Assembly: GCA_030649735.1 (NCBI GenBank)
Contig: JAUSFL010000044.1
Span: 1 to 64,000 of the forward strand
From: Candidatus Iainarchaeum sp.
GTDB taxonomy: Archaea; Iainarchaeota; Iainarchaeia; Iainarchaeales; UBA10191
Length of the DNA stretch: 64,000 bases
Direction: 5' to 3'
Under the pieces are notes generated by a model, which ran no database searches, was not told where the DNA came from, and was given only the letters and a program-made list of their open reading frames with translations. Positions 1 through 64,000 of this stretch are shown piece by piece. Within the stretch, counting starts at the first letter, position 1; each line of letters opens with the position of its first letter. A program made the position numbers and the translations under genes.

Positions 1-93
1 GCTAACATATGGTCTAAAGAACCATAAAAAAAACCAATAGTTCTTTGGAAAAAAGCAAGCCTTAAAAACCAAAAACCCCTTTCTTTAAGCAGC

Positions 94-2685
94 ATGGCAA
101 CTGATGAATTTCTGGAGCAAGACACTGTCCTCGGCAGGGAAGCCGAAGACCTGGAAAAGTACGGGAGCAAAGGCTGCGGCTTTTTAGGAAAAGTTGTAAT
201 GAGCGCTGGAGAAAAGCCAGTGCTTGGAAGAAAAATCCTTGTCGACCTGGCAAAGCCGCACTTGGTTTTGATTTGCGGAAAGCGCGGCGGGGGAAAATGC
301 CTTGATGGGGACACTTTAATTACCTTGGAAGACGGTTCTTTGATTGAAATCAAAGAACTGGAGCATGATTCAAGAAACATTCTTTCACTATCACATGATT
401 ACAAAATCAAGGCTTCAGAAAAGACAGAATTTTTTAAGCGGCCTGTTGAAAAAATGCTTGAAATTGTTTTGAAAAGCGGGAAGAAAATCAAATTGACTCC
501 AGAGCATCCTTTGCTTACAATTGACGGGTGGAAGCCTGCTGAAGAATTAAGGGCAGGAAGCAGGATTGCCACTCCCCGAATTCAGCCAGTCTTTGGCAAT
601 GAATTCTTGCGGGAATGCGAAATAAAGCTTTTGGCTTGCTTGCTTGCTGAAGGCCACATTAAGGACAGATGCGTGTGGTTTTCAAACAACGATGAGAAAA
701 TAATCGCCGACTTTAAGCTGGCAGTCCAAGACTTTAACCCGCTGCTGGAAGTGCATACAAGCGCAAAAAACAATCATCGCGTTGTAAATCCTTCAAAAGG
801 AAACACAATAGTCCATGCAGTGAGAAAGAATGGAAAGTTCGCGAAAGGCACAATAATTGCCCCAAAGAATTACTTGCGCGAATGGCTGAAGGAAATTGGG
901 GTTTATGGACTGCTCAGCACTGAAAAATTCATTCCTCAAAAAGCATTAAGGCTGCCAAAGCCAAAGCTCGCGCTATTCTTGAACAGGCTTTTCAGCTGTG
1001 ATGGAAGCATTTACTTCGAATCAAACCGTTATAGAATAAGCTATTCAAGCATTTCAGAAAAGCTAATCCGGCAAATTCAGCACTTGCTTTCAAGGTTTGA
1101 GATAATCTCAAAATTAAGGGAAAAAGAATCAAAGTGCAATGGAAAGGAATTCCCCTGCTTTGAAATTGTCATTGAGGGAAAGAATGCTGAAACATTCCTG
1201 AAAGAAATCGGCTTTTTTGGAATCAAGGAAGAAAAACAAAAGAAAGCATTGCTGGAAATGCAATCCATCAAAAGAAACCCGAACAATGACACGATTCCTA
1301 AAGAAATCTGGAACAATTACAGGCCTAAAAGCTGGGTTGAAGTCGGAAAGCAAATGAATTATGCAATTCCAAAAAGCCTTTGCGAAAGCGTGCATTATGC
1401 GCCTTCAAGGCAAAAGCTCTTGCATATTGCATGGCTTGACTACAACATGCTCATTGAGCAAATGGCAAATTCTGACATTTTCTGGGACGAAATCAGGGAA
1501 TTGAAAGAACTGAACGGAAACTTTGAGGTCTTTGACATTAGCGTTCCGGAAAACCACAATTTTGTAGCAAATGATATTATAGTGCACAATTCCTACTCAA
1601 TGGCAATAATGATTGAAGAGCTTTCAAAGCTTGCGCCATCAATCAAGTCCAGGATTGCAGTCATTGCAATAGACACTGTTGGAATTTTTTGGACTTTGAA
1701 AGTGCCTACAAAGTCTGAAAAGCAAGACTTGTTTGACTGGGGCCTTGAGCCTCAAGGAATTGACGTCAAGGTTTTAGTGCCTAAAGGAAGGCTGCAGTTT
1801 TACAAGGACAAGCAAATTCCGATTGACGGCGCTTTCACCTTGAAAGTTTCAGAACTGGACTTCACTGAATGGCTTTCATTGTTCAAGATTTCCTGGAAAG
1901 ACACTGAAGGCGTTCTATTGACAAGAATCATTGAGTCATTGAAAGAAAGCAAAGGCACTTATTACGGATTGGAAGACATTGTTTCCTCAATTGAAGCAGA
2001 CCAAGAATCAGACAAGAACACGAGGGATGCCTTGAAAAACAGGTTTAAGGCCGCGCAAAGCTGGGGATTGTTTGAAAAGGAAGGAACAAAAATCCGCGAT
2101 TTGGCAAAGCCTGGCGCAATCACAATAATTGACGTGTCATCATACAGGCAGTCCATTGGAATGGAAGGAACAAGGGACATTATTGTCGGACTTGTTGGAA
2201 GGAAATTGTTTGAGGAAAGAATGCTTTTCAGGAAAGAGGAAGAAGTCAAGTTAATGAAGGGATTAAAGCGTGAAAGCGAATTGCCATTGGTTTGGATGCT
2301 GATTGATGAAGCGCACATGTTCATGCCGCGCGATGAAGACAGCATTGCATTGAACACTCTCTTGGAATGGATCAGGGTTGGAAGGCAGCCTGGTTTGAGC
2401 CTAGTGCTTGCAACCCAAAGGCCAAACAAGCTTCACCCTGACGCAATTTCGCAATGCGACTTATTCATTTCCCACAGGATGACTTCACAGCCAGACATTG
2501 CCGCTGTTTCAGAACTTCGCCCGGCTTACTTGCATCAAGAATTTGACAAGTACTATCAAGAAATGCCAAGAAACAAGGGCTACGCGCTGGTTTTGGATGA
2601 CAATACTGAAAAGCTTTGGCTGATTAAAATCCGCCCTCGCTATACCTGGGATGGCGGAACTACAGCAACAGCATTCACTGACTAG
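94..2685 (+). CDS. HerA/FtsK-superfamily (DUF87-like) ATPase interrupted by an intein
   Basis: Walker A GKRGGGK/S split by an intein; Walker B LIDEAH; LVLATQRP motif typical of HerA/VirB4-like ATPases. Confidence 0.85.
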   Translation: MATDEFLEQDTVLGREAEDLEKYGSKGCGFLGKVVMSAGEKPVLGRKILVDLAKPHLVLICGKRGGGKCLDGDTLITLEDGSLIEIKELEHDSRNILSLSHDYKIKASEKTEFFKRPVEKMLEIVLKSGKKIKLTPEHPLLTIDGWKPAEELRAGSRIATPRIQPVFGNEFLRECEIKLLACLLAEGHIKDRCVWFSNNDEKIIADFKLAVQDFNPLLEVHTSAKNNHRVVNPSKGNTIVHAVRKNGKFAKGTIIAPKNYLREWLKEIGVYGLLSTEKFIPQKALRLPKPKLALFLNRLFSCDGSIYFESNRYRISYSSISEKLIRQIQHLLSRFEIISKLREKESKCNGKEFPCFEIVIEGKNAETFLKEIGFFGIKEEKQKKALLEMQSIKRNPNNDTIPKEIWNNYRPKSWVEVGKQMNYAIPKSLCESVHYAPSRQKLLHIAWLDYNMLIEQMANSDIFWDEIRELKELNGNFEVFDISVPENHNFVANDIIVHNSYSMAIMIEELSKLAPSIKSRIAVIAIDTVGIFWTLKVPTKSEKQDLFDWGLEPQGIDVKVLVPKGRLQFYKDKQIPIDGAFTLKVSELDFTEWLSLFKISWKDTEGVLLTRIIESLKESKGTYYGLEDIVSSIEADQESDKNTRDALKNRFKAAQSWGLFEKEGTKIRDLAKPGAITIIDVSSYRQSIGMEGTRDIIVGLVGRKLFEERMLFRKEEEVKLMKGLKRESELPLVWMLIDEAHMFMPRDEDSIALNTLLEWIRVGRQPGLSLVLATQRPNKLHPDAISQCDLFISHRMTSQPDIAAVSELRPAYLHQEFDKYYQEMPRNKGYALVLDDNTEKLWLIKIRPRYTWDGGTTATAFTD
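298..1590 (+). mobile_element. Intein (431 aa) with LAGLIDADG homing endonuclease, inserted in the P-loop
   Basis: Starts CLDGDT, block B LTPEHP, LAGLIDADG-like LLAEGHI and LFSCDGSI, ends HNFVANDIIVHN followed by Ser. Confidence 0.92.
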
Positions 2686-2696
2686 AGGTTAAGATT

Positions 2697-2882
2697 ATGA
2701 AAAAGAAAAAAACAATAAAAGCAAAATCAAGGACTGCAAAAAAGGCAAAAGCGATTTTCAAAGCGCGTTTTGAAGAGCCAATGGTAATTCAGGAAATCCA
2801 AGACAATCCCGCAATTGAAAGAATGGAAAACAGGAACTCGCTTGGCTTTAAGGCAATGCAGTTTTTGGGCCTGAAAATTTAA
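2697..2882 (+). CDS. Small basic hypothetical protein
   Basis: 61-aa ORF with GAGG upstream, directly after the ATPase. Confidence 0.5.
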   Translation: MKKKKTIKAKSRTAKKAKAIFKARFEEPMVIQEIQDNPAIERMENRNSLGFKAMQFLGLKI

Positions 2883-3568
2883 GAGTCCCAAGGCTCGCCG
2901 CCGAGTTGCTTTGCAATTTGGTCTAAGCGGCGGATTTTGGAGTTCTCAGCTTCAATAAAAAGCTCGTTTGGAGTGTTGAACAGGATTTTTATTGTTTCAT
3001 TGTCCAAGCGGCTTTTTCTCAAAAGGCCATTGGCCTGCAAGTAATTCAGCAAGTCTGGAAGTTTTTCCTTGCTGACTCGCAATGACTGGTTTTTTTCCTT
3101 TGTTAACGAGAACTGGTCTATCATGCTGTTCAAGTTGTTCATTCCCAAGAATTGCGGCTTAAAGAATGCCCTTTCCAGATTGTAGGTTTCAAAAGCCTGC
3201 CTGATGAACTCAAAAGCCTTGGCTGATTCTTGAAAGTAGTAATTCCTGTAATCCCGAAAGTTTTCAAAAAACAAGTCCGCGCGGACTCTCGCAGGCTCAA
3301 GTTCCTGCAGTATTTTATTCAATTCAGTAATGCTTCTTTCCAATTCCTTGAATTTTGCAATCAATTCCCGCGAGTTTGACAATTCCTTGAAGTATTGCGT
3401 GAACACAGCGTCCTGGTCGCTTTGCTTTTCAATAAAATCAATCTGGGCAAAGACAACATGCAATGAATTTTCAAGGTCTTTCCTTGCTTCCAAAAGCTTT
3501 TTTGAATTAAGCAATTCCTTGTCCAATTGCCTTAAAGCCTGGCTTAGCTTGAGCTTGTCGACCGGCAT
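2879..3568 (-). CDS. Hypothetical coiled-coil protein
   Basis: 229-aa ORF, heptad-rich, GGGGAG upstream. Confidence 0.7.
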   Translation of the reverse strand: MPVDKLKLSQALRQLDKELLNSKKLLEARKDLENSLHVVFAQIDFIEKQSDQDAVFTQYFKELSNSRELIAKFKELERSITELNKILQELEPARVRADLFFENFRDYRNYYFQESAKAFEFIRQAFETYNLERAFFKPQFLGMNNLNSMIDQFSLTKEKNQSLRVSKEKLPDLLNYLQANGLLRKSRLDNETIKILFNTPNELFIEAENSKIRRLDQIAKQLGGEPWDS

Positions 3569-3638
3569 AATCTCCCCTTTTTTTCTCCCGATAGTATTAC
3601 AAAGCTTGGATTATTTAATCATGCGTTTTTCAAAAAGC

Positions 3639-5726
3639 CTACTGGGGCACTTGATGCACGAAAACCAGGCCATTATCATAAACCTTGTTTAATTCTGGAA
3701 ATTCCAAAAGCTTTGTCGGGTTTTTTCCAATGGCATTCTCAAAGACAGTGTTTTTATTGTTGATTACAAAATCAATGCCGTACTTTTCCAGAATTTCAGG
3801 CCTTCCTGTCTTCAAGAAATTGTAGGAGTCATTGAGCTTTTCAGAATTCGCATACTCTACCCACAAGTCCGCAAGCACTTTCCTTTGCGACAAGTATTCT
3901 ACAGTGTGGCCGTAAAACGGGTCTGCCAGAATATTGTCTGATGCCTTGGAATGCTGCCCTAAAAACTCCGAGGCTTTTTCCAATTGTGATGGAATAACCG
4001 CTTGAGGCAGGAAAGACATTATGAAAATAAAGCCGGCAATTAGGACGAATGCCGCAATTATCGCCTCTTTTTGCTTCCAGAACTGGTTTTCCAAAACCCA
4101 GTCGGCAGCCAAAACAGCAATCAAGAATGCAGTGAACACATTGGCCCTGTAAGAAACAAGCATTTCCAAAGCAATTCCCAAAACAATTCCAATCACGAGC
4201 TTTTTTTGAAAGCTTGAGAATCCAGCGCTTTGGTTTTTTCTCAAAGTGCAGTAAAGCTCACGCAGTGAAAAAATCAAAAGCACAAATATTGGGATTGCCA
4301 AGTCAAAGAACACAAAATTGAAAGGCAATGAAAGCAAGTAGCCCCAGTCTTCAGGCGCTGCAAAACTTGGAAGCCCGTACTTCAGAAAGTTTGGCAAAAA
4401 CAAAACCGCAAAGACAGCAAGGCCTGCAATAAAGCTTTTCGCCAGGCCGGCAAAATCTATTTTTCGGCTTGCGAAAACGCAAAGCAGTGGAAAAACCAGG
4501 AGCAATGGAACTTGCACAAAGCCGGCAATTCCTAGAATAATTCCTGCAGCAATCCAATTCTTGAATCTCAAAAGAACTGCAAACGCAATCAAAAGCAGCG
4601 AGAAAGAAATCAAGTGCCTTGGGGTGAAAATCAAGAAATTGAAAATGAAGGCGTTTGCCGCAAGCACCAAAAACAGCATTCCCTTGTGCTTTTCCAGTCC
4701 AATTGCCTCTGCGGCAAAAAGCACTGCAAACGTGAAAAGCAAGCCTGCAAACGCGAGCATTAGCGCAAACAATGCCTCGGACTGCAATCCAGTAATTTGT
4801 GAAATTGAGGCTTCAAGCATGAAATAGCCCGGAATGAAAGCAAAAGGCCTTTCTCCAAGATAGCTTGTCGGATCATTCAATGCCAAACCATTATTTTGCG
4901 TTACAACCGCGGTTGAACGCTCGTAAAATGAATTAAAGTATGTCAAGTTAGTGCTTGTGAAAAAATGAAAGAAAACCGCCGTGAAAATTATTATCACGAA
5001 TGGAATCCAGTCCTGAAAGCTTTCAAACTGCGGCTTTTTCCTAAAGGCCTGCTCTTTTTTCCTGGTTTTCAAGAAAGCAAAAGCCAGAACAATCTCTGAG
5101 GCAGCAAGCAGTGCAATTCCAAAAAAGTTTGCAAGCCCTAAAAGATTCAGCGCAAAAAAATTTATCACCAGCATTGCTGAAAACCCGGCAATTGAAATGC
5201 AGGCTTTCTGAATGCTTGAAAAGCTTGCCGGAATTATCGCGTACAATATTCCAAGAATCAATGCAATGCACAATATTCCAAAAAATGCCTTTAGCCAGTC
5301 AATTTGGTAATCTTGAACTGCAGAATCAGCGGATAAAACAATTGTTTTCTTTCCAATTGAATTTCCATTATCGACATGATAAAACAATACATTATTGTTG
5401 GCTGACAGTAATATTGTGTTTTGCCCGGCAGTCAATTCTGAAGGATTAAAGCAGTATTGCTTTGCCTTCAAGCCATTAATTTGGAAGGCTTCACTGAACA
5501 ACGCGTTCCCGCCAGTTTCTGCGCGGAAATTAACCAAAACCGGTTTTTCAGAATTGAAAGAGACTGTAAAGCAGGACTTTTGGCTTGAAACTGCAGTGCT
5601 GTCAAAAGAAGCGAGGTAAAATTCCAAGAAATCGCTTTTTGCAGAAAGAGAATGCCAGTGCTGGCTTGCAAAAACCGCTGAGAAAAGAACTGCAAGAATT
5701 AACGCAAAAAACAGCTTGTTTTCCAT
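3639..5726 (-). CDS. Polytopic membrane protein, possible GT-C fold glycosyltransferase
   Basis: Signal peptide, extracellular domain, many TM helices, C-terminal soluble domain (ILADPFYG...YGIDFV) resembling STT3/PMT-like proteins. Confidence 0.55.
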   Translation of the reverse strand: MENKLFFALILAVLFSAVFASQHWHSLSAKSDFLEFYLASFDSTAVSSQKSCFTVSFNSEKPVLVNFRAETGGNALFSEAFQINGLKAKQYCFNPSELTAGQNTILLSANNNVLFYHVDNGNSIGKKTIVLSADSAVQDYQIDWLKAFFGILCIALILGILYAIIPASFSSIQKACISIAGFSAMLVINFFALNLLGLANFFGIALLAASEIVLAFAFLKTRKKEQAFRKKPQFESFQDWIPFVIIIFTAVFFHFFTSTNLTYFNSFYERSTAVVTQNNGLALNDPTSYLGERPFAFIPGYFMLEASISQITGLQSEALFALMLAFAGLLFTFAVLFAAEAIGLEKHKGMLFLVLAANAFIFNFLIFTPRHLISFSLLLIAFAVLLRFKNWIAAGIILGIAGFVQVPLLLVFPLLCVFASRKIDFAGLAKSFIAGLAVFAVLFLPNFLKYGLPSFAAPEDWGYLLSLPFNFVFFDLAIPIFVLLIFSLRELYCTLRKNQSAGFSSFQKKLVIGIVLGIALEMLVSYRANVFTAFLIAVLAADWVLENQFWKQKEAIIAAFVLIAGFIFIMSFLPQAVIPSQLEKASEFLGQHSKASDNILADPFYGHTVEYLSQRKVLADLWVEYANSEKLNDSYNFLKTGRPEILEKYGIDFVINNKNTVFENAIGKNPTKLLEFPELNKVYDNGLVFVHQVPQ

Positions 5727-5790
5727 CAGGATGCCTTACTAAAACTTCTAGCATCTGATTTAAAATGAAAACGCTTTTCTAAAGTATCAT

Positions 5791-7293
5791 ATGGAAGGAA
5801 GAGTAAAACTCTTTTCAGCGCTGGCTTTATTATTTCTAGTCTTGATTGTTGCCGTATTTGCTGTTCCTGGCCTGCTTAAAATTGCGCGCGGATTCATTCA
5901 ATACTTTCTAAGCGGAAATTCCAGCGGAAAGCTAATATTCACAATGGCGTCCCTGGTTTTTTTGCCATTATTCTGCATTTTTTCAATAAAGGCCAATGTT
6001 CAAAAAAAACTGGGGAAAATCCAGAAAAAACTCTTTTTTGCGTTTGTTATTCTTGCCGGATTGTTTTTTATCCTGGGAATTTTGCAATTCGCTGTTTTTT
6101 CGTCAGGCTATGACGCAAGCACAAGCACTGCTTTTGCAACTCTCTTAAGCGATGGAGACTACATCAATTGGGAGTCTTCTTTGCTGTCACACAATCATTT
6201 CCCAAAAATAACTGTTTATCTTCTGGAAAAGACTTTTGGAATGAATCCGGGACAAAACTTTGACGACGGCCGGCCTTTTTTTGAAATATTCCCGCACGCC
6301 GAATTATGGGGCATTGCGTTCACAATTCTTCTCCTTGCAATTATTGCGGCAGGGCTGCTGCACTTGGCTTCAATCGCCGGCAAAATAAAAGTCTTTGATT
6401 TTTTGGTTTTTTCCATACTAATGGTTGGAGTAATAATTCACGGCCTTGATGGCGGTTTTGGCGAGGCAACAACAACAATTACTGTTTTCCTGATATTATT
6501 GTACTGGTTCAGGAATTATTCGGGAATTGAAAATTCCTGGAAAAACATCCTGCCACTGGCTTTTTTCGGGCTTTTCGTTCTAATCGTCAGGGCTTTTTCT
6601 CAAACCATTGCAGTTAATGCCTTGCTAAACCTTTCAATTATTCTAATCGGCCTTTTATATTATTTTGTCAAGGAATTCCGGGAAAAAAAACTGCTGAATA
6701 ATTTGGGAGTAAACTCGATTTTTGCATTGGCTTTCCTGATAATCCTTTTCCAGAATTACATTGCAGTGTCAGTAATGATTAATGGAAGCTGGGTTTATGA
6801 CTTTTCGGCAGAATCAAAGACTGAAATAAAGCTTGAAAAAGGCGCCGGGCTTTTTGTTTACGGAATTCCAGACGACGTGAGCAATGAGTTATTGAAGGAT
6901 GAAATTTCAAAGTTTGGGGAAATTCTGGAGTTTGACAGGGTTGACTGGGTATTGTATGCCCGGATTGTTCCAAAACAGGCATTTATGGCCGGAGAGCTTG
7001 AAGACGGGCTTGTCAAAAGAATAAAGCCAAAAAAATACTTTTATGTTGAAGGATTCATGCCGTCAGCAAACAGCACTGAATTCAAGCTTTTCCTGCGCGA
7101 CAACAACAAGATTAATCTTGACAGCCAGTTTCTTGGGATAACAATTGCGGACCAGAAATTTGATGAAAAAACCAATTCAATCACGATTCTTACGAAAGGA
7201 AAATATCCAGCATCCTGGCAAATGCTTGCAATCCTTACCGAGGCAAAAAACAAGGGCGCAAACAAGCAGGCATTAATTGAAATTGAAGGCTAA
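5791..7293 (+). CDS. Polytopic membrane protein of unknown function
   Basis: 500-aa ORF with many hydrophobic helices. Confidence 0.7.
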   Translation: MEGRVKLFSALALLFLVLIVAVFAVPGLLKIARGFIQYFLSGNSSGKLIFTMASLVFLPLFCIFSIKANVQKKLGKIQKKLFFAFVILAGLFFILGILQFAVFSSGYDASTSTAFATLLSDGDYINWESSLLSHNHFPKITVYLLEKTFGMNPGQNFDDGRPFFEIFPHAELWGIAFTILLLAIIAAGLLHLASIAGKIKVFDFLVFSILMVGVIIHGLDGGFGEATTTITVFLILLYWFRNYSGIENSWKNILPLAFFGLFVLIVRAFSQTIAVNALLNLSIILIGLLYYFVKEFREKKLLNNLGVNSIFALAFLIILFQNYIAVSVMINGSWVYDFSAESKTEIKLEKGAGLFVYGIPDDVSNELLKDEISKFGEILEFDRVDWVLYARIVPKQAFMAGELEDGLVKRIKPKKYFYVEGFMPSANSTEFKLFLRDNNKINLDSQFLGITIADQKFDEKTNSITILTKGKYPASWQMLAILTEAKNKGANKQALIEIEG

Positions 7294-7317
7294 ACAGCCG
7301 CTGTTGTTTGGCAATTT

Positions 7318-8700
7318 TTAGCTTTTAAGGCAGTAAAAGAACAGGCTTGCGCTGGAATACTTAAGCTCGAAATTTTCAGTCTGCACTTTTCTAAACAGGA
7401 CAAAGCAGTTTGCATTGTATTTTTCCAGAATTTTAGGGTCAAGAGTCCTTGAGAAATAATCCCAGTCAATAAGCCTTTGCTCCGCATCCGGAATTCTTTC
7501 CAGGTAAGCTCCAGTCATTACATTAAATCCCTTAAATGAAAGAAAAGCGCTTAAAGTGTCCGGCGCAAGCACTGACGCGTTTTTCCCTTGGCTTTTTCCA
7601 ATAAAGTCCGCGAGCATTGCGTGCTCGCCGGAATAAACTGACGCTGGAATTATTGGATAAAACAGCGCAAAAGCCACTGCCGACAAAACAATCAGTGAAA
7701 CCAGCTGATTTTTTGAGACTTTCGAGAAAGCAAAATCCCAACCAATGGCGCAAAGCAATACTGAAGGAATCATTGCAAACATCATGAAGCGCAGCGGGGC
7801 AGGCACTACCGGAATGAAATAGAACAGGAAAACAAAAAGCAATGGAACAAGGCCGATGAAATACAAGAAATGCAGTTTTTCCGAATCATTGGATTTGCGC
7901 TTGAAGTAAAAGAAAACAAGAAAGAAAATTAGCAGCACCCAGAATAAAAGCCGCGGGATTGTGAGAAAGTCAGCAAGAAAATTTTGGGTAAAATCAGTGT
8001 AATTGTGAAGGCCTAAAAGAGAGTTGATGTTTGGAACATACCACCAAATCCAAATGATAATGCTTGCCGCAAAAGCCTTGAATGGAATCAGGACTTTTTC
8101 TTTCTTGAATGCCAGAAAAACCGCAAAAATCAAAAGCACCAGAATGCTTACTGAAAAAGTCCTGAAATGCGCCAAGGCAATCAATCCGAGAATGATTCCC
8201 GCAGGAATTGCTTTCCTTTTGTAAAGGAAGTAAAGGAACCAAATGAAAAAGCCCAAAGCCATTGTTTCCGCAACATAGGTTGTGAAGCGCACGAAAACAA
8301 TTTTTATGAAAAATAATATTATGATTGCAAAGGCAGTCTGGCCGTCATTGAGGAAAAGCCTGCAGAATTTGATGAATCCCGCAAGAAAGAAAAGGAAAAT
8401 CAGGAATGCCGCGATTTTCCAGGCAGTGAAAACAGGCTGGCCTGTGATTATTGAAATGAAGGCAAGGAAATAATCGACTAGCGGGGGATAAACGTAAGGC
8501 GCTCCGCTAGGCAAAATTTGCTGGTCAAATGCGGGAATAGAGCCTTTTTCAATAATGAAGTTTGCAATGCGCATTCTTTCAAAAACATCGGGCACGAAAG
8601 GATATGCTGTCACAATCAGGTAAGCGCCAACCGCAATTATGCAGATTATTGAGGCAATTATTGCAAGCTTGTTTTCTTCAAGAACTCTTTTGGCATTCAT
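7318..8700 (-). CDS. Polytopic membrane protein, possible GT-C (PMT/ArnT-like) glycosyltransferase
   Basis: Acidic loop after TM1, YVYPPL motif, many TM helices; C-terminus similar to 3639..5726; start taken at MNAKR. Confidence 0.55.
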   Translation of the reverse strand: MNAKRVLEENKLAIIASIICIIAVGAYLIVTAYPFVPDVFERMRIANFIIEKGSIPAFDQQILPSGAPYVYPPLVDYFLAFISIITGQPVFTAWKIAAFLIFLFFLAGFIKFCRLFLNDGQTAFAIIILFFIKIVFVRFTTYVAETMALGFFIWFLYFLYKRKAIPAGIILGLIALAHFRTFSVSILVLLIFAVFLAFKKEKVLIPFKAFAASIIIWIWWYVPNINSLLGLHNYTDFTQNFLADFLTIPRLLFWVLLIFFLVFFYFKRKSNDSEKLHFLYFIGLVPLLFVFLFYFIPVVPAPLRFMMFAMIPSVLLCAIGWDFAFSKVSKNQLVSLIVLSAVAFALFYPIIPASVYSGEHAMLADFIGKSQGKNASVLAPDTLSAFLSFKGFNVMTGAYLERIPDAEQRLIDWDYFSRTLDPKILEKYNANCFVLFRKVQTENFELKYSSASLFFYCLKS

Positions 8701-8743
8701 TGTATTCGATTGTTGTAGAATACAATTAAAAAATCCGAGCGGA

Positions 8744-10261
8744 TTATAGCGCGTTAAGCATTCTTTCAGTCGCTTTGACTGCCGCAATCAATTGGTCAGA
8801 ATCAACTCCAATTGTCGCAAATGCCTTGCCTTTCAAATTCCAATTGATTGTTGTTTCAACCAAGGCGTCAGTCCTTCCGCCTGGCGGAATCCTGACTTCA
8901 TAATCAAGCAATTCTGGAACCAAAAAGCCGGCTTTTTCAGAGATTTTTTCCAAGGCTTTCATGAAAGCGTCATAGCCTCCGTCGCCTTCAGACTCTTCAA
9001 TGAATTCTTTGCCATTGATTCTCAATCCAACGCTTGCGTTCGGCCTTTGCCCGAATTCTGAAACAATCCTGCATTTGAAAATCTCAAACTTTTTTTCAAT
9101 CGGGGTTTTTAGAATGTCTGAAATTATGAACGGCAGGTCTTCGGGAGTTATTGCCTTTTTTTTGTCACCAAGCCTTATGATTTCTTCCAAAACAAGCTTT
9201 TTTTGCTCTGGGGAAAGCTCTATTTCAAGGCTTTTCAAATTGTACTCCAGGCTTGACTTTCCTGAAAGCTTTCCCAAAGCATACTCTGTTTTTCTCCCGA
9301 ATCTTTCAGGAGTCAGTTTGCTCACGTACAATTTTCCTTTGGCGTCTCCGTCAGCGTGCACTCCTGCAGTCTGAGTGAAAACATCGCTTCCGACAATCGG
9401 CTTGTTGCCCGGAACTCTCTTTCCAGAAGCCTGCTCTACAAGCCTTGAGGCATTAACCAGTGATTTTTCGTCAACAAGGCAGGAAAATTCAGTCTTGTCT
9501 TTTATTAAGGCAACAACTTCAGCCAATGCGGCATTTCCAGCTCTTTCACCAAGACCGTTCACAGTGCAGTGAACGCAGCGCACTCCGCCGGCAAAAACAG
9601 CAGCCAGGGAATTTGCGACTGCAAGGCCGTAATCATTGTGCGCGTGAAAGTCTATTCTTTCAATTGGGAAATGCTTTCTTGCTTGCAAAAGGAATTCTTT
9701 GGCGCTGAACGGCTCTAAAACCCCTAAAGTGTCAGTGACCATTACCCTGCTTATCTTGGTTTTTGAAAGCATTGCCAAAAAGTCAAAAACATACTTTGGG
9801 GAATCGCGCATTCCGCTGCTCCAGTCTTCCAGGTAAACATTCACTCTCAAGCCTTTGGAAATAGCGGACTCAATGTTTTTTTCAACGTCTGCAAAATGCT
9901 CTTCTGGAGTTTTTTTCAACTGGTTGACGCAATGGTTCAAGGAGCCTTTCGCCAAAAGGTTTATTGTCTTGCATCCGGACTGCAAGACCCAGTCAATGCT
10001 TTTTCCATTGTCCACAAAGCCCAAGACTTCAATCTTGCCAAGCAGGCCTTCGCTTTCAGCCCATTCACAAATCGCTTGAACGTTCTTGAGTTCGCCTTCG
10101 CTGACTCTTGCCGAGGCAACCTCTAACCTGTCGACTTTTGCTTCTTTCAAAAGCAGTTTGGCAATTGAAAGTTTTTCAGAAAGCGAGAAAGAAACTCCCT
10201 TGGTCTGTTCGCCATCGCGGAGCGTGGTGTCCAAAATTCCGACTAAAACTTGATCGCTCAC
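8744..10261 (-). CDS. cimA: (R)-citramalate synthase / LeuA-family DRE-TIM synthase with regulatory domain
   Basis: DTTLRDGEQ, HAHNDYGLA, NGLGERAGN; C-terminal DYEVRIPPGGRTDALVET resembles Leptospira/Bacteroidetes CimA. Confidence 0.75.
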   Translation of the reverse strand: MSDQVLVGILDTTLRDGEQTKGVSFSLSEKLSIAKLLLKEAKVDRLEVASARVSEGELKNVQAICEWAESEGLLGKIEVLGFVDNGKSIDWVLQSGCKTINLLAKGSLNHCVNQLKKTPEEHFADVEKNIESAISKGLRVNVYLEDWSSGMRDSPKYVFDFLAMLSKTKISRVMVTDTLGVLEPFSAKEFLLQARKHFPIERIDFHAHNDYGLAVANSLAAVFAGGVRCVHCTVNGLGERAGNAALAEVVALIKDKTEFSCLVDEKSLVNASRLVEQASGKRVPGNKPIVGSDVFTQTAGVHADGDAKGKLYVSKLTPERFGRKTEYALGKLSGKSSLEYNLKSLEIELSPEQKKLVLEEIIRLGDKKKAITPEDLPFIISDILKTPIEKKFEIFKCRIVSEFGQRPNASVGLRINGKEFIEESEGDGGYDAFMKALEKISEKAGFLVPELLDYEVRIPPGGRTDALVETTINWNLKGKAFATIGVDSDQLIAAVKATERMLNAL

Positions 10262-10376
10262 TGCAGAACGCCCCTTGAATTTTTGCTTGAAGAATCAGAA
10301 ACTGAGAATCCGAAGATCCCTTCTTGAAGGCATTATCAATCATTGCGGGAAAGAGTTTTTAAAACAAAAACCCAAA

Positions 10377-10793
10377 TCAAAGCCTGAAAGGGTCAAAGCC
10401 CTGCTTTTTCAGGTTTTGAATAGTGAGAAACAACGGCTTTGGAAGCTCGTTCCATGAAAACCATTCCCACTTTTCGCACTTTTCAGGCTCCAATAGTTTA
10501 GGAGTTCCGGAAACAAAGTCGCAAACCATGAACAATGTGATGTAATGCTTTTGCTCTTTCTCAAAAAAGTCATTTGTGAATGATTTGGACTCAACGGGCT
10601 TTATTTTGATGCCTGCCTCTTCAACAACTTCCCTTAAAGCGCAGTCTTCAATGCTTTCGCCAAACTCCAAATGCCCGCCTGGAGGAGCCCAAGTTCCCTC
10701 GCCGTGCGCGCCTTTCCGCTTGCCAAACAAAATCTTGCCATTGTTCCTTATCAGGACTCCAACACCAACTTTCGGCCTTTTTTCACTGTCCAA
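10377..10793 (-). CDS. NUDIX hydrolase (MutT/NUDT15-like)
   Basis: Nudix box GGHLEFGESIEDCALREVVEEAG; EPEKCEKWEW. Confidence 0.9.
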   Translation of the reverse strand: MDSEKRPKVGVGVLIRNNGKILFGKRKGAHGEGTWAPPGGHLEFGESIEDCALREVVEEAGIKIKPVESKSFTNDFFEKEQKHYITLFMVCDFVSGTPKLLEPEKCEKWEWFSWNELPKPLFLTIQNLKKQGFDPFRL

Positions 10794-10812
10794 AAAAACA
10801 CCTCTTGTTTAA

Positions 10813-10886
10813 TGGGCCCGCGGAGAGTCGAACTCCACTCTCGACCGTGTGAAGGTCGCGTCCTCAAACCAATAGACTACGGGCCC
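10813..10886 (-). tRNA. tRNA-Val(CAC)
   Basis: GGGCCCG acceptor stem, anticodon arm CGACC-TTCACAC-GGTCG, T-loop TTCGACT, no CCA. Confidence 0.92.
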
Positions 10887-10888
10887 TA

Positions 10889-10972
10889 TGCAGGGGGGAG
10901 GATTTGAACCCCCGAAGGCACTAAGCCACTGGCTCCTGAAGCCAGCACGTTTGACCGCTTCGCTACCCCTGC
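10889..10972 (-). tRNA. tRNA-Leu(CAG)
   Basis: GCAGGGG acceptor stem, anticodon arm CTGGC-TTCAGGA-GCCAG, long variable arm, T-loop TTCAAAT. Confidence 0.93.
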
Positions 10973-11037
10973 GCTGTTGAAACATTTATGGCTTGAAAAG
11001 GTTAAAAATAGGAAAGAAAAAGCGCTTGCTTTTTCCT

Positions 11038-11592
11038 TCAAAAATTGTCCGCGAGCACTTCAAAGAATGCTTGAGAGTGCCTGCATGCAGGGCATTCTAA
11101 AGGCGCTGTGTTTCCTTCGTAAATGAAGCCGCAGTTTATGCATTTCCAGAAGACTTTGCCGTCTTTTTTGAAAACTTTTGTTTCAAGAATGTTTTTCACC
11201 AGCGCGTTGTAGCGTTTTTCGTGATGCACTTCGACGCTTGCGACGTTTTTGAACGCATTTGCCGCCTCAATCCAGCCTTCAGAGCGCGCGATTTTCTCAA
11301 AGTCAGGGTACATTGTGCCCCACTCGTACTTTTCCCCGGCTGCCGCTGCCTTTAAGTTTTCTTCAGTGCTTCCAAGGCCCTGCAGTAATTTAAAGAACAC
11401 TTTCGCGTGCTCTTTTTCATTGTCTGATGTTTCCTGAAAAATGTTTCCAACCTGCTCAAGGCCTGCCTTTCTGGCAACGCTTGCAAAATAAGAGTACTTG
11501 TTTCTTGCCTGGCTTTCTCCCGCAAATGCCTTTTCCAAGGCTTCTTTTGTTTTAGGGTATTTTTTCAAGTCGACTTTCTGAAATTCCGCCAT
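11038..11592 (-). CDS. rbr: Rubrerythrin
   Basis: AFAGESQARNKY, EKEHAK, C-terminal rubredoxin CxxC...CPAC. Confidence 0.93.
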   Translation of the reverse strand: MAEFQKVDLKKYPKTKEALEKAFAGESQARNKYSYFASVARKAGLEQVGNIFQETSDNEKEHAKVFFKLLQGLGSTEENLKAAAAGEKYEWGTMYPDFEKIARSEGWIEAANAFKNVASVEVHHEKRYNALVKNILETKVFKKDGKVFWKCINCGFIYEGNTAPLECPACRHSQAFFEVLADNF

Positions 11593-11659
11593 TAACCAAC
11601 ACCTCTCCGCTTTTGTAAATATTGGAAAATAATCCTTTAATTGCTTTTGGTTCGGTTTT

Positions 11660-11968
11660 TCACTGGTTTTTCAGTTTTTCAACAAGCAAGTTTTCAACGC
11701 ATTCCTTGATTTTGTCCTTTGCCATTTCCGGATTTTCCAAAACCATCATTGAGGAAATCTTGACTGACGAAGTGATTTGATTCGAGTTTTTGACGCGCGA
11801 AAAACGCGCTATGAAAATATCGTCCTCTCCAATTGTCGGGTTCACAAGCCTGTACATTACAAGCTCTTTCTTGCATTCCCTGCGCAAATAGTCAAAGTCT
11901 CTTTTCAAGACAGTTGGGGTTGAAAAAATAGCGTTCACGCATTTTGCCTCTCCGTTGCAAAACACCAA
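11660..11968 (-). CDS. Hypothetical protein (5' end uncertain; in-frame ATG-GCT-TAG upstream at 12037)
   Basis: Open frame extends to a TAG two codons after an ATG. Confidence 0.5.
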   Translation of the reverse strand: MVFCNGEAKCVNAIFSTPTVLKRDFDYLRRECKKELVMYRLVNPTIGEDDIFIARFSRVKNSNQITSSVKISSMMVLENPEMAKDKIKECVENLLVEKLKNQ

Positions 11969-12149
11969 GATCGAATTGAAGTTTCCCTCAAGCTTTTCAA
12001 AATGCTTTTCAGACTTTATTTCATCAATCTAAGCCATAAAACTCAGTAGAATAAAACGCTGGGAAAGAATTTAAGCATTTCCAGAATTAACTGTCAAGTT
12101 GCCCGTTATTTTGCAAAAATCTTAAAAAGTTAAACCCAGTTTATTTGTA

Positions 12150-12926
12150 ATGCCTAAAAATACTGGGAATTTTAGACGCCGCGCAAATAGCAATGACTTC
12201 AAAAGGCCCCAAGGCCGCCAAGAATTTGGAAGGCCAGTAGTGATAATTCCCGCATTCAATGAGCAAGGAAACATTGGAACAACTCTTTCCATTTTAAAAC
12301 GCATGCACGTAGAAAAGCATGCAAGGATTTTAGTTGTTGATGACGGCTCAACTGATAAAACCGCAGAAGTTGCTGAACGATTAGGAGCATCTGTTTTGCG
12401 GCTGACGGAAAATAGCGGAAAAGCATTTGCATTCATGACTGCAATAAAAAATGTTCAGTCTTCCAATCCTTCGGCTGTGGTAACGATTGATGCAGACATG
12501 GTAAAGATCGAGCCCAGGGGATTCTTTGAACTTTTGAACAGTGCATTAAAGGCCTCAAACCGCAATGAGGGCAAAATGTTCGTCACTCCAGTAATGGAAC
12601 TGAGGGACACAAGCGGCGTCAACACGCCTTTTCCTTCAGGAATAAGGAGTTTTTCATCAAAGGCAATCAATCGCCTTTCAAAATTAAGGACTAAAAGATT
12701 CAGTGAGGATTATCACGGTTATGGTTTGGAAAAATTCCTGAACTTTTTCTTCAGGAAGGAATTTAACGCTTTAAACCTCACCAAATTTTTCACTGCCGAT
12801 AAGCCTTACAGGAAAGGCAAGGCCTTGCAGCACAGCCAAGTCAGTAAAGCAAATGTGAAAATTAAAAAAATTAGCGAGTATTTGAAAATGCGGGCTTCAA
12901 GAAACAGAAAAAGAATGGTGGCTTAA
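12150..12926 (+). CDS. GT2-family glycosyltransferase with basic termini
   Basis: IIPAFNE, VVDDGSTDKT, TIDADM. Confidence 0.85.
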   Translation: MPKNTGNFRRRANSNDFKRPQGRQEFGRPVVIIPAFNEQGNIGTTLSILKRMHVEKHARILVVDDGSTDKTAEVAERLGASVLRLTENSGKAFAFMTAIKNVQSSNPSAVVTIDADMVKIEPRGFFELLNSALKASNRNEGKMFVTPVMELRDTSGVNTPFPSGIRSFSSKAINRLSKLRTKRFSEDYHGYGLEKFLNFFFRKEFNALNLTKFFTADKPYRKGKALQHSQVSKANVKIKKISEYLKMRASRNRKRMVA

Positions 12927-12970
12927 ATGCCTTTTTTGTAAGATGGAAAAGGAAAAGAGAATAATTTGCA

Positions 12971-13897
12971 TTAAACAGGCGGGCGGATTTTTGGCCTGAA
13001 TTTTGAAGACTTTATTTTAGCCCATCCTTGTGTCTTGCGCTTTCTCAAATAACGCTTGCTTAAAGCGAACGGAATTTGCTCCAATGGGGTTTTTGCAATA
13101 GCATACATTTTTTCTGCGCGGGAAAGCTTTCTGAAATAAGAAATCCATTCACGCAGGCTCCTTCTTGATTCTTGGTTGGTCCAAGAGCCGGGCAATACTT
13201 TTGTGAGGCCCATTTCAAAAAGCTGCCTTCTGCCCGCATATACTCTTGTCTTCTGCTTTATCCAATCGCGCAATGTTCTTGCAGGCTGATAGTAAACTTT
13301 TGCAGAACTGACAAATGCAGTCCTTTCCTTCCCTGCCACTGCCTCCAAAAAACCGTCATCATTTATTATATTGTGCGGCATTTTGACAGATTCTGCAAAA
13401 TCCCTTCTAATGCCATACAGCATTCCAATTACTTCGGGAAGTTCTGGAACAGCGGCCTTTTTTTCCAGCCTTCCCATTCCGCGAAGGACAATTGATTTTG
13501 GCTTTCCCACAGGAACTACCCGGGAAGCGGCAATCACTATTTTTCCAGAAAATGCATTTCGCAAGTTTTCAAAAGCAGTCCTGTGCACTAAAACGTCGGC
13601 ATCGGCAAAAAACAATACTTTCGCACGCCTATCCATTCTTTTGACCAGGGCATTCCAGGCATTCACTTTCCCCGGAGCACTCGCCATGACTTTTAATTCG
13701 CCATTAAGGTGCTGTGCGCTGATTTTTCTCACAATTTCTTCAGTCTTGTCAGTGCAGCCGTTGCAGCAAACCATGACTTCACGCATTCCTGGAGGCGTCT
13801 GCCTCCACAAAGTGCTTTTGAAAACGCTTGAAAGCATTCTCTCAATGCTTTCCTCCTCATTGTAAGCAGGAATTCCAAGACTCAAAAAATCAGGCAT
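12971..13897 (-). CDS. GT2-family glycosyltransferase (paralog A)
   Basis: GIPAYNEE, CNGCTDKT, FADADV, NDDGFL, QKTR. Confidence 0.88.
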   Translation of the reverse strand: MPDFLSLGIPAYNEEESIERMLSSVFKSTLWRQTPPGMREVMVCCNGCTDKTEEIVRKISAQHLNGELKVMASAPGKVNAWNALVKRMDRRAKVLFFADADVLVHRTAFENLRNAFSGKIVIAASRVVPVGKPKSIVLRGMGRLEKKAAVPELPEVIGMLYGIRRDFAESVKMPHNIINDDGFLEAVAGKERTAFVSSAKVYYQPARTLRDWIKQKTRVYAGRRQLFEMGLTKVLPGSWTNQESRRSLREWISYFRKLSRAEKMYAIAKTPLEQIPFALSKRYLRKRKTQGWAKIKSSKFRPKIRPPV

Positions 13898-13955
13898 CAA
13901 ATATCACTCGCGAATATTACTTTAAAATCTAAAATGTAAAAACCATTTTTTCAAT

Positions 13956-14876
13956 TTATCCCCGCGGGGTCCTTACCTTGAGTTTGGCAGTTTGCGACTT
14001 GCTCCAGCCAGGAGTCTTTCGTTTTTTAAAATAACTTTTGCTTTTGGCAAATGCAACCCTATCCAATGGAAGCGTTGCAAGAGTGTACAATTTCTCTACG
14101 CGGGAAAGTTTTCCAAATTGAGAAATTCTCTCACGCCAGCTTTTCATTGACTCCTTGCCAACCAAAGCTCCCGGCACCCCTTTCAAAAGCCCCATTTCAT
14201 AAAATTGTCTTCCGCCAGCAAAATTTCTTATGCGCGCATTCATGTAGTCGCGAATTTTCCTTGCAGATTGATAGTAAACTTTTGCAGAATTTACAAAGAC
14301 AACCCGGTTTCCTGCCTTAATTTCCAAAAAAGTGTCATCGCAAATAATATTAGCAGGCATTTTCACTGATTCTGCAAAATCCCTTTTAACGCCATAAAGC
14401 ATTCCAGTGACCCAGGGAGTTCCTGAACGAAGAACTTCCTTTGATAATTTGTTTATTCCACGCATGAATGCTGAATCAGCCGCTGTTAAAGGAACTATTC
14501 TCGCAGCTGCAATCAAAGCTCTTCCGGAAAGCGCGCTTTTCAAGTTTTCCAAGGCCTTGCGATGGACTAGAACATCAGCATCGGCAAAAAACAATACTTT
14601 CGCACGCCCATCCATTTTCTTGACCAGGGCATTCCATGCAACTGCCTTTCCCGGGGCGCTAACAATAAGCTTCACATCTCCCCTACGCTGCTCAACACTG
14701 ATCCGCTTCACAATTTCCTCAGTCTTGTCAGTGCAGCCGTTGCAGCAAACCATGACTTCACGCATTCCTGGAGGCGTCTGCCTCCACAAAGTGCTTTTGA
14801 AAACACTTGAAAGCATTCTCTCAATGCTTTCCTCCTCATTATAAGCCGCAATTCCAACACTCAAAAAATCAGCCAT
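13956..14876 (-). CDS. GT2-family glycosyltransferase (paralog B)
   Basis: GIAAYNEE, CNGCTDKT, FADADV, CDDTFL; near-identical N-terminus to paralog A. Confidence 0.88.
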   Translation of the reverse strand: MADFLSVGIAAYNEEESIERMLSSVFKSTLWRQTPPGMREVMVCCNGCTDKTEEIVKRISVEQRRGDVKLIVSAPGKAVAWNALVKKMDGRAKVLFFADADVLVHRKALENLKSALSGRALIAAARIVPLTAADSAFMRGINKLSKEVLRSGTPWVTGMLYGVKRDFAESVKMPANIICDDTFLEIKAGNRVVFVNSAKVYYQSARKIRDYMNARIRNFAGGRQFYEMGLLKGVPGALVGKESMKSWRERISQFGKLSRVEKLYTLATLPLDRVAFAKSKSYFKKRKTPGWSKSQTAKLKVRTPRG

Positions 14877-15130
14877 TTAAAGCACCTTAATTTATGGTTT
14901 TTCCAGAGAATGACGCAATTTCAAATTATAAGCTTTTGGATTGAATTTAAAAGAAAATTTTAAAGGGAAACGCAGGGCAGATTTTTTGTGGGGGCTTTGG
15001 GGAAAATAACCTTTTCTGCCCTGCTGGAAAAGCACAATTTTGGAATGACTAACAAAATCATACTCGAAAAAGAGCTTCTAGACTAAAAAAACAGCATTGG
15101 CTTTTAAAAATTCCCAAACACAGTATTTTC

Positions 15131-15201
15131 AGGCGATGATGAAGTTAACACCTATAGACCTTGAGCGATCAAGGAGTGATGAGGATGTCAAGACTGAGCC
15201 T
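15131..15201 (+). ncRNA. Box C/D 2'-O-methylation guide sRNA
   Basis: Terminal stem AGGC/GCCT; C box ATGATGA 15136-15142; D' TAGA; hairpin CCTTGA-GCGA-TCAAGG; C' GTGATGA; D box CTGA 15194-15197; TATA-like TTTTAAAAA about 25 nt upstream; T-run downstream. Confidence 0.85.
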
Positions 15202-15260
15202 ATTTTCTTTTATTAGTTTCGAACCTTATTCTAAAGGTTTTTGACGGAGTTGATTTGAAA

Positions 15261-15560
15261 ATGCCAGATTTGAAAATTAAGGACTTGAAGGCCGGAACCG
15301 GCGACGTAACAATTGAATTGGAAATTGTGAGCCTGGGGGAAGCAAGGGCTTTCAGCAGCTTTAAAGGCCAAGGAACTGTCTGCAGCGCAGCGGGAAAAGA
15401 TTCTGACGGAAAAGAAATCACGGTTTCATTATGGAACGACCAGTGCAAGCAAGTTCACGAAGGCGACAAAATAAAAATCGAAAAAGGCTACGTGAGCGAG
15501 TACAAGGGCCAAAAGCAATTAAGCACTGGAAAATTTGGCATTTTGACTGTTTTAAAATAA
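15261..15560 (+). CDS. Single OB-fold ssDNA-binding protein (SSB/RPA-like)
   Basis: KIKDLKAG...VSLWNDQ...GDKIKIEKGYVSEYKGQKQLSTGKFG pattern. Confidence 0.85.
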   Translation: MPDLKIKDLKAGTGDVTIELEIVSLGEARAFSSFKGQGTVCSAAGKDSDGKEITVSLWNDQCKQVHEGDKIKIEKGYVSEYKGQKQLSTGKFGILTVLK

Positions 15561-15613
15561 AGCATTCAAGAAAAAAGCCGGGTTAATAAAGTTTTTTCAG
15601 GAATAATGGTATT

Positions 15614-16882
15614 ATGCTGGACATTGATTTAATCAGGAAGAACCCACAGTTTGTCAAGGAAAACCTTGCAAAAAGGCTTTGCGAAATCAGCATTGACGAA
15701 GTCGTGAAATCCGATCTCGAATGGAAGAAAAGCAAAGAGCTTGAGGATTCTTTAAGAAAGAAAAGAAACGACTTGACTGAAGAAATCAAGAACGCAAAAA
15801 TGCAGAAAAAGCCTGCAGAGCGCTTGGTTGATGAAGCAAAGCAAGTCGCAGACAAAATAATCGTCGCGGGCGAAAAAACAAAAGAAATGGCTGAAAAAAG
15901 AAACTATCTGATTGAAAGGCTTCCGAACTTGATTGACAATTCTGTTCCTGAAGGCCCTGAAGAAAATTTCAAAATAGTAAAAGAATGGGGCAAAAAGCCA
16001 AGCTTTGATTTCAAGCCAAAACAGCACCACGAGCTTGGGCAATCTTTGGGAATTTTGGACATGCCCCGCGCGGCAAAGATTGCGGGCGCTGGATTTTACA
16101 TGTTCCGCGGGCCATTGGCAAGGTTGGAATGGGCTTTAATCAATTATTTTAGGGATTCTCACTTCAAAAACGGATTTGAGGAAATTTGCCCGCCATTTTT
16201 AGTCAATTCGCAAACTGCTTTTGGCACTGGAAATTTGCCAAAATTTGAGAAAGACCTTTACAAGACCATTGACGGCTTTTACTTGATTCCTACAGCCGAA
16301 GTTCCAGTAACAAACATTTACGCCAATGAAGTCTTGGAAGAAAGCGAATTGCCAAAAAGATTTTACGCTTACACGCCATGCTATAGGACAGAGGCTGGAA
16401 GGCACGGCTCTGAAACCCCTGGGTTTTTCAGGCTGCATCAATTTGACAAGGTTGAAATGGTTTTCTTGAGCAAGCCTGAAGACTCTTGGAAAATGCATGA
16501 GGAAATGCTTTCTTTTGGGGAAAAATTGATTGAAGGCTTGGGCTTGCATTACAGGACTAAAATGCTTGCTGCCGGAGATTGCGGAATTGCTTCTGCAAAA
16601 ACTTACGATTTGGAAGTTTACGCTCCGGGAATGGACAAGTATTTGGAAACCAGCAGCATTTCAAACTGCACTGACTTTCAGGCAAGAAGAATGAACACCA
16701 AGTATAAGACAAAAGAAGGCTCAAAGTTAATTCACACTTTGAATGGTTCTGGCCTTGCAACACCGCGCTTGATGATTGCACTAATGGAAACTTGCCAGAC
16801 AAAGGAAGGAAACATCAAGGTTCCGGAAGTACTGCAAAAATACATGAACGGCTTGAAAGAAATAGCGCCGGTAAAAAAATAA
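15614..16882 (+). CDS. serS: Serine--tRNA ligase
   Basis: N-terminal coiled-coil arm, LIPTAEVP, FRLHQFDKVE, HTLNGSGLATPR. Confidence 0.97.
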   Translation: MLDIDLIRKNPQFVKENLAKRLCEISIDEVVKSDLEWKKSKELEDSLRKKRNDLTEEIKNAKMQKKPAERLVDEAKQVADKIIVAGEKTKEMAEKRNYLIERLPNLIDNSVPEGPEENFKIVKEWGKKPSFDFKPKQHHELGQSLGILDMPRAAKIAGAGFYMFRGPLARLEWALINYFRDSHFKNGFEEICPPFLVNSQTAFGTGNLPKFEKDLYKTIDGFYLIPTAEVPVTNIYANEVLEESELPKRFYAYTPCYRTEAGRHGSETPGFFRLHQFDKVEMVFLSKPEDSWKMHEEMLSFGEKLIEGLGLHYRTKMLAAGDCGIASAKTYDLEVYAPGMDKYLETSSISNCTDFQARRMNTKYKTKEGSKLIHTLNGSGLATPRLMIALMETCQTKEGNIKVPEVLQKYMNGLKEIAPVKK

Positions 16883-16884
16883 AA

Positions 16885-17103
16885 TTATTTCTTTAATTCG
16901 GCGAGCTTTTTCTTCCAGTCTTTAAGCGTCAAGCGTTTCATTTCTTTTCCGTGCAAGACTTGGCCATTGGCCAGTTTCAAAAGCAAGTAAGGCGCAGCGC
17001 ATTCCCCGCATTTCGTCAAAGAGCCAAAATGGCAATAGCCTTGCTTTTCCCACAGGCTAAGGCAAAATTCAAGTTCTGAAACCAAAGAATTCATAAAATT
17101 CAA
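16885..17103 (-). CDS. Small Cys-containing hypothetical protein
   Basis: 72-aa ORF filling the gap between genes; C-x6-CGEC. Confidence 0.55.
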   Translation of the reverse strand: MNFMNSLVSELEFCLSLWEKQGYCHFGSLTKCGECAAPYLLLKLANGQVLHGKEMKRLTLKDWKKKLAELKK

Positions 17104-17112
17104 ACAAGAAAA

Positions 17113-17721
17113 TTATCTTTTGCTAATGTAGCTTTTCCTGATTTTTTGCAGTGCTTCAAAGTCTGCAATCCGGACTGTGCCTTGCTGGATTCTTTGCGCT
17201 ATTTGCTGCAATTGGTCTTGGTGGACTGAACTGATTTCCAAACTTTGCGAAGCCTGCCTTAATTCCTGCAAAATCCTTAAAGAATTCATGCGCATTGCTT
17301 GCCTTGAAACTGCAGGATCCAAATGCTCCCGCACTACTGGCTCGCGCCTTGCTGTCTGAGGCCTTTGAGCAGAAGGCCTTTTTTCCAAAGGCCCTAATTT
17401 TGAAAGCTCTCTTTTTTGGAACAATTGCTTCACGCGTTCAATGTCTGCGGCAGTCCAAGAGCCAGTGATGTTTCTTTCTTCAATGGCACGCAATTCAGCC
17501 TGGGCCTTCATTGACAAGTGAGTTGTCTGCTCTGAAAGCATTTCCCTAAATTTCCCCAAAAGCCCTGAAAGCTCAACGCTTGCAGTCCTCCGCGGCTTTG
17601 CGACAGGCCTTAACTTTTCTTTCCCGTAAGTCGGCCCGCGGGGATGCTTTTCAAAATGTTCTGAAGCCCTGCTGACTCCGGAAATCGGAGGAATGAAAGG
17701 CTTTCTCGGAGGCTTTGGCAT
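17113..17721 (-). CDS. Basic orphan protein
   Basis: 202-aa ORF, Pro/Arg/Lys-rich N-terminus. Confidence 0.6.
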   Translation of the reverse strand: MPKPPRKPFIPPISGVSRASEHFEKHPRGPTYGKEKLRPVAKPRRTASVELSGLLGKFREMLSEQTTHLSMKAQAELRAIEERNITGSWTAADIERVKQLFQKRELSKLGPLEKRPSAQRPQTARREPVVREHLDPAVSRQAMRMNSLRILQELRQASQSLEISSVHQDQLQQIAQRIQQGTVRIADFEALQKIRKSYISKR

Positions 17722-17759
17722 GAAATAATTAACGCATTGCGGGTTTTTTAATCTGTAGC

Positions 17760-19033
17760 ATGAAAAATCCAGGAACGGCTGCCCTTTAGAGTGGAAATGA
17801 ATCGCGCTTCAAATTATTCTTTCGACCGGAATTCTGGGGTTTGGGAGTGTTTATTAATTTTAGAATGTACTTTTTTGTAATGGCTGAGTCTAGTTTGAGG
17901 GCTTATAAATTCAGATTGTATCCAAATAAATTGCAGATTTTGGGATTGCGTAAGCATCTATGGATATCTAAGAATCTGTGGAATAAATTGCTTGCTTTTT
18001 GTAAGGGCATTTATGCTAAAACTAAAAGGTTTCCGAAAAAGACTGAATTGCAGTTAATGGTGAAGGGTTTTGGTTTGTATTCTCAGACTCAGCAGTGTGT
18101 TTCTCATCGAGTGTTCGAGTCAATCAAGAGGATGTTTACTCTTAAGAAAAAGGGGGTTCATTGTGGTTTTCCAAGGTTTAAGAGTTTTCACAATATGAAG
18201 TCTTTGTATTATCCTCAGAGTGGTTTTAAGCTCGGGAAGAAGTTAAAGGTGACTCCTTTTGGTGAAATTGCAATCAGAAAGCATAGGAAAATTAAGGGAC
18301 GAATTAAGACTTTGAGTTTGAAACTGGAGCCTACTGGCAAGTGGTATGCTGTTTTTACTGTGGAAGTAGAATTAGAGCACAGGGTAAATTGCGGTGGTTT
18401 TGTGGGTGTTGATTTGGGTTTGAAGTCTTTTGCTTCTTTGTCTGATGGTCTGATAATTCAGAATCCGCATCATTTTAAAAAGTACGAAAGCAAACTTTCT
18501 TTTTTGCAGAGGAATTTATCACGATGCAAGAAAGATTCAAGAAACAGAAATAAAGCCAAGCATAAAGTTGCTTTATTGCATGAGAAAGTAGGTAATTCGC
18601 GCAGGGATTTTTTGCATAAGTTGAGTGCTTCTTTAGTTTCAAAATATTCTCTAATAGCATTGGAAAAGCTTAATCCAAAAGAAATGAGTGAACAACAATT
18701 AGGAAAAAGCATTCATGATGCTGGTTGGAGCATGTTCTCGAACATGTTGTGCTACAAGGCTGAAAGTGCTGGTAGCAGAATAGTGTTCGTGAATCCAAAA
18801 GACACAACTAAAGAATGCAGTGAATGCGGATCATTATCCAAGAAAAACTTGCAGGATAGAACACACAATTGCCCAATTTGCGGTTTTTCTCTGGATAGAG
18901 ATTTAAATGCTGCCAAAGTTATACTCAAAAGAGCTACCGCCGGACTTGCGGAATGTAACGCTTGCGGAGTCGGAACAAAAAGTTCCGTCAAGGAAGCAAG
19001 AAACCCAGTCAATTAAGACTGAGGGGATGTCAC
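17760..19033 (+). mobile_element. IS200/IS605-family non-autonomous (IS1341-like) element; left boundary approximate
   Basis: tnpB without tnpA; right-end hairpin CAGTC-AATTAA-GACTG followed by GATGTCAC; composition differs from flanks. Confidence 0.75.
17880..19016 (+). CDS. tnpB: TnpB RNA-guided endonuclease
   Basis: AYKFRLYP HTH; RuvC GVDLGL, ALEKL, DRDLNAA; Zn finger CSECG...CPICG. Confidence 0.93.
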   Translation: MAESSLRAYKFRLYPNKLQILGLRKHLWISKNLWNKLLAFCKGIYAKTKRFPKKTELQLMVKGFGLYSQTQQCVSHRVFESIKRMFTLKKKGVHCGFPRFKSFHNMKSLYYPQSGFKLGKKLKVTPFGEIAIRKHRKIKGRIKTLSLKLEPTGKWYAVFTVEVELEHRVNCGGFVGVDLGLKSFASLSDGLIIQNPHHFKKYESKLSFLQRNLSRCKKDSRNRNKAKHKVALLHEKVGNSRRDFLHKLSASLVSKYSLIALEKLNPKEMSEQQLGKSIHDAGWSMFSNMLCYKAESAGSRIVFVNPKDTTKECSECGSLSKKNLQDRTHNCPICGFSLDRDLNAAKVILKRATAGLAECNACGVGTKSSVKEARNPVN

Positions 19034-19050
19034 CTTTTGGCTTTTTAAAC
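18925..19050 (+). ncRNA. Putative omega-RNA of TnpB overlapping the gene 3' end; guide begins after TCAC at 19033
   Basis: Hairpins CCGC/GCGG, GGAAC/GTTCC and the right-end hairpin in the layout known for TnpB guide RNAs; limits approximate. Confidence 0.6.
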
Positions 19051-19078
19051 AATAAAAACCATTCAATAATCAGTCATT

Positions 19079-19792
19079 ATGAATTCAGTCTTGAATTTTT
19101 CCACAATTGAAAAAAAGGAAGTCTTGAAGTTTTTGGAGAACTTTCCAAGCTCTGGCGTGCGTTCAGAGTTTGAGGAATACCGTTGCAAGATTCTGGACTG
19201 TGCTGTAGTGCTTTACAAATCGGGAAAGCTTTTGATTCAAGGAAACTCTGCGGAAAAAGTGAAGGCGACAATTTTGCAAAAGGTTTCTTTCAAGGACGAA
19301 CTAGTGCTTGGAATTGATGAAGTCGGCAGGGGCGAAGGCTTTGGAGCTTTTGTTGTTGCAGGGGTTTTGGGAAAAACAAGCGCTTTGCGCGAGCTAAGGG
19401 ACAGCAAGAAAACCGCAAAGGAAAAAATTCCTGAAAAGGCAAGGCTTGTGAAAAAAAATGCGGAGTGGTTTTTTGTTGAAATTTCGGCGAGTGAAATTGA
19501 CTCTTTAAGAGAGTTAGGCACTACAATGAATCAAATCCAGGCAAACGCAGTGAACAAAATCATCAAGCATTTTGAAGCCGAAAAAGCAAAAGAAAAATTC
19601 CGGATTGTAGTTGACGGCTCGAAAATCAAAGGCATTGACAAGAAAGCAGAATTTTTGACAAAAGCCGACGACCTTGTAGTGCAATGCGCTGCTGCTTCAA
19701 TAATCGCAAAAGACGCAAGAAATAATAGCAAGGATTCTGGAAAAAGAAATACTTGGAAAAGCAAGGAAAATTCAGAGAAAACAAAAAATTAA
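19079..19792 (+). CDS. Ribonuclease HIII-like protein (TBP-like N-domain plus RNase H type 2 domain)
   Basis: VLYKSGKLLIQG N-domain; GIDEVGRG, LRDSKK, VVDG, ADD...AAASIIAK. Confidence 0.75.
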   Translation: MNSVLNFSTIEKKEVLKFLENFPSSGVRSEFEEYRCKILDCAVVLYKSGKLLIQGNSAEKVKATILQKVSFKDELVLGIDEVGRGEGFGAFVVAGVLGKTSALRELRDSKKTAKEKIPEKARLVKKNAEWFFVEISASEIDSLRELGTTMNQIQANAVNKIIKHFEAEKAKEKFRIVVDGSKIKGIDKKAEFLTKADDLVVQCAAASIIAKDARNNSKDSGKRNTWKSKENSEKTKN

Positions 19793-19816
19793 ATACGCAA
19801 ACAAGGTGAATATATT

Positions 19817-20257
19817 ATGGAAGTAAAAATCACAAGCCCAAAATACAATGAAATACTCAAAGTAGGCCAAAAAGTCAAGATAACGTGGACTGCCGATAGC
19901 GTTACAGAAAGAGCCGCAACCACAATTGAAATAACTTGCTATGGCCCGCGTGCAAAGCTTAGCGGCGATATATCTGCAGCAGATATTCCCGCACCCGCAA
20001 AACTAAAGTTAATATTCGAAGCTTTGCCAGAGAAAACTTTATCTTACGATTGGGTTGTTCCTACCGCAAAAGAATGTAATATTGTTGAAGAAGAAAAAAA
20101 AAGTTGGAATGCATGGCACACTTTTTTTAATATTGGGCCAGATCTTGAATATCATTGGCCAAAAGATCCAGAAACAAGATTTACAATACGAATTGCGGTT
20201 CAAAATAAAGAAGAGCCCTGCCAGTCAGACTATATCCAATTCCAAGTTAAGGAATAA
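19817..20257 (+). CDS. Hypothetical protein, Ig-like beta-sandwich
   Basis: ITSP..E.LKVGQKVKITW pattern; AGGTGA upstream; A-rich codon use. Confidence 0.6.
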   Translation: MEVKITSPKYNEILKVGQKVKITWTADSVTERAATTIEITCYGPRAKLSGDISAADIPAPAKLKLIFEALPEKTLSYDWVVPTAKECNIVEEEKKSWNAWHTFFNIGPDLEYHWPKDPETRFTIRIAVQNKEEPCQSDYIQFQVKE

Positions 20258-20280
20258 TTCGACAAGATCATTAAATTTGG

Positions 20281-20844
20281 CTAGTTCCCTTGAAACACAG
20301 TGATTGGCTTTTTGAGCTTTGCAGCCTGCTGTTTTGAAAGAAGAATTCTTTTAACGCTGTTTCCGACAAGCGCTGAATTGCCGAAAGGGTCAAGCACTTC
20401 AACAGTGAATGAAAATTTGGAGTCGCGCGCAGCGTGGATTTTTTCCAAGGCTTTGTCTGCGGCTTTGACTTCTTTGGGCTCTTTTGCAGAGCTTACCAGA
20501 ATTTCAGCGACTTGCTGAATGCGGTCCAAAAGGCCTTCAATGTTGCTGAAATAGCCGTCACTTGCAGGCCCTGGTTCGATTAAAACTCCGAGCTCTGGAA
20601 TTTTTATTGTTGCAGTTGAACTTTTGATTATTTTAATGCTCAAGTGCGAAGGCTTTGAAATTTTTGCAGAATACTCGACTGGCTTTTTGAAGTCAAGGCT
20701 CATTACGTCAGAAAGCTTAAAGCCGCACTTTTCACAATGCAGGACTGAAAAAAGCATTTTTCCAAAATTAGCAATTTCTTCAACAGTCTGCTGCAGTTGA
20801 ATGTCTGCATTGCAGTTCGGGCATTTTACGTTCTGAGTGGGCAT
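20281..20844 (-). CDS. ZPR1 zinc-finger protein
   Basis: CPNC...CEKCGFK, IPELGVLIEPGPASDGYFSNIEGLL, DPFGNS. Confidence 0.93.
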   Translation of the reverse strand: MPTQNVKCPNCNADIQLQQTVEEIANFGKMLFSVLHCEKCGFKLSDVMSLDFKKPVEYSAKISKPSHLSIKIIKSSTATIKIPELGVLIEPGPASDGYFSNIEGLLDRIQQVAEILVSSAKEPKEVKAADKALEKIHAARDSKFSFTVEVLDPFGNSALVGNSVKRILLSKQQAAKLKKPITVFQGN

Positions 20845-20890
20845 GAAAGAAATTAGAAAGCTTGTGATTTAATGCTTTATGGTCTGGAGT

Positions 20891-21433
20891 CTAGCGCTTT
20901 GCTGTTCTTCCGCGCGGAGTCCTGGCTTTAAAAATTTGAGAGCTCAAGAATTCTTCATCCTGTTTTCTCAAGCTATCATAGCTTGTGGTTCTAGGGTTTC
21001 TTCCAATTGCAAGCTGGGCCGCAATTATTTCCTTCAAGGCCTTGATTTCATTTTCAGTGTCAGAGCGGAAATTGTCAAACTTTTCAAGCCTTTTTTCAAA
21101 AGGAAGCAGTTTTGTTTCTTCAACGCCCGCGCTTTCTGATTTTGAAGCGACTAATTCCTGCTCCAAGTCATTAAGCCTTGAATGCGCCATGTCTGTCTTT
21201 TTGCTCATTGCATTAAGCCTTGACTGGATTGCAATCATTGTTTCTGCAGTGGAATAGTCTGCCGGAAGCCTTGATTCTGAGGCAAGTTCCTTGTTAAAGT
21301 AAACTTTCACTTCAGGATTGCTTGGCTCTTGAAAGACGCGTTTGGGCTTTGAAAGGTCAATAAGCCACACTACCAAGAATAAAATAACTGCCGATGCAAG
21401 CAAAATCAAGGAAAGCTCAGTCATTAACCCCAC
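20891..21433 (-). CDS. Membrane-anchored coiled-coil hypothetical protein
   Basis: N-terminal TM helix, coiled-coil, basic tail. Confidence 0.65.
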   Translation of the reverse strand: MGLMTELSLILLASAVILFLVVWLIDLSKPKRVFQEPSNPEVKVYFNKELASESRLPADYSTAETMIAIQSRLNAMSKKTDMAHSRLNDLEQELVASKSESAGVEETKLLPFEKRLEKFDNFRSDTENEIKALKEIIAAQLAIGRNPRTTSYDSLRKQDEEFLSSQIFKARTPRGRTAKR

Positions 21434-21505
21434 TAAATTAATTAGTGAAAAGAAACTCTTTTAAATCAGAAAAGCCGGCTTTAAAAGAAAACAGTGTTTT
21501 TGGCA

Positions 21506-21919
21506 TTATTTGTACTTGTAGTCGTAAGTTCCGTAAGACACCAAAAGCTCTTCGCCTTTCTTGATTTTTCGCAGAGTTCTGAAATTAGCGCCGTTGTTTT
21601 CTGCCTTGATGTTTGGCTTTTTTGAATGATTGATGTAGAATGAAGGCTCCATTCCATTAAGCCCCAAATCCCATGCCCAGAAAGAGCCGTCTTTTTGAAT
21701 CACGAAGAAAGCGTCAATCAATTCCAGGACTGCCTTGTCTGCGTTCTGGAATTCTGAAATATTGAATTTCACCCATTTTTGCTTTCTCACGCTTGGGAAA
21801 GGGTTTGTTCCCTTGGGAATGTCCCTTATTGCAAGAATTCCAACTCCTTGGACTTTTGAAGGCGCAATTCTGCAGTAAGTGCTTTTCAAATTTTGCAATA
21901 ATTCTTTCCGCGAGTTCAC
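21506..21919 (-). CDS. SET-domain protein (putative lysine methyltransferase)
   Basis: SKVQGVGILAIRDIPKG, YINHSKKPN, IKKGEELLVSY; start estimated at GTG. Confidence 0.85.
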   Translation of the reverse strand: MNSRKELLQNLKSTYCRIAPSKVQGVGILAIRDIPKGTNPFPSVRKQKWVKFNISEFQNADKAVLELIDAFFVIQKDGSFWAWDLGLNGMEPSFYINHSKKPNIKAENNGANFRTLRKIKKGEELLVSYGTYDYKYK

Positions 21920-21944
21920 GAGATTATAGAATCCGCTAACTCTT

Positions 21945-22703
21945 TTAATTCTTTCCAAAAAGCGCTTGGAAGTTTTTTTCAGCAGCCTTTTGGACATTTT
22001 CTGCCTGAATGCCTTTCAATTCTGCAATTTTTGAGGCAATTCTTGGAATCCAAACCGACGAGCATTGTTCTCCAGAGAATTCAAGCGGGCTGTCTGTCTC
22101 TAAAAGCAGTTTTTCCAAAGGCAATTCTTGCGCGAATTTTTGAATCCATTCACTGTTCAAAACTCCTGCACCCACAGAGACAAAAAAAGAAGTTTTTAGC
22201 AAGTCTTTCATTTGCTTTTCCTTGCAGACAAAAGAATGCAATAAAACTTTTTGCGCGTTTTCTTCCTGCAGAATGCGCAGCACTTCAGCCCTAGAGCCGC
22301 GCGCGTGCACGATCAATGGCTTTTTGAATTCTTTTGAGAGTAAAATGAATTTTTTGAAAATTGCGACTTGCAATTCTTTCTCTTCTTTTGAAGTTTGCTC
22401 GTCAAAATCAAGTCCGACTTCTCCAAAAGCAATTGCTTCGCTCGCGTGCTGTATGATGTGGTTCATTGTTTCCTCGCGCTTGCTTGCCGAGTCTTCGAAG
22501 ATGTGAGTTGGATGATAGCCTAAAGCCACTGAAATTATTTTGGGAAATTGCATTTTCAATGCAAGGCACTTGTGCAATCCTTCAAGAGTTGTGGAATTTG
22601 CGATTATGCGCTTGACTCCTGCTTTTTCAGCCGCAACAATGATTTCTGCAGGGTTTTCAAAATAGTCAAAATGACAATGAACGTCAGCCCACATTTTAGT
22701 CAC
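21945..22703 (-). CDS. tatD: TatD-family nuclease
   Basis: DVHCH, GYHP, GEVGLD, LIVHAR, LLETDSP. Confidence 0.93.
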   Translation of the reverse strand: MTKMWADVHCHFDYFENPAEIIVAAEKAGVKRIIANSTTLEGLHKCLALKMQFPKIISVALGYHPTHIFEDSASKREETMNHIIQHASEAIAFGEVGLDFDEQTSKEEKELQVAIFKKFILLSKEFKKPLIVHARGSRAEVLRILQEENAQKVLLHSFVCKEKQMKDLLKTSFFVSVGAGVLNSEWIQKFAQELPLEKLLLETDSPLEFSGEQCSSVWIPRIASKIAELKGIQAENVQKAAEKNFQALFGKN

Positions 22704-22757
22704 TTTTAGTATTCTGGGGGCATTTTTTTAAAAAGTGTAGTGCCTAACAATTATGTC

Positions 22758-22940
22758 ATGTCATTTGTAAGAAGCAAAAGCATCAAAGGCCACACTTACT
22801 ACTACTTGGTTTCAAACAAGCGCGTTAACGGCCGCGTTGTTCAAAAGTTCGAAAAGTATTATGGAAAAAACTCTCCAAGCCCAAGCACTAAAGTGGAAAC
22901 CGTTGATGCTTCAAAGCAAGAGCAAAGCCAGCAGCAATAA
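22758..22940 (+). CDS. Small basic beta-sheet protein, putative DNA-binding
   Basis: MSFVRSKSIKGHTYYYLVSNKRVNGRVVQKFEKYYGK resembles N-terminal modules of IS1634-type transposases; own TATA box. Confidence 0.65.
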   Translation: MSFVRSKSIKGHTYYYLVSNKRVNGRVVQKFEKYYGKNSPSPSTKVETVDASKQEQSQQQ

Positions 22941-22973
22941 AAAATTGCTGAAAAAAGAAAAAAAAGTTTTTTT

Positions 22974-24119
22974 ATGACAACTAATGTTTCAGTAGAATAC
23001 GGAAAAGCGCAGGAAAAGTACGAGGCAGCAAAAACAGACGCTGAAAGGCTTCAGGCGCTTTTGGAAATGAAGTCTGCAGCGCCAAACCACAAGGGCGCTG
23101 AAAACATGCGCGTGGAGCTTGGAAAAAAAATCTCAAAACTAAAAATGGAGATTGAAAAGCAAAAAACCCAAGAGTCAAAAAAAGGCTCTGGCCAAAGCTT
23201 AGCAGTAAAAAAAGACGGAATTGGGCAAATTGTCCTAATTGGCTTGCCAAATGCAGGAAAAAGCTGCGTGCTAAAAGCCCTAACTGGAGTTGACGTGCAA
23301 ATAGCCCCTTTTGAATTCACTACAACAATTCCGGAAAAAGGAATGGTGTTTTTTGAGCAAGTGCAAATTCAAATTGTGGAACTTCCAGCAATAATTGAGG
23401 GCAGTTCTGAAGGAAAAGCAAATGGAACTCAAATAATTTCAATAGTGAGAAATGCAGATGCGGTGTGCCTGGTGCTTAATGGAAATAATGCATTGCAAGA
23501 GTACAAGATTTTGGCTTCAGAATTGAGAAAATCAAATATTTTATTGAATGACAGAAAGCCAAGAATCAGGGTTGAAAGCTCAAAGTTTCCTGGAATTTCA
23601 ATGTCTGGGAAGCAGTTTTTGAAATGCAGGCAGGAAGAATTTGAAGGGTTCTTGAAAACAATGGGTTTTTCCAACGCTAGCGTAATGCTTGAAGAGCCGA
23701 CAGACTTGGCGCTTTTGGCAAAAGCCCTTGATGAAAAACTGGTTTACAAAAACGCAATAGCTTTTTTCATCAGGCAAAATCCAGAACAGCTTGAAGAATT
23801 GAAAAAAGAGTTTGGCGGAAAAATAATGGTTTTTCAAGATTACAAAAGTAAGGAAAAAATTGAAGAAGCAAAAAAAGAACTTTTTCAAATTTTGGGAAAA
23901 ATAAGGATTTTTACAAAAAAGCCTGGAAAAGAAGCTGATAAAGAACCGCTTGTTTTGCCGATTGGCTGCACTATCGAAGATGTTGCAAAAGACTTGCACA
24001 AAGACTTTGCAGCAAGCCTGAAGTATGCAAAGCTTTGGGGCTCAAGCAAGTTTGAAGGCCAAAGAGTCCCGAAAGACTACCAATTGCAAGACAAGGACAT
24101 TGTTGAAATCAGCGCTTGA
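22974..24119 (+). CDS. DRG/OBG-family GTPase with TGS domain
   Basis: GLPNAGKS, FTT, ELPAIIEG, C-terminal TGS (YAKLWGSSKFEGQRV). Confidence 0.92.
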   Translation: MTTNVSVEYGKAQEKYEAAKTDAERLQALLEMKSAAPNHKGAENMRVELGKKISKLKMEIEKQKTQESKKGSGQSLAVKKDGIGQIVLIGLPNAGKSCVLKALTGVDVQIAPFEFTTTIPEKGMVFFEQVQIQIVELPAIIEGSSEGKANGTQIISIVRNADAVCLVLNGNNALQEYKILASELRKSNILLNDRKPRIRVESSKFPGISMSGKQFLKCRQEEFEGFLKTMGFSNASVMLEEPTDLALLAKALDEKLVYKNAIAFFIRQNPEQLEELKKEFGGKIMVFQDYKSKEKIEEAKKELFQILGKIRIFTKKPGKEADKEPLVLPIGCTIEDVAKDLHKDFAASLKYAKLWGSSKFEGQRVPKDYQLQDKDIVEISA

Positions 24120-24180
24120 GCCGACTCATTCTTTAAAGCAGGGAAGTAAGAATTTATTCTTTTCCGCAAACTATGTTGTA

Positions 24181-25449
24181 ATGCCTGTTGAAGTTAATGT
24201 TGGATTAGTTGGTTTGGGAAATATTGGCTCTGGAGTCCTTGACATTTTGAAGGAAAACTCTGAAATCATTGAAAAACGAACCGGAGTTAGGATAAACCTT
24301 GTTGCCGCCTGCGACAAAAGCAAGGAACAGTTGGAGAAAGCAATTACTTTAGGAATTCCAACAACTGAAAATTTTAAAGACTTGCTCAATAACGAAAAAA
24401 TCGGCGTGATTATTGAATTGATTGGAGGCTATGAGCCGGCGCATTCAATAATCATTGATGCGTTAAGGGCAAAAAAGCACGTTATTACAGCCAATAAGGC
24501 AGTTCTTGCCAAGTACGGCACTGAAATTTTTGCTGAAGCGCAAAAAAACAATGTCAATGTATTGTTTGAGGCTGCTGTCGGAGGCTGCATTCCAATAATC
24601 AGAACGATTGAAGAAAGCTATTCTTCGGACAGGATAGAAAAAATTTATGGAATTCTAAACGGAACCACAAACTTTATTCTCACAAGAATGGGTGAAGGAA
24701 TGAGCTACGAAGAAGCATTGAAAAAAGCGCAAGAGCTCGGCTTTGCAGAAGCAGACCCTTCTTTTGACGTTGAAGGAAAAGACACCGCGCAAAAGCTTTC
24801 AATTCTTGCAGGACTGGCTTTTGACGCAAAAATAGGCTGCGAAATTTTCACTGAAGGAATCACTAAAATCACTAAAAGCGACATTGACTTTGCAAAAGAG
24901 CTTGGCTATGTGATAAAGCTTTTGGCAATCGCAAAAAAAGAGAACGGCCAGATTGAATTAAGGGTCCATCCGACAATGATTCCAGCCAGTCATTTTTTCG
25001 CGAACATCAGCAATGAATTCAATGCAGTTTTGCTTTCAGGCGCAAACACTGGCGAAATTTTGCTTTCAGGAAAAGGCGCTGGAAAGCTTCCCACCGCAAC
25101 TGTCGTGGTTACAGACATTATTGAATTAGGGTCCAGGGTTAGAGTTACGCAAAGGAATTTTGAGAATGTAAAAATAATGCCTTTTGAAGAAGTCACGTCC
25201 AGGTTTTTGTTAAGGCTTAATGTTGCCGACAAGCCTGGAATTCTTGCTGAAATTGCCAAGAGTTTGGGAAATAATGGAATTTCAATTGCCGCGCTTTCGC
25301 AGAAAGAAACCAATATGGAAACAGTGCCAATAATTCTTATAACCCACAAGGCAAGCGAAGGCCAGTTGATTAAGGCAATCAAAGAATTTGAAAGCATTAA
25401 AGAAATCAGGGAAAAAGCAAGCGTTTTAAGGATTGAAGACTTTGATTGA
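24181..25449 (+). CDS. hom: Homoserine dehydrogenase with ACT domain
   Basis: GLGNIGSG, ITANKA, FEAAVGG, GILNGTTN, AEADPSFDVEG, C-terminal DKPGILA. Confidence 0.95.
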   Translation: MPVEVNVGLVGLGNIGSGVLDILKENSEIIEKRTGVRINLVAACDKSKEQLEKAITLGIPTTENFKDLLNNEKIGVIIELIGGYEPAHSIIIDALRAKKHVITANKAVLAKYGTEIFAEAQKNNVNVLFEAAVGGCIPIIRTIEESYSSDRIEKIYGILNGTTNFILTRMGEGMSYEEALKKAQELGFAEADPSFDVEGKDTAQKLSILAGLAFDAKIGCEIFTEGITKITKSDIDFAKELGYVIKLLAIAKKENGQIELRVHPTMIPASHFFANISNEFNAVLLSGANTGEILLSGKGAGKLPTATVVVTDIIELGSRVRVTQRNFENVKIMPFEEVTSRFLLRLNVADKPGILAEIAKSLGNNGISIAALSQKETNMETVPIILITHKASEGQLIKAIKEFESIKEIREKASVLRIEDFD

Positions 25450-25455
25450 TTTTTT

Positions 25456-26802
25456 TCAGCGCTTCATGCTGTAACTGTCCTTGAATTCTTCAAAGTCTTC
25501 CTGCGGGCCTTTTGGCTTGATTATTTTTGGCAAGACTTTTTGGATAAAAATTATCAAAGCCAATACTGCCGCAATTCCAACCGCGAATTGCACGAAAATG
25601 TCAGTGTTCATTGGCTGGTCTATTGGAGCCTGTTCTTTAACTCCTGCCTTTAGAATCAACCCAATGCTTTGCTTTGCTTTTTGCGCTTCGGAAATTGCAG
25701 CGTCATAGTTTGTTTTCTGGAATGCCAGTTCTGCATTGGTCCAATAGCCTGAAAGCTTTTTGACTTCAGACTGGCTTTTCCACAAACTCACTTTGGTTTC
25801 TGACAAGACATCCAATACAGCGGTTTTGAGTATTGAATAGTCTTTTGTTGTGGTTTTGAATGAAGCGTCTTCTGAATAAAGCTCGTTGTATGCCTTTACG
25901 CGCTTTAGCCTTGATTGCAAGGAGTCAGAGAACACAATTGAATAGGAGATTGCTTCCTTTAATGCCTGCTGGACTGCAAGAATGCTTGCGTTAGCCGCTT
26001 GCTTTCTTGAAGAAATAGCGCTCTTGTTCAACGCGCTTGGAGGCTCTGCAAAGGCCATTAACTGCTGTTTTACTGTAGAGTCCAGGTTTGCGTCGGCAAT
26101 TGCCTTGCGCAAGGCAGAAACCTTGCTGTCATAATCTATTGCTTTTTGCTCTAAAGAACTCATGTCGTCCTTTACTGCTTCAAACGCTAATACAACATTG
26201 CTTGATTTTTCAGGCGTTGGATTGCTTGAAAAGTCTGTTTCTTCAGTCAATGCTGCAGAAATTCCTTTCCCAATTGACTTGCAGTCTTCCTGCATTGAGG
26301 CAAGCGCAATTTTCATTTCATCGGCCTTTGATTTTATCGCCAGAATTTTGGTTTCTGAAGAGACCAGCGAAATGTCTGACTCTTGCTCTTGCTTTAAAAC
26401 GCGGTTCAGGCTTTCAAAAAAGTCAATGTTTTGCGGCGTGAAAAACCACTGGCTTTGCAAGGCTTCGCTTTTAGTGTTCAAGAACCTCAGGAAGTATGCT
26501 GTTTTGAATAATTGCTCATTGGTTGTTTTGGATTCTAAAACTTCAGGCAGTGCTTTTGAGGCATTGACTGAAACAAACCCTGCAATTAAAGTGCCTGAAG
26601 TTATTGTGACAACCCAGTATTTTGAGTTTGAGGCAGTAATTTGGACAGGGGGCGAGATTTCAGCGCTTTCTCCAGTTCCCAAAAAGCCTGAAGATCCGAC
26701 AAAATCGACTGCCTGGCTTGCTGAAATTCCGGCAAAAGAAAATGCGGGAATTATTGCAAAAGCCAGCAAAATCGCAAAGAATTTTGAGTTCGCAAAAAGC
26801 AT
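25456..26802 (-). CDS. Secreted, C-terminally membrane-anchored helical protein
   Basis: Signal peptide and C-terminal TM helix. Confidence 0.7.
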   Translation of the reverse strand: MLFANSKFFAILLAFAIIPAFSFAGISASQAVDFVGSSGFLGTGESAEISPPVQITASNSKYWVVTITSGTLIAGFVSVNASKALPEVLESKTTNEQLFKTAYFLRFLNTKSEALQSQWFFTPQNIDFFESLNRVLKQEQESDISLVSSETKILAIKSKADEMKIALASMQEDCKSIGKGISAALTEETDFSSNPTPEKSSNVVLAFEAVKDDMSSLEQKAIDYDSKVSALRKAIADANLDSTVKQQLMAFAEPPSALNKSAISSRKQAANASILAVQQALKEAISYSIVFSDSLQSRLKRVKAYNELYSEDASFKTTTKDYSILKTAVLDVLSETKVSLWKSQSEVKKLSGYWTNAELAFQKTNYDAAISEAQKAKQSIGLILKAGVKEQAPIDQPMNTDIFVQFAVGIAAVLALIIFIQKVLPKIIKPKGPQEDFEEFKDSYSMKR

Positions 26803-26858
26803 AATTGACCAAAATTTTAAGGAAATTCTTGTTTATAATGGTTTTCAGGGAAAAAGCC

Positions 26859-27083
26859 TCACTTTCCAAGCAATTGTTTTCTTTTTTCCTGCTGTTGCTC
26901 CATGAATTTTTGGATTAGAAAGTAGGCCGCCGCCAGTATTGGCGGGATTATTGCAATGAAAGAATTCAGGCCCTGGGTTTTCATTGAAATAAAGTTCAAT
27001 AGAATGAGCAAAGTGGCTGAAAACTCTAAAGTGATCAGGACAATCATGACTCGCTTGACATCGCTTAAGGCCCTCATTCTCAA
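26859..27083 (-). CDS. Small two-TM membrane protein
   Basis: Two hydrophobic segments, basic tail. Confidence 0.55.
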   Translation of the reverse strand: MRMRALSDVKRVMIVLITLEFSATLLILLNFISMKTQGLNSFIAIIPPILAAAYFLIQKFMEQQQEKRKQLLGK

Positions 27084-27185
27084 AAACCCCTAATCAAACA
27101 GGCAAAACAAATATAATAATGTTTTTTTGCAAAAAAACAGGCTGGGGATTTGGTTTTTAAAGTTTCACTTCTAGAGAATACTCTT

Positions 27186-27425
27186 ATGCACAGGAAACAA
27201 TCGAAAGACCATATTGAAAAGCCAGAGGACAAGATCTGGAAACAATGGTTTGAAAAGCTCACTCCCAAAGACCATGACAATTACATGTCAAAATTGGGTT
27301 TGACTGAAGAAGACAAGGAAGAATTGCCTGTAATTGAAGAGCAATTGCATTCTTTGGACAGTCCGCAAAAGAGCCAAGAGCAGGCACTTGATTCCAAGGC
27401 ATTGAAAGGCAAGAAAAAACGTTGA
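27186..27425 (+). CDS. Small charged hypothetical protein
   Basis: ORF with TATA upstream, co-oriented with downstream genes. Confidence 0.55.
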   Translation: MHRKQSKDHIEKPEDKIWKQWFEKLTPKDHDNYMSKLGLTEEDKEELPVIEEQLHSLDSPQKSQEQALDSKALKGKKKR

Positions 27426-27438
27426 GGGGCGGTTTTGA

Positions 27439-27810
27439 ATGGGTGAATTGAAAATTTTAAAGTTAAAGGACGGCGATGACGTCATTGAATCATTGAAGGA
27501 GTTTGCTTCAAAAAACAACATACAGCAAGGCTACATCAAGGAAGCCGAGGGAAAAATCAGGGATTTTGAAATAAGCGCTTTTTCAGGCGGCGGAAGCATT
27601 CAAAACTACAGGGACAAAAACCAGCAGGACGTAATCGCAATCAATGGGCAAATTACTCTATCTAAAGGGAATCCGGTAATTCAATTGAAAATTTCAGTCT
27701 CCAGGGCTGGATTAAGCGCTGTTTCAGGGCTTTTGCTTTCAGCAAAGGCTGGGGAAACCCTTGACATTGCAATTGAAAAAAGAGACATGAGCAAAATGAT
27801 TTACGCTTGA
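27439..27810 (+). CDS. PPC/DUF296-domain protein
   Basis: LKLKDGDDVIESLKEFA...INGQIT...VSGLL pattern; usual His ligands absent. Confidence 0.7.
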   Translation: MGELKILKLKDGDDVIESLKEFASKNNIQQGYIKEAEGKIRDFEISAFSGGGSIQNYRDKNQQDVIAINGQITLSKGNPVIQLKISVSRAGLSAVSGLLLSAKAGETLDIAIEKRDMSKMIYA

Positions 27811-27860
27811 AGTCTTGAAAGCCTTATTAACCACTTTCGACTTTTTTCTTTAGGTCTAAA

Positions 27861-28415
27861 ATGCTGCAAAAACTGATTGGCGAGCTTGTCGAGTTAAGGC
27901 AAAGCTTCAAGAAAGAAAAGCAATTCAAGCTTAAGGAATTAAGCAGCGAACTAATCGAACAGGCTGCCTTGACTAATGACTACTTCAAGGCATTAATGTC
28001 CTTAATCGCCTATTCTTTGTACAAGCTTTCTTCAAAAACACACGTTCGGAAAAACCCGAAATGGAAATTAGCGAGAACTGAAATCCTGTCGCATTTGGAT
28101 GCTGCGATTGGCTTGCTTGAAAAGCACGATTTTCGGAATGCGGAAGAAGAATTGCGCAATGCCGTAGGGCATATTTCAAGGGCAGATTCTGAAATAAGCA
28201 ATTACGCGAAAGGAATTTTTGAAAAGTCAAAGACAAAAATGGCGTCAAGCGCTTATTCTTTCGGGCTTTCTTTAGGCCAGGCGGCATGGCTTACTGGCGC
28301 TGACAAGAAAGACTTGATGAATTACATTGGAATTACTAAAATGCATGAAGAGGCGGGCGTTAGCCTGGGAATCAGCGAGCGCTTGAAAAACCTGAAGGGA
28401 GCGCTTTCTGCATGA
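27861..28415 (+). CDS. Conserved hypothetical protein with C-terminal HTH-like segment
   Basis: GLSLGQAAWLTGADKKDLMNYIG; overlaps next gene by ATGA. Confidence 0.65.
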   Translation: MLQKLIGELVELRQSFKKEKQFKLKELSSELIEQAALTNDYFKALMSLIAYSLYKLSSKTHVRKNPKWKLARTEILSHLDAAIGLLEKHDFRNAEEELRNAVGHISRADSEISNYAKGIFEKSKTKMASSAYSFGLSLGQAAWLTGADKKDLMNYIGITKMHEEAGVSLGISERLKNLKGALSA

Positions 28416-29077
28416 ACAGCATTGTCTTGGATTCAAGCAGCATTATTTCAATCAGCGAAAAATGCTTTATCAAAAGCTTTGCAGGCCTGTCAAAAAAGGC
28501 AGAATTGGTCATTCCAAAAAAAGTCGAGTTTGAGTCAATAATAAAGCCAATTGGAATTAAAGAATTCGAGCTTAACGCGTTAAGGATTAGAATGGCTTTG
28601 AAAGAGCAGTGGCTGAAAAGCATTCAATTGACTCCGGAATTTTTGCAGCTTTCTGTAAAAATCAAGGACACTGCAAACAATTGCTTTCTTGTTGACCAAA
28701 AGCCTTTCGTGCTCATTCAAGACGGCGAGGCAGAGACTCTGGCATTAATGAAGCAAATTAATGCCTCAATGCTGGTCATTGATGAAAGGAACACTCGAAT
28801 GCTGATTGAAGACATTCAAGGCTTGAAGTCTTACTTGGAGCACAAGATTGGCAAAATAACAATCAATGAAAAAAGCGCTTTGGAATTGAAGCGTTTGATT
28901 TCGGGCATTAAAGTGTGCAGATCTGTGGAATTGATTGCGCTCGCTTTCGAGCAGGGATTTTTGGATGAAGAGCTTGAAAAAAGCAAGGAATCGCTTGAGG
29001 CTGCGCTTTACGCAGTCAAGTTTTCAGGCTGCGCTGTCTCAGAACAGGAAATCCAAGAGTACTTAAGAAACGTTTGA
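28412..29077 (+). CDS. PIN-like domain protein
   Basis: IVLDSSSII, GEAETLAL, LVIDERNTR. Confidence 0.7.
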   Translation: MNSIVLDSSSIISISEKCFIKSFAGLSKKAELVIPKKVEFESIIKPIGIKEFELNALRIRMALKEQWLKSIQLTPEFLQLSVKIKDTANNCFLVDQKPFVLIQDGEAETLALMKQINASMLVIDERNTRMLIEDIQGLKSYLEHKIGKITINEKSALELKRLISGIKVCRSVELIALAFEQGFLDEELEKSKESLEAALYAVKFSGCAVSEQEIQEYLRNV

Positions 29078-29144
29078 AAAGTCTTTTAGGAATTGAATAA
29101 AAAAGGTTTCGGTTTTAATAAATTAGTTCACAAGGCGTTTTTTT

Positions 29145-29603
29145 ATGATTGTTAAAAAAGCAGAAAGCGAGGATGCTGCAGTAATAAGTGAAATGATTTT
29201 TTCAGAATTCCCTTACACCAAGGCAGACACTGAAAACGTCAAAGTGCGCATGAGCAAGCCGCACATCGGGCTTTTCAAGGCAATTGATGGGGCAAAAATT
29301 GCCGGATTTTTGGAAATTGAACTGCTTGACAGTCTTTTCAATGTCTGGAGAATCAATGGCCTTGCAGTGAAGAAAGAGTTCAGGCAGAATGGAATTGGGA
29401 AAGAACTGACAGAATTTGCTGTTTCTTTCGCAAAGCGCAATAGGGCTTCACAATTGGTTCTTTTAGTAAGGCCTGACAATTACATTGCGAAAAAAATGTA
29501 CAAGAAAATTGGCTTTCAGGCAAATGGATTGTGGAAAAGCCAGATTAATGGCAAGCGCGCTGAAGAATGGGTCTTGAATTTGCAGAACAATTCCATAGTT
29601 TAG
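29145..29603 (+). CDS. GNAT acetyltransferase
   Basis: LAVKKEFRQNGIGKEL, N..AKKMYKKIGF. Confidence 0.9.
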   Translation: MIVKKAESEDAAVISEMIFSEFPYTKADTENVKVRMSKPHIGLFKAIDGAKIAGFLEIELLDSLFNVWRINGLAVKKEFRQNGIGKELTEFAVSFAKRNRASQLVLLVRPDNYIAKKMYKKIGFQANGLWKSQINGKRAEEWVLNLQNNSIV

Positions 29604-29673
29604 CCTGGTTTTTCTTCGACCGGAACTCTCGCACCAAAAGCGATTTATAAAGCAAAAATTATCGTATAGCTTT

Positions 29674-29865
29674 ATGCTAAGGCTTTTGAAAATTCCTGAA
29701 AACGAGGCTAAGAGAGTGAAATGGTCGGCAAGGTATAGGCGCTTGCTATTTATTCACAGAAACGAGAAATTTGGGGATTTGAGGCTTTTCTTGAAGCAAA
29801 CCCAGCTTGTTTTAGAAGCTACTGCCGCAGTGCAAATTCAGTCTTCAAGAAAGCCAAGCCTTTAG
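29674..29865 (+). CDS. Small hypothetical protein
   Basis: ATG about 25 nt after TTTATAAA. Confidence 0.4.
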   Translation: MLRLLKIPENEAKRVKWSARYRRLLFIHRNEKFGDLRLFLKQTQLVLEATAAVQIQSSRKPSL

Positions 29866-29888
29866 CATTATCTTTACAGGCGGCTTTT

Positions 29889-30302
29889 GTGAGAATTTAC
29901 CTGGATTCTAACGTGCTGATTTCTTTAATTAAGGAAGAAATTAACAGCCAGCTTAGGGCATTGTTCATTGAGGCTGAAAGATTTTTCAGGAATGCCAAAG
30001 CAAAAGGCCACACATTAGTTATTTCAGAATTTTTCTTAATGGAGGTTGGAAAAATCTGCAAAATAAGCAGGGCGCAGATCATCGAATATTTTGAAATGAT
30101 GGAAGTAAAAACAGAAATTGCTTGCCTTAATGAAAAGATTATTCGGGAAATGGCTCAAAGAATAAGACTGCACTATCCAGGCAATTTTCACGCTGCAATT
30201 GCACTGGCAAACAAATGTGATTGCATTGTAACATTCAATGGCAGGGATTTTGAAGCAATTAAATGCAAGATTCAAGTCTTGGAACCTTTAGATTTGGCTT
30301 GA
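29889..30302 (+). CDS. PIN-domain (VapC-like) protein
   Basis: IYLDSNVLIS...EV...HAAIALANKCDCIVTFNGRDF. Confidence 0.8.
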   Translation: MRIYLDSNVLISLIKEEINSQLRALFIEAERFFRNAKAKGHTLVISEFFLMEVGKICKISRAQIIEYFEMMEVKTEIACLNEKIIREMAQRIRLHYPGNFHAAIALANKCDCIVTFNGRDFEAIKCKIQVLEPLDLA

Positions 30303-30574
30303 AGTTCTTTAAGAAATTCATCAGCAATTCCTGCGCGGTCTTTTCTCATTAGTGTTCTGCCGTCATAACCGTTTTTTCTTGCAAGCGCGCGGATCTTTTC
30401 ACTGGCTTCGTGGACTTTCCTGAAATCCTCGTCAAGCATTAAAGTTTCCAGAAGGTTTTTCCTGATTGCATCCTTTAAGAATTCGCTTCGTGAGGAGTAA
30501 AGGCCTGAATTCTTGACAGCATTGTCAATTACCTTAACTAGAGAATCATTAACTTCAACTGAAAGCATTTTCAT
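30272..30574 (-). CDS. Ribbon-helix-helix (CopG-like) protein
   Basis: MLSVEV...IDNAVKNSGLYSSRSEFLKDAIR. Confidence 0.85.
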   Translation of the reverse strand: MKMLSVEVNDSLVKVIDNAVKNSGLYSSRSEFLKDAIRKNLLETLMLDEDFRKVHEASEKIRALARKNGYDGRTLMRKDRAGIADEFLKELQAKSKGSKT

Positions 30575-30641
30575 AAAACCACATTAAAAATGTGTTAGTA
30601 ACAGGTTATTAAGGCTTTCGTGGCTGAAAACAAGAAGAAAA

Positions 30642-32108
30642 TCAATAGCTTTTGCCAAACAATATTTTTCGTTTTGAGGGCTTTCCGCAGCGAATGCATT
30701 TTCCGCTTGAAGGCTTTTGGTTGAATGGAATGCATCTTGTTCCTGCTGTTGTTTCTGCCTTGATGTTGTCTTCGCATTCTCCTGTTTCGCAAAAGTGCGC
30801 CAAAACCATTTTTTTGCCTTCAATGATTTTTTTCAATTCTGCCATTGTTGAAGCTTCCACAATGCTCGAGTCAAGGAAAGCTTTTGCTTTTTTGAAAAGA
30901 GAGCTTTGCATTTCTTCAAGAGATTTTAAGACTTCCTTTTTAACTTCAGGAATTTTTACCGGCTTTTTTTCCCCGGTGTCCCTTCGCACAAGCATTATGC
31001 TTTCTTTTTCCAGGTCTTTTGGGCCTATCTCAATCCTTAATGGAATTCCCTTTAGTTCCCACTCGCCATACTTGAAGCCTGGGGAAAGGTTTTCCCTGTC
31101 GTCAATTATTGGGTTGAATTCTAGAAGTGCTTTTTCAAGCTCGCGGGCTTTTTTAAGGACTTTTTCCTTGGAGTCTGTAAATAAAATCGGCACAATCACT
31201 ATCTTATTGAACGCGATTTTTGGAGGAATCACAAGCCCTTTATTGTCCGAATGAGTCATTATCAAACCGCCAATAAGCCTTGTTGAAAAGCCCCAGCTGT
31301 TTTGCCAGCCAAACTCGAATTCGCCTTTCTTGTTCAGGAATTTTATTCCAAAAGCTTTTGCGAAATTCTGCCCCAAAAAATGCGTTGTTCCCATTTGCAA
31401 TGCCTTTCCGTCAGGCATGAATGCTTCCACAGCATAAGTGTTGACTGCGCCGGGAAATTTTTCCTTTTCAGTTTTGACTCCCAAAATTACGGGAATTGCC
31501 AAGAGCTCTTCGTCAAGCTTTTTGTACTCTTGCAGCATTTCCAAAGCATCTTTTTCTGCCTCTTCGGGTGTTGCAAAAACATTATGGCCTTCCTGCCACA
31601 AGAACTCGCGCGTCCTAAGGAAGAGCTTTGTCATTTTGATTTCCCAACGCACTATGTTGCACCATTGATTAATGCGCAAGGGCAAGTCACGCCAGCTTCT
31701 AATCCATTTTGAATAGGCATCGTACATTATTGTTTCGCTTGTTGGACGGATTGCAAGCCTTTCCACTGTCTCTTGCCTGTCTTTTTCAACCCATGCAACT
31801 TCTGGAGTGAATCCTTCAGCGTGCTCTTGCTCTTTCTTGAAGAATGATTCTGGAATCAATAATGGAAAATAAGCGTTTTTTACTCCGCGGGCTTTAATGA
31901 CTTCGTCAAAGTTTTTTTGGATTGCTTCCCAAATTGCATAACCGTTGGGGCGAATTGTCATGAAGCCATGAACTGGCGCATAATCTGCAAGCTCTGCTTT
32001 TTCGACAATTTGATTGTACCATTCAGAGAAATCCTGCTCTTTAGTGACTGTCAAGCCGGCAGTCTGAGAGCTCTTTTCATTAATTGCCTGCTTTCTTTGC
32101 CCTTGCAT
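30642..32108 (-). CDS. proS: Proline--tRNA ligase (archaeal/eukaryotic type)
   Basis: RPTSET, NQWCNIVRWE, FLRTREFLWQEGH, HFLGQNF, C-terminal Zn domain ending FGKSY. Confidence 0.97.
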   Translation of the reverse strand: MQGQRKQAINEKSSQTAGLTVTKEQDFSEWYNQIVEKAELADYAPVHGFMTIRPNGYAIWEAIQKNFDEVIKARGVKNAYFPLLIPESFFKKEQEHAEGFTPEVAWVEKDRQETVERLAIRPTSETIMYDAYSKWIRSWRDLPLRINQWCNIVRWEIKMTKLFLRTREFLWQEGHNVFATPEEAEKDALEMLQEYKKLDEELLAIPVILGVKTEKEKFPGAVNTYAVEAFMPDGKALQMGTTHFLGQNFAKAFGIKFLNKKGEFEFGWQNSWGFSTRLIGGLIMTHSDNKGLVIPPKIAFNKIVIVPILFTDSKEKVLKKARELEKALLEFNPIIDDRENLSPGFKYGEWELKGIPLRIEIGPKDLEKESIMLVRRDTGEKKPVKIPEVKKEVLKSLEEMQSSLFKKAKAFLDSSIVEASTMAELKKIIEGKKMVLAHFCETGECEDNIKAETTAGTRCIPFNQKPSSGKCIRCGKPSKRKILFGKSY

Positions 32109-32174
32109 TTTTTGAAAACCTTTAGAACAATTACTGCTGATTTTGTTTAAAAAACAACTGCTGCGCGCTGGCTT

Positions 32175-32429
32175 TTATTTGCTTAATTGCTTTTCAGAGC
32201 CGCGCGTGCAATAATACCTGTTGTGCAGCCCGGCTTTTTGCGTTACTGGACAGCCGCCGCAAATGCAGCCGTTTTCTTCTTTTATGCACTTGCTTTTGCC
32301 AATGCTTTCAAAGCAAAAGCCGCCTTTTTCCTTGCATTCAATCCAGGAAGGGCATTGAGGGCAGGCGCATAATGGAATCAGTTCTTTCTTTTGCTTTTCC
32401 ATTGCCTCAAAATCAACCATTTGAAACAC
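32175..32429 (-). CDS. Cys-rich DUF2769-like protein
   Basis: CACPQCPSW...FC..GKSKC...GCICGGCPV...YYC. Confidence 0.75.
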   Translation of the reverse strand: MFQMVDFEAMEKQKKELIPLCACPQCPSWIECKEKGGFCFESIGKSKCIKEENGCICGGCPVTQKAGLHNRYYCTRGSEKQLSK

Positions 32430-32438
32430 CGTACATTT

Positions 32439-33350
32439 TTAATTTTTTGAATTGTCAAAAACCCACTTGTTCGGGCCTTCCTTACGCAGTATTCTTGCGG
32501 AATTCATGACATTTTCAGCCAGTAATTCAACTTCTTCCACATTGCATTCTGAAAGCACTATTGGCTTGTCCTTGCTTGTGGCATTGCAGATTGAAGCCAT
32601 TGCGTAAGAATTTGAGAATGGAGGAAAGCTCATTCCATAATGGTTTAATGTCATAAAAAGGCTTGAAATTGCCATTGACGCCCCTTCCTCATGGCTTGTT
32701 GTAATAATCCCGGCTGTCTTTCCAGTGAATCTTTTCAGCATTCCAGAACCTGGAATTTTACTGTCTGCAGTCAATTCAATGAATTGCATATGCTTTTTGT
32801 TCAATTCCCTGTTTTTCGGGCTTTTTGGGTCTGCTGGAGAAAGGCTTCCGTCAAGGCTAATGCACCTGTCAATGAATGCCGCCATTAGAGTTGAAATTTT
32901 GAAATTGTTAACTGGGGTTGCAAAAATTATTGCGTCAGCCTTCAGGATTTTGTCATAAAGCTTGTTTGACATGTCGTCTCCTTGCGGAGTCCCTTTAGGA
33001 TAGCAAGTGCAGTAAAAGTGGCATTGCGTGTTGACTGTCGAATAGCAGGCCTTGCAGTGCTGTATGCTGAATTTCCGCAATGGAACCAATTCTGTTTTTG
33101 CGCCTAATTTTTCGCATTTTTTCAGGCAGGCTTTCAAAAGCGCTTCTGAACTCGAGCTTTCCTGGGACATGTCGAACTCGTCCCTTGCGCTGCCCGAAAT
33201 TCCCAAAACAGTGATTTTTCCCGTCTTTTTCTTTGCAAGCGCTTTTGCTTCCTTCAATGTCTTGCCTTGCACTTTCTTGAACATTTGCAAAGTTTTGGAA
33301 TCAATCCCTAGCGCAGACATTATTTCAGAGTCAGAATGCCTTGAGACCAT
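32439..33350 (-). CDS. Flavodoxin-family iron-sulfur flavoprotein / NADPH-dependent FMN reductase
   Basis: GISGSAR, HCKACYST...C, ADAIIFATPV; start estimated. Confidence 0.85.
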   Translation of the reverse strand: MVSRHSDSEIMSALGIDSKTLQMFKKVQGKTLKEAKALAKKKTGKITVLGISGSARDEFDMSQESSSSEALLKACLKKCEKLGAKTELVPLRKFSIQHCKACYSTVNTQCHFYCTCYPKGTPQGDDMSNKLYDKILKADAIIFATPVNNFKISTLMAAFIDRCISLDGSLSPADPKSPKNRELNKKHMQFIELTADSKIPGSGMLKRFTGKTAGIITTSHEEGASMAISSLFMTLNHYGMSFPPFSNSYAMASICNATSKDKPIVLSECNVEEVELLAENVMNSARILRKEGPNKWVFDNSKN

Positions 33351-33455
33351 GATTAGCATTAAATGCATAATTTGTTTAAAAAAACAAGCGCAAAAAGCGC
33401 GTTTTTTCGCTTCCCTTCCCGGAAAAAGCACTCAAGCTGAACTGTTTTTATAAAG

Positions 33456-33469
33456 TTAGGTTGACCTAA
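33456..33469. promoter_or_regulatory. DtxR/MntR/SirR-type operator TTAGG-TTGA-CCTAA
   Basis: Palindrome between TATA box TTTATAAA and the ATG of the DtxR-family gene. Confidence 0.8.
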
Positions 33470-33475
33470 TATTTT

Positions 33476-34114
33476 ATGCCATCACGGAATGAGCAAGATT
33501 ATTTGAGATACATTTACGAACTTCAGTCAAAGAACAACCGGGGCGTCAAAGTTGGCGAGATTGCTAAAGAATTGGGAATTTCAAAGCCCAGCGTTTCTGA
33601 AATGCTTTCAAAATTCAAAAAGGCCGGCCTTGTTGAATTCAAGAATTACGGGCCAGTCTCATTGACAAAGCGGGGAATCAGGCAGGCAAGGATTGTCCTT
33701 AGAAAGCACAGAATTCTAGAGGTTTTCTTTGCAAGGCTTTTGGGATTGAAAAAGTCATTTCATGACGAAGCGCATGAGATAGAGCACGCAATTTCTGAAG
33801 TTGCAAGCGACAGGCTTGAAAAGCTTTTGAAAAACCCGAAAGAATGCCCTGACGGGAGGGAAATCCCGGCAAAGCAGGCAAAAGTAATGACATTAAATTC
33901 AGCGCCATTGAACAGGCAATTGCGCGTGCTTTTTTCAAGGATTGAAAGAAAGGAAGAGCAGAGCAGGATTAACGCGTTGGGCCTGGTCCATGGGGAAAAA
34001 ATCAGTGTGACAAAAAGAATTTCCAACGGCCCTTTGATAATCAAGGTTAAAAAAAGCGAGATTGTTCTTGGAAAGAACATTTCATCCCTGATTTTTGTCG
34101 AGGCAGACAAATGA
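33476..34114 (+). CDS. DtxR/MntR-family metal-dependent repressor with FeoA domain
   Basis: EQDYLRYIY, SKPSVSEML, RKHRILE, EAHEIEH, CPDG, C-terminal FeoA. Confidence 0.93.
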   Translation: MPSRNEQDYLRYIYELQSKNNRGVKVGEIAKELGISKPSVSEMLSKFKKAGLVEFKNYGPVSLTKRGIRQARIVLRKHRILEVFFARLLGLKKSFHDEAHEIEHAISEVASDRLEKLLKNPKECPDGREIPAKQAKVMTLNSAPLNRQLRVLFSRIERKEEQSRINALGLVHGEKISVTKRISNGPLIIKVKKSEIVLGKNISSLIFVEADK

Positions 34115-35889
34115 AAGACTGCTGTAAAACAGGCATTAAGCTGAAAGGCGCTGACATTGCGCTTTTGGGAAACCCTAATGTCGGAAAAAGCGCGTTGATA
34201 AACCAATTGACCGGAATTGGCGCTACAGTGTCTAACTATCCTGGAACAACAGTGGAAATACTGGAAGGCGAATGCAATTCAGGAAAAGAAGGAATAGTGA
34301 GAATTGCAGACCTGCCGGGAATATACTCAATCCACGGGTCTTCGGAAGACGAGCTGGTTGCGTGGAATTACATCAAGTCTTCAGAGCCCAAAGCAATAAT
34401 CAACGTGGTTGATGCCACAAAGCTTGAAAGAAACCTTTTTCTCACTTTACAGCTAATTGCATTGAAAAGGCCAATGGTGATAGCGCTTAACTTTAATGAA
34501 GAGGCTGAAGAAAAAGGAATGAAAGTGAATGCAGAAAGGCTTTCTGAAATCCTGGGAGTTCCAGTAGTCAAGATTAATGCAGTCCGCGGACTGCAGGTAA
34601 ACAAGCTTGTGGAAGAGGCAGTAAAACAATCCAAATCCAAAAAGTTGAAGAAGAGGATAATTTCAAGAGAGCAAGGCAACAAAAAAAACCATTCCTTGGC
34701 TTCTTCAATAGCTGAAAAATCAGTGTCAAAAACCCGTGGAAAGAAAACCAGCAATATTAAGGATTACTTGGATTCTTTAACAACAGACCAGTTTAGCGGC
34801 ACAATAATACTTGTCATTATAATGGCACTGCTTTTTGCCGCATTGTTCATTATTGGCAGCGGGCTTTCAGGGATAATTGGAAACGCATTTCAATCATTTG
34901 CAGCGCCATTTCTAAACTCGCTGATCAATCTAGTTCCAAACAAAGTTCTCCAGGAAACATTAAAGTACATGTTTGTTGACGGGATTAACGCAGGCCTGCA
35001 GATAGCAATTCCTTTCGTGCTTGTTTTCTACGCGATAATAGCAGTTCTTGAAGACTGTGGATATCTTCCAAGAATGGCATTCTTGATGGATAAGACAATG
35101 CACAAGCTCGGTCTTCATGGAAAGGCAGTGATTCCAATGATGCTTGGCTTTGGATGCAGTGTTCCGGCAATAATTTCAACAAGAGTGCTTCCAAACCCTA
35201 GGGAAAGACTGTTGACTGCAATACTGATTGTCTTGATTCCCTGCTCTGCAAGAACTGCAGTGATACTTGGAGCCGTGGGCCTTTTTGTAGGCTGGCAGTA
35301 TGCTTTGCTGATTTACGCATTCCTTCTATTGCTCATTTTTGCTTCAGGATTCATTCTTGGAAAAGCATTGCCTGGAGAACAATTAGGGATTATAATGGAA
35401 ATGCCGCCTTACAGGCTTCCAAGAGCAAAGAATGTTTTAATGAAAACCTGGATTAGAGTGAAAGACTTTATAATTTCCGCATTTCCGCTAATTTTCCTGG
35501 GCTCTGGGGTTTTGGGCGGCTTGAAGGCTCTTGGGCTTCTTGAATCAATTCTCGCGCCAGCGCAGCCTTTGATTTCAGGCTGGCTCTTGCTTCCTTCAGT
35601 CGCGGGAATCACGCTGGTTTTTGGAGTGTTAAGGAAAGAGCTTGCCTTGGAAATGCTTGTGGTCCTTGGAGGAAGCGCAAGCCTGCTGGCATTTATGAGC
35701 AGGCTTCAAATATTCGTTTTTGCACTGGTTGTTGCAATTTACATTCCTTGCATTGCCACTGTCGGAGTCTTGAACAGGGAATTTGGGTGGAAAAAAGCCG
35801 CAATTATTTCAGCATCCACAATAAGTCTTGCAATACTCATTGGAGGAATTGCCGCAAGGATTCTTCCAGCCTTTGGACTGCTTTCCTGA
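34111..35889 (+). CDS. feoB: Ferrous iron transporter FeoB
   Basis: GNPNVGKS, NYPGTTVE, DLPGIYS, GFGCSVPA, PCSAR. Confidence 0.95.
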   Translation: MKDCCKTGIKLKGADIALLGNPNVGKSALINQLTGIGATVSNYPGTTVEILEGECNSGKEGIVRIADLPGIYSIHGSSEDELVAWNYIKSSEPKAIINVVDATKLERNLFLTLQLIALKRPMVIALNFNEEAEEKGMKVNAERLSEILGVPVVKINAVRGLQVNKLVEEAVKQSKSKKLKKRIISREQGNKKNHSLASSIAEKSVSKTRGKKTSNIKDYLDSLTTDQFSGTIILVIIMALLFAALFIIGSGLSGIIGNAFQSFAAPFLNSLINLVPNKVLQETLKYMFVDGINAGLQIAIPFVLVFYAIIAVLEDCGYLPRMAFLMDKTMHKLGLHGKAVIPMMLGFGCSVPAIISTRVLPNPRERLLTAILIVLIPCSARTAVILGAVGLFVGWQYALLIYAFLLLLIFASGFILGKALPGEQLGIIMEMPPYRLPRAKNVLMKTWIRVKDFIISAFPLIFLGSGVLGGLKALGLLESILAPAQPLISGWLLLPSVAGITLVFGVLRKELALEMLVVLGGSASLLAFMSRLQIFVFALVVAIYIPCIATVGVLNREFGWKKAAIISASTISLAILIGGIAARILPAFGLLS

Positions 35890-35940
35890 AAAAAAGGATT
35901 AGGCGCTGTTTTTTTAAATCCAAAAACACCTAATTATACC

Positions 35941-37803
35941 ATGCGCTTTGAGCTTGTCGCGGAGTATTTTGAAAAGATTGAGGGCGTGAGCTCTCGCTTG
36001 GAAATGACTGCAATCTTGCAGGAGTTCTTGCATAAGGTTCCTGCAAAAGAAATGAGGCGGGTCATTTACTTGTGCCAGGGAAGGCTTGCGCCTGCTTTTG
36101 AAAACTTGGAGATTGGAATGGGCGAAAAGTTCGTGATGGAAGCCATTGCGAAAACTTCCGGCTTTGAAAGGAAGGAAGTCGAGAAAAAATTCAAGGAACT
36201 CGGCGATTTGGGGCTTGTGGCTGAAGAGTTTGCGAAAAAGAAAAGGCAAAAGGCATTGTACAGCGAAGAGCTTTCTTTGGACAAGGTTTTTGCAAACTTG
36301 AAGAAAATCGCGACTTCTTCAGGAACTGGAAGCCAGGACTTGAAGATTAAATTGCTTTCTGAATTATTGAACAGCTCAAATTCTTTAGAGGCAAAGTTCA
36401 TCACGCGCGTTCCAATTGGGAACTTGCGCTTGGGAGTCGGAGATCCCACAATAATGGACGCTTTTGCGTTAATGCTTTCTAAGGAATTCCGCAAGGAAAA
36501 CCTAAAAGTTGTTGAAGAATTGGAGAAAGAGTTAAAAGAAAAAAAAGAGGAAAAGCGAAGCGAAGAGTTGGACAGGAAAGTAAAAGTGAAAATCCGCGAG
36601 CTGATTGAGGAAAAATACAACATTCACTCTGACCTTGGAAGCATTGCTGAAATCCTGAAAGAGCACGGGTTGAAGGGGCTGGAAAAGATTGAAATCACTC
36701 CGGGAATTCCATTGCGTCCGACTTTGGCTGAAAGGCTTTCAAGCGCCGAAGAAATAATTGAAAAGCTCGGAAAGTGCGCTGTGGAAGCAAAGTATGACGG
36801 CTTTAGATTGCAAATCCACAAGAAAGGAAATGAAGTGCATATTTTCAGCAGGCATTCTGAAAACATGACTGAAATGTTTCCGGACATTGTGAAAGCAGTC
36901 AGGGAAGAAATAAAGGCAAAGGACGCTATTTTTGAAGGAGAAGCCCTGGCTTACAATGAAACTGCTGAAGAATTTTATTCATTCCAGGTTACAATCCAGC
37001 GCAAGAGAAAATACGACATTCAGGAAAAAAGCCTGGAATTTCCCTTGCGCTTGTTCTGCTTTGACCTAATGTTCCTTAATGGAAAAGACCTGATGCCATT
37101 GCCTTTCAAGGAAAGAAGGGAAAAGCTTGAGGAAGTCATTGGAAAGGGAAAAATTGTTGAATTGACAAAAAGCATCATTACTGACTCTGCAAAAGAGCTG
37201 GAAAAATTCTTTGAACAGAATGTTTCCGCGGGCCTTGAAGGAATCATTGCAAAAGACTTGAACGCGAAGTACATTGCGGGCGCGAGAAAGTTTGCGTGGA
37301 TAAAGCTCAAGCGCTCGTACAAGGGAGAATTGCAGGACTCCCTGGACTGCGTGATTTTAGGATATTTTAAAGGCCGCGGGCAAAGGACAGAGTTTGGCCT
37401 CGGAGCTTTATTGACTGGAGTTTATGACGAGGCAAAAGACGAGTTTGCGACAATTGCAAAAGTGGGCACTGGAATGAGCGAGGACAAAATGGTAGAGCTT
37501 GAAAAAATGCTTTCAAAAATAAAGGAAAGGAAAAAGCCCGCGAGGGTTTTCAGCAACTTGGAGCCTGATGTTTGGGTAACGCCAATTCACGTGATTGAAA
37601 TTCGCGCTGACGAAATCACAAAAAGCCCAGTGCACTCTTGCTCTTGGAATGGAAGTGAAGGCCTTGCTTTAAGGTTTCCGCGGCTTATTAGCATGCGAAG
37701 CGACAAGAAAGCGGAAGAGTGCTCTAGTGTTAAAGAAGTGAAGAAAATGTTTGAAAGCCAGAAAAAGCAAAAGACTTCATTTGGGGAAGGCGAGGAAAAA
37801 TGA
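35941..37803 (+). CDS. lig: ATP-dependent DNA ligase
   Basis: KYDG, FSR, EGE, FDL, EGIIAK, WIKLK, LRFPR. Confidence 0.97.
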   Translation: MRFELVAEYFEKIEGVSSRLEMTAILQEFLHKVPAKEMRRVIYLCQGRLAPAFENLEIGMGEKFVMEAIAKTSGFERKEVEKKFKELGDLGLVAEEFAKKKRQKALYSEELSLDKVFANLKKIATSSGTGSQDLKIKLLSELLNSSNSLEAKFITRVPIGNLRLGVGDPTIMDAFALMLSKEFRKENLKVVEELEKELKEKKEEKRSEELDRKVKVKIRELIEEKYNIHSDLGSIAEILKEHGLKGLEKIEITPGIPLRPTLAERLSSAEEIIEKLGKCAVEAKYDGFRLQIHKKGNEVHIFSRHSENMTEMFPDIVKAVREEIKAKDAIFEGEALAYNETAEEFYSFQVTIQRKRKYDIQEKSLEFPLRLFCFDLMFLNGKDLMPLPFKERREKLEEVIGKGKIVELTKSIITDSAKELEKFFEQNVSAGLEGIIAKDLNAKYIAGARKFAWIKLKRSYKGELQDSLDCVILGYFKGRGQRTEFGLGALLTGVYDEAKDEFATIAKVGTGMSEDKMVELEKMLSKIKERKKPARVFSNLEPDVWVTPIHVIEIRADEITKSPVHSCSWNGSEGLALRFPRLISMRSDKKAEECSSVKEVKKMFESQKKQKTSFGEGEEK

Positions 37804-38057
37804 AGGGCGGAAAGGCATTGGGCTTTGGCGCCAAAGTGATTGTTTTCCTCGCTGCTTTTGCAGTGGTAATAGTGTTCAATGCTTTCATTAGCCCGGAAAT
37901 TTCCTCAAATGCTAGATTCTGGTTCAGGACAGGGGATTACTTCAGCTTAATAATTGTCTTGGCCGAGACTTTCATCCTAGGCTCAATTTTCAGGGCATTG
38001 CTGATGTGGGCTTTCAAGATGCAGTTTGAAAGGAAAGAATTGAGGCGGTCAAAGTGA
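37800..38057 (+). CDS. Small two-TM membrane protein
   Basis: Hydrophobic segments, ATGA overlap with lig. Confidence 0.6.
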   Translation: MKGGKALGFGAKVIVFLAAFAVVIVFNAFISPEISSNARFWFRTGDYFSLIIVLAETFILGSIFRALLMWAFKMQFERKELRRSK

Positions 38058-39046
38058 GCGAGGGAAGCGGGGTTTTCGGCATCTTGATTGCGGCAATTGC
38101 TTTCATAATAGTTCTTTTTTTGGCTTACACTTACTTCCTGCCATTCCTTAATCCCCCAATAGACTTGAGCAAGGAAGTTAAAAACGGCTTTGCGATTTCA
38201 CAGGCAAATGAAGGAAAAGTTTCTGAGGAAAAAAAGCTTTTCTTGAAGGCAAGCCAGTCAATTAACGCGAAAAACTTTGACGATTCTTCAACAATTGCCG
38301 TGCTTGAATGCAACAATCCTGCAATTTGCTGCATTGATGAGGAAAACTGCAGCAGTGCATTAAGCATTAACACTGCATTCAGGGGCATTTTTGTGAAAAA
38401 AGACATTCTGACAAGCGTTTTTTACCGCTGCATGTTCGATCGCAAGGCTTTTGTCTGCAAGGCATTTTTTGGAGTCAAGCCAGCGCAAGTTGAAATTAAA
38501 AGCCTGAAAGTTCCCGCAACAATTGACCTGGGCAAAAACAACGCTTTGGATTTAGAAATTAACATTCAAAATTCGGGCGCTCTTCCAAACAATGAGACAA
38601 TGACTGCAATAGTGAAAGTTTTCAATGCTTCAGATACCAATCCTTCAAAAGAGCCATTGCTTGAGGCAAGCCAGGAAATCGGGAAATTGCAGGCTGGAGA
38701 ATCCAAAACCCAAAAAATGCAATTGCTGCTTTCAAGCCCTGGAAAGCTTGAAGTAAGAGTGAGTGTTTCTGGAGAGAATTCAGGAAGCGATTTGAAAAAA
38801 GCGATTGTTCAGGCTTCCGGAATTCCTGCAACAGGCTGTGCTGCTTTAGGCAGGCAGGCTCCAGAATTTTATTCAAGCAGCGGAAGCATTGAAGAACTGA
38901 AGGGAAAATGCGTTTCAAAGGCATTGTGCGGCAGTTGCAGTACTTCTTTTGAATGCAGGCAGGCCTGGCTTTCAAGGGAAGCAGTTGTTGTTTCAGCAAA
39001 CAGCGATTACGCATACGTTGTATTGCAAGACAGCCAGTGCCAATAG
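38054..39046 (+). CDS. Membrane-anchored Cys-rich surface protein with CARDB-like domain
   Basis: N-terminal TM, IQNSG...LQAGESK pattern, many Cys. Confidence 0.65.
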   Translation: MSEGSGVFGILIAAIAFIIVLFLAYTYFLPFLNPPIDLSKEVKNGFAISQANEGKVSEEKKLFLKASQSINAKNFDDSSTIAVLECNNPAICCIDEENCSSALSINTAFRGIFVKKDILTSVFYRCMFDRKAFVCKAFFGVKPAQVEIKSLKVPATIDLGKNNALDLEINIQNSGALPNNETMTAIVKVFNASDTNPSKEPLLEASQEIGKLQAGESKTQKMQLLLSSPGKLEVRVSVSGENSGSDLKKAIVQASGIPATGCAALGRQAPEFYSSSGSIEELKGKCVSKALCGSCSTSFECRQAWLSREAVVVSANSDYAYVVLQDSQCQ

Positions 39047-39107
39047 GCAAATGACGAAAGCAATTAGCTTATATAATTTACGCCTAAGTCTTAGGTAAAG
39101 TGATTTC

Positions 39108-39533
39108 ATGATTGACTGGCAGCAATTTGACAAGGGAATTTTTCTCGTTAATGTTCTGGGAATAATCTATGACAAGAAGTCAAAGAAAATCCTGATTGGA
39201 AAGAGGGAAAACGACCCTTTCACCAAGGAATTGGCCTGGTGCTTTCCTGGCGGAAGGCCGGCTTATGGAAAAAGCACTGGGGAAAGCCTTGTTGAAGAAG
39301 TCAGGAAAAAGACCGGCATTGAAGTGAAAGTGAAAAAGATTGTTTTCGCAAGGCCGTTTCCTGAAAAAAGGGAATTCTTGCTGCTTTATTATTACTGCGA
39401 ATTCCGAAAAGGAACCGCAAAAGCGGGCGATAAAATCACAGAATTAAAATGGGTCAGGCCTTCAGAAGTCAAAAAATACTTCACTACTTCAATAGCCGAT
39501 GAAGTGCTTGATTTCTTGCAGAAATTAAAGTAA
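39108..39533 (+). CDS. NUDIX-fold hydrolase (degenerate Nudix box)
   Basis: WCFPGGRPAYGKSTGESLVEEVRKKTG. Confidence 0.8.
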   Translation: MIDWQQFDKGIFLVNVLGIIYDKKSKKILIGKRENDPFTKELAWCFPGGRPAYGKSTGESLVEEVRKKTGIEVKVKKIVFARPFPEKREFLLLYYYCEFRKGTAKAGDKITELKWVRPSEVKKYFTTSIADEVLDFLQKLK

Positions 39534-39597
39534 AATCGCGCTGCAGAATGCAATGCATATAAAAAGCATTTTCACTCTAGTCTAATTACTGAAGCTT

Positions 39598-40947
39598 ATG
39601 AGACTGCAAGAGTTTTTCCAAAAATTTGCGCTTTCCGAAGGAAACCAAGTCAGTGTCTTGACTAAAAAGCAGCAAATTTTGGAAGGAACGCTCATTCCGT
39701 CAAATGATGAAGGAATTCTGGCCTTGAAATTAAAGAACGGTTATAATGCGGGCATTAAAGTTGAGGAAGTTTCTGAAATCAAGAAAATTTCTGAAGGCAA
39801 GACTGTCGGAAAGCCTCCAGTGAAAGAAATCCAGAAAGACTCAAAAAAGCCGACAATTGCAATACTGCACACTGGGGGAACAATTGCGAGCAGGGTTGAT
39901 TACGCGACTGGCGCTGTTTACGCAAGCTTTAACGAAAAAGACCTTTTGACAATGTTTCCAGAGCTTTCGCAAAAGGCAAACATTGTTTCAGAGCACTTAA
40001 GCAACATGTGGAGCGATGACATGCGCTTTGCGCATTATGCAAAAATGGCAAAGGCAATTGAAAAGCACGCAAGTTCTGGAGTTGCAGGAATAATTATTGG
40101 CCACGGCACTGACACTTTAGGATACAGCGCAGCTGCATTGGCTTTCATGCTTGAAGGCTTGAATATTCCAGTGCTTTTGGTTGGAGCACAAAGAAGCTCT
40201 GACAGGGGCAGTTCTGACGCTGCAATGAATTTGGAATGCGCTGCAGAATTTATTCTGAACTCTGACTTTGCTGGAGTTGCTGTTTGCATGCATGATTCTT
40301 CAAGCGATTCAAAATGCGCGATTCTTCCGGCCTGCAAAATGCGAAAATTGCATTCAAGCAGGCGCGACGCTTTCAAGGCAGTGAATGACACTCCAATAGC
40401 GCTCGTTGATTACAATTCCAAAAAAATAGATTTCTTGAAAGAGAATTTTGAAAGGAAAAGCAGCAAGAAAAAGCTTGTTGTTAAGGAAAAAATGGAAGAT
40501 AAGGTTGCAATACTAAAAGTCCATACTAACATGAGCCCTGAGCAAGTCAGGTTTTTCGAAAAACAGGAATACAAAGGATTAGTGATTGAAGGAACTGGCC
40601 TTGGGCAAATGCCTGGATTTATTCCTGATGATTCCGCAATGGGAAACAAGGGAATTATTGAAGCAGTCGAATCATTGACAAAATCCGGCTGCGTTGTAGT
40701 AATGACTACCCAATGCATTTTTGGAAGAGTGCAAATGCATGTTTACGACAAGGGCGTGAAATTGATAAAAGTGGGAGTTATTCCGGGAGAAGACATGCTT
40801 GCTGAAACCGCGTTCGTGAAGCTTGCGTGGCTTTTGGGGCAGTATCCAAAAAGTCCTGAAAAAGTCAAAGAGCTAATGGTAAAAAACTTGCGCGGGGAAA
40901 TAACTGAAAGGACAAATTTTGACGAAGACTTTGCAAAAGAGCTCTAA
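39598..40947 (+). CDS. gatD: Glu-tRNA(Gln) amidotransferase subunit D
   Basis: LKLKNGYNAG, TGGTIASRVDY, HGTDT, GAQRSSDRGSSDA. Confidence 0.97.
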   Translation: MRLQEFFQKFALSEGNQVSVLTKKQQILEGTLIPSNDEGILALKLKNGYNAGIKVEEVSEIKKISEGKTVGKPPVKEIQKDSKKPTIAILHTGGTIASRVDYATGAVYASFNEKDLLTMFPELSQKANIVSEHLSNMWSDDMRFAHYAKMAKAIEKHASSGVAGIIIGHGTDTLGYSAAALAFMLEGLNIPVLLVGAQRSSDRGSSDAAMNLECAAEFILNSDFAGVAVCMHDSSSDSKCAILPACKMRKLHSSRRDAFKAVNDTPIALVDYNSKKIDFLKENFERKSSKKKLVVKEKMEDKVAILKVHTNMSPEQVRFFEKQEYKGLVIEGTGLGQMPGFIPDDSAMGNKGIIEAVESLTKSGCVVVMTTQCIFGRVQMHVYDKGVKLIKVGVIPGEDMLAETAFVKLAWLLGQYPKSPEKVKELMVKNLRGEITERTNFDEDFAKEL

Positions 40948-40982
40948 AACTTTAGAAATTGAAAGTTTGCGTGGGAAAATTA

Positions 40983-41393
40983 ATGGATAATTTTCGGGTT
41001 GCTGTAAAAGCATTGATTTTGGACGACGAAAACAATTTGCTGCTTGTCAGGCGAAGCCATGATGACAAAGTGGCCGCCGGGCTTTGGGAAATTCCTGGCG
41101 GAAGGCTGGAGCTTGGCGAAAGCCCTTTTGATGGATTAAAGAGAGAAGTGATGGAAGAAACTGGAATTCCAATAGATATTGGGGCTCCAGTAAACGTGCA
41201 GCATTTCACAAACACGGACAAGGTTGTAATAACAATGATTATTTTCAAATGCAAGGCGCTTTCAAAGGAAGTAAAGCTTGTTGACGGAGAGCTTTCAGAA
41301 TTTGGCTGGGTGAAAATTCCTGAAGCAAAAGCCAAAATTACAAAATACTTCCATAAGGAAATAGATATTCTGGAAAAAATGGCTGGTGTTTAG
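40983..41393 (+). CDS. NUDIX hydrolase
   Basis: PGGRLELGESPFDGLKREVMEETG. Confidence 0.92.
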   Translation: MDNFRVAVKALILDDENNLLLVRRSHDDKVAAGLWEIPGGRLELGESPFDGLKREVMEETGIPIDIGAPVNVQHFTNTDKVVITMIIFKCKALSKEVKLVDGELSEFGWVKIPEAKAKITKYFHKEIDILEKMAGV

Positions 41394-41395
41394 AA

Positions 41396-43285
41396 ATGCC
41401 GAAACTAAAATGCGGGATTGAAGTGCACCAGCAGCTTGATACTGGAAAATTGTTCTGCCGCTGCCCGAGCTTTTTGCGCGATGACAAGCCAGAATTCACT
41501 GTTGAAAGAAAGCTTCGTGCTGTTGCATCTGAAATGGGCGAATTTGACGCTGCAGCCTTGGAAGCAATGCAAAAGAATTATACGTTTGTTTATGAAGGAC
41601 ACCACGAAAACGCATGCCTAACGGACATTGACGAATCCCCGCCAATGCCAGTTGATAAAGAAGCCTTGAGAATAGTCCTAGAAGTTGCATTGCTTGCAAA
41701 ATCAACAGTGCTTGACAAGGTTTTTGTAATGCGAAAGGCAGTTGTTGACGGAAGCAACACTTCAGGCTTCCAAAGAACAGCGCTTGTCAGTACTGGCGGA
41801 AGCCTGAAAATCAATGAAAAAAAAAGCGTGGGCATTCAGACAATTGCGTTGGAAGAGGACGCTTGCAGGCCTTCAAAGAAAGACGAGGAAAACAAGAGAA
41901 TTTACTACCGTCTGGACAGGCTGGGAATTCCATTGATTGAGCTTGCGACAGCGCCAGACATTGAAACTCCAGAAGAGGCAAAAGAGACTGCATTGGCCAT
42001 TGGAAAATTATTGAGGATTACTTGCAAGGCAATGAGGGGCTTGGGGACAATAAGGCAGGACTTGAACATCAGCATTGAAGGCGGAGCAAGAATTGAAATC
42101 AAGGGCTGCCAGGATTTGGAAATGCTTGAAGAGCTTGTAAGGCGGGAAATGCAAAGGCAGGAAAAGCTTTTGGAATTGAAGAAAATTCTTTCTTCAAAAG
42201 CAAAGCCCGAAGATTTTGGAAAATTCGAGATTTTAGAGCTTTCGGAATTTTTCAAGAATTCTGAAAACAAGCTAGTGAAGGGAAAAAAGATTTTTGGGGC
42301 AAGAATTCCAAAAATGAAAGGACTGCTTGGAATTGAATTACAGCCCGGAAGACGGTTTGGAAGCGAATTGTCAGACCAAGTGAAGGCAAAGGCAGGCTTG
42401 AAGGGATTATTGCACAGCGACGAGCTGCCGAATTATGGAATTACTGAAGCAGAGAAGAGTCGCATTGCAGGCAAGCTTGATATTCCTCTTGACGATATAC
42501 TGCTCCCTTATGGCGACGCTTTCATTCTAGTGATTGCAGAAAAAGAAGCAGCGGAGAAAGCATTCAAAGCAATCAGCGCAAGGATTTTGCAGGCTTTCAA
42601 AGGAGTTCCTGAAGAAACCCGCAATGCTTTAGAGAACGGAAACACTGAATATTCGCGCCCTTTGCCCGGAGCTGCTAGAATGTATCCTGAAACCGACATT
42701 GCTTCTTTTGAAACTTCAGAAAAAGAACTCAGCGAGTTGGAGAAAGAGCTGCCTTTATGGCCGCAAGAACGCGTGAGGCTTTACACTGAAAAATTCGGGG
42801 TTTCAAGACAGCTTGCAGAAAAGATGTCATTGGACAATTACGCAATCTTTTTTGAAAGCCTTGCGAAAAAAGGCTTTGATGCAACGCAAGCCGCTGTTTT
42901 GCTTTTGGAGGGATTGACTCAGCTTTCAAGGGAAGGAATCAATGTTGAAAAATTTACGGAGCAACAGATTGAAGAATCATTGCAGCTTTTGAAAGATAAA
43001 AAACTGACCAAAGAGACAGTTCTTGAATTCTTGAAATTACGGAGCAAAAATCAGTTCAAACTTGCAGCGGAATTGCTAAAAGAGTTAGGCACTACAAGTG
43101 TTTCAGAAAAAGAAGTGCAAAAAACAATTGCCGCAATTGTTGCAAAAAGCTCTGCGCTCATTAAGGAAAAAGGCGACCGGGCAATTTCAGCATTGATGGG
43201 TGAGGCAATGAAAGAACTGAAAGGAAAAACTGACGGGGCAACAATCTCGCGAATTCTAAAAGAAGAAATTGCAAAGCTCAAATAA
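41396..43285 (+). CDS. gatE: Glu-tRNA(Gln) amidotransferase subunit E
   Basis: GIEVHQQL, DGSNTSGFQRT, LDRLGIPLIE, RPLPGAARMYPETD. Confidence 0.97.
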   Translation: MPKLKCGIEVHQQLDTGKLFCRCPSFLRDDKPEFTVERKLRAVASEMGEFDAAALEAMQKNYTFVYEGHHENACLTDIDESPPMPVDKEALRIVLEVALLAKSTVLDKVFVMRKAVVDGSNTSGFQRTALVSTGGSLKINEKKSVGIQTIALEEDACRPSKKDEENKRIYYRLDRLGIPLIELATAPDIETPEEAKETALAIGKLLRITCKAMRGLGTIRQDLNISIEGGARIEIKGCQDLEMLEELVRREMQRQEKLLELKKILSSKAKPEDFGKFEILELSEFFKNSENKLVKGKKIFGARIPKMKGLLGIELQPGRRFGSELSDQVKAKAGLKGLLHSDELPNYGITEAEKSRIAGKLDIPLDDILLPYGDAFILVIAEKEAAEKAFKAISARILQAFKGVPEETRNALENGNTEYSRPLPGAARMYPETDIASFETSEKELSELEKELPLWPQERVRLYTEKFGVSRQLAEKMSLDNYAIFFESLAKKGFDATQAAVLLLEGLTQLSREGINVEKFTEQQIEESLQLLKDKKLTKETVLEFLKLRSKNQFKLAAELLKELGTTSVSEKEVQKTIAAIVAKSSALIKEKGDRAISALMGEAMKELKGKTDGATISRILKEEIAKLK

Positions 43286-43317
43286 AAAAGAATTAGGCAC
43301 TACTGAGTTGAAAAACA

Positions 43318-43980
43318 ATGAAGCATTTTCCAATAGCTAAAGAATTGCATACTGATGTTCTGGCTCAAAAGTACGGGCAAATTTCAGCAAAAGTATTAAG
43401 GCATGATGAAAAAGCAAGGGAAGCGCACTTGATTGATTCTAATGGAATTTCAAGAACTTTTGCAATAACGCTCTTTCCCAAAAGCATTCCCAAGCAAATC
43501 AAAAAGATTAATGAACAAATAAAGAATGGCAGTCCAATTGGCGAAACTTTCAGGCAGAACGGCTTTGAAGTCAGAAAGAATGTTTTAAGCGTTAACATAC
43601 TTCAAATTCCAAAATGGCTAAAGAATGATTTTAGAACTGGAAAAGCAAGTGCAAAATACAGGATTTCTGAATTTTACGCAAAAAGCCAAAAATCAAAGCC
43701 AGTAATTTATGGGACAGTCATTGAAATTTACTCCCCGGACTTTAGGGAAGCCAAAATAAACCAAATTGACTTGATTCAATTAAGTGCTCCAACAGAAGCA
43801 TTGAAAAAAGCAGGGTTTTCAATGCAGGAAATCTGGGAAAAAATCGGCGATGCTTCATTAAAATCCCAGCAAGCACTGAGAGAAAAAGCCAACCCAAAAG
43901 CCGGAAAACTAGTCAGAGAAATGGAAAATGAAATAATGGATATTTTATCACTGCCTCACCAAAGCATTAGAAAGAGTTAG
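43318..43980 (+). CDS. Hypothetical protein bracketed by GTTAGGCACTAC motifs
   Basis: 220-aa ORF; stop codon TAG lies inside the motif. Confidence 0.7.
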   Translation: MKHFPIAKELHTDVLAQKYGQISAKVLRHDEKAREAHLIDSNGISRTFAITLFPKSIPKQIKKINEQIKNGSPIGETFRQNGFEVRKNVLSVNILQIPKWLKNDFRTGKASAKYRISEFYAKSQKSKPVIYGTVIEIYSPDFREAKINQIDLIQLSAPTEALKKAGFSMQEIWEKIGDASLKSQQALREKANPKAGKLVREMENEIMDILSLPHQSIRKS

Positions 43981-44006
43981 GCACTATTTTTTTAGAAATC
44001 AAGAGC

Positions 44007-44444
44007 TTACACAAATGCGGAAATCAAAACAATCAAATACCACAAAGCCAAGTTTGTAATGCTTAGCATGCCTAATTGCTTTTTTGCTTTAAAGAATTCT
44101 TCAGAAGGCTTTTCGCCGGGCTTTGCAAGCTTTTGCATTTTTTTAACCCTTAAAAAAATCAAGGCTCCAATTGCAACTATCAAAACCACCAAAGCATGCT
44201 TTATTAGTAGTAAATTCGTGTCAAGCGGCCATTTTACAAGGCTTGTTACTGCAATTCCGGAAATTATGAGCAAAACCAAGCCAGCCCAGATTAGTTTTGA
44301 CAGCGCGGGAATTATTTTCATCAAGCTTGCGGCAACTTCCGGATTTTTCTCCGCCTTCATTGAAATAATTGCGGCTGCTGTTGCTCCGCCAACTCCCCAG
44401 GCCAATCCAATAAAGTGCAGAAAATTGAAAATTTCTAAAAGCAT
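44007..44444 (-). CDS. Four-TM membrane protein (CopD/DUF2269-like)
   Basis: LHFIGLAWGVGG, LLIISG, IKHAL. Confidence 0.65.
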   Translation of the reverse strand: MLLEIFNFLHFIGLAWGVGGATAAAIISMKAEKNPEVAASLMKIIPALSKLIWAGLVLLIISGIAVTSLVKWPLDTNLLLIKHALVVLIVAIGALIFLRVKKMQKLAKPGEKPSEEFFKAKKQLGMLSITNLALWYLIVLISAFV

Positions 44445-44522
44445 GCTTTGATTAAAAGCGCTTTAGTTTTTAATTTTTCCTGCCAAAAAGCCCGAAAAAG
44501 CGGGATAAAAAGAAAATAAAAT

Positions 44523-44547
44523 GAAAAGCCGCAAAAAACGGCTTTTC
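44523..44547. terminator. Hairpin with T/A runs, probable terminator of 44563..45039
   Basis: GAAAAGCCG-caaaaaa-CGGCTTTTC. Confidence 0.5.
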
Positions 44548-44562
44548 AAAAACTGGTTCAAA

Positions 44563-45039
44563 TCATTTTTTCTTGAACACGTTCAAGGCAAGGAATGCTC
44601 CAATAACTCCCAAGATTGCGCCAATTATTATTGCCACAATTATGCCGATTATTAGGCCGACTATTCCAATTGCAGCTCCAAGGCCTGCAGCTGCTGGGTT
44701 TGAGCCAATGCCTGCCGAAATCAATGGCGCAACAAGCAATAACTGCAAAATTCCGCCAATAATTCCGGAAATTACTGCAACAACTGCTCCTGCAACAGCT
44801 CCTGAAACATATGCTTCAGCGGCTGGCGCTTTCTTTGCGGCTTCAAGGCCTGCCCAAATTACAACTACCCAAATCAGCAATCCAATAAGTCCTGCCAATC
44901 CAATCGAGCCAACTGCGGCAAGCGGGTTTCCTCCAGCGCCAGCCCAGGCAGCGTAAGTAATTGCAATCACGACTAATTCCAAAACAATGGCCAGTATTAT
45001 TTGAGTTTTAACCGCCATTGCTGTTTTCATTATATCCAT
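44563..45039 (-). CDS. Gly/Ala/Ile-rich four-TM membrane protein
   Basis: Hydrophobic ORF with GGAGGG upstream. Confidence 0.7.
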   Translation of the reverse strand: MDIMKTAMAVKTQIILAIVLELVVIAITYAAWAGAGGNPLAAVGSIGLAGLIGLLIWVVVIWAGLEAAKKAPAAEAYVSGAVAGAVVAVISGIIGGILQLLLVAPLISAGIGSNPAAAGLGAAIGIVGLIIGIIVAIIIGAILGVIGAFLALNVFKKK

Positions 45040-45157
45040 TAAAATAATCCCTCCATTAATGTAATAGAAATAAACAACGAGCCCGGCTTAATAAAACTTT
45101 GCGGGTTAAAAAACAAGGGTTTTTTTCAATATTTTAAACCATTCTGCCGGCCATTCT

Positions 45158-45255
45158 CAGTTATCAAATATTCAAAATTACGGAGCAAAAACTCTTTCAA
45201 ACTTGCAGCGGAAATTCTAAAAGAGTTAGGCACTACAATTGTTTCAGAAAAAAAG
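45158..45255 (+). repeat. Diverged copy of gatE segment 43017..43115 containing GTTAGGCACTACA
   Basis: About 15 mismatches over about 97 nt; reads KLRSKNSFKLAAEILKELGTT versus KLRSKNQFKLAAELLKELGTT. Confidence 0.9.
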
Positions 45256-45260
45256 CCAAA

Positions 45261-45602
45261 TTATAAGAATTTTACAAACTTGTTGTTTTCATTGACTAAA
45301 ATCTTTTTTGCTTTCACTGGCTTGCTTGAAAGCTCAAAGCCCATTATTATCACGCGTTCTCCGGCTTTTATCAAGTGCGCTGCAGCTCCATTAATGCAAA
45401 CAATTCCCGAACCTTCATTTCCGGGCATTATGTAAGTTTCAAGCCTTACCCCAGAACTCTTGCTAACAACCAGTGCTTTCTCCCCACTCAAGAAACCGGC
45501 TTTTTTCATAAGGGCAGAGTCAATGGTAATGCTTCCCTCATACTCTACATTAGCTTCTGTTACAGTCGCATCATGAATTTTAGACCTTAGCACCCAGCGC
45601 AT
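45261..45602 (-). CDS. panD: Pyruvoyl-dependent aspartate 1-decarboxylase
   Basis: SKIH.ATVTEA...YEG/SITID, RLETY, CINGAAA. Confidence 0.93.
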   Translation of the reverse strand: MRWVLRSKIHDATVTEANVEYEGSITIDSALMKKAGFLSGEKALVVSKSSGVRLETYIMPGNEGSGIVCINGAAAHLIKAGERVIIMGFELSSKPVKAKKILVNENNKFVKFL

Positions 45603-45675
45603 TCCAAAACACCAATTATTTTCTTAAAGTATTTTGTTGCAATTAGTATTTAAGAATTTAAGTAAAAGTTAGGCA

Positions 45676-46863
45676 CTACAAATTTGAAATTTTAACTACT
45701 CCCCATTCAAGAATTTCTCGCGAATCATAATATAGTGGTTTCCTACCATAATAAATCCAACCAGTTATTTTGTAAATGTGGTTTTTTGGAAGCCGCAGTT
45801 TTTCAAGTATTCTATCTGCGCTCAATCCAGTACTTCGTAATTGAATAGTTTTTTCATAAGTTTCCCATTCTTTCTTTAATCCACTGGAGTTTTTTAGAAA
45901 TGTTTCAACTGCCTTAACAAATTTGGCTTGCTTTTTCTCCGCATATTTGAAAGGAATTTCCTGAAATAATTTGACAATATTTGGGCTTCGTCCATCAATA
46001 TAGAATGAGATTTTCTGTGAAAGAGTTCCATCCTTTCTTAATGTCCTATTTTTCTCTCCAGCAATTGGTGAAGAAGTAACTCCAAACTCAGCCAACAAGG
46101 ATTTTACTTGTTCATGAAATTTTATTAGCTCATTTACCTTTGACTCAACTTTATGCAATCCAAAAGTTGCAGAAGTAAATGCATTCTTTGCTCTAATAAA
46201 AGGGCATTGCAACTCGTTGCCAAAAAGAACACTCAGAAAAGCGCGTTTTATCTCCTTATCAGAATTCATTACCCAATCAGGAACTTTTGTTGAAGAAGAA
46301 ACTTTATCCCCAACAGGAGCGCCCGCCAAGAATAATAATCTTGCAAGCGGAGAACTATTAACATTTAAACGATAATCACCCCCTTTTGGATAAGTTCGAT
46401 ATAGTACCCTATTTTTTATTTTTCTTATTTCTGACTCCGAAGAATTAATTGCCAAATGCGGTTCGATTTTGTATTGCTTGAACAATAATGATGCAATCAA
46501 CTCCAAGTCTTCTTTCTCGCCAAAAAGGGAAAAGGCGCCCAAATGTTTCATTAAATGGCCATCACCAAATAGAAATGCAGATAGCTCTGTAAAAAGAAGA
46601 AAACTTTGAGTATCTTCTACTTTTAATGGAATCAATCTAATTGACTTAAGATAATTCAAGGCTCTAATTGGAAAAGGCACTCTTTTGTCAGATAACCAAC
46701 TGTATATTGTCCTTTCAGGATGCTTTATCAAGCGCGATATTTCAGAAATAGTCTTTATTGAATTTTGCAATTCTTTAGCTTGAATATACTTTTCTGCCAG
46801 GTTTAATTGCCGGTCTCCAAAAGAAGCAAGAAATTTATTCTCATCAACAATTATTTCTTCCAT
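45676..46863 (-). CDS. Free-standing LAGLIDADG endonuclease-like protein with HTH-like ends
   Basis: LSAFLFGDGHL and FLSVLFGNEL; GAPVGDK...VPDWV; no intein termini; AT-rich. Confidence 0.75.
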   Translation of the reverse strand: MEEIIVDENKFLASFGDRQLNLAEKYIQAKELQNSIKTISEISRLIKHPERTIYSWLSDKRVPFPIRALNYLKSIRLIPLKVEDTQSFLLFTELSAFLFGDGHLMKHLGAFSLFGEKEDLELIASLLFKQYKIEPHLAINSSESEIRKIKNRVLYRTYPKGGDYRLNVNSSPLARLLFLAGAPVGDKVSSSTKVPDWVMNSDKEIKRAFLSVLFGNELQCPFIRAKNAFTSATFGLHKVESKVNELIKFHEQVKSLLAEFGVTSSPIAGEKNRTLRKDGTLSQKISFYIDGRSPNIVKLFQEIPFKYAEKKQAKFVKAVETFLKNSSGLKKEWETYEKTIQLRSTGLSADRILEKLRLPKNHIYKITGWIYYGRKPLYYDSREILEWGVVKISNL

Positions 46864-46922
46864 TAATAACTTCTAATTTAATTATTTAAGAACACTGGGG
46901 AGCCAAAGCGCCAGTCGTAAAA

Positions 46923-47138
46923 TCAAACCATTTTGCCTGCAAGCCTTTTTGCAACACGCCTGCATTTCGTGTGAAAGTATTGTCCCATCCACTTAACGTC
47001 TGTCGGGCCTTTTCCGCAAATCGCGCAGGTTTCGCTGAATTTTCCCGAGTTTTGGCTTTCTGAAGCCCCAGAATTTTTTTGCAATGGAGCCGCAGAATTT
47101 TCTTCTGGCTTTTTTCTGAAACCGTCCAATAATCCCAT
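46923..47138 (-). CDS. Small zinc-finger hypothetical protein
   Basis: CAICG...FHTKC; AGGTG upstream. Confidence 0.65.
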   Translation of the reverse strand: MGLLDGFRKKPEENSAAPLQKNSGASESQNSGKFSETCAICGKGPTDVKWMGQYFHTKCRRVAKRLAGKMV

Positions 47139-47192
47139 TAATGCACCTTTTACAAAAAGATTAAACCTGCAAAGTTATTAAATATTGCTTGA

Positions 47193-48122
47193 ATGCTTGA
47201 TACTTGCATGATTCCCGAAAGGCTCAAGGCTGGCGACTGCATTGGAATAATATCTCCATCCGGCGCTATGGAGAAAGAAAGAATGGGCCAGTTTGAGCAT
47301 GGCAGGGCTTTTTTTGAAAAGCATGAATTCAAAGTAATTTTGGCAAAAAACGCGCTAAGCAATTCTCTGGGCTATTCTGCAAGCCCTGCTGAAAAGGCAG
47401 AAGACTTGAACAGCATGTTCAAAGACAATTCAATAAAGGCCATTATTTGCTCGCAGGGCGGCCAGAATTCCAATTCTATTCTTCCATTGCTTGATTTTAA
47501 ATCAATTGCAAAAAACCCAAAGATTTTCCTTGGAATAAGTGACATTACAGTATTATTGAACGCAATTTACTCAAGGACCGGGCTTGTCACATTTCACGGT
47601 AATGACTTGGTGTGGGGTTTTGGAAGAAACCCGACTGCTTATGACATCCTGGAATTTGATGATAGGCTGGTTGGAGGAAAAACAGGCCTAATTACCAAGA
47701 ATTCAGAATGGATTTGCGTCAGGGAAGGAAATGCAAAAGGAGTATTGATTGGCGGGAGCATAAATTGCATGAACAAGCTTGTGGGTACAAAATTCGCGCC
47801 TGATTTTAAGGGCAAAATCTTGTTTTTGGAGTCTTATGGGGAAGGAAGAACTGCAGATGAGCTTGACGGCCAGATACAAAGACTAAAGCAGTCGGGGGCT
47901 TTCGAGAAAATCAAGGGATTATGGCTTGGCTATTATAAATCAAAAGACAATTTTGCAATTGAAACAGTAGTGCAAAACTCCCTTAAAGAATTTGATTTTC
48001 CAATATTAAAGTGCAATGACTTTGGACATAATACTCCAAACACTACAATTCCAATTGGGGTAAAAGCAGAACTTGATGCTGATAAAAGAACTTTGGAAAT
48101 CTTGGAAAAGTGCGTGAAATAA
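47193..48122 (+). CDS. S66 peptidase (LD-carboxypeptidase / MccF family)
   Basis: GISDIT nucleophile motif, LFLE, FGHNTPN. Confidence 0.92.
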   Translation: MLDTCMIPERLKAGDCIGIISPSGAMEKERMGQFEHGRAFFEKHEFKVILAKNALSNSLGYSASPAEKAEDLNSMFKDNSIKAIICSQGGQNSNSILPLLDFKSIAKNPKIFLGISDITVLLNAIYSRTGLVTFHGNDLVWGFGRNPTAYDILEFDDRLVGGKTGLITKNSEWICVREGNAKGVLIGGSINCMNKLVGTKFAPDFKGKILFLESYGEGRTADELDGQIQRLKQSGAFEKIKGLWLGYYKSKDNFAIETVVQNSLKEFDFPILKCNDFGHNTPNTTIPIGVKAELDADKRTLEILEKCVK

Positions 48123-48143
48123 TTCACCATTTTTGCTTTTTTG

Positions 48144-49229
48144 TCATGAATTCCTGACATACTCCAACGACAAAATGCCGTTAAGTTTTGGGGTTTCTGG
48201 ATTCCTAATATTTTCCCCTTTAGGCGTATCAGTGCTACCCTTCAGCACATCTCTGTCTGTGCTGAATCGAGATATGCCTTGGCGATACAAACTTGCAATA
48301 TTGAATCCTGCGTTTGCATCGGCATTCTCAACCACCCCACATTTCGTGCAGTGGAATTCTTTTAGTTTTCTGTTCCTTGCTTCTATATGACCGCACTTAC
48401 TACACCTTTGCGAAGTATATTGCGGTTCAACATAGGCAACAGGCACTCCGAACTTTTTGGATTTGTATTCTATCATTTTTTGCAACTGATAAAAACTCCA
48501 AGAGTTTATGGAATACCTCTGCTTTCTTCTCATTTTTGTAGTCTTTCGAATATCTTTCAATTCTTCAAGTACTATAATTGCTTTGCTATTTTGTGCTTCA
48601 TCAATCAATTTCTTGCTTATCTGGTGATTAATATTCCTAATGATTCTGCTCTCTCTATCTTTGATTTTCTTAACAAGAGAATGCTTGCCATTCTTTTGAA
48701 GTGACCGTCTTATGTTTTTATATTTTGTGTGAATATGATTGCACTTCTTACCTAGCTTAAGCACTTTTCCAGTATCAATATTTGAAGCTACAAGGACATG
48801 CTTAATTGTATTTCTATCCACACCAATCACTTGCTTTGGTTTGTATTGACAAGGTTCTTCGTATGAATATGACACATAAGCAAAAGTCTCCCCAATTTCA
48901 ACTTGGTTTATCTTCTTAAATGAAATATTAAAGCGAATTGGAAGTGTTAATTTCAGACAAGGTATTATTATCTCTTTTTTTGTGAATCTAATTCCTTGAG
49001 AAGGAACAGTCAGTTTTACTGAATTTACAGTTTTGATTGTTTTATTTTTGGCATACTTTCGGAGGATTTGGTTGGCAATCACTGATTTCAAGCCAATATG
49101 TTTTACATCTTTGCTTGATAATGTTCTCTCTCTTATTGCATACTCAGCTATTTTCTTTGCCAAGCTAAGTTCTCTGCTAAAGTTCTGATAATGCTTTATT
49201 TTGAGAGTCAATATCAAAAAAGACCACAA
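48144..49229 (-). CDS. tnpB: TnpB RNA-guided endonuclease (second, distinct clade)
   Basis: RuvC GVDRN, VLEEL, NADANAG; Zn finger YTSQRCSKCG...CTKCG. Confidence 0.9.
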   Translation of the reverse strand: MWSFLILTLKIKHYQNFSRELSLAKKIAEYAIRERTLSSKDVKHIGLKSVIANQILRKYAKNKTIKTVNSVKLTVPSQGIRFTKKEIIIPCLKLTLPIRFNISFKKINQVEIGETFAYVSYSYEEPCQYKPKQVIGVDRNTIKHVLVASNIDTGKVLKLGKKCNHIHTKYKNIRRSLQKNGKHSLVKKIKDRESRIIRNINHQISKKLIDEAQNSKAIIVLEELKDIRKTTKMRRKQRYSINSWSFYQLQKMIEYKSKKFGVPVAYVEPQYTSQRCSKCGHIEARNRKLKEFHCTKCGVVENADANAGFNIASLYRQGISRFSTDRDVLKGSTDTPKGENIRNPETPKLNGILSLEYVRNS

Positions 49230-49335
49230 AATAACTTGGCCTTTGATGTTTATAAGTGGTTGGAGACGCTAGATTTCCACTCGTTGCAATCCCCTCCGCG
49301 CTAGAACGAAACAAAGATTGTTGGGGCTAGCTCTA
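48154..49335 (-). mobile_element. IS200/IS605-family non-autonomous element; left boundary approximate
   Basis: Right-end hairpin AACGGCA-TTT-TGTCGTT then GAGTATGTCAG; further hairpin TTCAGCAC/GTGCTGAA in the omega-RNA region; AT-rich; no tnpA. Confidence 0.7.
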
Positions 49336-49338
49336 AAA

Positions 49339-50136
49339 CTACCAGTTTACTCTTTTACTCATAAATTCATAAAACAAGTAAATTTGGGCAAAGCCTTTAT
49401 ACTCGTGCCATAATTCTTCTGCTTTTTGCAAGTACTGGTCGTTTTTTGCTTCTTTTCCTTGAAAGTAAACTTTGCTCATTGCGCGCTTCATCCAAACATC
49501 CAATGGAAATCCATTAGTGTCGCCAAAGCCATAAAGCAGAATGCATTCTGCAATTTTTTCTCCAATGCCTGGGCAGGAAAGCAGGAATTCTTTCAGTTCT
49601 GCAGAGTTCTTGAATTTCAAATCTCCCCTTTGCAAGACCTTCAGTGTAGTGCCTAACAAGTACTGGTCGCGAAAACCGCACTTTACTTTTCGAAAATCCT
49701 GCACTGTGCATTTTGCAAAGTCTTCAGGCATTGGAAATTCATGCAGGCCTTCCACTTTTGCCCCGTAAGCATTCATTAATTCCTGCACGTTCATTCTGAT
49801 TATTGGAATGCTCCTGTTCGAGCTTAGCAGGAAGCAGACTATTGTTTCCCACAAGTCGCTTTGCGTCAAGCGCAGGCCTTTGTAATCCTTGACTGCCTGC
49901 TTCATGAAAGAGTCTGTTGAAATTTTCGCAAAAACCATTTTGTAATTGTCATTGCTCCGTAAAGTGAACTCTGCAAACTTTGCATTATTGGTTTTCAGTT
50001 TTCCTTGCTCTTGCATTAACTCGACAATTTTTCCATTCCGGGCCCTTTTGAAAACTCCGCGGTCTTCCTGCCAGACAAACTGTGGAGTTTGCCCTGAAAG
50101 CATTGTCAAACCAAGATTCAATGACTTTGGCAGCAT
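49339..50136 (-). CDS. 8-oxoguanine DNA glycosylase (OGG1/HhH-GPD family)
   Basis: TMLSGQ.PQF.W, CPGIGEKIAECILLYG, FPLDVW, GFAQIYLF. Confidence 0.88.
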   Translation of the reverse strand: MLPKSLNLGLTMLSGQTPQFVWQEDRGVFKRARNGKIVELMQEQGKLKTNNAKFAEFTLRSNDNYKMVFAKISTDSFMKQAVKDYKGLRLTQSDLWETIVCFLLSSNRSIPIIRMNVQELMNAYGAKVEGLHEFPMPEDFAKCTVQDFRKVKCGFRDQYLLGTTLKVLQRGDLKFKNSAELKEFLLSCPGIGEKIAECILLYGFGDTNGFPLDVWMKRAMSKVYFQGKEAKNDQYLQKAEELWHEYKGFAQIYLFYEFMSKRVNW

Positions 50137-50170
50137 ATTATTTTTAAGGCTTGCAAAGCAAATTAATGTT

Positions 50171-50683
50171 ATGGGTGGAAAGAAGGCATTGCTTGTTATT
50201 GCTTCACGCAATTTTCGCGATGAGGAATTGTTTGACACTCAAGCCGAGCTTGAGAAATCTGGAGTTCAATGCGTTATTGCCTCGACTTCGCTTTCAGAGG
50301 CTGTCGGAATGCTTGGCGGAAAAGCAAGGCCGGCTTTGACAATTGACAAAATAAATGCTGAAGATTTTGACGCTTTGGTTTTTGTCGGGGGCTCTGGCTC
50401 TGAAACTTTTTTCAAGAACCGCTTTGCCTTGGGATTGTGCCAAAAATTCGCAAATGCCGGAAAAGTCACTGCGGCAATTTGCATTGCTCCGATGGTTTTG
50501 CTTAATGCAGGAGTTCTTAAAGGAAAGAAAGCGACTATTTCCAAGGGAATTTCTGAAGAATTCAAGGAAAAAGGGGCAAATTACTCGGGCAATCCAGTGG
50601 AAGTTGACGGCTTGATTGTCACAGCGCAAGGCCCTAAGGACGCGAAAGAGTTTGGAAAAAGAATCGCGGCTTTTTTGAAGTAA
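50171..50683 (+). CDS. DJ-1/PfpI-family protein
   Basis: FRDEE, FVGGSG, AAICIAP. Confidence 0.93.
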   Translation: MGGKKALLVIASRNFRDEELFDTQAELEKSGVQCVIASTSLSEAVGMLGGKARPALTIDKINAEDFDALVFVGGSGSETFFKNRFALGLCQKFANAGKVTAAICIAPMVLLNAGVLKGKKATISKGISEEFKEKGANYSGNPVEVDGLIVTAQGPKDAKEFGKRIAAFLK

Positions 50684-50697
50684 AAACCAGCGATTTT

Positions 50698-51100
50698 ATG
50701 AGATTCAGATTCTACAAAAGCCCGGATTTTAAGGAATTAATTGCCTTATTGAAAATCAATGGCTCTTTTGACAAGGCGACTGACAGCAAAAGGATTTTCA
50801 GTAAATTAATCAGGCAAAACCCAAAGTCAATAATCCTTGCTGTTGAAGGAAAGCAAAATTGCAGGGTATGTTTTTGCAATTTTCACCCCGTTTGAGTCTT
50901 ACATTCATCATTTGGGAGTTGCTCCGACATTCCAGAGCAAGGGACTTGGAACAATGCTTTTGAAGTTTGCTGAAAAAACCTTGAAACAGGAAGGCGCCAA
51001 AAGAATCAACTTGTTCTGCAGCAAGGACAAGATTGAATATTATAAGGACCGTGGCTGGGTTTTTTTGGAAAACGCGGCTTGCTTTGAAAAATACCCTTGA
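50698..51100 (+). pseudogene. GNAT acetyltransferase split by a one-base frameshift near 50850
   Basis: ORFs 50698..50895 and 50837..51100 join as ...IILAVEG/SKIAGYVF...LGVAPTFQSKGLGT. Confidence 0.75.
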
Positions 51101-51153
51101 AAAAACTTGTTTTTTAACAGTTTCCTTCCACTATTTTTTTGAAAAGAACCGCT

Positions 51154-51226
51154 AGCCCCGTAGTATAGTGGCCAAGTATGCCGGGCTTTGAACCCGTTGA
51201 CGGGAGTCCGAATCTCCCCGGGGCTA
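51154..51226 (+). tRNA. tRNA-Gln(TTG)
   Basis: A1-T72 acceptor stem AGCCCCG/CGGGGCT, anticodon loop CTTTGAA; T-loop reads TCCGAAT. Confidence 0.9.
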
Positions 51227-51290
51227 TTAGCCAAAAGTTAGTAGCCTCTTTCCTCGTTTCTTTTAAAGTCCGAGGAAGGAGGTTATTAAC

Positions 51291-52562
51291 ATGGAAGAAA
51301 ACGTTTTCGACCCGCATGGTTTGACCAAGCGAATGGAAGCAGAATTACGAAAGATTTCCTTGCTTCCAGAACCCAATAAATCTCTAATTCTGGATTTTTT
51401 GCACAATTACAGGTACAAAAAGAAGTCTTTGAGCTTGGCCAGGCGTTGTCGTTTGGCAAGCCAGTTTCACTTTTTTGCCAAGCTTTCAGGAAAGCCTTTG
51501 AATCCTTTTAGAGAACAGGATGCTCGAAGCTTGGTTGGCTTGATTGAAAGGTATGAGAATTCTCGAAAGCCTTATTCTTTGCATACTTGGAAAGAAATCG
51601 TAAAGAATGTTAAGATTTGGGTTAAATGGGTTAATCCTGAAGACTACCCTAACGTTTTGTTGAAGTGTAAAGATGTTTTAACAGTCCAAAACCCTTACTC
51701 AGACCCTAAAAGAAAAGCCAGTCTTGAGGATTTCTTGATTACTGACGAAACCTTCCTGAAGCTTTTGAATGTAGCCAAAGACCAACAAAAAGCCATTCTA
51801 GCCATTGGATTTGGCTGCGGTTCAAGAACTGGAGAGCTCTTGGGTTTGCGTAGAAAAGACTTGAAATTCAATCCTGACGGAACAATATCGCTTTCTTTTC
51901 TTGAAAGCAAAACTTTTCCCCGAGAAAATATTTTATTAAGTCCAGACTTATCCTGTTACGTGCGAGAATGATTTGAAAAAAGCCCGTTGAAAAGCCAGAA
52001 TGACTTCTTTTTCTGCACTGTCAACGGCCCGCCAAAACCACTATCTCAAAACGCTCTTGGAATAATCCTAAAACGCCTGGCTGTCAAAGCCGGCTTAGGA
52101 AAATGGAAGAAAGTCAAGTCAAGCAATGGCATTTGGTATTCTCACTATCAAGGCCAAAGAATCTATTTCACTAAATTCCGGCGTTCTGCAGCAACTTGGG
52201 CTTTAAAAAACTTGAAAAGCCACGCCTTAGCTGGCAAAAGAATCTGGGGTAACGAAGCTTCAAGCATGATTAAAATTTACTCTGGATTAGTTTCTGAAGA
52301 CGCTAACGAAGCTTACAGGGAAGCTTTAGGTTTAGCACAACCAACTCAAGTCGAAAACATTCTGAAGCCTAAAACCTGCTTCAAATGCCATACAATGCTT
52401 TCTCCAACTCAAAGCCTTTGCCCAAACTGTAAAATAGAAACAGACACTTCAAAATTAATAGATACTCAATTACTGAAAGAAGCAGAAATGACAGCCTTAA
52501 GGGAAGAAATGAAAATGCTCCAAACAGCACTAGCGCAAATAACCCTAAAAATGCAAAGTTAG
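51291..52562 (+). pseudogene. Tyrosine recombinase/integrase with C-terminal Zn ribbon, in-frame TGA at 51969-51971
   Basis: Two ORFs in the same frame; GSRTGELL (R), SKT (K), KFRRSAAT (R), KIYS (Y), CFKC...CPNC. Confidence 0.85.
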
Positions 52563-52822
52563 GCACTACGCCGGAACTAAAAAAGCAATAAAAAAGCTTC
52601 AAAAGCTAAGAAAAACAGTAAAAATAATGATTGCGCCAATCAAAGCAAAATAATGTTACAAAAAAAGGAATACGAGCTGAAAGAAACAACCTATTGGTTG
52701 AAAGGAGGGAAAATCCAGCTAAAAATTTCCCCCGAATAAAAGATTATTCTTAGAGTGTGGATCCAAATCAATAAGCTCGCTCATTAAATCTTCAATTTTT
52801 TTGACAATCATTTTCAAGATTA

Positions 52823-53728
52823 TTATTGATTCCATTTCCTTTGCGTTTCTATTTTAGCGTGTAGTTTAAACTTTTTTCTGAATTGATTAATTTTTTCTTG
52901 AAAATCTTTTGGGTAGGTCTTAGATTTCTCGTTGAATAAAAATTTTAAATATCCTACTTTTTGTGGATTTACTCCTATTAATTGGGCCAGTGTAAAGTCA
53001 CACATGAATGGGTTATCGGATGCTAGCGCCCAATTGCAATTTATTTTGGTTCCAAACAGCGGTCCATTCCCCTCCATGCCTAGATAGCCATCAATTATTG
53101 AATAATTTGGATACGCTTTCTTGATTAAACTGGCCAAATTATAATGAATTAATTTAATACTTTGCAAGTATTCTTTTCCTTTTAAGGTGTGTTTTCTCAA
53201 GCCATGAATTTTCACTCGATCTTCTGGTTTGATTAATGGCATTACAAAGTTTTTGGTTGAACTTGTCATAATAGCGTAATCATGTGACTTTGGAACTGTC
53301 ATTGATATCAAAATATCATAATCTAGAAAAGTCCGATTAATTCTAACTTTATCCCACCCATAAATGGTTTTAACTGGGTGGGAGAAATATTCTGAGTCCA
53401 AATTTAGATCAACAAAAGATGCTCCGTGTTTTTGAATGATGTCCCAAACGCCAAATTTTTTGAGTGTTGATTTGGTAGTAAGCCCTTGTTGCCAGGACTC
53501 GCCGCTTCCTTCAGCCACTGTAATTTTAGATGGGTGGTGTTCTGTTAAGATTTGTAAAACAGTGTCTAGCGATTCTGCAGAGGTATCTGCTAGTTGGGTA
53601 TTGCAAGAAGTAAAATTTGGTTTTATAAAAATAGATTTATCCCGTATTTTGTCGTCTGAGAATAGTTTTGGAACTATTGAACGTATGTTTTCAACTCTGT
53701 TTTTGCCGCCAGTCAACAAAATTTTCAT
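52823..53728 (-). CDS. DUF362-domain protein
   Basis: IKPNF, VAEGSG, VPKSH, IIDGYLGMEGNGP..G. Confidence 0.85.
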   Translation of the reverse strand: MKILLTGGKNRVENIRSIVPKLFSDDKIRDKSIFIKPNFTSCNTQLADTSAESLDTVLQILTEHHPSKITVAEGSGESWQQGLTTKSTLKKFGVWDIIQKHGASFVDLNLDSEYFSHPVKTIYGWDKVRINRTFLDYDILISMTVPKSHDYAIMTSSTKNFVMPLIKPEDRVKIHGLRKHTLKGKEYLQSIKLIHYNLASLIKKAYPNYSIIDGYLGMEGNGPLFGTKINCNWALASDNPFMCDFTLAQLIGVNPQKVGYLKFLFNEKSKTYPKDFQEKINQFRKKFKLHAKIETQRKWNQ

Positions 53729-54408
53729 GCATTCACTTTAATTAATTTTGGGTGGTTATAATTTGCATTGTTTATAACTAAATTGGCTGCTTTTTTTGGG
53801 TGGTTTTTTCTAAGGTACCATTGTTGGGCTGGTTTGTGCCAATGGTTCCACCGAAATATTACTTCTTTTCTGGAAATTTTTCTCACAATTGGCTCTCTTT
53901 TAAGTTGCCGTTCAAACGAGCATGAAAATGGAATGTCTAAAAAAATTCTGAACGCCGGTATCTTGCTAAATTCCTTTTTTGATAGAAAAACGCCCTCAAC
54001 GATTAAAATTGATTCTTTTTTGACTTGTATTTTTTCCTTTTTTTTCTTGGTTTTATTGTTAAATATTAAGGATTCTTTTTCTAGTTTGCCTTTCTGAATG
54101 AATGTTGTTAGAATTTTTTTTATGGTTATAAAATCAAACCATTGGCTATAATATGCTTTCCAGGAAGATTTTCCGTTTCTGATTCTCTTGGTTTCGGTTT
54201 TCAAAAAGTCATCCACCCGTAATTGGGTGGATTTTATCGCCTTGCTGTAAAGGCTTTTTTTTAGATTGCGGGCAAAGTATGTTTTTCCGGATGCGTCTAT
54301 TCCGTCCACAAAAATAATGGTTTTCCCACTCTTCAAAAATGAGTTTACTACCATTGTCATTATTGAATCTGTTTTCCTATTTGGCCAATTCTGTTGGGGC
54401 ATAGACAT
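53725..54408 (-). CDS. Uridine-kinase-like P-loop kinase
   Basis: VDGIDASGKT, VDDF, LIVEGVFL. Confidence 0.8.
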   Translation of the reverse strand: MSMPQQNWPNRKTDSIMTMVVNSFLKSGKTIIFVDGIDASGKTYFARNLKKSLYSKAIKSTQLRVDDFLKTETKRIRNGKSSWKAYYSQWFDFITIKKILTTFIQKGKLEKESLIFNNKTKKKKEKIQVKKESILIVEGVFLSKKEFSKIPAFRIFLDIPFSCSFERQLKREPIVRKISRKEVIFRWNHWHKPAQQWYLRKNHPKKAANLVINNANYNHPKLIKVNA

Positions 54409-54454
54409 TTAAAGAATATAATCATTAATAAAAGCTTCCGAATTGAATGATTCT

Positions 54455-55786
54455 ATGCAAAAAAGATTGACGGAGAAAATCATACAAGTTGTTCTGAAAG
54501 ATTTGATTCATCAGCCCACCAATAGTAAAAGCCGCGCTGAATTGATTTTAGACTGCTTGTTTGAAGGAAGAAAGGGGATTAGCTGGGATTTTCGTTGCGA
54601 TTTGTATTTCTTTTTTCTGAAAACGATTGTTACTAAAATGATGAAAGAGAACCGGGAGCTCATTGATACTGTGAAAAAAGGTTACTGCGATTATTCTATT
54701 TTTAAAAAAGCGCTTAACAAGGCCCTCAAACTTTATCTTACCAGTATTGTGGAATATGGAATCACAACTCCCCAAAAATTTAGCTTTCCATTCCTTGTGG
54801 AATTTGAACTCACTAATAAGTGCAATTTGGCGTGTAAACATTGTTATGCAAATGCTGGTAAAGAGCTGGCTGATGAAATTAATACTCAAGAAGCAAAAGA
54901 AATCCTTAACCAGCTAAACAATATAGGTGTTCCAATAGTCTGTTTCACTGGCGGAGAGCCCTTTCTAAGGGCAGACTTCTTTGAATTACTTGAACACTCT
55001 AATAAAATAGGCCTCTTGACTGTTATAACTAGTAATGGAACCTTGATTACAAAGGAAAGTGCAGCCAGACTCAAAGAATTGCAAGTGGAATATATTAGAA
55101 TCAGCTTGGACAGTGCAACCCCTAAAACGCACGATTGGCTAAGGGGAATGCCAGGAGCCTACGAGCAAACCATTCAAGGAATAAAAAATTCTATCCAAGC
55201 TGGAATCAAAACCGGAGTCACTACAGTTTTGATTCAAGAAAACTCGTCAGAAATGGAACAAATGATAGAACTTTTGAGCCAATTAGGGTGTTCAGATTTT
55301 ACTGTGTGCAGGTTGTTTCCATTAGGTAAAGGAAGTTCGTTGCAAAATAGTTTGCTTAACAAAGAAGAATTGAGTAAAGTGGAATCTCGCATTTCGGCAA
55401 AAGCAAAAGAGCACCCTAATCTTTTGATGAATCCTTTGACGCTGGAAGGCAGAATCCATTCAAAAAAAGACATGCTACGGAAAATAACAGACATGATTGG
55501 AGGCTGCCCTGCCGGATTAAACGTATGCGCCATTACTCCTAAAGGGGAAATAAAGCCTTGCGCGCTAATGTCTATAACCGCGGGGGATTTTAAAAAACAA
55601 AAGTTTGAAGAAGTCTGGAAAAACAGTCGGTTATTTAATGAACTTCGGGATCGCTCGCTGCTTAAAGGAAAATGTTCCGCTTGCGAATTCAAATTTTCGT
55701 GCGGTGGTTGTCGTGCAACCGCATATGGTTATACTGGAGATTACCTTGAGACAGACCCCATCACATGCATGTTACGTATAAAATGA
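54455..55786 (+). CDS. Radical SAM/SPASM protein (paralog 1)
   Basis: CNLACKHC, TGGEP, SPASM CPAG...PC...CxxC...CGGCRA. Confidence 0.92.
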   Translation: MQKRLTEKIIQVVLKDLIHQPTNSKSRAELILDCLFEGRKGISWDFRCDLYFFFLKTIVTKMMKENRELIDTVKKGYCDYSIFKKALNKALKLYLTSIVEYGITTPQKFSFPFLVEFELTNKCNLACKHCYANAGKELADEINTQEAKEILNQLNNIGVPIVCFTGGEPFLRADFFELLEHSNKIGLLTVITSNGTLITKESAARLKELQVEYIRISLDSATPKTHDWLRGMPGAYEQTIQGIKNSIQAGIKTGVTTVLIQENSSEMEQMIELLSQLGCSDFTVCRLFPLGKGSSLQNSLLNKEELSKVESRISAKAKEHPNLLMNPLTLEGRIHSKKDMLRKITDMIGGCPAGLNVCAITPKGEIKPCALMSITAGDFKKQKFEEVWKNSRLFNELRDRSLLKGKCSACEFKFSCGGCRATAYGYTGDYLETDPITCMLRIK

Positions 55787-55807
55787 CTCCGCTAATGGGA
55801 TGATAAT

Positions 55808-57160
55808 GTGAAAAGAATACAGAACCTGATTGGAAGCGCTATAATCAAATCCGCGTTATTTGATTTGTCCAAACCAATAGGGGTTTTAAAGAAAAGCCGT
55901 GCTGAACTCATTTTAGACAGACTCTTTGAAGAAAAAAAAGAGATTGATTGGGACATTAAATGCCGAATTTATTTTTTTCTCTTGAATCAAATAATGGCTA
56001 AAATGATTAAAGAAAATAAGATCACGATGCAAACTGCAAAGAAGTTTTTTCAGGATTACCCTATTTTTAGAAGAATACTCAATAAAACGCTTAAACTATT
56101 TCTTCAGAGCATAACTGAATACGGGATTACTATGCCGCAAAAACTTAGTGCGCCATTATTGGTAGAATTTGAGTTGACTAATAAATGTAATCTTGCATGC
56201 AAACACTGTTATGCAAATTCTGGAAGCAAATTTGCAAAAGAACTGGATTTAAGAGAAGTAAAAGAAATCCTGAACCAAATCAACCAAGCCGGCGTTCCTT
56301 TAGTGTGCTTTACTGGCGGCGAACCACTTCTAAGGCCGGACTTCTTTGACATTTTGAGCCATGCTAAGCGCATTGGTCTTGTTACTATTGTTACAACCAA
56401 TGGGACTCTAATCACAAAAGAAAAGGCCAGAAAGTTCAAAGAGCTTGGAACAGATTATATCCGCATTAGTTTGGATGGGGCAAGTATAAAAACACATGAT
56501 TGGCTGCGTGGAATTCCTGGCGCGTATAAAAGAACCGTTCAAGGAATCAGAAATTCCATTGAAGCAGGAAACAAAACCGGAATAGGCACAGTTCTAATTC
56601 AAGAAAACGTGCATGAACTTGAAAACTTGATTGATCTGGCAGCTCAATTAGGTTGCACTGACATAAACGCAATTCCGCTCATTGAAAGCGGTCGGGCAAA
56701 AAGCACTTTGAATAAAGAGATTCATGAAATGAGCAATGAACAAAAAAAGAAAAACGAAGAGTTGATAGTTGCAAAAGCCAAAGAATATGAGGGAAAAATG
56801 CTGCTTAATTTTTTGGATTTAGATCATATTCGCAGGGTAAAAGGTTCATCAAAGCATTTTGTTGGTTGGGCTCAAGGTGGTTGCGCTGCAGGGCGAACAG
56901 TTTGTGTCATAAACCCCAATGGAGAAATTCGGCCATGTATCACTCTTAGATTGAATGTCGGAAGCCTGCAAAAACAAAAGTTTGTAAAGATTTGGAAAAA
57001 TTCCAAAATAATGGAAGAACTTAAAAACCGTTCTCTTGTAAAAGGAAGTTGCGGCAAATGTGAATCCAAGTATACTTGTGGGGGATGCCGCGCTGCAGCT
57101 TATGATAAATTTGGGGATTATCTTGAATCAGACCCTGGTTGCTATGTGCGATACTTTTGA
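55808..57160 (+). CDS. Radical SAM/SPASM protein (paralog 2)
   Basis: CNLACKHC, TGGEP, CAAG...PC...CGKC...CGGCRA; shares SRAELILD N-terminal domain with paralog 1. Confidence 0.92.
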   Translation: MKRIQNLIGSAIIKSALFDLSKPIGVLKKSRAELILDRLFEEKKEIDWDIKCRIYFFLLNQIMAKMIKENKITMQTAKKFFQDYPIFRRILNKTLKLFLQSITEYGITMPQKLSAPLLVEFELTNKCNLACKHCYANSGSKFAKELDLREVKEILNQINQAGVPLVCFTGGEPLLRPDFFDILSHAKRIGLVTIVTTNGTLITKEKARKFKELGTDYIRISLDGASIKTHDWLRGIPGAYKRTVQGIRNSIEAGNKTGIGTVLIQENVHELENLIDLAAQLGCTDINAIPLIESGRAKSTLNKEIHEMSNEQKKKNEELIVAKAKEYEGKMLLNFLDLDHIRRVKGSSKHFVGWAQGGCAAGRTVCVINPNGEIRPCITLRLNVGSLQKQKFVKIWKNSKIMEELKNRSLVKGSCGKCESKYTCGGCRAAAYDKFGDYLESDPGCYVRYF

Positions 57161-57182
57161 GATTGGGAAAAAGCGTGATTGA

Positions 57183-58397
57183 ATGGAATTATATATTGAA
57201 AGAGCAAAAGGAGTTTGGCTATACGGCCAGAATAATGAAAAGTATTTGGACGCGTGTGCTGGGACGTTTAACATAATTCTTGGGCATGGGGAAGAACGAG
57301 TAATGGACGCCGTCCAAGAACAATTGGGTAAAATGGTTCAATATTCTTCTTCTTGGAAAAGCCATTTAGTTGAAGATTTCTCAGCAAACCTTTTGTCAAT
57401 ATCTCCAAAAAATTTGGACTCCTGTTTTTGTAAAGTTACTGGGGGAAGTACTGCAAACGAAGTGGCCATTAGAATGTTGGCAAAAAATTTAAATAGAAAA
57501 AAAGTGATCTTGATGGAAGGCAGCCATCATGGGAATACAATTTTTCTTTCAAACAATCAATCTGTTTTGAATGAAAATAATAAAATCTTTGTGAAAATGC
57601 CTAAACTTTCCTTTCCATCCATGTCTAGCATGAATGATTCGGCATGGGCAAAATCCGCTGCTGATTTGGACTTTTTATTTAAAAAACACTCAAAAGAAGC
57701 GGCTTGTTTCATAATTGAACCAATTCAAGGCCGAGGTGGAAATCTTGTACCCCCAAAGTCATTTTTTAAAACGGTTTCAGAATCAGCTTCAAGGTATAGT
57801 ATACCCATAATTGCCGATGAAGTGCAAGTGGGTGTTGGCCGAACTGGAAAGTTTTTTGGAAGTGAAGCTGTTGGCTTGTTACAACCAGATGTAATTGTCT
57901 TGGCCAAAGGAATCACTGGGTGTGGTTTTCCTTTAGGCGTAATTTTATATGACTCAACGTATGGAAAATTGGAATCAGCAAAAGACGGTTTTACTTTTGG
58001 ATCCAATCTAGTTTCAGTTGCGGCAGCCAAAAAAACAGTGGAAATAGTGAGCGATCCAAAGTTTTTGCAGGAAATCCAATTTAAAGGAGAATATTTGCGA
58101 GCCAAGCTTGAAAAGCTGCAACTTGAGCACAATTCTTTGGAAGATATTCGCGGCATTGGGTTGTTTTTTGGCATAAAACTGAAGTCTGGAAAAGAATTTC
58201 CAAGCACTGAACGCATGATTGCAGTTCTTGCTAAAAATGGGGTAATCTGCCGGTCAAGCGAAAACGTTCTTAAAATTAGACCGCCCCTTGTAATAACTTT
58301 GGAACAAATTGATTTTTTATGTAAATCATTGGAGGTGGCTCTGAATGAAACAGAAAGAAAAACTAAATTGGCAAATGGAATTCTTGCGCATGGGTAA
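57183..58397 (+). CDS. Class III PLP aminotransferase
   Basis: GSTANEVA, HHG, IIEPIQG, IADEVQVGVGRTG, LAKG. Confidence 0.93.
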   Translation: MELYIERAKGVWLYGQNNEKYLDACAGTFNIILGHGEERVMDAVQEQLGKMVQYSSSWKSHLVEDFSANLLSISPKNLDSCFCKVTGGSTANEVAIRMLAKNLNRKKVILMEGSHHGNTIFLSNNQSVLNENNKIFVKMPKLSFPSMSSMNDSAWAKSAADLDFLFKKHSKEAACFIIEPIQGRGGNLVPPKSFFKTVSESASRYSIPIIADEVQVGVGRTGKFFGSEAVGLLQPDVIVLAKGITGCGFPLGVILYDSTYGKLESAKDGFTFGSNLVSVAAAKKTVEIVSDPKFLQEIQFKGEYLRAKLEKLQLEHNSLEDIRGIGLFFGIKLKSGKEFPSTERMIAVLAKNGVICRSSENVLKIRPPLVITLEQIDFLCKSLEVALNETERKTKLANGILAHG

Positions 58398-59334
58398 ACT
58401 CCTTCGAAAAGAAATCACTTCATTGAAACAGTTTAACGAACGGCAAAAAATTTCTGGAATTAGCAAATCAGGAGATCCCCAATTTAAAGTGGATAATATT
58501 GCTGAAAACTTTCTTTTAAAACAAATAAAAAAGATTTCCAAAAAAACAAGCATTGCTTATTTTTCAGAAGATAAAGGCCTTGTTCGTTTTGCAAAAAACC
58601 CAGAGTATTTGCTGATTTGCGACCCAATTGATGGATCAAGACCGTTCTCAGCTGGTTTTGAGTCAAATAACTTTTCGATTGCACTTGCAGAAACAAATGG
58701 TAAAGACCCCACGGATTTAACATTTGCTCAAATAGTCTCGGGTTTTTTATTGGAACTGAAAACCGGAGAATATCTTTTTGCGGAAAAAGGAAAAGGAGTT
58801 ATTCAAAACGGAGCTAAATTTCAACCTAAACCCACTCGTTTTAATAGCAATAACTTGAACCAATTGTTTTGGAGTTTTGAATTCAATGGAACCCCCTCAA
58901 GAATTGTTCATGAAATACTGGGTGATTTGATTGATACTTCAGCAAATAAGGGGGGCATTTTTGTTTTCAATTCTGGAAGTTATTCAATTTCAAGAGTGAT
59001 TACTGGCCAACTTCACGCATATATTGACATTGGAAATTTGGTTTTGAAGAAATTTCCCGAACTTGAAAAAGAATTCAAATCTGTAGGTTCGGGATCAATT
59101 CTGCACTTGTTCCCGTATGACATTGCAGCCTCCTACATTATTGCAAAAGAAGCGCACATAAGCATTGCAGATGCTGCAGGAAATTCATTGGAATCTCTTT
59201 CCCTAACAGATTTATCTGCACAAAATCAAACTTCTTGCGTATGCGCGCTGAATGAAAAGCTATCCAAGAAACTAATTAACGAGATTTCTGTAAACCTAGA
59301 AAAAAAACGAAAACAAATCGCTGAAGAACAGTGA
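58345..59334 (+). CDS. Inositol monophosphatase / FIG-superfamily phosphatase
   Basis: FSED, CDPIDGS, YDIAAS; start may be slightly downstream. Confidence 0.85.
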   Translation: MKQKEKLNWQMEFLRMGKLLRKEITSLKQFNERQKISGISKSGDPQFKVDNIAENFLLKQIKKISKKTSIAYFSEDKGLVRFAKNPEYLLICDPIDGSRPFSAGFESNNFSIALAETNGKDPTDLTFAQIVSGFLLELKTGEYLFAEKGKGVIQNGAKFQPKPTRFNSNNLNQLFWSFEFNGTPSRIVHEILGDLIDTSANKGGIFVFNSGSYSISRVITGQLHAYIDIGNLVLKKFPELEKEFKSVGSGSILHLFPYDIAASYIIAKEAHISIADAAGNSLESLSLTDLSAQNQTSCVCALNEKLSKKLINEISVNLEKKRKQIAEEQ

Positions 59335-59911
59335 ATAAAGCAGCTATTGCGAGTAGAAGCAACACAACGCCAGCCATTTGGCTATCGAATAACAGCAAGA
59401 TAAAAATTAGAACGAATAACATGCATCTTTCTCCTCTTTGAATTAACCCATGCATATTGTCAAGTTGTTTTCGCCAGTTAGGGTTGCTGTATGATGCATG
59501 CGACTTGGCAAAACTGGTTAAAAAAACACCCAAAATGCAAGTAAAAATTATATAATTCCAAGAGATAAAAAAACCAAAAAGGTTGACAGAATTCAAATTT
59601 AAACTCCACAATCCAACTAACAAAAGAAAGTCAACCAGGATATCAGATAACCCATCAAAATAATCGCCAAAAGGAGTTTGTTTTTTCAAATATTTGGCTA
59701 TACTCCCATCAAAAATGTCAAACAGAAAAGAAAGCGAAAAAAGAATACCTCCTAAAAGAATTTGCTTCTCAACTAAGCTTAGAAAACCGCTAAACCCAAG
59801 CACAACTGCCAGTAAAGTCCATTGATTAGGGGATAAAGGCACGATCGAAAGCATTCTCCCAACAGATTGTTCTAACTCAACCAATTGCTTATCAAATAAC
59901 CCTTTAATCAT
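59276..59911 (-). CDS. CDP-alcohol phosphatidyltransferase
   Basis: LSPNQWT; DIFDGSIAK...TPFGDYFDGLSD. Confidence 0.92.
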   Translation of the reverse strand: MIKGLFDKQLVELEQSVGRMLSIVPLSPNQWTLLAVVLGFSGFLSLVEKQILLGGILFSLSFLFDIFDGSIAKYLKKQTPFGDYFDGLSDILVDFLLLVGLWSLNLNSVNLFGFFISWNYIIFTCILGVFLTSFAKSHASYSNPNWRKQLDNMHGLIQRGERCMLFVLIFILLLFDSQMAGVVLLLLAIAALFTVLQRFVFVFFLGLQKSR

Positions 59912-60659
59912 TTGTAATGCCGCCCAAAAACAAAATAAATTCTGGAATTTTAGTAATCTTTGGAAATAGTTGCCCTGTCTTTTGTTGGTATATTACATAT
60001 TCTTTCCCAAATCTTTGAATCAAATCTTTCTCCTCAATTGAAATCCACATCAAAGCAGTTAAGCACACTGCTAAAAACGATAATAAACCAAATAAGCTCG
60101 GACTAATAATGAAAAGTCCAAAACAAACCACGACTGCTATTCCCAAAAAGGGATGGCGAATAAACCGAAAAACCGAGTTCTGCTTCAATTTAAAACTAGA
60201 AGGAAAAAATGAGCCCATAACATATATTTCTTCAACAGAAAAGACTTTTACTGCCTTCTTCCAAATTAACAATGCAATCAAGAATAAGATAAAACCCGCA
60301 ACGAAATTCACTGGGTGAATTTGTTTTATATTTCCAGCAAAAAAAGGAATTAGTAAAGCAGAATACCACAAACACATTCCAAAAAAGAAAAAAGGCAGTG
60401 CATGACGATAATTTAGTCTTTGATCGCCCGTCTTTTTTGAAAAACCATGCGCTTTCTTCCAGAGCAAAAAACTAAGCGCGCAATAAACTAACGATTGTAA
60501 AAACGGTATAAAATCAAATTTTATAATCGCGTTTGGTACAAATGCAAATAGAAAAGCAAAAATAAAAAGCGCAAACAACAAAAAGTAATATCTTGGAGGA
60601 GAAATCTCCGGAACTAAATCAAATAAACGCAATTTTTCCTCACGAATATTCACGGGCAA
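59904..60659 (-). CDS. ICMT/PEMT-family membrane methyltransferase-like protein
   Basis: FRFIRHP, EEKDLIQRFGKEY..Y. Confidence 0.8.
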   Translation of the reverse strand: MPVNIREEKLRLFDLVPEISPPRYYFLLFALFIFAFLFAFVPNAIIKFDFIPFLQSLVYCALSFLLWKKAHGFSKKTGDQRLNYRHALPFFFFGMCLWYSALLIPFFAGNIKQIHPVNFVAGFILFLIALLIWKKAVKVFSVEEIYVMGSFFPSSFKLKQNSVFRFIRHPFLGIAVVVCFGLFIISPSLFGLLSFLAVCLTALMWISIEEKDLIQRFGKEYVIYQQKTGQLFPKITKIPEFILFLGGITND

Positions 60660-61651
60660 ATAACCACCTTTACCGCAGTTGATTCTCGTGCAAACCTTCT
60701 TGATGCAAAATCATATCCAAGAACTTCAAAAGCTTCCCGATAATCTTTCAAACCAAACTTGTGAGTAATAATGTCTTTGCCCCTAATTCTTGGCAGTAAC
60801 TTGATCGCTTGTTTAAATGTACCAGAGTCCATATTGACTCCAAGAATATCCACGTTCTTTTGAGCAATCAAAAAAGGTTCAATCTTCTCAACATGCCCTG
60901 GACTCATTCCAAATAACACTAACTTGCCAGCAGGCTTGACCAAGCGAACCCCCAGCTCAAACGCTTGCCCAGAAGAATCAATCACAAAATTAAAACCATT
61001 CGATTCATCCCCCTGGCAAATTGTTATCCCAAACTTTTGAGCAAAAGCACACCTAAACTCGGACTTTTCAACGCCAAAAACTTTTATTCCCCTCAATCTA
61101 AAGAGTTCAGCCCAAATCAACCCAGTAGGACCAAGACCAATAATACACGCTGTTTGATTCTTTTTGATGTTAAGCCGATTAAAACCATTCAATATACACG
61201 CCAATGGCTCAACCAAAGTAGCTTCTTCAAAGCTAATATTATCAGACAACTTATACACATTACTTTCTCTGATTTTCACAAAAGCAGCAAATGCCCCGTT
61301 GATATTAACACCCAACTCACCATTTCCGCCAGTACCTAAATTTTTACACAAATTCTGCTTTCCATCAAGACAAAACTCACAATTCCCGCAAGTTAGTGTT
61401 GGATCAGCAACTACCATATCCCCAATTTTAAATCGCCTTGCTTTATTCCCTGTTGAAGTAATTACGCCGGAAAATTCATGACCCAGAACAATATTATCTA
61501 AACAACCCATAATCCCTGAAACAATCTTTAAATCAGACCCGCAAATTCCGCAACAATTAACCCTAATCAGAACCTCATCTGGTAAAACGGCTGGCATGGG
61601 AAATTGGCTCACTTCCAGACTACTCTTTTTAGACAAACACAATGCATCCAT
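60650..61651 (-). CDS. Zn-dependent (MDR) sugar/polyol dehydrogenase
   Basis: GICGSD, LGHEFSG, CGNCEFC...C, EPLAC, GLGPTG. Confidence 0.92.
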   Translation of the reverse strand: MDALCLSKKSSLEVSQFPMPAVLPDEVLIRVNCCGICGSDLKIVSGIMGCLDNIVLGHEFSGVITSTGNKARRFKIGDMVVADPTLTCGNCEFCLDGKQNLCKNLGTGGNGELGVNINGAFAAFVKIRESNVYKLSDNISFEEATLVEPLACILNGFNRLNIKKNQTACIIGLGPTGLIWAELFRLRGIKVFGVEKSEFRCAFAQKFGITICQGDESNGFNFVIDSSGQAFELGVRLVKPAGKLVLFGMSPGHVEKIEPFLIAQKNVDILGVNMDSGTFKQAIKLLPRIRGKDIITHKFGLKDYREAFEVLGYDFASRRFARESTAVKVVICP

Positions 61652-62070
61652 AAACATGGAAATAAGGTTGTTACTGAATAAAAAAATAGCACATTCTAAT
61701 GCCAAAATTAGTGTATAATGATTTGATAATTATTATAGTGGGTCTTTTAGATATCTTCTTTCAAAATAATCAATTAATTGTAAATTACAAGTTTAGAACT
61801 ATGATTACATTTGTTTATGATAAAAAATTGTTAAAACATCAACTGAAAATCCAAAATATGATTAATTAAGTCTGGATTGAACTTCGAATTTCTTGTATAT
61901 TCTATGGGTTTTTAAGTGTAGGAATTGCCTTGCTTTTAGCTGATTTCTAGTAATCCTTGTTGTTTTTTCTATTAATTAGACTAGATTAGCTTTATTCTTG
62001 GCAAAAAGAAATAATTAAGCTTATTTGCTGGTTTTAGTTTTTGCAGTTTCTTTTTTTCTGGGTTATTTTT

Positions 62071-62344
62071 TGTAGTGCCTATGTCTCTATTTTTGCTTTT
62101 GTTTTCGGGACATTTACAAGACATTTTTTGGGTTTGCGGGACAATTAATTGGCAATTTTATAGTTGATTTTTTTGATTCGTATTTTTTTTGCCGACATTT
62201 TCCCGACATTTTTTCACTTTTCCCGACACCCATTTTGTAGTGCCTAATGCTGCTTTCAATTTTCCTATTTTCTGCTTAGTGCCATTTTTGTGCCATTTTT
62301 TTACTTTGCGTGTCATTCAAAGCTTGCATCTTCTGTAGTGCCTA
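62071..62344. repeat. Cluster of short direct repeats (three TGTAGTGCCTA; GACATTT, CCGACA and GTGCCATTTTT repeats)
   Basis: Read directly in a T-rich non-coding region. Confidence 0.8.
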
Positions 62345-62519
62345 TGCTCCGCTTTATTCACTTGCTTGCCAGTAACTGAGTTAACTCATGCTTAAATAAT
62401 TCAATGTAGAAGGTATGTCTAGAGAGTTTTCAAAACTGCTTTATAAAAGCAGAAGTAAGGACTTCTCATGAGAAACCCGACAACGACAATAAGAAGGCCG
62501 GAACAGAAATTAATGCAAG

Positions 62520-62708
62520 GTGAAGAAATTGGAACTACAGCAAACTCTTACAGTTAGGAAGAATGAGCAAATGACGGCAAAGCAAGTGGCCTTGTTGCTG
62601 GCGAGAAAGACAGATTTTGAGTTAAAGCGAGAGTTTCCGGTTTTTTGGGAATTGCTTGCAATAAAAAGCAAAAGTTGGAAAAGTGTTGATGATGAGTTTG
62701 AATATTGA
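62520..62708 (+). CDS. Small hypothetical protein
   Basis: 62-aa ORF overlapping the next ORF. Confidence 0.45.
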   Translation: MKKLELQQTLTVRKNEQMTAKQVALLLARKTDFELKREFPVFWELLAIKSKSWKSVDDEFEY

Positions 62709-62919
62709 GTTGAGAATACCAAAGCAAGTAGTGCCTAACTGTTTTCTCTGCCTCTCAAACAAAAGAAAACGCAAAAAAATGGTGTTCCGTACAACCCAAA
62801 GAAGATGGGTTTGCAAAGAATGCCTTGACGCGCTTGGAGAAAACCAAATACAACAAATGCTTGAAAAAATTCCTTTGGCTGAAGATATAATATTCAGAAA
62901 GCCAAGCATCAATTTTTAG
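62692..62919 (+). CDS. Small zinc-finger protein
   Basis: CFLC...WVCKEC. Confidence 0.55.
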   Translation: MSLNIELRIPKQVVPNCFLCLSNKRKRKKMVFRTTQRRWVCKECLDALGENQIQQMLEKIPLAEDIIFRKPSINF

Positions 62920-62927
62920 TGATTGCT

Positions 62928-63239
62928 TCAGACGCAGATTATTTTTACTGTTTTTAAGTCTATTAGCGGGGTTCTTTTTTCTGTTTCGTTGATGATTTCG
63001 AACATTTTTTCAACGTTTTCTGGAACGTTTGCTTCATTGATGTCTTTTTTTGAAGTGTTTTTTCTTGTTAGGTATTCTTGTGCGAAAGAGCGGGATATTG
63101 ACTTGACTTTTTTGAAGTCTATGGTTATTTGTTTCTCTTTCATTTTCTCTAAATCATCAAAGAAGTTGCTGACTAGGTCTCTTAAAGCAAGGTTTTCGGA
63201 AATTATTTTTGCAATTTCTATCTTACTTGATAAAGTCAT
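62928..63239 (-). CDS. STAS-like (DUF4325) protein
   Basis: ITIDFKKVKSISRSFAQEY. Confidence 0.8.
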   Translation of the reverse strand: MTLSSKIEIAKIISENLALRDLVSNFFDDLEKMKEKQITIDFKKVKSISRSFAQEYLTRKNTSKKDINEANVPENVEKMFEIINETEKRTPLIDLKTVKIICV

Positions 63240-63999
63240 AAATGTCCACTTCTTTTGCCGGATAGGGTATTCTGACACTTATTAGGGTGCCTTGTAACCT
63301 ATAATTGTCTCGGAGTTTATATAATTTTGTTGGTTCATTGCCTTTAAAGTAGGCTGCCCCATTTCCTGACACAATAAGCAGCTCTCCCGAAAGGCCTTTT
63401 GTGAAAAGCTTTAAGTTTGAGCCTAAGCCAAAACCACGCTCTTTCCCTTTGGTTGAAAGGCCATTAATTGCCTGGATTATGCTTTCAGCGTCCTCAAAAA
63501 CCATTCCTTTTTTTGCAAAACTACCGGGAATTGTTATTCCGTCATCAAAAAAGCATATTTCAACAAATCCTTTCTTTTCATACTTTTGGGCCATTACAAA
63601 AGCATTCTTGAATTCTGAATGCTGATAAATGTTATCAACAAGCTCGTTTATCAAATATTTGAAAGCATTTTCCCCACCATACTCTTTGCCATTATTGTGC
63701 AGTTTGAAAATCTGTTCTAGAAACTTTTCTGAATCCTTTTCTGCAACTTTTGGCGGCAGGCCTATTATTGGAATGTAAGTTTTTAATCCATTCTCAACCT
63801 TAAACTCACCAATAACCAAAGAAATATAGTTTGCGGCATTCTGATTTGCTGGGGGAACATACTTGATTTTCTTGCTGTTTTCCTTAATGAACACGCCTAA
63901 AGGAAGCAAGGTTGTGGGATAAAGCCAGCTAACAGTTTGCAAATTAAGAACTTTTGTTTCAATGCTGGAATTCTTAAAATTACAGAAAATAAGGTAATT
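63223..63999 (-). CDS. Histidine-kinase-like (GHKL) ATPase, 5' end beyond the window
   Basis: ELVDNIYQHS, DDGITIP, GLSTK...RGFGLG, GTLI; frame stays open to the window edge. Confidence 0.85.
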   Translation of the reverse strand, partial: NYLIFCNFKNSSIETKVLNLQTVSWLYPTTLLPLGVFIKENSKKIKYVPPANQNAANYISLVIGEFKVENGLKTYIPIIGLPPKVAEKDSEKFLEQIFKLHNNGKEYGGENAFKYLINELVDNIYQHSEFKNAFVMAQKYEKKGFVEICFFDDGITIPGSFAKKGMVFEDAESIIQAINGLSTKGKERGFGLGSNLKLFTKGLSGELLIVSGNGAAYFKGNEPTKLYKLRDNYRLQGTLISVRIPYPAKEVDIYDFIK

Positions 64000-64000
64000 G

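Follow-up and report, generated by a model that had tools for sequence, protein, structure and literature searches.

What is a short, non-palindromic word of DNA doing when it recurs along an archaeal genome far more often than chance would allow? The question is raised by a stretch of 64,000 nucleotides from Candidatus Iainarchaeum sp., here called the window, in which a first-pass annotation had noted six full copies of a 13-mer and 14 copies of its core, and had suggested a DNA-uptake-like tag, a recombination crossover site or the site of a chromosome-organising protein.

Abundance of the motif

The counts and all their coordinates hold. The window contains six exact copies of the 13-mer GTTAGGCACTACA and 14 of the 9-base core TAGGCACTA. 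In 100 dinucleotide-preserving shuffles of the window the 13-mer was present with a mean of 0.00 copies; the core had a shuffle mean of 0.10, with a largest value of 1. Within the genome containing the window (G000, an assembly of 51 unordered contigs) there are 55 cores in 1.28 Mb, one per 23 kb, and the motif is enriched genome-wide, AGTTAGGCACTAC with its 28 copies being the most frequent 13-mer that is not of low complexity. A 12-mer version is found in 32 exact copies; one mismatch is present in another 13 and two mismatches in 67, while six shuffled 12-mers used as a control have 0-1 exact copies each. The consensus word is approximately ARAGTTAGGCACTACA, a sharp, non-palindromic sequence with a conserved length of 13-16 nt. 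Its cores are clumped, with a mean of 0.46 and a variance of 1.29 per 10-kb bin (a variance-to-mean ratio of 2.8) and with 85 of 110 bins empty.

The motif is not an artefact of assembly or adapters, a concern raised in the first-pass annotation, because an independently assembled Logan contig of run X1 (which may itself be the source of the window) covers 42900-45800 with no differences from the window, and the motif is also carried on contigs from two other studies. It is a real signal, and our searches turned up no account of it.

Copies within the window

The motif copies and their surroundings are collected in Table 1. The position at 22736..22748 is also occupied in genomes G002 and G003, and that in the OGG-like glycosylase gene is also present in G001. 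The ORF that ends in the core at 52560 forms the latter half of an integrase-like gene that is broken and adjoins tRNA-Gln, and three of the four cores near the right end of the window sit in a gene-free stretch of 916 nt (61706-62621). The core copy at 1775 is probably a chance match. The window also holds two TnpB-like genes, for which no link to the motif was seen.

Table 1. Motif copies and associated features of the window.
Feature	Position	Strand	Context
Core 9-mer without flanking letters	1775..1783	-	Antisense within ORF 94-2685
RNase HII motif copy (13-mer)	19513..19525	+	Within gene 19079-19792, LGTT at residue 146
Motif copy (13-mer)	22736..22748	-	Directly upstream of and antisense to small ORF 22740-22940
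Direct repeat of ~85 nt, left copy	43033..43118	+	Motif-centred, piece of gatE
gatE motif copy (13-mer)	43084..43096	+	Within gene 41396-43285, LGTT at residue 564
Motif core, left cassette border	43294..43302	+	8 nt past gatE stop, 15 nt before ORF 43318-43980
Cassette gene, 220 aa	43318..43980	+	No Pfam/NCBIfam family matched
Motif core, right cassette border	43978..43986	+	Its TAG terminates ORF 43318-43980
Direct repeat of ~85 nt, right copy	45176..45260	+	~88-90% identical to 43033-43118
Motif copy (13-mer)	45225..45237	+	Between ORF 44563-45039(-) and panD 45261-45602(-)
Motif copy (13-mer)	45668..45680	+	Its reverse-complement TAG terminates gene 45676-46863(-)
OGG-like glycosylase motif copy (13-mer)	49645..49657	-	Within gene 49339-50238(-), read LGTT
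Motif core	52560..52568	+	Its TAG terminates ORF 51987-52562
Four co-oriented cores (62073, 62238, 62336, 62729)	62073..62737	-	

The word is conserved as DNA

Three copies lie inside genes that are themselves real, encoding RNase HII (Pfam, 1.9e-19), GatE (3.9e-52) and an OGG/HhH-GPD glycosylase, and all three read TTA GGC ACT ACA, just as the first-pass annotation had it. Over the whole of G000, 13 of the 24 LGTT peptides are encoded by TTAGGCACTAC, where the expected share is 0.008. Seven orthologous sites can be compared between G000 and its sister genome G001, and at every one of them the inner 10-mer is the same, against 100 of 210 (48%) flanking third codon positions. Both the codon usage and the contrast with the flanks bear out the earlier suggestion of selection on the DNA rather than the protein. 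The GatE of G007 has the same peptide, DLGTT, encoded by different codons.

Despite gene calls covering 92.9% of the genome, 31 of the 55 cores in G000 are intergenic or at gene ends. The TAG of the motif serves as a stop codon for six copies on the same strand and two on the opposite strand. In-gene copies survive only in the E-L-G-T-T frame or at gene ends with TAG as stop, and the word stays letter-perfect across diverged genomes.

The solitary in-gene copies are substitutions. The alignment of gatE with its counterpart in G004 has no gaps over its whole length, the motif lying opposite MSLG, and when genes of G002 or G003 were set against G000 in three further cases the motif was again ungapped. 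Such copies bring no change in length relative to the orthologues, and a plain insertion model fails to produce them. That copies are conserved within housekeeping genes hints at some advantage for the host or at a drive, neither of which would be explained by a pure attachment site. Both points count against the junction-site reading given below.

DNA is gained and lost at the edge of the motif

In three genes common to G000 and G001 the sole indels begin directly after the motif. G001 is longer by 47 amino acids in a Dph2-like gene and by 10 in a decarboxylase, and G000 is longer by 38 in a PUA-methyltransferase; all three modules are in frame and free of stop codons. Most indels lack polarity without an outgroup; the multi-copy modules in G001 are insertions.

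Whole genes are bounded in the same manner. A contig from another study (X3), of a related strain, matches 43064-43289 and then 43991-44488, skipping 701 nt, and in their place bears 16 letters that correspond to one motif copy. The gene skipped (43318-43980) is present in two of 41 genomes including G000, and so in one of 40 relatives, and in none of its own family. A second motif-flanked gene, at C23:22663-23520, has its best relative in another family, with 51% identity compared with 25-28% in its own. Two X3 contigs also part ways directly behind the copy at 45225 and directly before that at 45668, and a single X2 contig of 372 nt with a depth of 3.9 joins 43033 to 45175.

DNA is thus gained or lost exactly at the 3' edge of the motif, and each inserted piece ends in another copy. 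Co-oriented arrays result, and the DNA between two copies behaves as a cassette, ranging from modules of 21-45 nt to whole genes. Deletions between short direct repeats would produce the same borders, which counts against reading the motif as a junction site.

Orientation and arrays

Adjacent copies within 5 kb in G000 have the same orientation in 24 cases and opposite orientations in eight; for intergenic and boundary copies alone the ratio is 16:4, and a hand count of neighbouring copies in the relatives gave 35:2. Arrays in G001 are spaced at 21-23 and 44-45 nt. Within genes the spacing is 21 and 45 nt, which maintains the frame, and outside genes it is 22, 23 and 44 nt. The boxes GCGGAGC (left, 17 of 99 sites) and GCTCCGC (right, 6 of 99) flank the motif at fixed distances. 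There is no reverse-complement partner near the sites except for two pairs on contig C45 of G000. At C45:38433-38462 two 12-nt motif arms are inverted around a 6-nt spacer, and no inverted pair of this type was found in five relatives when up to three mismatches were allowed.

Distribution among archaea and a virus

The motif is present in related genomes, and in numbers it is confined to one of 32 sampled families of the order. The same 14-mer was found in 11 Altiarchaeota and five Micrarchaeota assemblies, and one viral contig of 45.5 kb has 18 core copies within the 29 kb fetched. The initial assumption of a single DPANN lineage was therefore wrong in both directions. The viral cores are co-oriented (16:0), with an ATG no more than 12 nt downstream in nine of the 18, and the contig encodes a ParB_N protein (66 bits). 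At E <= 1e-8 it has no genes in common with either G000 or the archaeal loci.

A proposed junction site and its candidate enzymes

A recombination crossover site fits best among the three options offered by the first-pass annotation, because the boundaries of indels and cassettes sit exactly at the motif. We tentatively propose, as a reading that could well be right but to which we give somewhat less than even weight, that ARAGTTAGGCACTACA is a cis-acting DNA junction, the crossover or insertion point of a sequence-specific breaking-and-joining activity exerted by a putative enzyme. Since the word marks points of insertion and loss, and recurs in distant phyla and a virus, it looks from the sequence comparisons like a shared and previously undescribed recombination signal of those phyla and the virus. 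Its letter-perfection would be the result of selection, or of repeated conversion by the same junction process. Such conversion could turn near-matches, for example KELPTT or ELGVL, into exact copies with no change in length. It counts against the junction-site reading that classical recombinase synapsis and circular intermediates would both need modules longer than 21-45 nt.

A dedicated enzyme would be required to exist, and a XerA-type tyrosine recombinase and a free-standing LAGLIDADG endonuclease are candidates. G000 encodes XerA (273.5 bits with NF040815, for which the cut-off is 220), with orthologues of 56-76% identity in five of five relatives. The xerA gene is flanked by the motif only in G000 and in none of the five relatives examined, which argues against a link, and LAGLIDADG domains are equally common in motif-free relatives, arguing against the other candidate. 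No protein reaches the cut-off for an integron integrase; XerA is the best tyrosine recombinase, with TIGR02249 at 208.8 bits against a required 265, and the other two integrases score 37 and 18 bits. Searches for Cas1, for Y1 and Y2 transposases and for Rep_trans were negative, though that for Y2 had no positive control. No enzyme tied to the motif was found among the candidates searched.

A bolder reading, which we regard as doubtful, is that the motif is the target of a sequence-specific DNA-cutting or DNA-joining enzyme that spreads horizontally, for example a free-standing protein resembling a homing endonuclease, and that cassettes are exchanged in an integron-like but integrase-less manner across several phyla and viruses. 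DNA between two motif copies would then become transferable to any single copy, and the target would be written and maintained within housekeeping genes by repair-driven conversion. Should the motif be a shared recombination signal, small-genome groundwater archaea and at least one of their viruses would use one 'plug' through which genes, and even segments of proteins, can be moved, and genes would pass between phyla by a route that searches for integrases or transposases miss. This would also be a rare case of a mobile-DNA signal written into, and conserved within, essential genes. As a 16-letter probe, the motif offers a handle for fishing out the enzyme, and for mapping exchangeable cassettes in metagenomes of unculturable organisms.

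Alternative explanations

Tens of copies per genome of a sharp non-palindromic word (32 exact 12-mers), with array spacings of about two and four helical turns, could mark the binding site of a chromosome-organising or regulating protein (Ter, matS, parS or iteron-like), kept by selection where it is tolerated. Exact sites that arise by substitution and are then conserved agree with this, as do the one non-coding copy kept upstream of the same small gene in G000, G002 and G003, and the ParB_N protein of the viral contig. The indels at the edge would be a by-product, for example of forks stalled at the bound protein switching template. We consider a protein site rather unlikely, given that no candidate protein has the patchy distribution of the motif (two neighbouring genes that were tested are widespread in the order, in 37 and 17 of 41 genomes), that so many 10-kb bins are empty, and that gene-sized cassettes bounded by copies and missing in a related strain are unexpected for an architectural site. 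The co-oriented viral cores with their nearby ATG codons, and the core at 43294 that precedes an ATG by 15 nt, would fit an expression signal at gene starts or gene junctions (a promoter, leader or processing site) belonging to a virus or mobile element, of which the cellular copies would be relics of exchange; a review table, in the portion available, assigns TAGGCACTACAATA to a T7-like phage RNA polymerase as its promoter. Such a signal is improbable, however. In G000 at least eight of the copies between genes are directed into the adjacent gene at its 3' end, the virus shares no genes with G000 or the archaeal loci, and complementarity of the motif to 16S rRNA or tRNAs does not exceed the shuffle level. 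No single-subunit RNA polymerase was found in G000, where tblastn with T7 RNA polymerase gave a best E-value of 3; a PF00940 search of G000 gave no hits, but neither did it in control genomes.

Translated modules within housekeeping genes, inverted boxes at fixed distances from some copies, the intergenic preference and the single reading frame would all be accounted for by a miniature repeat like a MITE or Rickettsia RPE that is purely selfish, is inserted in frame and functions in its own spread alone. We judge this no more probable than an expression signal. Solitary copies have the same length as their orthologues, the conserved part is just 13-16 nt with no longer element around most copies, neither Y1 nor Y2 transposase was found, and the inner 10-mer, identical at all seven sites amid diverged third positions, is unlike a decaying relic. 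Least probable is a tag for DNA uptake or self-recognition, spread by biased uptake and recombination. The uptake signals of Neisseria (DUS) and Pasteurellaceae (USS) number from hundreds to thousands, spread evenly over a genome at about one per kb. The motif is likewise over-represented and specific to certain lineages, and its exact copies arise through substitution in permissive coding frames and between genes, which is how the part of PMC2817400 available describes USS. The uptake option is a poor fit, given the low density of the motif, its clumping and the shared orientation of its neighbouring copies, and uptake signals do not show tandem arrays or precise indel borders. Nor would the word mark 'self', because several phyla and a virus carry it.

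Comparison with known systems

The proposed junction site invites comparison with integrons. In both, co-oriented copies of a short, conserved site lie on either side of single genes, and strains differ in the cassettes that they carry, an empty place retaining one site. The integron core-site consensus is GTTRRRY, at cassette borders with the sites co-oriented, and the start of the motif, GTTAGGC, conforms to it, though a degenerate match of seven letters may be due to chance. An attC site spans 57-141 bp as an imperfect inverted repeat, in which the outer boxes are the reverse complements of each other. The motif sites lack such a repeat and no IntI-type integrase was found in G000; moreover the cassette genes are in both orientations and copies also occur in frame within housekeeping genes.

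A dif site has two inverted arms of about 11 bp around a 6-8 bp spacer, with one functional site per chromosome that is conserved among relatives. The likeness to Xer/dif, and to dif modules and IMEX, consists of the XerA orthologue and of C45:38433-38462, which has the architecture of a tyrosine-recombinase core site. The latter does not contain TAA(N6-8)TTA, the most conserved feature of archaeal dif sites in the portion of PMC11840125 available. All other motif copies are single arms, the inverted pair was not found in the five relatives, and the relatives' xerA genes have no flanking motif.

With DUS/USS and Chi the motif shares its shortness, orientation, over-representation and lineage specificity, and it too can be fitted into coding frames. 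It differs in being clumped, with tandem arrays and precise indel borders, and in a density that we take to be about 20 times lower. In T4-type phages, PeSL (promoter-stem-loop) repeats flank mobile gene cassettes, and modular phage evolution has its 'boundary sequences'. Here too a short, conserved junction word lies between the genes of a virus and on either side of single accessory genes, and modules would be shuffled if its copies recombined, but the motif is found in frame in cellular housekeeping genes and across phyla without shared genes, and no promoter or terminator structure is evident at it. Rickettsia palindromic elements are selfish repeats translated inside genes, in palindromic units of 100-150 nt. 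Like them, the motif gives rise to repeat-derived modules that are translated within conserved enzymes, in frame and always in one frame. The unit is, however, a non-palindromic 13-16 nt, and its solitary copies are substitutions and not insertions.

Abundance and sharpness of the motif

The window contains six copies of the 13-mer GTTAGGCACTACA and 14 of its 9-mer core TAGGCACTA, against means of 0.00 and 0.10 in dinucleotide-preserving shuffles, and an exact recount confirms every position that the first-pass annotation gave for them. The enrichment extends to the genome that holds the window (G000; 1.28 Mb in 51 contigs, 41.6% GC, the window being from contig C44), where there are 55 cores and where AGTTAGGCACTAC, with 28 copies, is the top-ranking 13-mer when low-complexity words are set aside. 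A logo drawn from the 55 sites has a consensus of about ARAGTTAGGCACTACA, and neither the logo nor a flank search found conserved flanks or a longer element around the G000 copies. The word is sharp, the 12-mer occurring as 32 exact copies, 13 at one mismatch and 67 at two; each of six shuffled control 12-mers has 0-1 exact copies in the same genome.

An assembly or adapter artefact, one of the possibilities by which the earlier proposal could have fallen, is ruled out. Genes run on in frame through the motif and are homologous on either side of it, and it is present in independent contigs from three sequencing runs. A search of the main texts of the literature returned only unrelated primers and one promoter table for both strands of the 10-mer as an exact string, and by topic found no description of a motif of this kind. 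This is consistent with the earlier statement that none was known in DPANN archaea.

Constraint on the DNA sequence

The motif is a DNA word constrained at the level of its sequence. The copies that the window has inside genes are in bona fide ones (RNase HII, GatE, OGG-type), and their shared codons for LGTT had been taken as a sign of selection on the DNA, which the wider comparison bears out. A rough gene set of ours, obtained by ranking ORFs on hexamer score and spanning 92.9% of G000, gives a proteome with 24 LGTT peptides, of which 13 are encoded by TTAGGCACTAC and a further four by one-mismatch variants of it, against a share of 0.008 predicted for TTA-GGC-ACT-ACA from codon usage. The comparison tetrapeptides LGTS, LGST and LGVT occur just 5-7 times each.

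At seven orthologous sites in G000 and its sister genome (G001) the inner 10-mer is identical every time, and over the 12-mer the two genomes match at 80 of 84 positions; over the 90 nt upstream of these sites, compared ungapped, identity is 374/630, with 100/210 at third codon positions. Eight in-gene sites of G001 have an orthologous position in G000, and the motif is there in seven; at the eighth, G000 reads KELPTT. The motif peptide of GatE lines up gap-free with MSLG of a motif-free genome of the order (G004), and in the gatE of G007, also of the order, DLGTT occupies that place and is written in four different codons. An explanation at the level of the LGTT peptide is ruled out by the codon identity, and by non-coding arrays whose spacings are not multiples of three.

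Placement of the copies

Set against the rough gene calls, the 55 cores of G000 lie within a gene on the coding strand in the LGTT frame (19) or another frame (1), lie antisense within a gene (4), provide a gene's TAG stop codon (6) or the stop of an opposite-strand gene (2), overlap a gene start (1) or are intergenic (22). Gene ends and the spaces between genes thus account for 31 of the 55, where intergenic DNA makes up about 7% of the genome. Cores closer than 5 kb to a neighbour point in the same direction in 24 cases and in opposite directions in eight, and there are several cases of a single gene lying between two co-oriented copies, irrespective of the direction of the gene. The copies are clumped (mean 0.46 and variance 1.29 per 10-kb bin, with 85 of 110 bins empty), and the suggestion that the motif is a DNA-uptake-like tag is accordingly not borne out; we consider it very unlikely.

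Coordinates of motif arrangements and other features (window positions unless a contig or locus is named)
Feature	Location	Strand	Description
Genes bracketed by co-oriented copies	window, copy pairs 43294/43978, 45227/45670		
Genes bracketed by co-oriented copies	C23, copy pairs 6101/6840, 22603/23518, 23518/24447		glycosyltransferase-rich region
Inverted motif pair	C45:38433-38462 (L012)		two 12-nt arms facing inward around 6 nt (12-6-12); recombinase-core-site layout
Second inverted motif pair	C45:39180-39208 (L012)		10-5-10, outward-facing
XerA	C49:3751-4725		273.5 bits, cut-off 220
tRNA-adjoining stretch, G000	C49:1522-2044 (L009)		two motif copies
tRNA-adjoining stretch, G001	L001:1507-2150		six motif copies
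140-aa gene	C49:2044-2466		candidate binder, rejected
66-aa ORF	22740-22940		candidate binder, rejected
TnpB-like ORF	17841-19016	+	Cas12f1-like_TNB zinc ribbon, 81.5 bits
TnpB-like ORF	48144-49229	-	Cas12f1-like_TNB zinc ribbon, 85.3 bits
ORF with LAGLIDADG_3 domain	94-2685	+	domain at 967-1212
tRNA-Gln and split integrase-like gene	51153-52562		ORFs 51291-51971, 51987-52562
Gene-free stretch	61706-62621		916 nt, three motif copies

Borders of inserted and lost DNA

The motif coincides exactly with the borders of DNA that has been inserted or lost, and co-oriented arrays of it lie around cassettes. The Dph2-like gene has 47 additional residues in G001 immediately 3' of the motif, with two further in-frame copies within them, the decarboxylase has one additional module in G001, and the PUA-methyltransferase has 38 additional residues in G000, again immediately 3' of the motif. 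Solitary lineage-specific copies show no change of length at the motif. Among these, ELGTT in G003 stands against ELGVL in G000, and two copies of G002 (both genomes being of the same family) have DELGTT against AIDGAK and ELGTT against QLGTT, the last with one mismatch in the DNA word.

The window was also compared with assembled contigs (Logan) of three sequencing runs from different studies. The X1 contig across 42900-45800 has no differences from the window, and X1 is possibly the run from which the window derives. In X3, which is about 85-90% identical, a contig of 873 nt at depth 5.65 matches 43064-43289 and resumes at 43991-44488, with 16 letters corresponding to one copy of the motif where the window has 701 nt; the 220-aa gene lying between two copies is therefore absent there. 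Divergence also begins at motif edges in two X3 contigs, each immediately past the copy at 45227 and immediately ahead of the one at 45668. Weak evidence comes from an X2 contig (372 nt, depth 3.9) joining 43033 to 45175, which drops 2141 nt between two direct repeats of ~85 nt centred on motif copies.

The 220-aa gene falls in no family of Pfam or NCBIfam, and is found in two of 41 genomes, G000 and G011 (41% identity), being absent from its own family. For a bracketed gene of C23 the nearest relative belongs to a different family (G026, 51%), with 25-28% within its own.

Distribution in the order and beyond

That related genomes should carry the motif holds for all four members of the family, with 12-mer counts of 32 (G000), 39 (G001), 11 (G002) and 8 (G003); elsewhere in the order there are three copies in G007, one in G028 and none in 35 other genomes. 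The reversed word, taken as a control in the same genomes, gives 0-1 copies. Adjacent copies on one contig in the relatives are co-oriented by 35 to 2 in a hand count. The arrays of G001 are spaced by 21-23 and 44-45 nt, and GCGGAGCA often alternates with the motif in them, 19-20 nt upstream of the core. Some copies in G002 and G003 are flanked by GCGGAGC and GCTCCGC about 19 nt on either side, such boxes being found around a minority of copies (left 17 and right 6 of 99 sites).

An Rfam scan at the motif arrays found a single tRNA and nothing else. At four loci of G001 (L002, L004, L007, L036) the motif is followed by a composite repeat specific to that genome, containing a small hairpin with a constant TTTCGC loop and a stem of GCCTT/AAGGC or CGCGG/CCGCG, a compensatory pattern. 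Both G000 and G001 have a tRNA gene followed by an A-rich, gene-free stretch with motif copies and a conserved AT-rich inverted element, and next a near-universal 140-aa gene with another copy in its N-terminus.

A scan of species-representative genomes (596 Gb) for AGTTAGGCACTACA gave at least 120 stretches. Among the matches listed, 26 stretches are from at least 11 assemblies titled Altiarchaeota or Altiarchaeales, 11 from at least five titled Micrarchaeota or Micrarchaeia and 17 from other or unclassified archaea, with 66 being single matches in assorted bacteria (chance expectation ~4,400 in 596 Gb). The flanks aaaAGT...CA recur in distant copies at GC contents from 33% to 60%. In the viral collection, one contig, IMGVR_UViG_3300009320_000030 (45.5 kb), has 18 cores in the 29 kb examined, co-oriented 16:0; 11 of the 18 are framed to read as LGTT in long ORFs, nine are no more than 12 nt from an ATG, and some copies form 15-nt tandem doublets. 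Its ORFs match ParB_N, DNA methylase, ASCH and LAGLIDADG_1 above cut-off, and terminase and portal families below it. No genes common to this contig and G000 or the archaeal loci were found by tblastx (E <= 1e-8), indicating that the word is shared without shared genes.

Candidate enzymes and partners

There are five tyrosine-recombinase matches in G000, one of which is XerA. Two motif copies lie in an N-terminal extension of this XerA that is not conserved, and the gene terminates at a motif TAG, but flanking of XerA by its own sites is ruled out as a general rule, as the orthologues in G001, G002, G003, G007 and G028 have no nearby motif. Between the two inverted pairs on C45 lies an ORF of 221 aa whose start resembles a signal peptide, and a TrmB-family regulator gene adjoins it. 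A dif site is not supported, as the inward-facing pair is absent from five relatives and lacks TAA(N6-8)TTA, given in PMC11840125 as the most conserved feature of archaeal dif; the dif alignments supplementing PMC11840125 and PMC2958812 may be informative for this comparison. Nor is an integron supported, there being no IntI (the integron-integrase model scores below cut-off) and no attC structure.

Profile searches of G000 did not find Cas1, Y1_Tnp or Rep_trans, nor, in a search without a positive control, Y2_Tnp. The table in section 9 of PMC11617373 lists the promoter of the RNA polymerase of the Escherichia phage ECBP5 as TAGGCACTACAATA, which is the core letters of the motif plus a common flank. 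A PF00940 search of G000, run without a positive control, found no T7-type RNA polymerase, nor did tblastn with T7 RNAP (best E-value 3); the match is therefore treated as coincidence. As guide or target of TnpB the motif has no support: the two TnpB-like ORFs have ends unlike each other and unlike the motif. LAGLIDADG domains give 16-19 matches in G000, of which about eight are in free-standing ORFs (230-340 aa), and the order as a whole is rich in them. Their number is ruled out as a correlate of the motif, with 16 in G000 against 16-23 in the motif-free G004, G011, G012 and G034. The LAGLIDADG_3 domain near the start of the window is probably an intein. Two candidate binders adjoining conserved sites, the 140-aa gene on C49 and a 66-aa ORF, are widespread in the order, and the latter is unrelated to the integrases. 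Pairing of the motif with 16S rRNA or tRNAs reaches 8-9 bases at most, no longer than in shuffles.

Function of the motif

The exact indel borders, the co-oriented arrays around cassettes and the constraint on the DNA lead us to a tentative reading of the motif as the crossover or insertion site of a sequence-specific activity, putatively an enzyme. Among the three functions offered by the first-pass annotation, the crossover site has thus become the favoured one and the uptake tag has lost ground.

A plain attachment site, however, does not explain why the motif is sharply conserved inside housekeeping genes, nor the copies made by substitution. These two observations leave room for other readings. 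Selection for the binding of a putative protein is unlikely on present evidence, though we rank it next; a selfish repeat seems improbable, and to the same degree so does an expression signal of viral origin.

A suspected island at 51-63 kb

In the window, a tRNA-Gln gene is followed by an integrase-like gene split by one TGA, after which GC falls to 35-37% as far as about 63000. This suggests that the region from the tRNA-Gln onward is an integrated element; no direct repeat (att) derived from the tRNA-Gln was found at its far end. The gene-free stretch within this region contains short G/C-containing words, of the TGTCGGGAAAA and ATGTCCCG types, repeated among A-runs, and could serve the suspected island as origin or regulatory region.

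What the first reader, a model, noticed from the sequence alone, without database searches (positions are those of the whole stretch)
22726..22940. Small putative DNA-binding gene with the 13-mer in operator position: candidate reader of the motif
Seen: TTTTTAAAAA TATA-like box, then TGTAGTGCCTAAC at 22736-22748, then ATG at 22758 of a 60-aa basic, Tyr-rich protein. The DtxR operator at 33456 has the same TATA-site-ATG layout. Inference: this standalone beta-sheet module, resembling transposase N-terminal domains, binds the motif and autoregulates, acting as a nucleoid protein or recombination cofactor.
Basis: inference. Interest (0 to 1): 0.8.

Follow-up and report, generated by a model that had tools for sequence, protein, structure and literature searches.

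The report
Small transposase-derived reader of genomic motif
A 60-residue protein of a tiny groundwater archaeon is a free-standing copy of the front end of a transposase family, and the 13-letter word in front of its gene, which is also among the commonest words of the genome, accompanies such genes across a whole archaeal class, so the protein is the likely reader of that word.

Summary
A T7A5 box lies at 22723-22734, TGTAGTGCCTAAC at 22736-22748, and an ATG at 22758 opens a 60-aa basic, Tyr-rich ORF.

The gene is real. Homologues of 60-63 aa have 34 invariant columns, nearly all in the first 37 residues, and synonymous changes outnumber nonsynonymous ones. Residues 1-36 fold as a confident three-strand beta sheet. 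No family in my Pfam or NCBIfam copies covers it. The same module heads IS1634 transposases, Fic and Zeta toxins, Uma2 nucleases and DNA methylases.

The decisive test passed. The motif lies just upstream, on the same strand, in 4 of 5 metagenomic loci, in 7 of 13 other genomes with a standalone gene (9 of 13 allowing one mismatch), and in 3 of 15 fused genes. Two genomes that use a TGG variant upstream are the two in which that variant has multiplied genome-wide.

I read the protein as a transposase-derived, sequence-specific nucleic-acid binder that probably represses its own promoter. Binding is inferred, not shown.

The motif is more than an operator. It numbers about 40 copies per genome and 58% lie outside long ORFs. 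It is written into coding DNA by substitution (ELGTT or VVPN frames). In relatives it forms 22/44-nt arrays and borders in-frame insertions. That wider role is unresolved. Two look-ups of earlier notes of this scan listed none on this motif.

The parts
22723..22734 (.). TATA-like T7A5 box. It is shared by the divergent TatD gene (ATG at 22694 on the minus strand) and the small gene.
   Evidence: The block TTTTTAAAAA plus 1-3 nt plus the 13-mer is invariant in 5 of 5 aligned orthologous intergenic regions, while the flanks diverge.
22736..22748 (+). 13-mer TGTAGTGCCTAAC, the candidate binding site. It lies between the TATA box and the start codon, 9 nt before the ATG.
   Evidence: It is conserved in position and orientation in homologue loci. 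A weight matrix of 43 genomic sites gives the 16-nt word TG-TAGTGCCTAA-C-T-c-T.
22758..22868 (+). Codons 1-37 of the small gene, encoding the three-strand beta module.
   Evidence: AF2 gives strands 2-9, 12-23 and 26-36, with 35 residues at pLDDT 90 or more. There are 34 invariant columns among 5 orthologues. A profile finds 300 protein clusters at E up to 1e-3.
22869..22940 (+). Codons 38-60 plus the stop: a variable, acidic to polar, disordered tail.
   Evidence: pLDDT is below 50 for residues 50-60. The tail is variable in the alignment and has pI 4.7.
21945..22694 (-). Divergent neighbour, a TatD-family DNase gene.
   Evidence: Pfam TatD_DNase, E 9.9e-54. The same divergent gene start is present in L003-L006. 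In G003 the TatD gene lies about 1.9 kb away and the motif stays with the small gene.
22974..24119 (+). Downstream neighbour, a DRG-like GTPase (MMR_HSR1 plus TGS domains).
   Evidence: The same gene follows the small gene in L004, L005 and L006 and in G002 and G003.
19513..19525 (-). Exact motif copy inside the RNase HII gene, read as RELGTT.
   Evidence: It is not conserved in 4 of 4 orthologues of other genera, which have the same length there, so it arose by substitution.
43084..43096 (-). Exact motif copy in the C-terminal part of GatE, read as KELGTT.
   Evidence: It is absent from 4 of 4 orthologues compared.
45225..45237 (-). Exact motif copy inside a 78-nt non-coding duplicate of the GatE segment, downstream of panD.
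   Evidence: 91% identity over 78 nt with the 43085 site.
45668..45680 (-). Exact motif copy 67 nt upstream of panD and in the same direction as that gene. It abuts the stop of the preceding ORF.
49645..49657 (+). Exact motif copy inside an OGG/HhH-GPD glycosylase gene, read as LLGTT.
62071..62739 (+). Cluster of four near-copies (starting at 62071, 62236, 62334 and 62727; 1-2 mismatches) in a stretch of about 1.2 kb without a long ORF.

Best explanation
The ORF at 22758-22940 is a real gene. It encodes a 60-residue protein whose first 36 residues form a three-strand beta-sheet module. The module is homologous to the N-terminal, pre-catalytic region of IS1634-family transposases. The same module also sits at the N-terminus of Fic, Zeta and ART toxins, Uma2 nucleases and DNA methyltransferases.

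I read the module as a sequence-specific nucleic-acid-binding domain whose cognate word is T(A/G)GTGCCTAA(C/A). In this gene the word lies directly behind the TATA box and 9 nt before the ATG. A bound protein would therefore sit where TFB and RNA polymerase must load, and would repress its own transcription (negative autoregulation).

In this family of Iainarchaeia, and independently in a second family with a TGG variant, the word has multiplied to about 30-45 copies per genome. The protein then probably acts at many sites, as a domesticated transposase DNA-binding domain with an expanded site family.

Shown here: the gene, the fold prediction, the homology, the conserved linkage of word and gene, and the matching variants. 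Inferred: binding, repression, and whatever happens at the other sites.
For: 1. The gene is real. Four homologues of 60-63 aa share 62-88% identity. There are 34 invariant columns, nearly all in residues 1-37. In 10 pairwise comparisons of the first 37 codons, synonymous differences (3-15) always exceed nonsynonymous ones (1-8).

2. Fold. AF2 gives a mean pLDDT of 77.9, with 35 residues at 90 or more and three strands.

3. Nucleic-acid context of the module. The profile finds 300 clusters at E up to 1e-3. Among longer proteins there are 355 hits. Pfam and NCBIfam scans of 10 and 8 of these show the module N-terminal to DDE_Tnp_1/IS1634 (NF033559, E 5.5e-100 and 1.3e-95), rve/IS240, Uma2, C-5 and Dam methylases, HTH_32, ArdC_N, Fic and Zeta.

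4. Linkage of word and gene.
- The exact 13-mer sits in the same place in 4 of 5 metagenomic loci.
- Among 13 other genomes of the class with a standalone gene, T[AG]GTGCCTAA lies within 130 nt upstream on the same strand in 7. Two more carry a one-mismatch copy, one has the word across its stop codon, and 3 have none.
- Three of 15 fused Fic-like genes have it at -19, -43 and -63.
- In G097 that copy is the only one in the genome.
- The linkage holds in three different gene neighbourhoods: TatD/GTPase, a T4SS-like cluster, and others.

5. Footprint. The TATA box plus the 13-mer is invariant in 5 of 5 orthologous spacers whose flanks and synonymous sites have diverged.

6. Matching variants. 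Of 215 genomes, only G000 (43), G001 (43), G034 (38) and G075 (27) have many copies, and G002 (12) and G003 (9) have moderate numbers. G034 and G075 use TGGTGCCTAA genome-wide and carry two CTGGTGCCTAA copies upstream of their own small gene.

7. Association. A standalone gene is present in 6 of 8 genomes with 9 or more copies, against 8 of 207 others (Fisher p = 6e-7). These represent only about 3 lineages, so the p value overstates the case.

8. Translated motif in module proteins. Among 269 stored module proteins, LGTT occurs 46 times, VVPN 20 and VRHY 4. Permutations of the LGTT and VVPN letters occur 0-7 times; VRHY is matched by one permutation of its own letters.
Against: - No binding experiment or protein-DNA model exists.
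- The fold matches no known DNA-binding domain.
- The word is asymmetric, unlike most archaeal operators.
- 18 of 43 genomic copies lie inside long ORFs and several lie at gene ends between convergent genes. Autoregulation does not explain these.
- 3 of 13 standalone genes and 12 of 15 fused genes lack the word.
- G001 has 43 copies but no small gene was found. Its syntenic contig ends inside the GTPase gene and the genome is 81% complete, so this is uninformative rather than contrary.
- G025 (91% complete) has a direct pair of copies and is not among the genomes listed with a module match at E up to 1e-5.
- In the T4SS-type loci the word lies inside an operon and overlaps a small upstream ORF. 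In G142 the peptide is kept while the DNA word is not, so coding constraint may contribute there.
- The R22W change seen in the two TGG-variant genomes is a single evolutionary event, and G150 has TGG with R22.
Confidence: 0.55

Rival explanations
1. The word is read by another factor, such as a transcription factor, the XerA-like recombinase or a DtxR-type repressor. The small gene would then be only a conserved member of that factor's target set.
For: - Many copies lie far from any module gene.
- The XerA-like recombinase gene (G000 C49:3751-4725) carries two copies in its first codons and one beside its stop.
- The 140-aa winged-helix-like gene C49:2044-2466 has copy arrays upstream in both G000 and G001.
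- G025 has a copy pair without a detected module gene.
- The DtxR box in the window shares the pentamer CCTAA.
Against: - The 140-aa gene is a core gene present in 160 of 215 genomes, so its presence does not track the expansion.
- The word tracks module genes across three unrelated neighbourhoods and in genomes where it is otherwise at chance level. In G097 the only copy lies 63 nt upstream of a module gene.
- The variant used genome-wide matches the variant at the small gene.
- DtxR-type sites are palindromes and this word is not.
Confidence: 0.15
2. The word is the end or target of a family of short non-autonomous mobile repeats (MITE/REP/RPE-like). The small gene would be a binding-domain-only remnant of the matching transposase that binds those ends to control or assist their movement, as truncated transposases do in IS1. 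Its own upstream copy would be a former element end.
For: - Arrays have 22- and 44-nt spacing with a second box, GCTCCGC.
- In G075, mosaics of GC-rich hairpins 67-306 nt long are bounded by direct copies of the word.
- Relative to G000, G001 Dph2 has a 138-nt in-frame insertion starting right after the word. A related module is present in an IleRS-like gene.
- The module is homologous to the IS1634 transposase N-terminus.
- The small gene sits in different neighbourhoods in different families.
Against: - Most copies share only about 16-20 nt with each other, so there is no element body.
- Coding copies arose by substitution, not insertion.
- There is no inverted partner near the small gene: the best reverse match has 5 of 13 mismatches, and 47% of random 800-nt windows do better, with 4 mismatches or fewer.
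- G000 has no transposase carrying the module. Its two DDE_Tnp_1 genes have no copy in their flanks, and no Y1 transposase was found.
- The position next to the GTPase gene is stable across genera.

This reading overlaps with the best explanation, because the protein still binds the word.
Confidence: 0.15
3. The word acts in RNA. It would lie in the 5' leader or intercistronic mRNA 8-15 nt before the start codon, and the protein would bind its own message to control translation.
For: - The distance from the word to the ATG is 8-15 nt in G000, L004, G002, G003, G034, G075, G129, G145, G150 and G114.
- In the T4SS-type loci the word is inside an operon, next to a GAGG-like ribosome site.
- A Tyr-rich beta-sheet surface is typical of single-strand binders (established knowledge). 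PC4- and Pur-alpha-type folds appear among the weak structural rows, at Z up to 3.0, which is not evidence.
Against: - With the TATA box ending at 22734, a start about 25 nt downstream of its centre would fall at or after the word, so it would not be transcribed here (sequence plus the textbook spacing of archaeal promoters).
- In L003, L005 and L006 the gap is 27-30 nt.
- Module partners are mostly DNA enzymes.
- No RNA data could be found.
Confidence: 0.08
4. The upstream copy is a passenger of the genome-wide excess and has no function at this gene.
For: The genome has 40 copies, 58% of them outside long ORFs.
Against: - Position and orientation are conserved in 4 of 5 metagenomic and 7-9 of 13 genomic homologue loci, including genomes with only 1-6 copies in all.
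- The word is invariant while neighbouring bases and synonymous sites have changed.
Confidence: 0.02

Closest known systems
N-terminal region of IS1634-family (IS4-like, DDE) transposases
   Same: Sequence homology covers the whole 36-38-aa module. P0192 and P0202 match the profile at about 1e-11 and are IS1634 equivalogs. Annotated IS1634 transposases on plasmids begin with the same pattern. ESM Atlas structural neighbours include transposase clusters.
   Different: There is no DDE domain, no inverted repeats around the gene and no such transposase in this genome. The one IS1634 paper I read in passages concerns the C-terminal clamp-binding motif; it uses 'N-terminal/N-terminus' only three times and the two passages I saw concern biotin labels (PMC4549789). 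The function of the N-terminal region is therefore unknown to me.
Binding-domain-only transposase derivatives that repress from the element end (IS1 InsA type; recalled, not checked here)
   Same: A short protein consisting of the transposase N-terminus, with its site overlapping its own promoter.
   Different: The gene is not inside an insertion sequence. It is syntenic with host genes across genera, and its sites number about 40 and are spread through coding and non-coding DNA.
Archaeal repressors that bind between the TATA box and the start site (MDR1/DtxR, LrpA and Phr types; recalled), including the DtxR-type box in this window
   Same: The layout is the same: TATA, then the site, then the ATG.
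   Different: The site is asymmetric rather than palindromic. The protein is a 36-residue beta sheet rather than a winged helix. The site family extends into ORFs.
DNA uptake sequences of Neisseria and Pasteurellaceae (DUS/USS; recalled)
   Same: A 12-16-nt word is over-represented about 60-fold. It is written into genes by substitution in the frames that tolerate it. A T4SS-like gene cluster houses the small gene in 5 of 13 other genomes.
   Different: The density is about 1 per 32 kb, not about 1 per kb. The copies are clustered and form arrays. No uptake system is shown to use the word.
REP/BIME repeats with RAYT transposases, and Rickettsia palindromic elements that insert in frame into genes (both recalled; for the latter only the search listing was seen)
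   Same: Short mosaic repeats, hairpin-rich in G075, and in-frame additions to housekeeping proteins in G001.
   Different: The word itself is not a palindrome. No Y1/RAYT gene was found in G000. Most copies are bare 16-mers.
Dispersed chromosome-organising sites (parS/ParB, matS/MatP, Noc and SlmA sites; recalled)
   Same: Tens of well-conserved 13-16-nt sites per genome, many of them inside genes.
   Different: Those sites are palindromic and are read by helix-turn-helix or ribbon proteins. No positional bias relative to the origin could be assessed in 51 contigs.

Membership tests
IS1634-family transposase | N-terminal module of about 38 aa (pattern K-G-x-x-Y-x-Y-L-V-x-x-x-R-x-x-G-K-x-x-Q-x-x-x-x-Y-L-G) | tested here: met
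   Profile A2 matches IS1634 equivalogs P0192 and P0202. The module occupies residues 1-37 of the ORF.
IS1634-family transposase | DDE catalytic domain (PF01609 / NF033559) | tested here: not met
   The ORF has 60 aa and gives no Pfam or NCBIfam hit. It is therefore not a transposase.
IS1634-family transposase | Gene bounded by terminal inverted repeats | tested here: not met
   The best reverse-orientation match to the word within 22500-23300 has 5 of 13 mismatches, no better than chance.
Archaeal promoter-occluding autorepressor | Binding site overlapping or just downstream of the TATA box of its own gene | tested here: met
   The site begins one base after the TATA-like box (22734; site from 22736) and ends 9 nt before the ATG. 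It is conserved in 5 of 5 orthologous spacers.
Archaeal promoter-occluding autorepressor | Protein binds the site and lowers transcription | not testable with these tools
   This needs EMSA or footprinting and in vitro transcription. No RNA runs hold the locus.
DNA uptake sequence (DUS/USS-like) | Strong over-representation, with copies in genes made by substitution | tested here: met
   40 copies against about 0.6 expected. The GatE and RNase HII copies are absent from 4 of 4 orthologues of equal length.
DNA uptake sequence (DUS/USS-like) | Density near one per kb and an even spread | tested here: not met
   40 copies in 1.28 Mb, with 13 of 43 core copies on one 78-kb contig and none on several contigs of 40-70 kb.
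REP/BIME with RAYT | Palindromic unit and a Y1 (RAYT) transposase in the genome | tested here: not met
   The word is not palindromic. PF01797 is not found in G000, which is 92.7% complete. Hairpin mosaics were seen only in G075.
Rickettsia-palindromic-element-like in-frame repeats | Repeat inserted in frame in housekeeping ORFs | tested here: inconclusive
   Two cases were seen in G001: Dph2 with an extra 46 aa, and an IleRS-like gene. None was seen in G000, where the coding copies are substitutions.
Pfam or other curated family for the module | Hit to a curated model | tested here: inconclusive
   There is no hit in my Pfam-A or NCBIfam copies. The ESM Atlas names PF30413 (Pfam 38.1) on a structural neighbour. 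That accession is not in the library here and occurs in no paper searched.

The most novel reading that the evidence does not exclude
The small protein and its word form a genome-wide 'self-tag' system. A domesticated transposase DNA-binding module recognises a 16-nt tag that is actively spread through the chromosome. The tag is written into genes by substitution, built into arrays and placed at gene ends.

The tag would serve DNA transfer or uptake through the T4SS/Ced-like machinery, whose gene cluster houses the protein in sister lineages. Alternatively it would serve chromosome organisation. Either way it would be the first archaeal counterpart of uptake sequences or parS/matS-type site families, read by a previously uncharacterised beta-sheet fold.
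Probability: 0.12. Interest if true: 0.9.

Novelty: new variant of a known kind. Interest (0 to 1): 0.68.

Why it matters
The work pairs a widespread but uncharacterised N-terminal module with a concrete predicted recognition word. The module is found in 300 protein clusters at E up to 1e-3, on IS1634 transposases, Fic and Zeta toxins, nucleases and methylases. The pairing makes its function testable with one gel-shift experiment.

It also shows that uncultured DPANN archaea hold a lineage-specific, expanding family of a 16-nt word. The word invades coding sequence without breaking frames, a phenomenon known so far mainly from bacterial uptake sequences and Rickettsia repeats.

If the protein reads the word, this is a clean natural example of a transposase DNA-binding domain recruited as a host factor together with its site family.

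Tried and rejected
- **Dimer prediction** of residues 1-40: no verdict.
- **Fold searches:** Foldseek against the PDB gave a best E of 0.27. VIA-align wide gave a best Z of 3.1. A PDB sequence profile search gave 0 hits. No fold could be named.
- **RNA evidence:** no RNA holder is listed for the locus.
- **Rfam** on 20 loci with arrays and elements returned only two tRNAs.
- **Viral contigs:** A2 was too diverse for the pattern search, and A3 found no relative.
- **Complete IS copy for L001/L002:** only contig-end fragments were found. Their left ends hold words with the core (T)GCCTAA or GNCCTAAT close to the ATG, which is suggestive only.
- **Annotated plasmid IS1634 elements** (3 examined): two have inverted repeats of the type ...GTTTGACAGTA or GTTCGACAGCTA, with no GCCTAA. 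By eye they match the word at about 8-9 of 11-12 positions, which is within chance once offsets are counted.
- **140-aa winged-helix-like ORF as reader:** it is a core gene in 160 of 215 genomes and does not track the expansion.
- **Resident transposases as source of the word:** none was found. Two TnpB genes in the window lie 300-600 nt from copies, with no consistent geometry.
- **Origin proximity:** the Orc1/Cdc6 gene is at C49:103885, and the assembly is too fragmented to judge.
- **Residue-to-base covariation:** only R22W in the two TGG-variant genomes, which is a single event.
- **Literature:** five searches found no description of the module or the word. One paper was read in passages. 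Supplements were not consulted.
- **Phylum-level search** covered the same 215 genomes as the class search.

Full report
**Observation**

A run T7A5 lies at 22723-22734, TGTAGTGCCTAAC at 22736-22748 and an ATG at 22758. That ATG opens a 60-codon frame ending at 22940.

The protein is basic (pI 9.9). All five tyrosines lie in its first 37 residues, and the tail is acidic.

The 13-mer is not a chance word. The window holds 16 matches with up to 2 mismatches, against 0.44 expected. The 1.28-Mb genome holds 23 exact copies and 40 copies of the 11-mer core, against about 0.6 expected. The overlapping 13-mer GTAGTGCCTAACT is the commonest 13-mer of the genome.

**The gene is real**

Close homologues of 60-63 aa exist in other assemblies. 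They share 34 invariant columns, nearly all in residues 1-37, and have variable tails. In 10 pairwise comparisons of the first 37 codons, synonymous differences (3-15 codons) always exceed nonsynonymous ones (1-8).

AlphaFold2 on a 46-sequence alignment gives three long strands (2-9, 12-23, 26-36). Thirty-five residues have pLDDT of 90 or more, and the tail is disordered.

Neither Pfam-A nor NCBIfam as held here covers the module. No solved structure matches by sequence or fold. The ESM Atlas attaches an accession of a newer Pfam release (PF30413) to one structural neighbour. I could not look that accession up.

**What the module is**

A profile of the orthologues finds 300 protein clusters at E up to 1e-3 in 1.84 billion representatives. 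Many are 41-60-aa standalone proteins and many are longer proteins with the module at the N-terminus.

The longer partners are:
- IS1634-family DDE transposases (NCBIfam equivalog, E 5.5e-100 and 1.3e-95);
- an rve/IS240 integrase core;
- Uma2 nucleases;
- C-5 and Dam DNA methylases;
- HTH_32 transposase-type domains and ArdC_N;
- Fic, Zeta-toxin and ART domains;
- some class II aminoacyl-tRNA synthetases and B12-binding proteins.

This genome has one such fusion, a 330-aa Fic protein on contig C37. The company of DNA-processing enzymes is what one expects of a DNA-binding domain.

**The key test: does the word travel with the gene?**

It does, as the following loci show.

- *Metagenomic loci.* In 4 of 5, the exact 13-mer lies 1-3 nt behind the same TTTTTAAAAA box. 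This 26-nt block is invariant, while the rest of the spacer and the synonymous sites have diverged.
- *Family relative G003.* The upstream neighbour is a different gene and TatD lies about 1.9 kb away, yet the word stays with the small gene.
- *The class as a whole.* The module occurs in 98 of 215 genomes at E up to 1e-5. At E up to 1e-13, 15 genomes have a match, and 14 of those have a standalone small gene.
- *The 13 standalone loci other than this one*:

| Result | Genomes |
|---|---|
| T[AG]GTGCCTAA on the coding strand within 130 nt upstream (7) | G129 twice, G145, G003, G002 twice, G150, G075 twice, G034 twice |
| One-mismatch copy (2) | G114, G007 |
| Word across the stop codon (1) | G053 |
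| No copy (3) | G136, G012, G142 |

- *Fused Fic-like genes.* 3 of 15 also have the word, at -19, -43 and -63. G086 repeats the full layout of TATA, word, 9 nt and ATG. In G097 the copy is the only one in that genome.
- *Neighbourhoods.* In 5 genomes (G142, G145, G150, G129, G114) the small gene sits between a PrgI-family membrane protein gene and a VirB4/TraG-like ATPase gene of a T4SS-like cluster. G000 has that cluster on contig C3 without the small gene.

The linkage therefore holds in at least three unrelated neighbourhoods.

**Matching variants**

The pattern TRGTGCCTAA was counted in all 215 genomes.

| Genome | Copies | Variant |
|---|---|---|
| G000 | 43 | TAG |
| G001 | 43 | TAG |
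| G034 | 38 | TGG |
| G075 | 27 | TGG |
| G002 | 12 | TAG |
| G003 | 9 | TAG |
| G007 | 9 | both (TAG 7, TGG 2) |

Nearly all other genomes have 6 or fewer. A backwards control pattern reaches up to 17 in some genomes.

G034 and G075 form another family. They use TGGTGCCTAA throughout, and their small genes carry two CTGGTGCCTAA copies upstream.

A standalone gene is found in 6 of the 8 genomes with 9 or more copies, against 8 of 207 others (Fisher p = 6e-7). These are about three lineages, not eight independent cases. G001 is unresolved, because its syntenic contig ends inside the GTPase gene.

Both TGG-variant proteins have Trp where about 90% of the family has Arg22. That is one evolutionary event, so it is only a lead.

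Across 269 stored module proteins, the three stop-free translations of the word are frequent, often just after the module or in over-extended N-termini. LGTT occurs 46 times, VVPN 20 and VRHY 4. Permutations of the LGTT and VVPN letters occur 0-7 times, whereas VRHY is matched by one permutation of its own letters (HVRY, 4). Many of these proteins are related to each other.

**The word is more than an operator**

- *Location.* A weight matrix of the 43 core copies in G000 gives a 16-nt word, TG-TAGTGCCTAA-C-T-c-T, with only a weak T-rich then A-rich preference upstream. Twenty-five of 43 copies lie outside any ORF of 90 aa or more, although only 6.9% of the genome does (p = 2e-18).
- *Non-coding copies.* Some lie 10-110 nt upstream of genes, often directly behind a TATA-like run. 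Others lie between convergent genes, and several supply or abut a stop codon.
- *Coding copies.* Of the 18 copies inside long ORFs, 14 are read as (E/K)LGTT-type, 3 as VVP(N/K)-type and 1 is ambiguous. The copies in GatE and RNase HII are absent from 4 of 4 orthologues of other genera. Those orthologues have the same length there, so the word was written by substitution.
- *Similarity between copies.* It rarely exceeds 16-38 nt.
- *Arrays in relatives.* In G001 the copies form arrays with 22- and 44-nt spacing and a second box, GCTCCGC. G034 has pairs 47 nt apart with a CCCTCT box. In G075 direct copies bound mosaics of GC-rich hairpins 67-306 nt long. None of these matches an Rfam family.
- *In-frame insertions.* G001 Dph2 carries a 138-nt in-frame insertion immediately after a copy that G000 shares. 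An IleRS-like gene of G001 carries a related piece.

These features point to a spreading process, or to selection for many sites. I cannot tell which.

**Mechanism I commit to**

The module is a sequence-specific nucleic-acid-binding domain for T(A/G)GTGCCTAA(C/A). At its own gene the site fills the space between the TATA box and the start, so binding should block loading of TFB and RNA polymerase. This is the usual way archaeal repressors act (established knowledge).

In this lineage the protein probably also occupies the other roughly 40 sites. I put 0.55 on binding plus autoregulation. The wider function is open.

**Rivals**

- Another reader, with the small gene as its target (0.15). This is weakened because the best alternative candidate, a 140-aa winged-helix-like gene with arrays upstream, is a core gene in 160 of 215 genomes.
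- A mobile-repeat reading, in which the protein is a binding-domain-only transposase remnant that controls elements ending in the word (0.15). This overlaps with the main reading. It is weakened by the lack of element bodies, of inverted partners and of a matching transposase.
- An RNA-level reading (0.08).
- Chance (0.02).

**Comparison with known systems**

It works like a small autorepressor, and like binding-domain-only transposase derivatives. It is homologous to IS1634 N-termini, but it fails the defining features of a transposase: there is no DDE domain and there are no terminal repeats.

The site family resembles uptake sequences in how it invades genes, but not in density. It resembles REP/BIME elements and Rickettsia palindromic elements in the arrays and in-frame insertions of relatives, but no RAYT gene was found and the word is not a palindrome.

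I found no description of the module or the word in five literature searches. In the one relevant paper, read in passages, everything I saw on the transposase concerns its C-terminus.

**Organism**

Earlier notes of this scan label the genome as Iainarchaeia/Diapherotrites (DPANN). I did not test that label. The one run that holds the whole stretch is a groundwater metagenome and may be the source of the assembly.

Noticed in passing
L033 (G001:C72) about 2050-2190 of the locus, compared with G000:C27:11269: The Dph2 gene of the same-genus genome G001 has a 138-nt (46-aa) in-frame insertion. It begins directly after the ELGTT copy that both genomes share. It contains two more copies and a 9-bp inverted repeat, GCGGAGCAC/GTGCTCCGC.
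   Followed up: partly
L035 (G001:C56) 1000-1164: An IleRS-like gene of G001 continues after KELGTT with a piece (...KKLGTTFLAEQG..PLGTTMPFSQGSN) related to the Dph2 insertion. The G000 orthologue has KELPTT at that point. The contig ends there.
   Followed up: partly
window about 43035-43112 and 45176-45253: A 78-nt segment of the GatE 3' coding region, including the motif, is duplicated at 91% identity in non-coding DNA downstream of panD.
   Followed up: no
L048, L078-L082 (G075): Mosaic elements 67-306 nt long, built of short GC-rich hairpins (units such as GCCGGAAAGATCCGGCGGTGATCTG), are bounded by direct copies of CCTGGTGCCTAAC. There are several copies per genome and no Rfam match.
   Followed up: partly
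G000:C49:3751-4725 (L029): A XerA-like tyrosine recombinase gene begins MGTIEELGTTIGELGTT, which is two motif copies 21 nt apart in its first codons. A third copy abuts its stop codon.
   Followed up: no
G000:C39:34016-34070 (L027) and G000:C30:26615-26669 (L026): Two loci share a 90-nt unit at 80% identity: word, GCGGAGC box, word, then a T/A run. On C39 a small HicB-like ORF ends at the TAG inside the first copy, downstream of the TFB gene.
   Followed up: partly
L038 (G004:C4:27675-27734) and L039 (G025:C2:78362-78422): Genomes without expansion still hold a pair of copies. The pair is inverted, 37 nt apart, right at the stop of a 384-aa ORF in G004. It is direct, 50 nt apart, with a GCTCC box in G025. 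G025 is not among the genomes listed with a module match.
   Followed up: no
L042-L047 (G142, G129, G114, G145, G150): In three other families the small gene sits inside a T4SS-like cluster, between a PrgI-family membrane protein gene and a VirB4/TraG-like ATPase gene. It is preceded by conserved mini-ORFs, for example ..YNGK(R/K)YFVDHRL..MRNV.NP.D.
   Followed up: partly
G000:C49:2044-2466 (L029) and 160 of 215 genomes of the class: A 140-aa protein with a winged-helix-like look and no Pfam family above cut-off is a near-universal single-copy gene of the class. It lies next to TFE in G000 and G001.
   Followed up: partly
window 18726-18923 (+) and 48297-48494 (-): Two TnpB (Cas12f1-like_TNB) genes lie in the window, although no Y1 TnpA was found in the genome.
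   Followed up: no
proteins P0234, P0237, P0238, P0240, P0245, P0249, P0250, P0254-P0256: The module is also predicted at the N-terminus of GlyRS-like class II synthetases (551-590 aa) and of B12-binding proteins. Whether these are true fusions or mis-called starts was not checked.
   Followed up: no
L001 and L002, 100-200 nt before the ATG: A Desulfatiglandales bacterium MAG and a Methanosarcinaceae MAG carry nearly identical module-bearing gene starts at contig ends, and the similarity extends into their upstream leaders. They look like copies of one IS-like element shared across domains.
   Followed up: partly

Follow-up and report, generated by a model that had tools for sequence, protein, structure and literature searches.

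The window analysed here is a 64,000-nucleotide stretch of contig JAUSFL010000044.1 from Candidatus Iainarchaeum sp., and downstream of gatE it contains a group of genes parted by copies of a 13-nt motif (Table 1). Five copies of the form (A/G)TTAGGCACTA(C/T) lie on the forward strand between positions 43084 and 45680 and mark off the gatE tail, ORF220, a pair of membrane protein genes and panD. This arrangement had been given in the preliminary description, and both the orientation of the copies and the partition of the genes agreed with it when the coordinates were checked. The genes between the copies face both ways. The last gene, ORF395, had been called a LAGLIDADG gene, for which the support is indirect: residues 69–349 align with the intein portion of NCBIfam models for intein-containing RtcB, RFC and GyrA (E 2.6e-28), and the translation shows two LAGLIDADG-like strings, but the Pfam LAGLIDADG models gave no match to it at E<=5. 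TnpB genes are also present in the window.

Table 1. Genes, gene remnant and motif copies in the window
Feature	Position	Strand	Remarks
gatE	41396..43285	+	GatB_N, GAD and GatB_Yqey domains
ORF220	43318..43980	+	no family; module present or absent between records
DUF2269 membrane protein gene	44007..44444	-	
Second membrane protein gene	44563..45039	-	weak DUF5518 match only
gatE remnant copy	45158..45252	+	95 nt, 85% identical to gatE 43017-43111
panD (aspartate decarboxylase)	45261..45602	-	
ORF395	45676..46863	-	free-standing, intein-type homing endonuclease-like, HTH-like ends
Motif copy 1	43084..43096	+	GTTAGGCACTACA; within gatE, in frame as ELGTT
Motif copy 2	43292..43304	+	ATTAGGCACTACT; left boundary of ORF220 module
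Motif copy 3	43976..43988	+	GTTAGGCACTATT; right boundary of ORF220 module
Motif copy 4	45225..45237	+	GTTAGGCACTACA; inside gatE-like fragment
Motif copy 5	45668..45680	+	GTTAGGCACTACA; similarity to L165 resumes here
Further motif copy	19513..19525	+	in frame (ELGTT) within RNase HII
Further motif copy	22736..22748	-	intergenic, 33 nt upstream of TatD-like gene
Further motif copy	49645..49657	-	in frame (LLGTT) within OGG-like glycosylase gene
Further motif copy	52558..52570	+	GTTAGGCACTACG; gives TAG stop of split integrase's second half
Four motif or motif-like copies	62071..62739	-	starts 62071, 62236, 62334, 62727

In the sense direction the motif has TAG in one frame, its antisense frames contain TAG and TAA, and because it contains stop triplets in several frames it supplies new stop codons. 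The proposal that the copies sit at gene ends holds for copies 3 and 5, which do provide the stops of ORF220 (TAG 43978-43980) and of ORF395 (TAG as the reverse complement of 45676-45678), but not for copy 1, which is 190 nt inside gatE. Copy 2 has the gatE stop 7 nt before it and the ORF220 ATG 13 nt after it. The gatE remnant spans copy 4 and reads as a fragment displaced from the 3′ part of a gatE gene. Elsewhere in the window, the split integrase with the motif-borne stop adjoins a tRNA (51154-51226), the OGG-like copy is kept at the same place in a second genome of the genus (G001), and the four motif or motif-like copies at 62071..62739 occupy non-coding DNA at the distal end of an island of low GC.

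The motif is an asymmetric, unstructured DNA site of 13 nt, its family being written (A/G)GTTAGGCACTACA, and it is strongly over-represented. With at most one mismatch, the 10-mer TTAGGCACTA occurs 15 times in the window, compared with a mean of 2.34 and a largest count of 8 among 100 shuffles, none of which reached 15. The exact 13-mer is found 23 times in the 1.28-Mb source genome (G000), where 0.038 copies are expected, and the family amounts to about 50 copies at 30 loci, or roughly one per 26 kb. These loci are uneven over the contigs (the observed statistic was reached in 73 of 20,000 permutations). Neighbouring sites share their orientation in 23 of 35 pairs, and on contig C23 all seven copies are on the forward strand while the genes face both ways. 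Some copies form tandem arrays with variable spacers of 21–25 and 44–45 nt. In G000 and G001, motif arrays occupy the conserved TFE/tRNA/ORF140/XerA neighbourhood, the tRNA-adjacent array having seven copies in G001 and three in G000. The motif forms a perfect 11-6-11 palindrome once in G000 (C45 38437-38462), the only such genome among 196 of the order.

The exact 13-mer has 27, 10 and 6 copies in the remaining three genomes of the family and 2 in one genome of another family, and is absent from 36 other genomes of the same order; the reversed motif, as a control, gave 0–1 matches. The 12-mer reaches 71, 33, 23 and 13 copies in four MAGs whose titles name Altiarchaeota or Micrarchaeota (reversed control 0–1), and the GatD of one of these is 42% identical to that of the window. 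The flanks of the archaeal motif loci are unrelated and range in GC content from 29 to 61%. In a scan of a 596-Gb collection, where by arithmetic about 4400 chance matches of a 14-mer are expected, bacterial matches were single copies in each locus listed. We give next to no credence to chance, or to an assembly or adapter artefact, as the source of the motif: all the genomes concerned are MAGs and 4 of the 11 motif-bearing contigs of G001 have a motif within 300 nt of a contig end, which would suit such an origin, but the shuffle result, the reading-frame bias described below, the single bacterial matches, the occurrence in records from several studies and the presence of copies at identical orthologous positions in different assemblies all speak against it. 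Base-level conservation of the motif extends across distant genomes.

The preliminary description had also proposed that genes are exchanged at the motif, to be checked in relatives. When the loci downstream of gatE were compared, gain or loss of ORF220 broke at the motif in two independent records, one a contig that comes from a different study (X3) and the other JGI contig L167, in both of which ORF220 is absent and a single motif stands at the joint. Record 19 of X3 aligns to 43064-43289 (226 nt) and then to 43991-44488 (498 nt), skipping 701 nt, with AATTAGGCACTACAAA between the aligned parts. A replacement is seen in L165, where the stretch from gatE to the ORF395 homolog has other contents than in the window: the order is gatE, ORF245, a gatE remnant (its final ~85 nt), motif, a 45-nt unit, motif and the ORF395 homolog, which abuts the motif as ORF395 does in the window. 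Similarity resumes at 45667, the base before copy 5. Two lineages have displaced gatE pieces next to motifs (window 45158-45252, L165 3893-3975), a pattern that is left by integrative elements carrying in a new end for a gene. In G001, compared with G000, a 141-nt in-frame insertion in dph2 begins directly 3′ of GTTAGGCACTAC, has no target duplication and carries two more motif copies; its junction, after base 12 of the motif, is the only one that can be placed to the base. The lysA-like gene of G001 is 30 nt longer, through an in-frame insertion that likewise begins directly behind the motif, and has a second motif 45 nt beyond the first one. Several of the boundaries at which DNA is present, absent or replaced coincide exactly with the motif. 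Others do not: X2 is without 45155-46961 (1807 nt) and 47139-48122 (984 nt), with breakpoints outside the motif, the ORF245 insertion in L165 is not bounded by it, and 17 of 30 gaps between G001 and G000 had no motif in a rough, biased census. No circle junction was seen, the sole back-joint having motif-only sides.

An integron-like system had been suggested for the array, and in this respect the earlier assignment did not stand. Integrons are known from archaeal MAGs (Ghaly et al. 2022, PMC9668308). Like integron attC/attI cassette arrays, the present array has sites of one orientation where genes meet, and a single gene can be missing while one site remains; the first seven bases of the motif, GTTAGGC, fit the core GTTRRRY in four of the five copies, copy 2 beginning with ATT. 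The site is, however, a plain 13-mer; as had been noted earlier, there is no attC palindrome, 81-nt DNA folds at each copy being no better than those of shuffles (z +0.46 to +1.83). The junction after base 12 is at the 3′ edge and not at G|TT, the genes face both ways, and copies occur genome-wide and within housekeeping genes. No integron integrase was found in G000, of which 7% is missing. Its top tyrosine recombinase, and the only strong one, is an archaeal XerA (208.8 bits against an IntI cut-off of 265) that is located on a different contig from the gatE locus. A true integron or CALIN, with attC cassettes recombined by IntI, is for these reasons highly improbable.

Gene modules that depend on Xer recombinases and are bounded by short recombinase-type sites include plasmid pdif modules and IMEX elements. 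The present modules resemble these and the archaeal XerA/dif system (PMC11840125) in being bounded by short sites; the motif has the length of one Xer arm, an XerA gene stands among motif arrays in G000 and G001, and one perfect palindrome of the motif exists in G000. They differ in that the motif occurs as single arms and not as inverted pairs, the palindrome being confined to one of 196 genomes, and is without the TAA-N6-8-TTA feature given for archaeal dif in PMC11840125. The XerA loci of other motif-bearing genomes (G002, G196 and G200) have no motif within about 0.8–1.5 kb on each side, and a search of the two MAGs richest in the motif gave no XerA homologs at E<=1e-10.

Copies within open reading frames, on the strand of the gene, read (L/I)GTT in 17 of 18 cases, and the housekeeping genes with in-frame copies are gatE, RNase HII, the OGG-like gene, dph2 and the lysA-like gene. 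In genomes that are about 70–77% identical in the surrounding DNA, the motif is base-perfect at the orthologous places in the OGG-like gene, at both sites of dph2 and at one of two sites of the lysA-like gene, the second differing by two bases at its 5′ edge; site 2 of dph2 is base-perfect even in the other genus. The coding copies substitute outgroup residues without indels, and a synonymous change toward the motif (CGC CAT to AGG CAC) is found at L014 of G001. Since these copies are base-perfect at orthologous positions, the site itself looks to be maintained and not merely tolerated. An insertion target in essential genes should decay, and therefore another function or drive acts on the site.

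Uptake sequences of Neisseria and Pasteurellaceae are over-represented 10–13-mers whose coding copies are frame-biased, and the motif is similar to them in its use of tolerant positions, in its conserved orthologous sites and in its frequent location near gene 3′ ends before T-runs. A possible explanation, which we hold tentatively, is that the 13-mer is maintained for itself, as a host-level or self-driving DNA signal without dedicated cassette machinery, either an uptake-type sequence or a binding site of a chromosomal protein, such as single-arm Xer sites like bacterial XDS. Deletions, swaps and arrays would then arise because a repeated identical word allows short-homology recombination or slippage. 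The frame bias, the overwriting of tolerant positions without indels, the perfect orthologous sites, the range of genes concerned and the arrays at the conserved XerA neighbourhood all favour such a signal, as do the dif-like XDS sites that are bound by XerD in a non-recombination role in bacteria (PMC11840125). The missing dif feature counts against it. The motif is far sparser than known uptake sequences, by roughly 25 times, and its uneven spread, its tandem arrays with variable spacers and its indel junctions exactly at the site are not features of such sequences. It is also absent from sister families within the order and yet present in distant phylum-level lineages. Finally, with a motif at its left edge only, the dph2 insertion can have been neither made nor removed through homology between two motifs.

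In Neisseria NIME/dRS3 and in REP/REPIN-RAYT, a short conserved repeat parts variable intergenic segments, and IS200/IS605-type elements and their miniature derivatives insert directly 3′ of a specific word without target duplication. The motif shares with the former the character of a hot spot of insertion and exchange with a single recombinase gene among the repeats, but it is not palindromic, is also found in frame within genes, and no Y1/RAYT was found in G000. The latter are resembled by the dph2 insertion 3′ of a word, by a small hairpin near the end and by TnpB in the window; here, however, the target is 12–13 nt rather than 4–5 nt, G000 gave no Y1 transposase, and its two TnpB genes have no common DNA and no consistent relation to the motif copies. 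That the motif is mainly an insertion target and internal part of small non-autonomous elements (45-nt units, and elements of 80–140 nt that end in inverted GCGGAGCA and contain a small hairpin), with gene-sized differences as by-products of repeats, we consider unlikely. The arrays of G001 do have the layout motif, N6-7, GCGGAGCA, N17-19; the 141-nt dph2 insert ends GGCGGAGCAC ... GTGCTCCGC; G000 C30 26614-26740 and L165 3983-4065 are of identical layout; the hairpin GCCTT-TTTCGC-AAGGC is swapped for GCGG-TTTCGC-CCGC in other copies; and GCGGAGCA occurs 59 times against about 18 expected, 8 of the 59 being within 200 nt of a motif. Most copies in G000 and in the 31 archaeal loci inspected, however, have no adjoining unit, no transposase is linked, and the ORF220 module and the conserved coding copies are left unexplained.

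The explanation that we regard as best, with about even confidence, is that the 13-mer is a portable recombination joint by which DNA modules are moved; it is not an integron, and it looks like a so far undescribed type of joint. Modules that range in size from tens of bases up to complete genes would be inserted, lost or swapped at the site, with one edge at its 3′ end and the far edge often at another copy, and because modules would move with the site at their edges, arrays of one orientation would accumulate between genes. Gene ends would also be cut or replaced there. Downstream of gatE the modules would be ORF220, the two membrane protein genes, panD and ORF395. We infer that a sequence-specific enzyme makes the joints, by conservative site-specific recombination or by nick-and-join at the 3′ edge, and the XerA of G000 is the only candidate seen. 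No enzyme co-occurs with the motif among the genomes compared, which counts against such a joint, and recombination between 13–16-nt direct repeats could yield the ORF220 deletion without a dedicated enzyme.

The motif is not special to the gatE locus: it is spread genome-wide, extends to further lineages of archaea and persists within housekeeping genes, and a site used purely for cassette capture does not explain this spread or the housekeeping-gene copies. Within the order it is essentially confined to one family and yet is common to distant lineages, so that from its distribution the motif looks transferred and not inherited.

Five copies of the 13-nt motif, all on the + strand, are interspersed with gatE itself, a 220-aa ORF that belongs to no family (ORF220), a DUF2269 membrane gene, a second membrane gene, panD and a 395-aa ORF (ORF395), an arrangement of sites and genes that agrees with the preliminary description. 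The TAG stops of ORF220 and, on the opposite strand, of ORF395 both lie within motif copies, as had been reported. The wider claim that the motifs sit at gene ends applies to these two stops but fails for copy 1, which is located 190 nt inside gatE and is read there in frame as ELGTT. Copy 4 is embedded in a 95-nt stretch that duplicates gatE positions 43017–43111 at 85% identity. The 10-mer TTAGGCACTA was found 15 times in the window with at most one mismatch, whereas 100 shuffles gave a mean of 2.34 and a maximum of 8, so that 0 of 100 reached 15. Coordinates of these and other features are compiled in the table.

Positions of the motif copies in and downstream of gatE and of further features in the window, in other contigs of the same genome (G000) and in related records
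Feature	Record	Position	Strand	Sequence or remark
Motif copy 1	window	43084	+	GTTAGGCACTACA
Motif copy 2	window	43292	+	ATTAGGCACTACT
Motif copy 3	window	43976	+	GTTAGGCACTATT
Motif copy 4	window	45225	+	GTTAGGCACTACA
Motif copy 5	window	45668	+	GTTAGGCACTACA
ORF220	window	43318–43980	+	
ORF395	window	45676–46863	-	
ORF395-type protein	L165	4033–5220	-	
ORF395-type protein	G001, L013	8059–9000		
ORF245	L165	3155–3892		HEAAH, metalloprotease-like
First TnpB/Cas12f-like gene	window	17841–19016	+	OrfB_IS605 and zinc-ribbon domain
Second TnpB/Cas12f-like gene	window	48144–49229	-	OrfB_IS605 and zinc-ribbon domain
Iteron-like short repeats	window	62090–62250	-	AATGTCGGGAAAA-type and ATGTCCCGAAAA-type words
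Low-GC island	window	51154–64000		continues to about 64.6 kb of the contig
tRNA adjoining the island	window	51154–51226		
Integrase split by a stop	window	51291–51971, 51987–52562		
Tyrosine recombinase	G000, C49	3751–4725		
Perfect 11-6-11 motif palindrome	G000, C45	38437–38462		
221-aa ORF and flanking words	G000, C45	38434–39210		L024 1935–2710
Gene ends in motif TAG	G000, C39	33800–34330	-	
Gene ends in motif TAG	G000, C30	26190–26740		
Hairpin adjoining motif	G001, L011	2628–2680		by reading only
Hairpin adjoining motif	G001, L015	2503–2664		by reading only
Hairpin adjoining motif	G001, L016			by reading only
Hairpin adjoining motif	G001, L017	1945		by reading only

It had been proposed that genes are gained and lost by recombination at the motif, and the breakpoints seen in relatives bear this out in part. 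Sequencing run X1, probably the source sample, yielded one contig identical to the window over 41000–48500. An 873-nt contig of run X3, from another study, matches 43064–43289 with 21 differences and then 43991–44488 with 64 differences; 701 nt are skipped and the 16 letters AATTAGGCACTACAAA fill the joint, and therefore ORF220 is missing and one motif is left. The same ORF220-empty form is present in the JGI contig L167, whose DNA is about 83–86% identical to the window; this and the X3 contig are separate records, yet may come from the same population. A second JGI contig, L165, is about 72% identical to the window and contains in order gatD, gatE with an internal in-frame motif, a 245-aa ORF (ORF245) with an HEAAH string, a remnant made up of the terminal ~85 nt of a gatE, and then a motif, a 45-nt unit, another motif and an ORF395 homolog with its stop again inside the motif. 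ORF220, the membrane genes and panD are missing from L165, and similarity to the window restarts at 45667. Other breaks, on the other hand, fall off the motif. A relative in run X2, from a third study, lacks 45155–46961 (the gatE-like fragment, copy 4, panD, copy 5 and ORF395) and also 47139–48122, with filler letters at both joints and neither breakpoint in the motif, the left one lying 4 nt before the gatE-like fragment; and the ORF245 insertion in L165 has no bounding motif. ORF245 is inserted exactly at the gatE stop with an overlapping TAATG, and the older gatE end has been pushed downstream of it. In G001, a genome of the same genus, DNA comparison of the gatE-downstream region detected the ORF395 portion only, and the contig stops ~160 nt short of where copy 5 would lie. 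An identity step at the gatE-internal motif between G000 and L167 (408/483 upstream, at 42601–43083, and 171/189 downstream) was judged too weak for a junction. As evidence for circles or deletions we likewise discarded the X3 back-joint 45689>45216 and the X1 joints with 21-nt sides, since the matches are motif-only or short-sided. The reading that we favour, at roughly even odds, is that the motif is a sequence-specific recombination joint. In the main rival explanation, some other role, perhaps an uptake-type drive or a site for a chromosomal protein, keeps the word in place, and the same polymorphisms result from plain short-homology recombination among its copies; we consider this possible but rather unlikely.

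The G000 assembly (1,281,898 bp in 51 contigs, GC 41.6%, 92.7% complete) contains 23 exact copies of the 13-mer against 0.038 expected, 19 more with one mismatch, and 50 copies of the 10-mer core TAGGCACTAC spread over 30 loci. The loci are unevenly distributed over the contigs, with 7 versus 1.8 expected on C44, the contig of the window, 4 versus 0.8 on C23 and 1 versus 3.8 on the 160-kb C46, and the observed statistic was reached by 73 of 20000 permutations. Neighbouring sites have the same orientation in 23 of 35 pairs, and comparison of motif orientation with GC skew was uninformative. Among 41 genomes scanned, G000 included, the exact 13-mer is present in five, with 23 copies in G000, 27 in G001 and 10 and 6 in the sister-genus genomes G002 and G003, while one genome of another family has two; it is absent from 36 genomes of the same order. 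A 14-mer was then scanned against 596 Gb of species-representative genomes. Among the matches listed, bacterial ones are single copy per locus, and many of the multi-copy ones come from MAGs with the titles Altiarchaeota, Micrarchaeota, Iainarchaeum or 'archaeon'. Four such MAGs contain 71, 33, 23 and 13 copies of the 12-mer, with 0–1 for the reversed control, and GatD of the richest is 42% identical to that of the window. The 31 archaeal motif loci inspected have unrelated flanks ranging from 29 to 61% GC, and in the distant archaeal MAGs the motif is found among ordinary housekeeping genes, often as pairs 21–25 nt apart or as short arrays. Such a distribution, patchy in the order yet spanning phyla, argues against short-homology recombination at a word kept for other reasons. 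In two MAGs titled Altiarchaeota or Altiarchaeales (G196, locus L088, and G199, locus L160), motif pairs or arrays are in syntenic positions, preceded by a Lon-like gene and followed by an OB-fold gene, and inverted arrays occur a few kb off; arrays can therefore keep their position across genomes.

According to a rough ORF call, 20 of the 50 core copies in G000 are within ORFs (18 on the strand of the gene), 6 overlap an ORF end and 24 are intergenic. Nearly all of the same-strand coding copies are read as (L/I)GTT (17/18), the remaining one as VRHY, and gene ends use the TAG frame of the motif. The hosts are ordinary genes, including gatE, RNase HII, an OGG-like glycosylase, dph2 (twice) and a lysA-like decarboxylase (twice), among others. 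Motif-hosting genes of G000 and G001 have a DNA identity of about 70–77%, and the two genomes have base-perfect motifs at matching positions at both dph2 sites, in the OGG-like gene and at one of the two lysA-like sites, the other showing a two-base difference at the 5' edge of the motif; at the second dph2 site the motif is present in G003 too. Protein alignments have no indel at the motif places. ELGTT occupies the position of KTKAK, NTQAK, QTGAQ or KTGTE in the outgroups, the native residues at dph2 site 2 are L-[GSC]-[TA]-[TS], and at the motif place in GatE the outgroups have ADLGTT, MSLGS or a 4-aa gap. At locus L014 of G001, a VRHY-frame copy replaces the KERHAL codons of G000 at equal length, with synonymous changes toward the motif. 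From this overwriting without indels and the base-perfect keeping, it follows that the site was probably written into tolerant positions and then retained. Retained coding copies would not be expected of a mere insertion target, and their conservation favours the rival view of a word preserved on other grounds.

The G001 dph2 gene contains a 141-nt in-frame insertion that starts directly after GTTAGGCACTAC, includes two further motif copies, has inverted GCGGAGCAC/GTGCTCCGC ends and lacks a motif at its right edge. This one-sidedness, and the very existence of motif arrays, are points against short-homology recombination between copies. The G001 lysA-like gene exceeds that of G000 by 30 nt, in frame, and carries a second motif 45 nt past the first. 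Arrays in G001 have a period of 44–45 nt with the pattern motif, N6-7, GCGGAGCA, N17-19, a layout that is also present at G000 contigs C30 and C39 and in L165, and the tRNA-adjacent array in the conserved TFE/tRNA/ORF140/XerA neighbourhood comprises 3 copies in G000 versus 7 in G001. When 43.2 kb of G001 loci were compared with G000 in a rough census, biased because the loci were picked for holding motifs, 13 of 30 gaps or synteny breaks had a motif and the other 17 had none. On C39 and C30, two small genes, one of them for a HicB-like antitoxin, end in the motif TAG, and after each comes a second unit containing GCGGAGCA plus a T-run, which suggests that the 3' ends of these genes were cut or replaced at the site. 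The hairpins adjoining the motif in G001 have stems such as GCCTT-TTTCGC-AAGGC versus GCGG-TTTCGC-CCGC, in which the loop is constant and the stem is altered on both sides.

Integrons feature an IntI-type integrase, an attC site that is an imperfect palindrome folding single-stranded, and cassettes co-oriented behind attI/Pc; their core site is GTTRRRY, with crossover between the G and the TT. The earlier suggestion of an integron-like system was not sustained. The lack of an attC palindrome, already remarked upon, was confirmed by 81-nt DNA folds of all five copies (z +0.46 to +1.83 versus 200 shuffles each). The resemblance to GTTRRRY extends, by reading, to four of the five copies; the base-resolved junction (that of G001 dph2, n = 1) lies after base 12, at the 3' edge, and not at the integron crossover. 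The best tyrosine recombinase of G000, on contig C49, scores 273.5 bits with the XerA archaeal equivalog (cut-off 220) and remains below cut-off with both integron integrase models (208.8 versus 265 and 148.8 versus 435), and the other Phage_integrase matches in G000 are weaker. The genes also face both ways, ORF220 being on the + strand and the two membrane genes, panD and ORF395 on the - strand. The archaeal integrons known to date share the bacterial arrangement, IntI together with attC (PMC9668308). The motif system is not an integron.

The Xer site spans 28 bp, in which a 6-bp spacer separates two inverted arms of 11 bp each, whereas the five copies here are single arms and not inverted pairs. 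For archaeal dif, PMC11840125 gives TAA-N6-8-TTA as the most conserved feature, which by reading is missing from the motif and also from a perfect 11-6-11 motif palindrome on G000 contig C45. Of 196 genomes of the order, 1 was found to have this palindrome, which for that reason was rejected as a chromosomal dif. A looser head-to-head pattern matched one of five genomes, by chance, within a Thr-rich ORF that lacks the motif. The motif is not a recognisable dif. On C45, a secreted or membrane 221-aa ORF has the perfect variant palindrome CATAGGCACTACA-ACTACC-TGTAGTGCCTAT on one side and a tail-to-tail pair of the same word on the other, and a TrmB-like regulator with an in-frame copy adjoins.

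IS200/IS605 elements encode a Y1 (HUH) transposase and insert 3' of a fixed 4–5-nt word without target duplication. The 141-nt insert in G001 dph2 is similarly placed 3' of the word without target duplication, in this one case, but the word here measures 12–13 nt. Y1 transposase (PF01797) was not found in G000, while control genomes gave matches, and by this usual criterion the system is not IS200/IS605. A link between TnpB and the motif was dropped, since one gene has the motif downstream and the other upstream. The two TnpB/Cas12f-like genes of the window share no DNA similarity, and the X2 relative lacks the LD-carboxypeptidase gene adjoining the second. DNA uptake sequences have a very high and fairly even density, with an uptake bias and a receptor. 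The 50 10-mer copies here, at 30 loci in 1.28 Mb, are unevenly spread and well short of such a density, but resemble uptake sequences in that coding copies are frame-biased and are kept at orthologous dph2, lysA-like and OGG-like sites. Unlike a CRISPR array, the motif has spacings that vary from 21 to >700 nt. With Rfam, only tRNAs pass thresholds in the window, and five G001 array loci gave at E ≤ 1 only one tRNA and one chance-level match.

XerA sits among motif copies in G000 and G001. It is unsupported as a universal partner of the motif, because the XerA loci of G002 and of the MAGs G196 and G200 have no motif nearby, and a search at E ≤ 1e-10 detected no XerA homolog in the two motif-richest MAGs, G198 and G199. 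ORF395 adjoins the motif in two lineages and was also rejected as partner, as its homologs do not track the motif: they are present in G002 (24%) and G199 (30%, within a 976-aa frame) and were not found in G196, G198 or G200, and G000 has no motif-linked ORF395 paralog. ORF395 has no Pfam LAGLIDADG match at E ≤ 5 and no PDB sequence match below E 0.7. Residues 69–349 align to the intein parts of the RtcB, RFC and GyrA intein models of NCBIfam, and by this alignment the protein appears to resemble the endonuclease part of inteins. The ORF395-type protein, similar to a homing endonuclease of intein type, is free-standing, with HTH-like N and C ends, is conserved in the window, L165 and G001, and is absent from the X2 relative. 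ORF140, beside the C49 array, was excluded as a motif-binding protein: it belongs to the core genes, with 37 of 41 genomes having it, and the majority of these are without the motif.

The low-GC island at the end of the window (GC 0.35–0.39 versus 0.41–0.43 upstream) adjoins a tRNA and includes the split integrase. It also carries a metabolic cluster of DUF362, kinase, two radical SAM/SPASM, aminotransferase, inositol monophosphatase, CDP-alcohol phosphatidyltransferase, PEMT and ADH genes, and its place spans about 13.4 kb in G000 versus about 2 kb in G001. The iteron-like repeats are between motif copies, within a 900-nt non-coding stretch at the island end.

If the motif is a sequence-specific recombination joint, the 3' edge of the site would be where modules are gained, lost or swapped, arrays and displaced gene ends would accumulate as by-products, and the stop codons built into the site would restrict damage. 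A mixed picture, in which a maintained protein-binding site is the place where recombination is catalysed, is quite possible. In the broadest version, which we put forward tentatively and with some doubt, this would be an archaeal gene-module exchange system with a plain unstructured 13-nt site that is base-identical across Iainarchaeota-, Micrarchaeota- and Altiarchaeota-type genomes and actively maintained even in housekeeping genes in the one tolerant frame, a common currency with which small symbiotic or groundwater archaea of different phyla would insert, delete and trade genes and gene ends, by an enzyme outside the families normally searched. A full-text literature search with the motif sequence and its complement returned unrelated primers only and no paper printing the motif in this context, a keyword search gave nothing pertinent, and within the limits of the literature searched the motif and its behaviour appear to be undescribed. 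DPANN and Altiarchaeota genomes are small and almost only metagenome-derived, and to our knowledge gene gain and loss in them are little understood. Here, one 13-base word marks strain-level gene gain and loss, is present 10–70 times per genome in lineages that share only about 40% identity in their core proteins, and is preserved in essential genes. Such a word would serve as a key for finding variable regions in MAGs and as a candidate substrate with which to fish biochemically for the enzyme, and it would offer a possible route by which genes could pass between phyla in a shared habitat.
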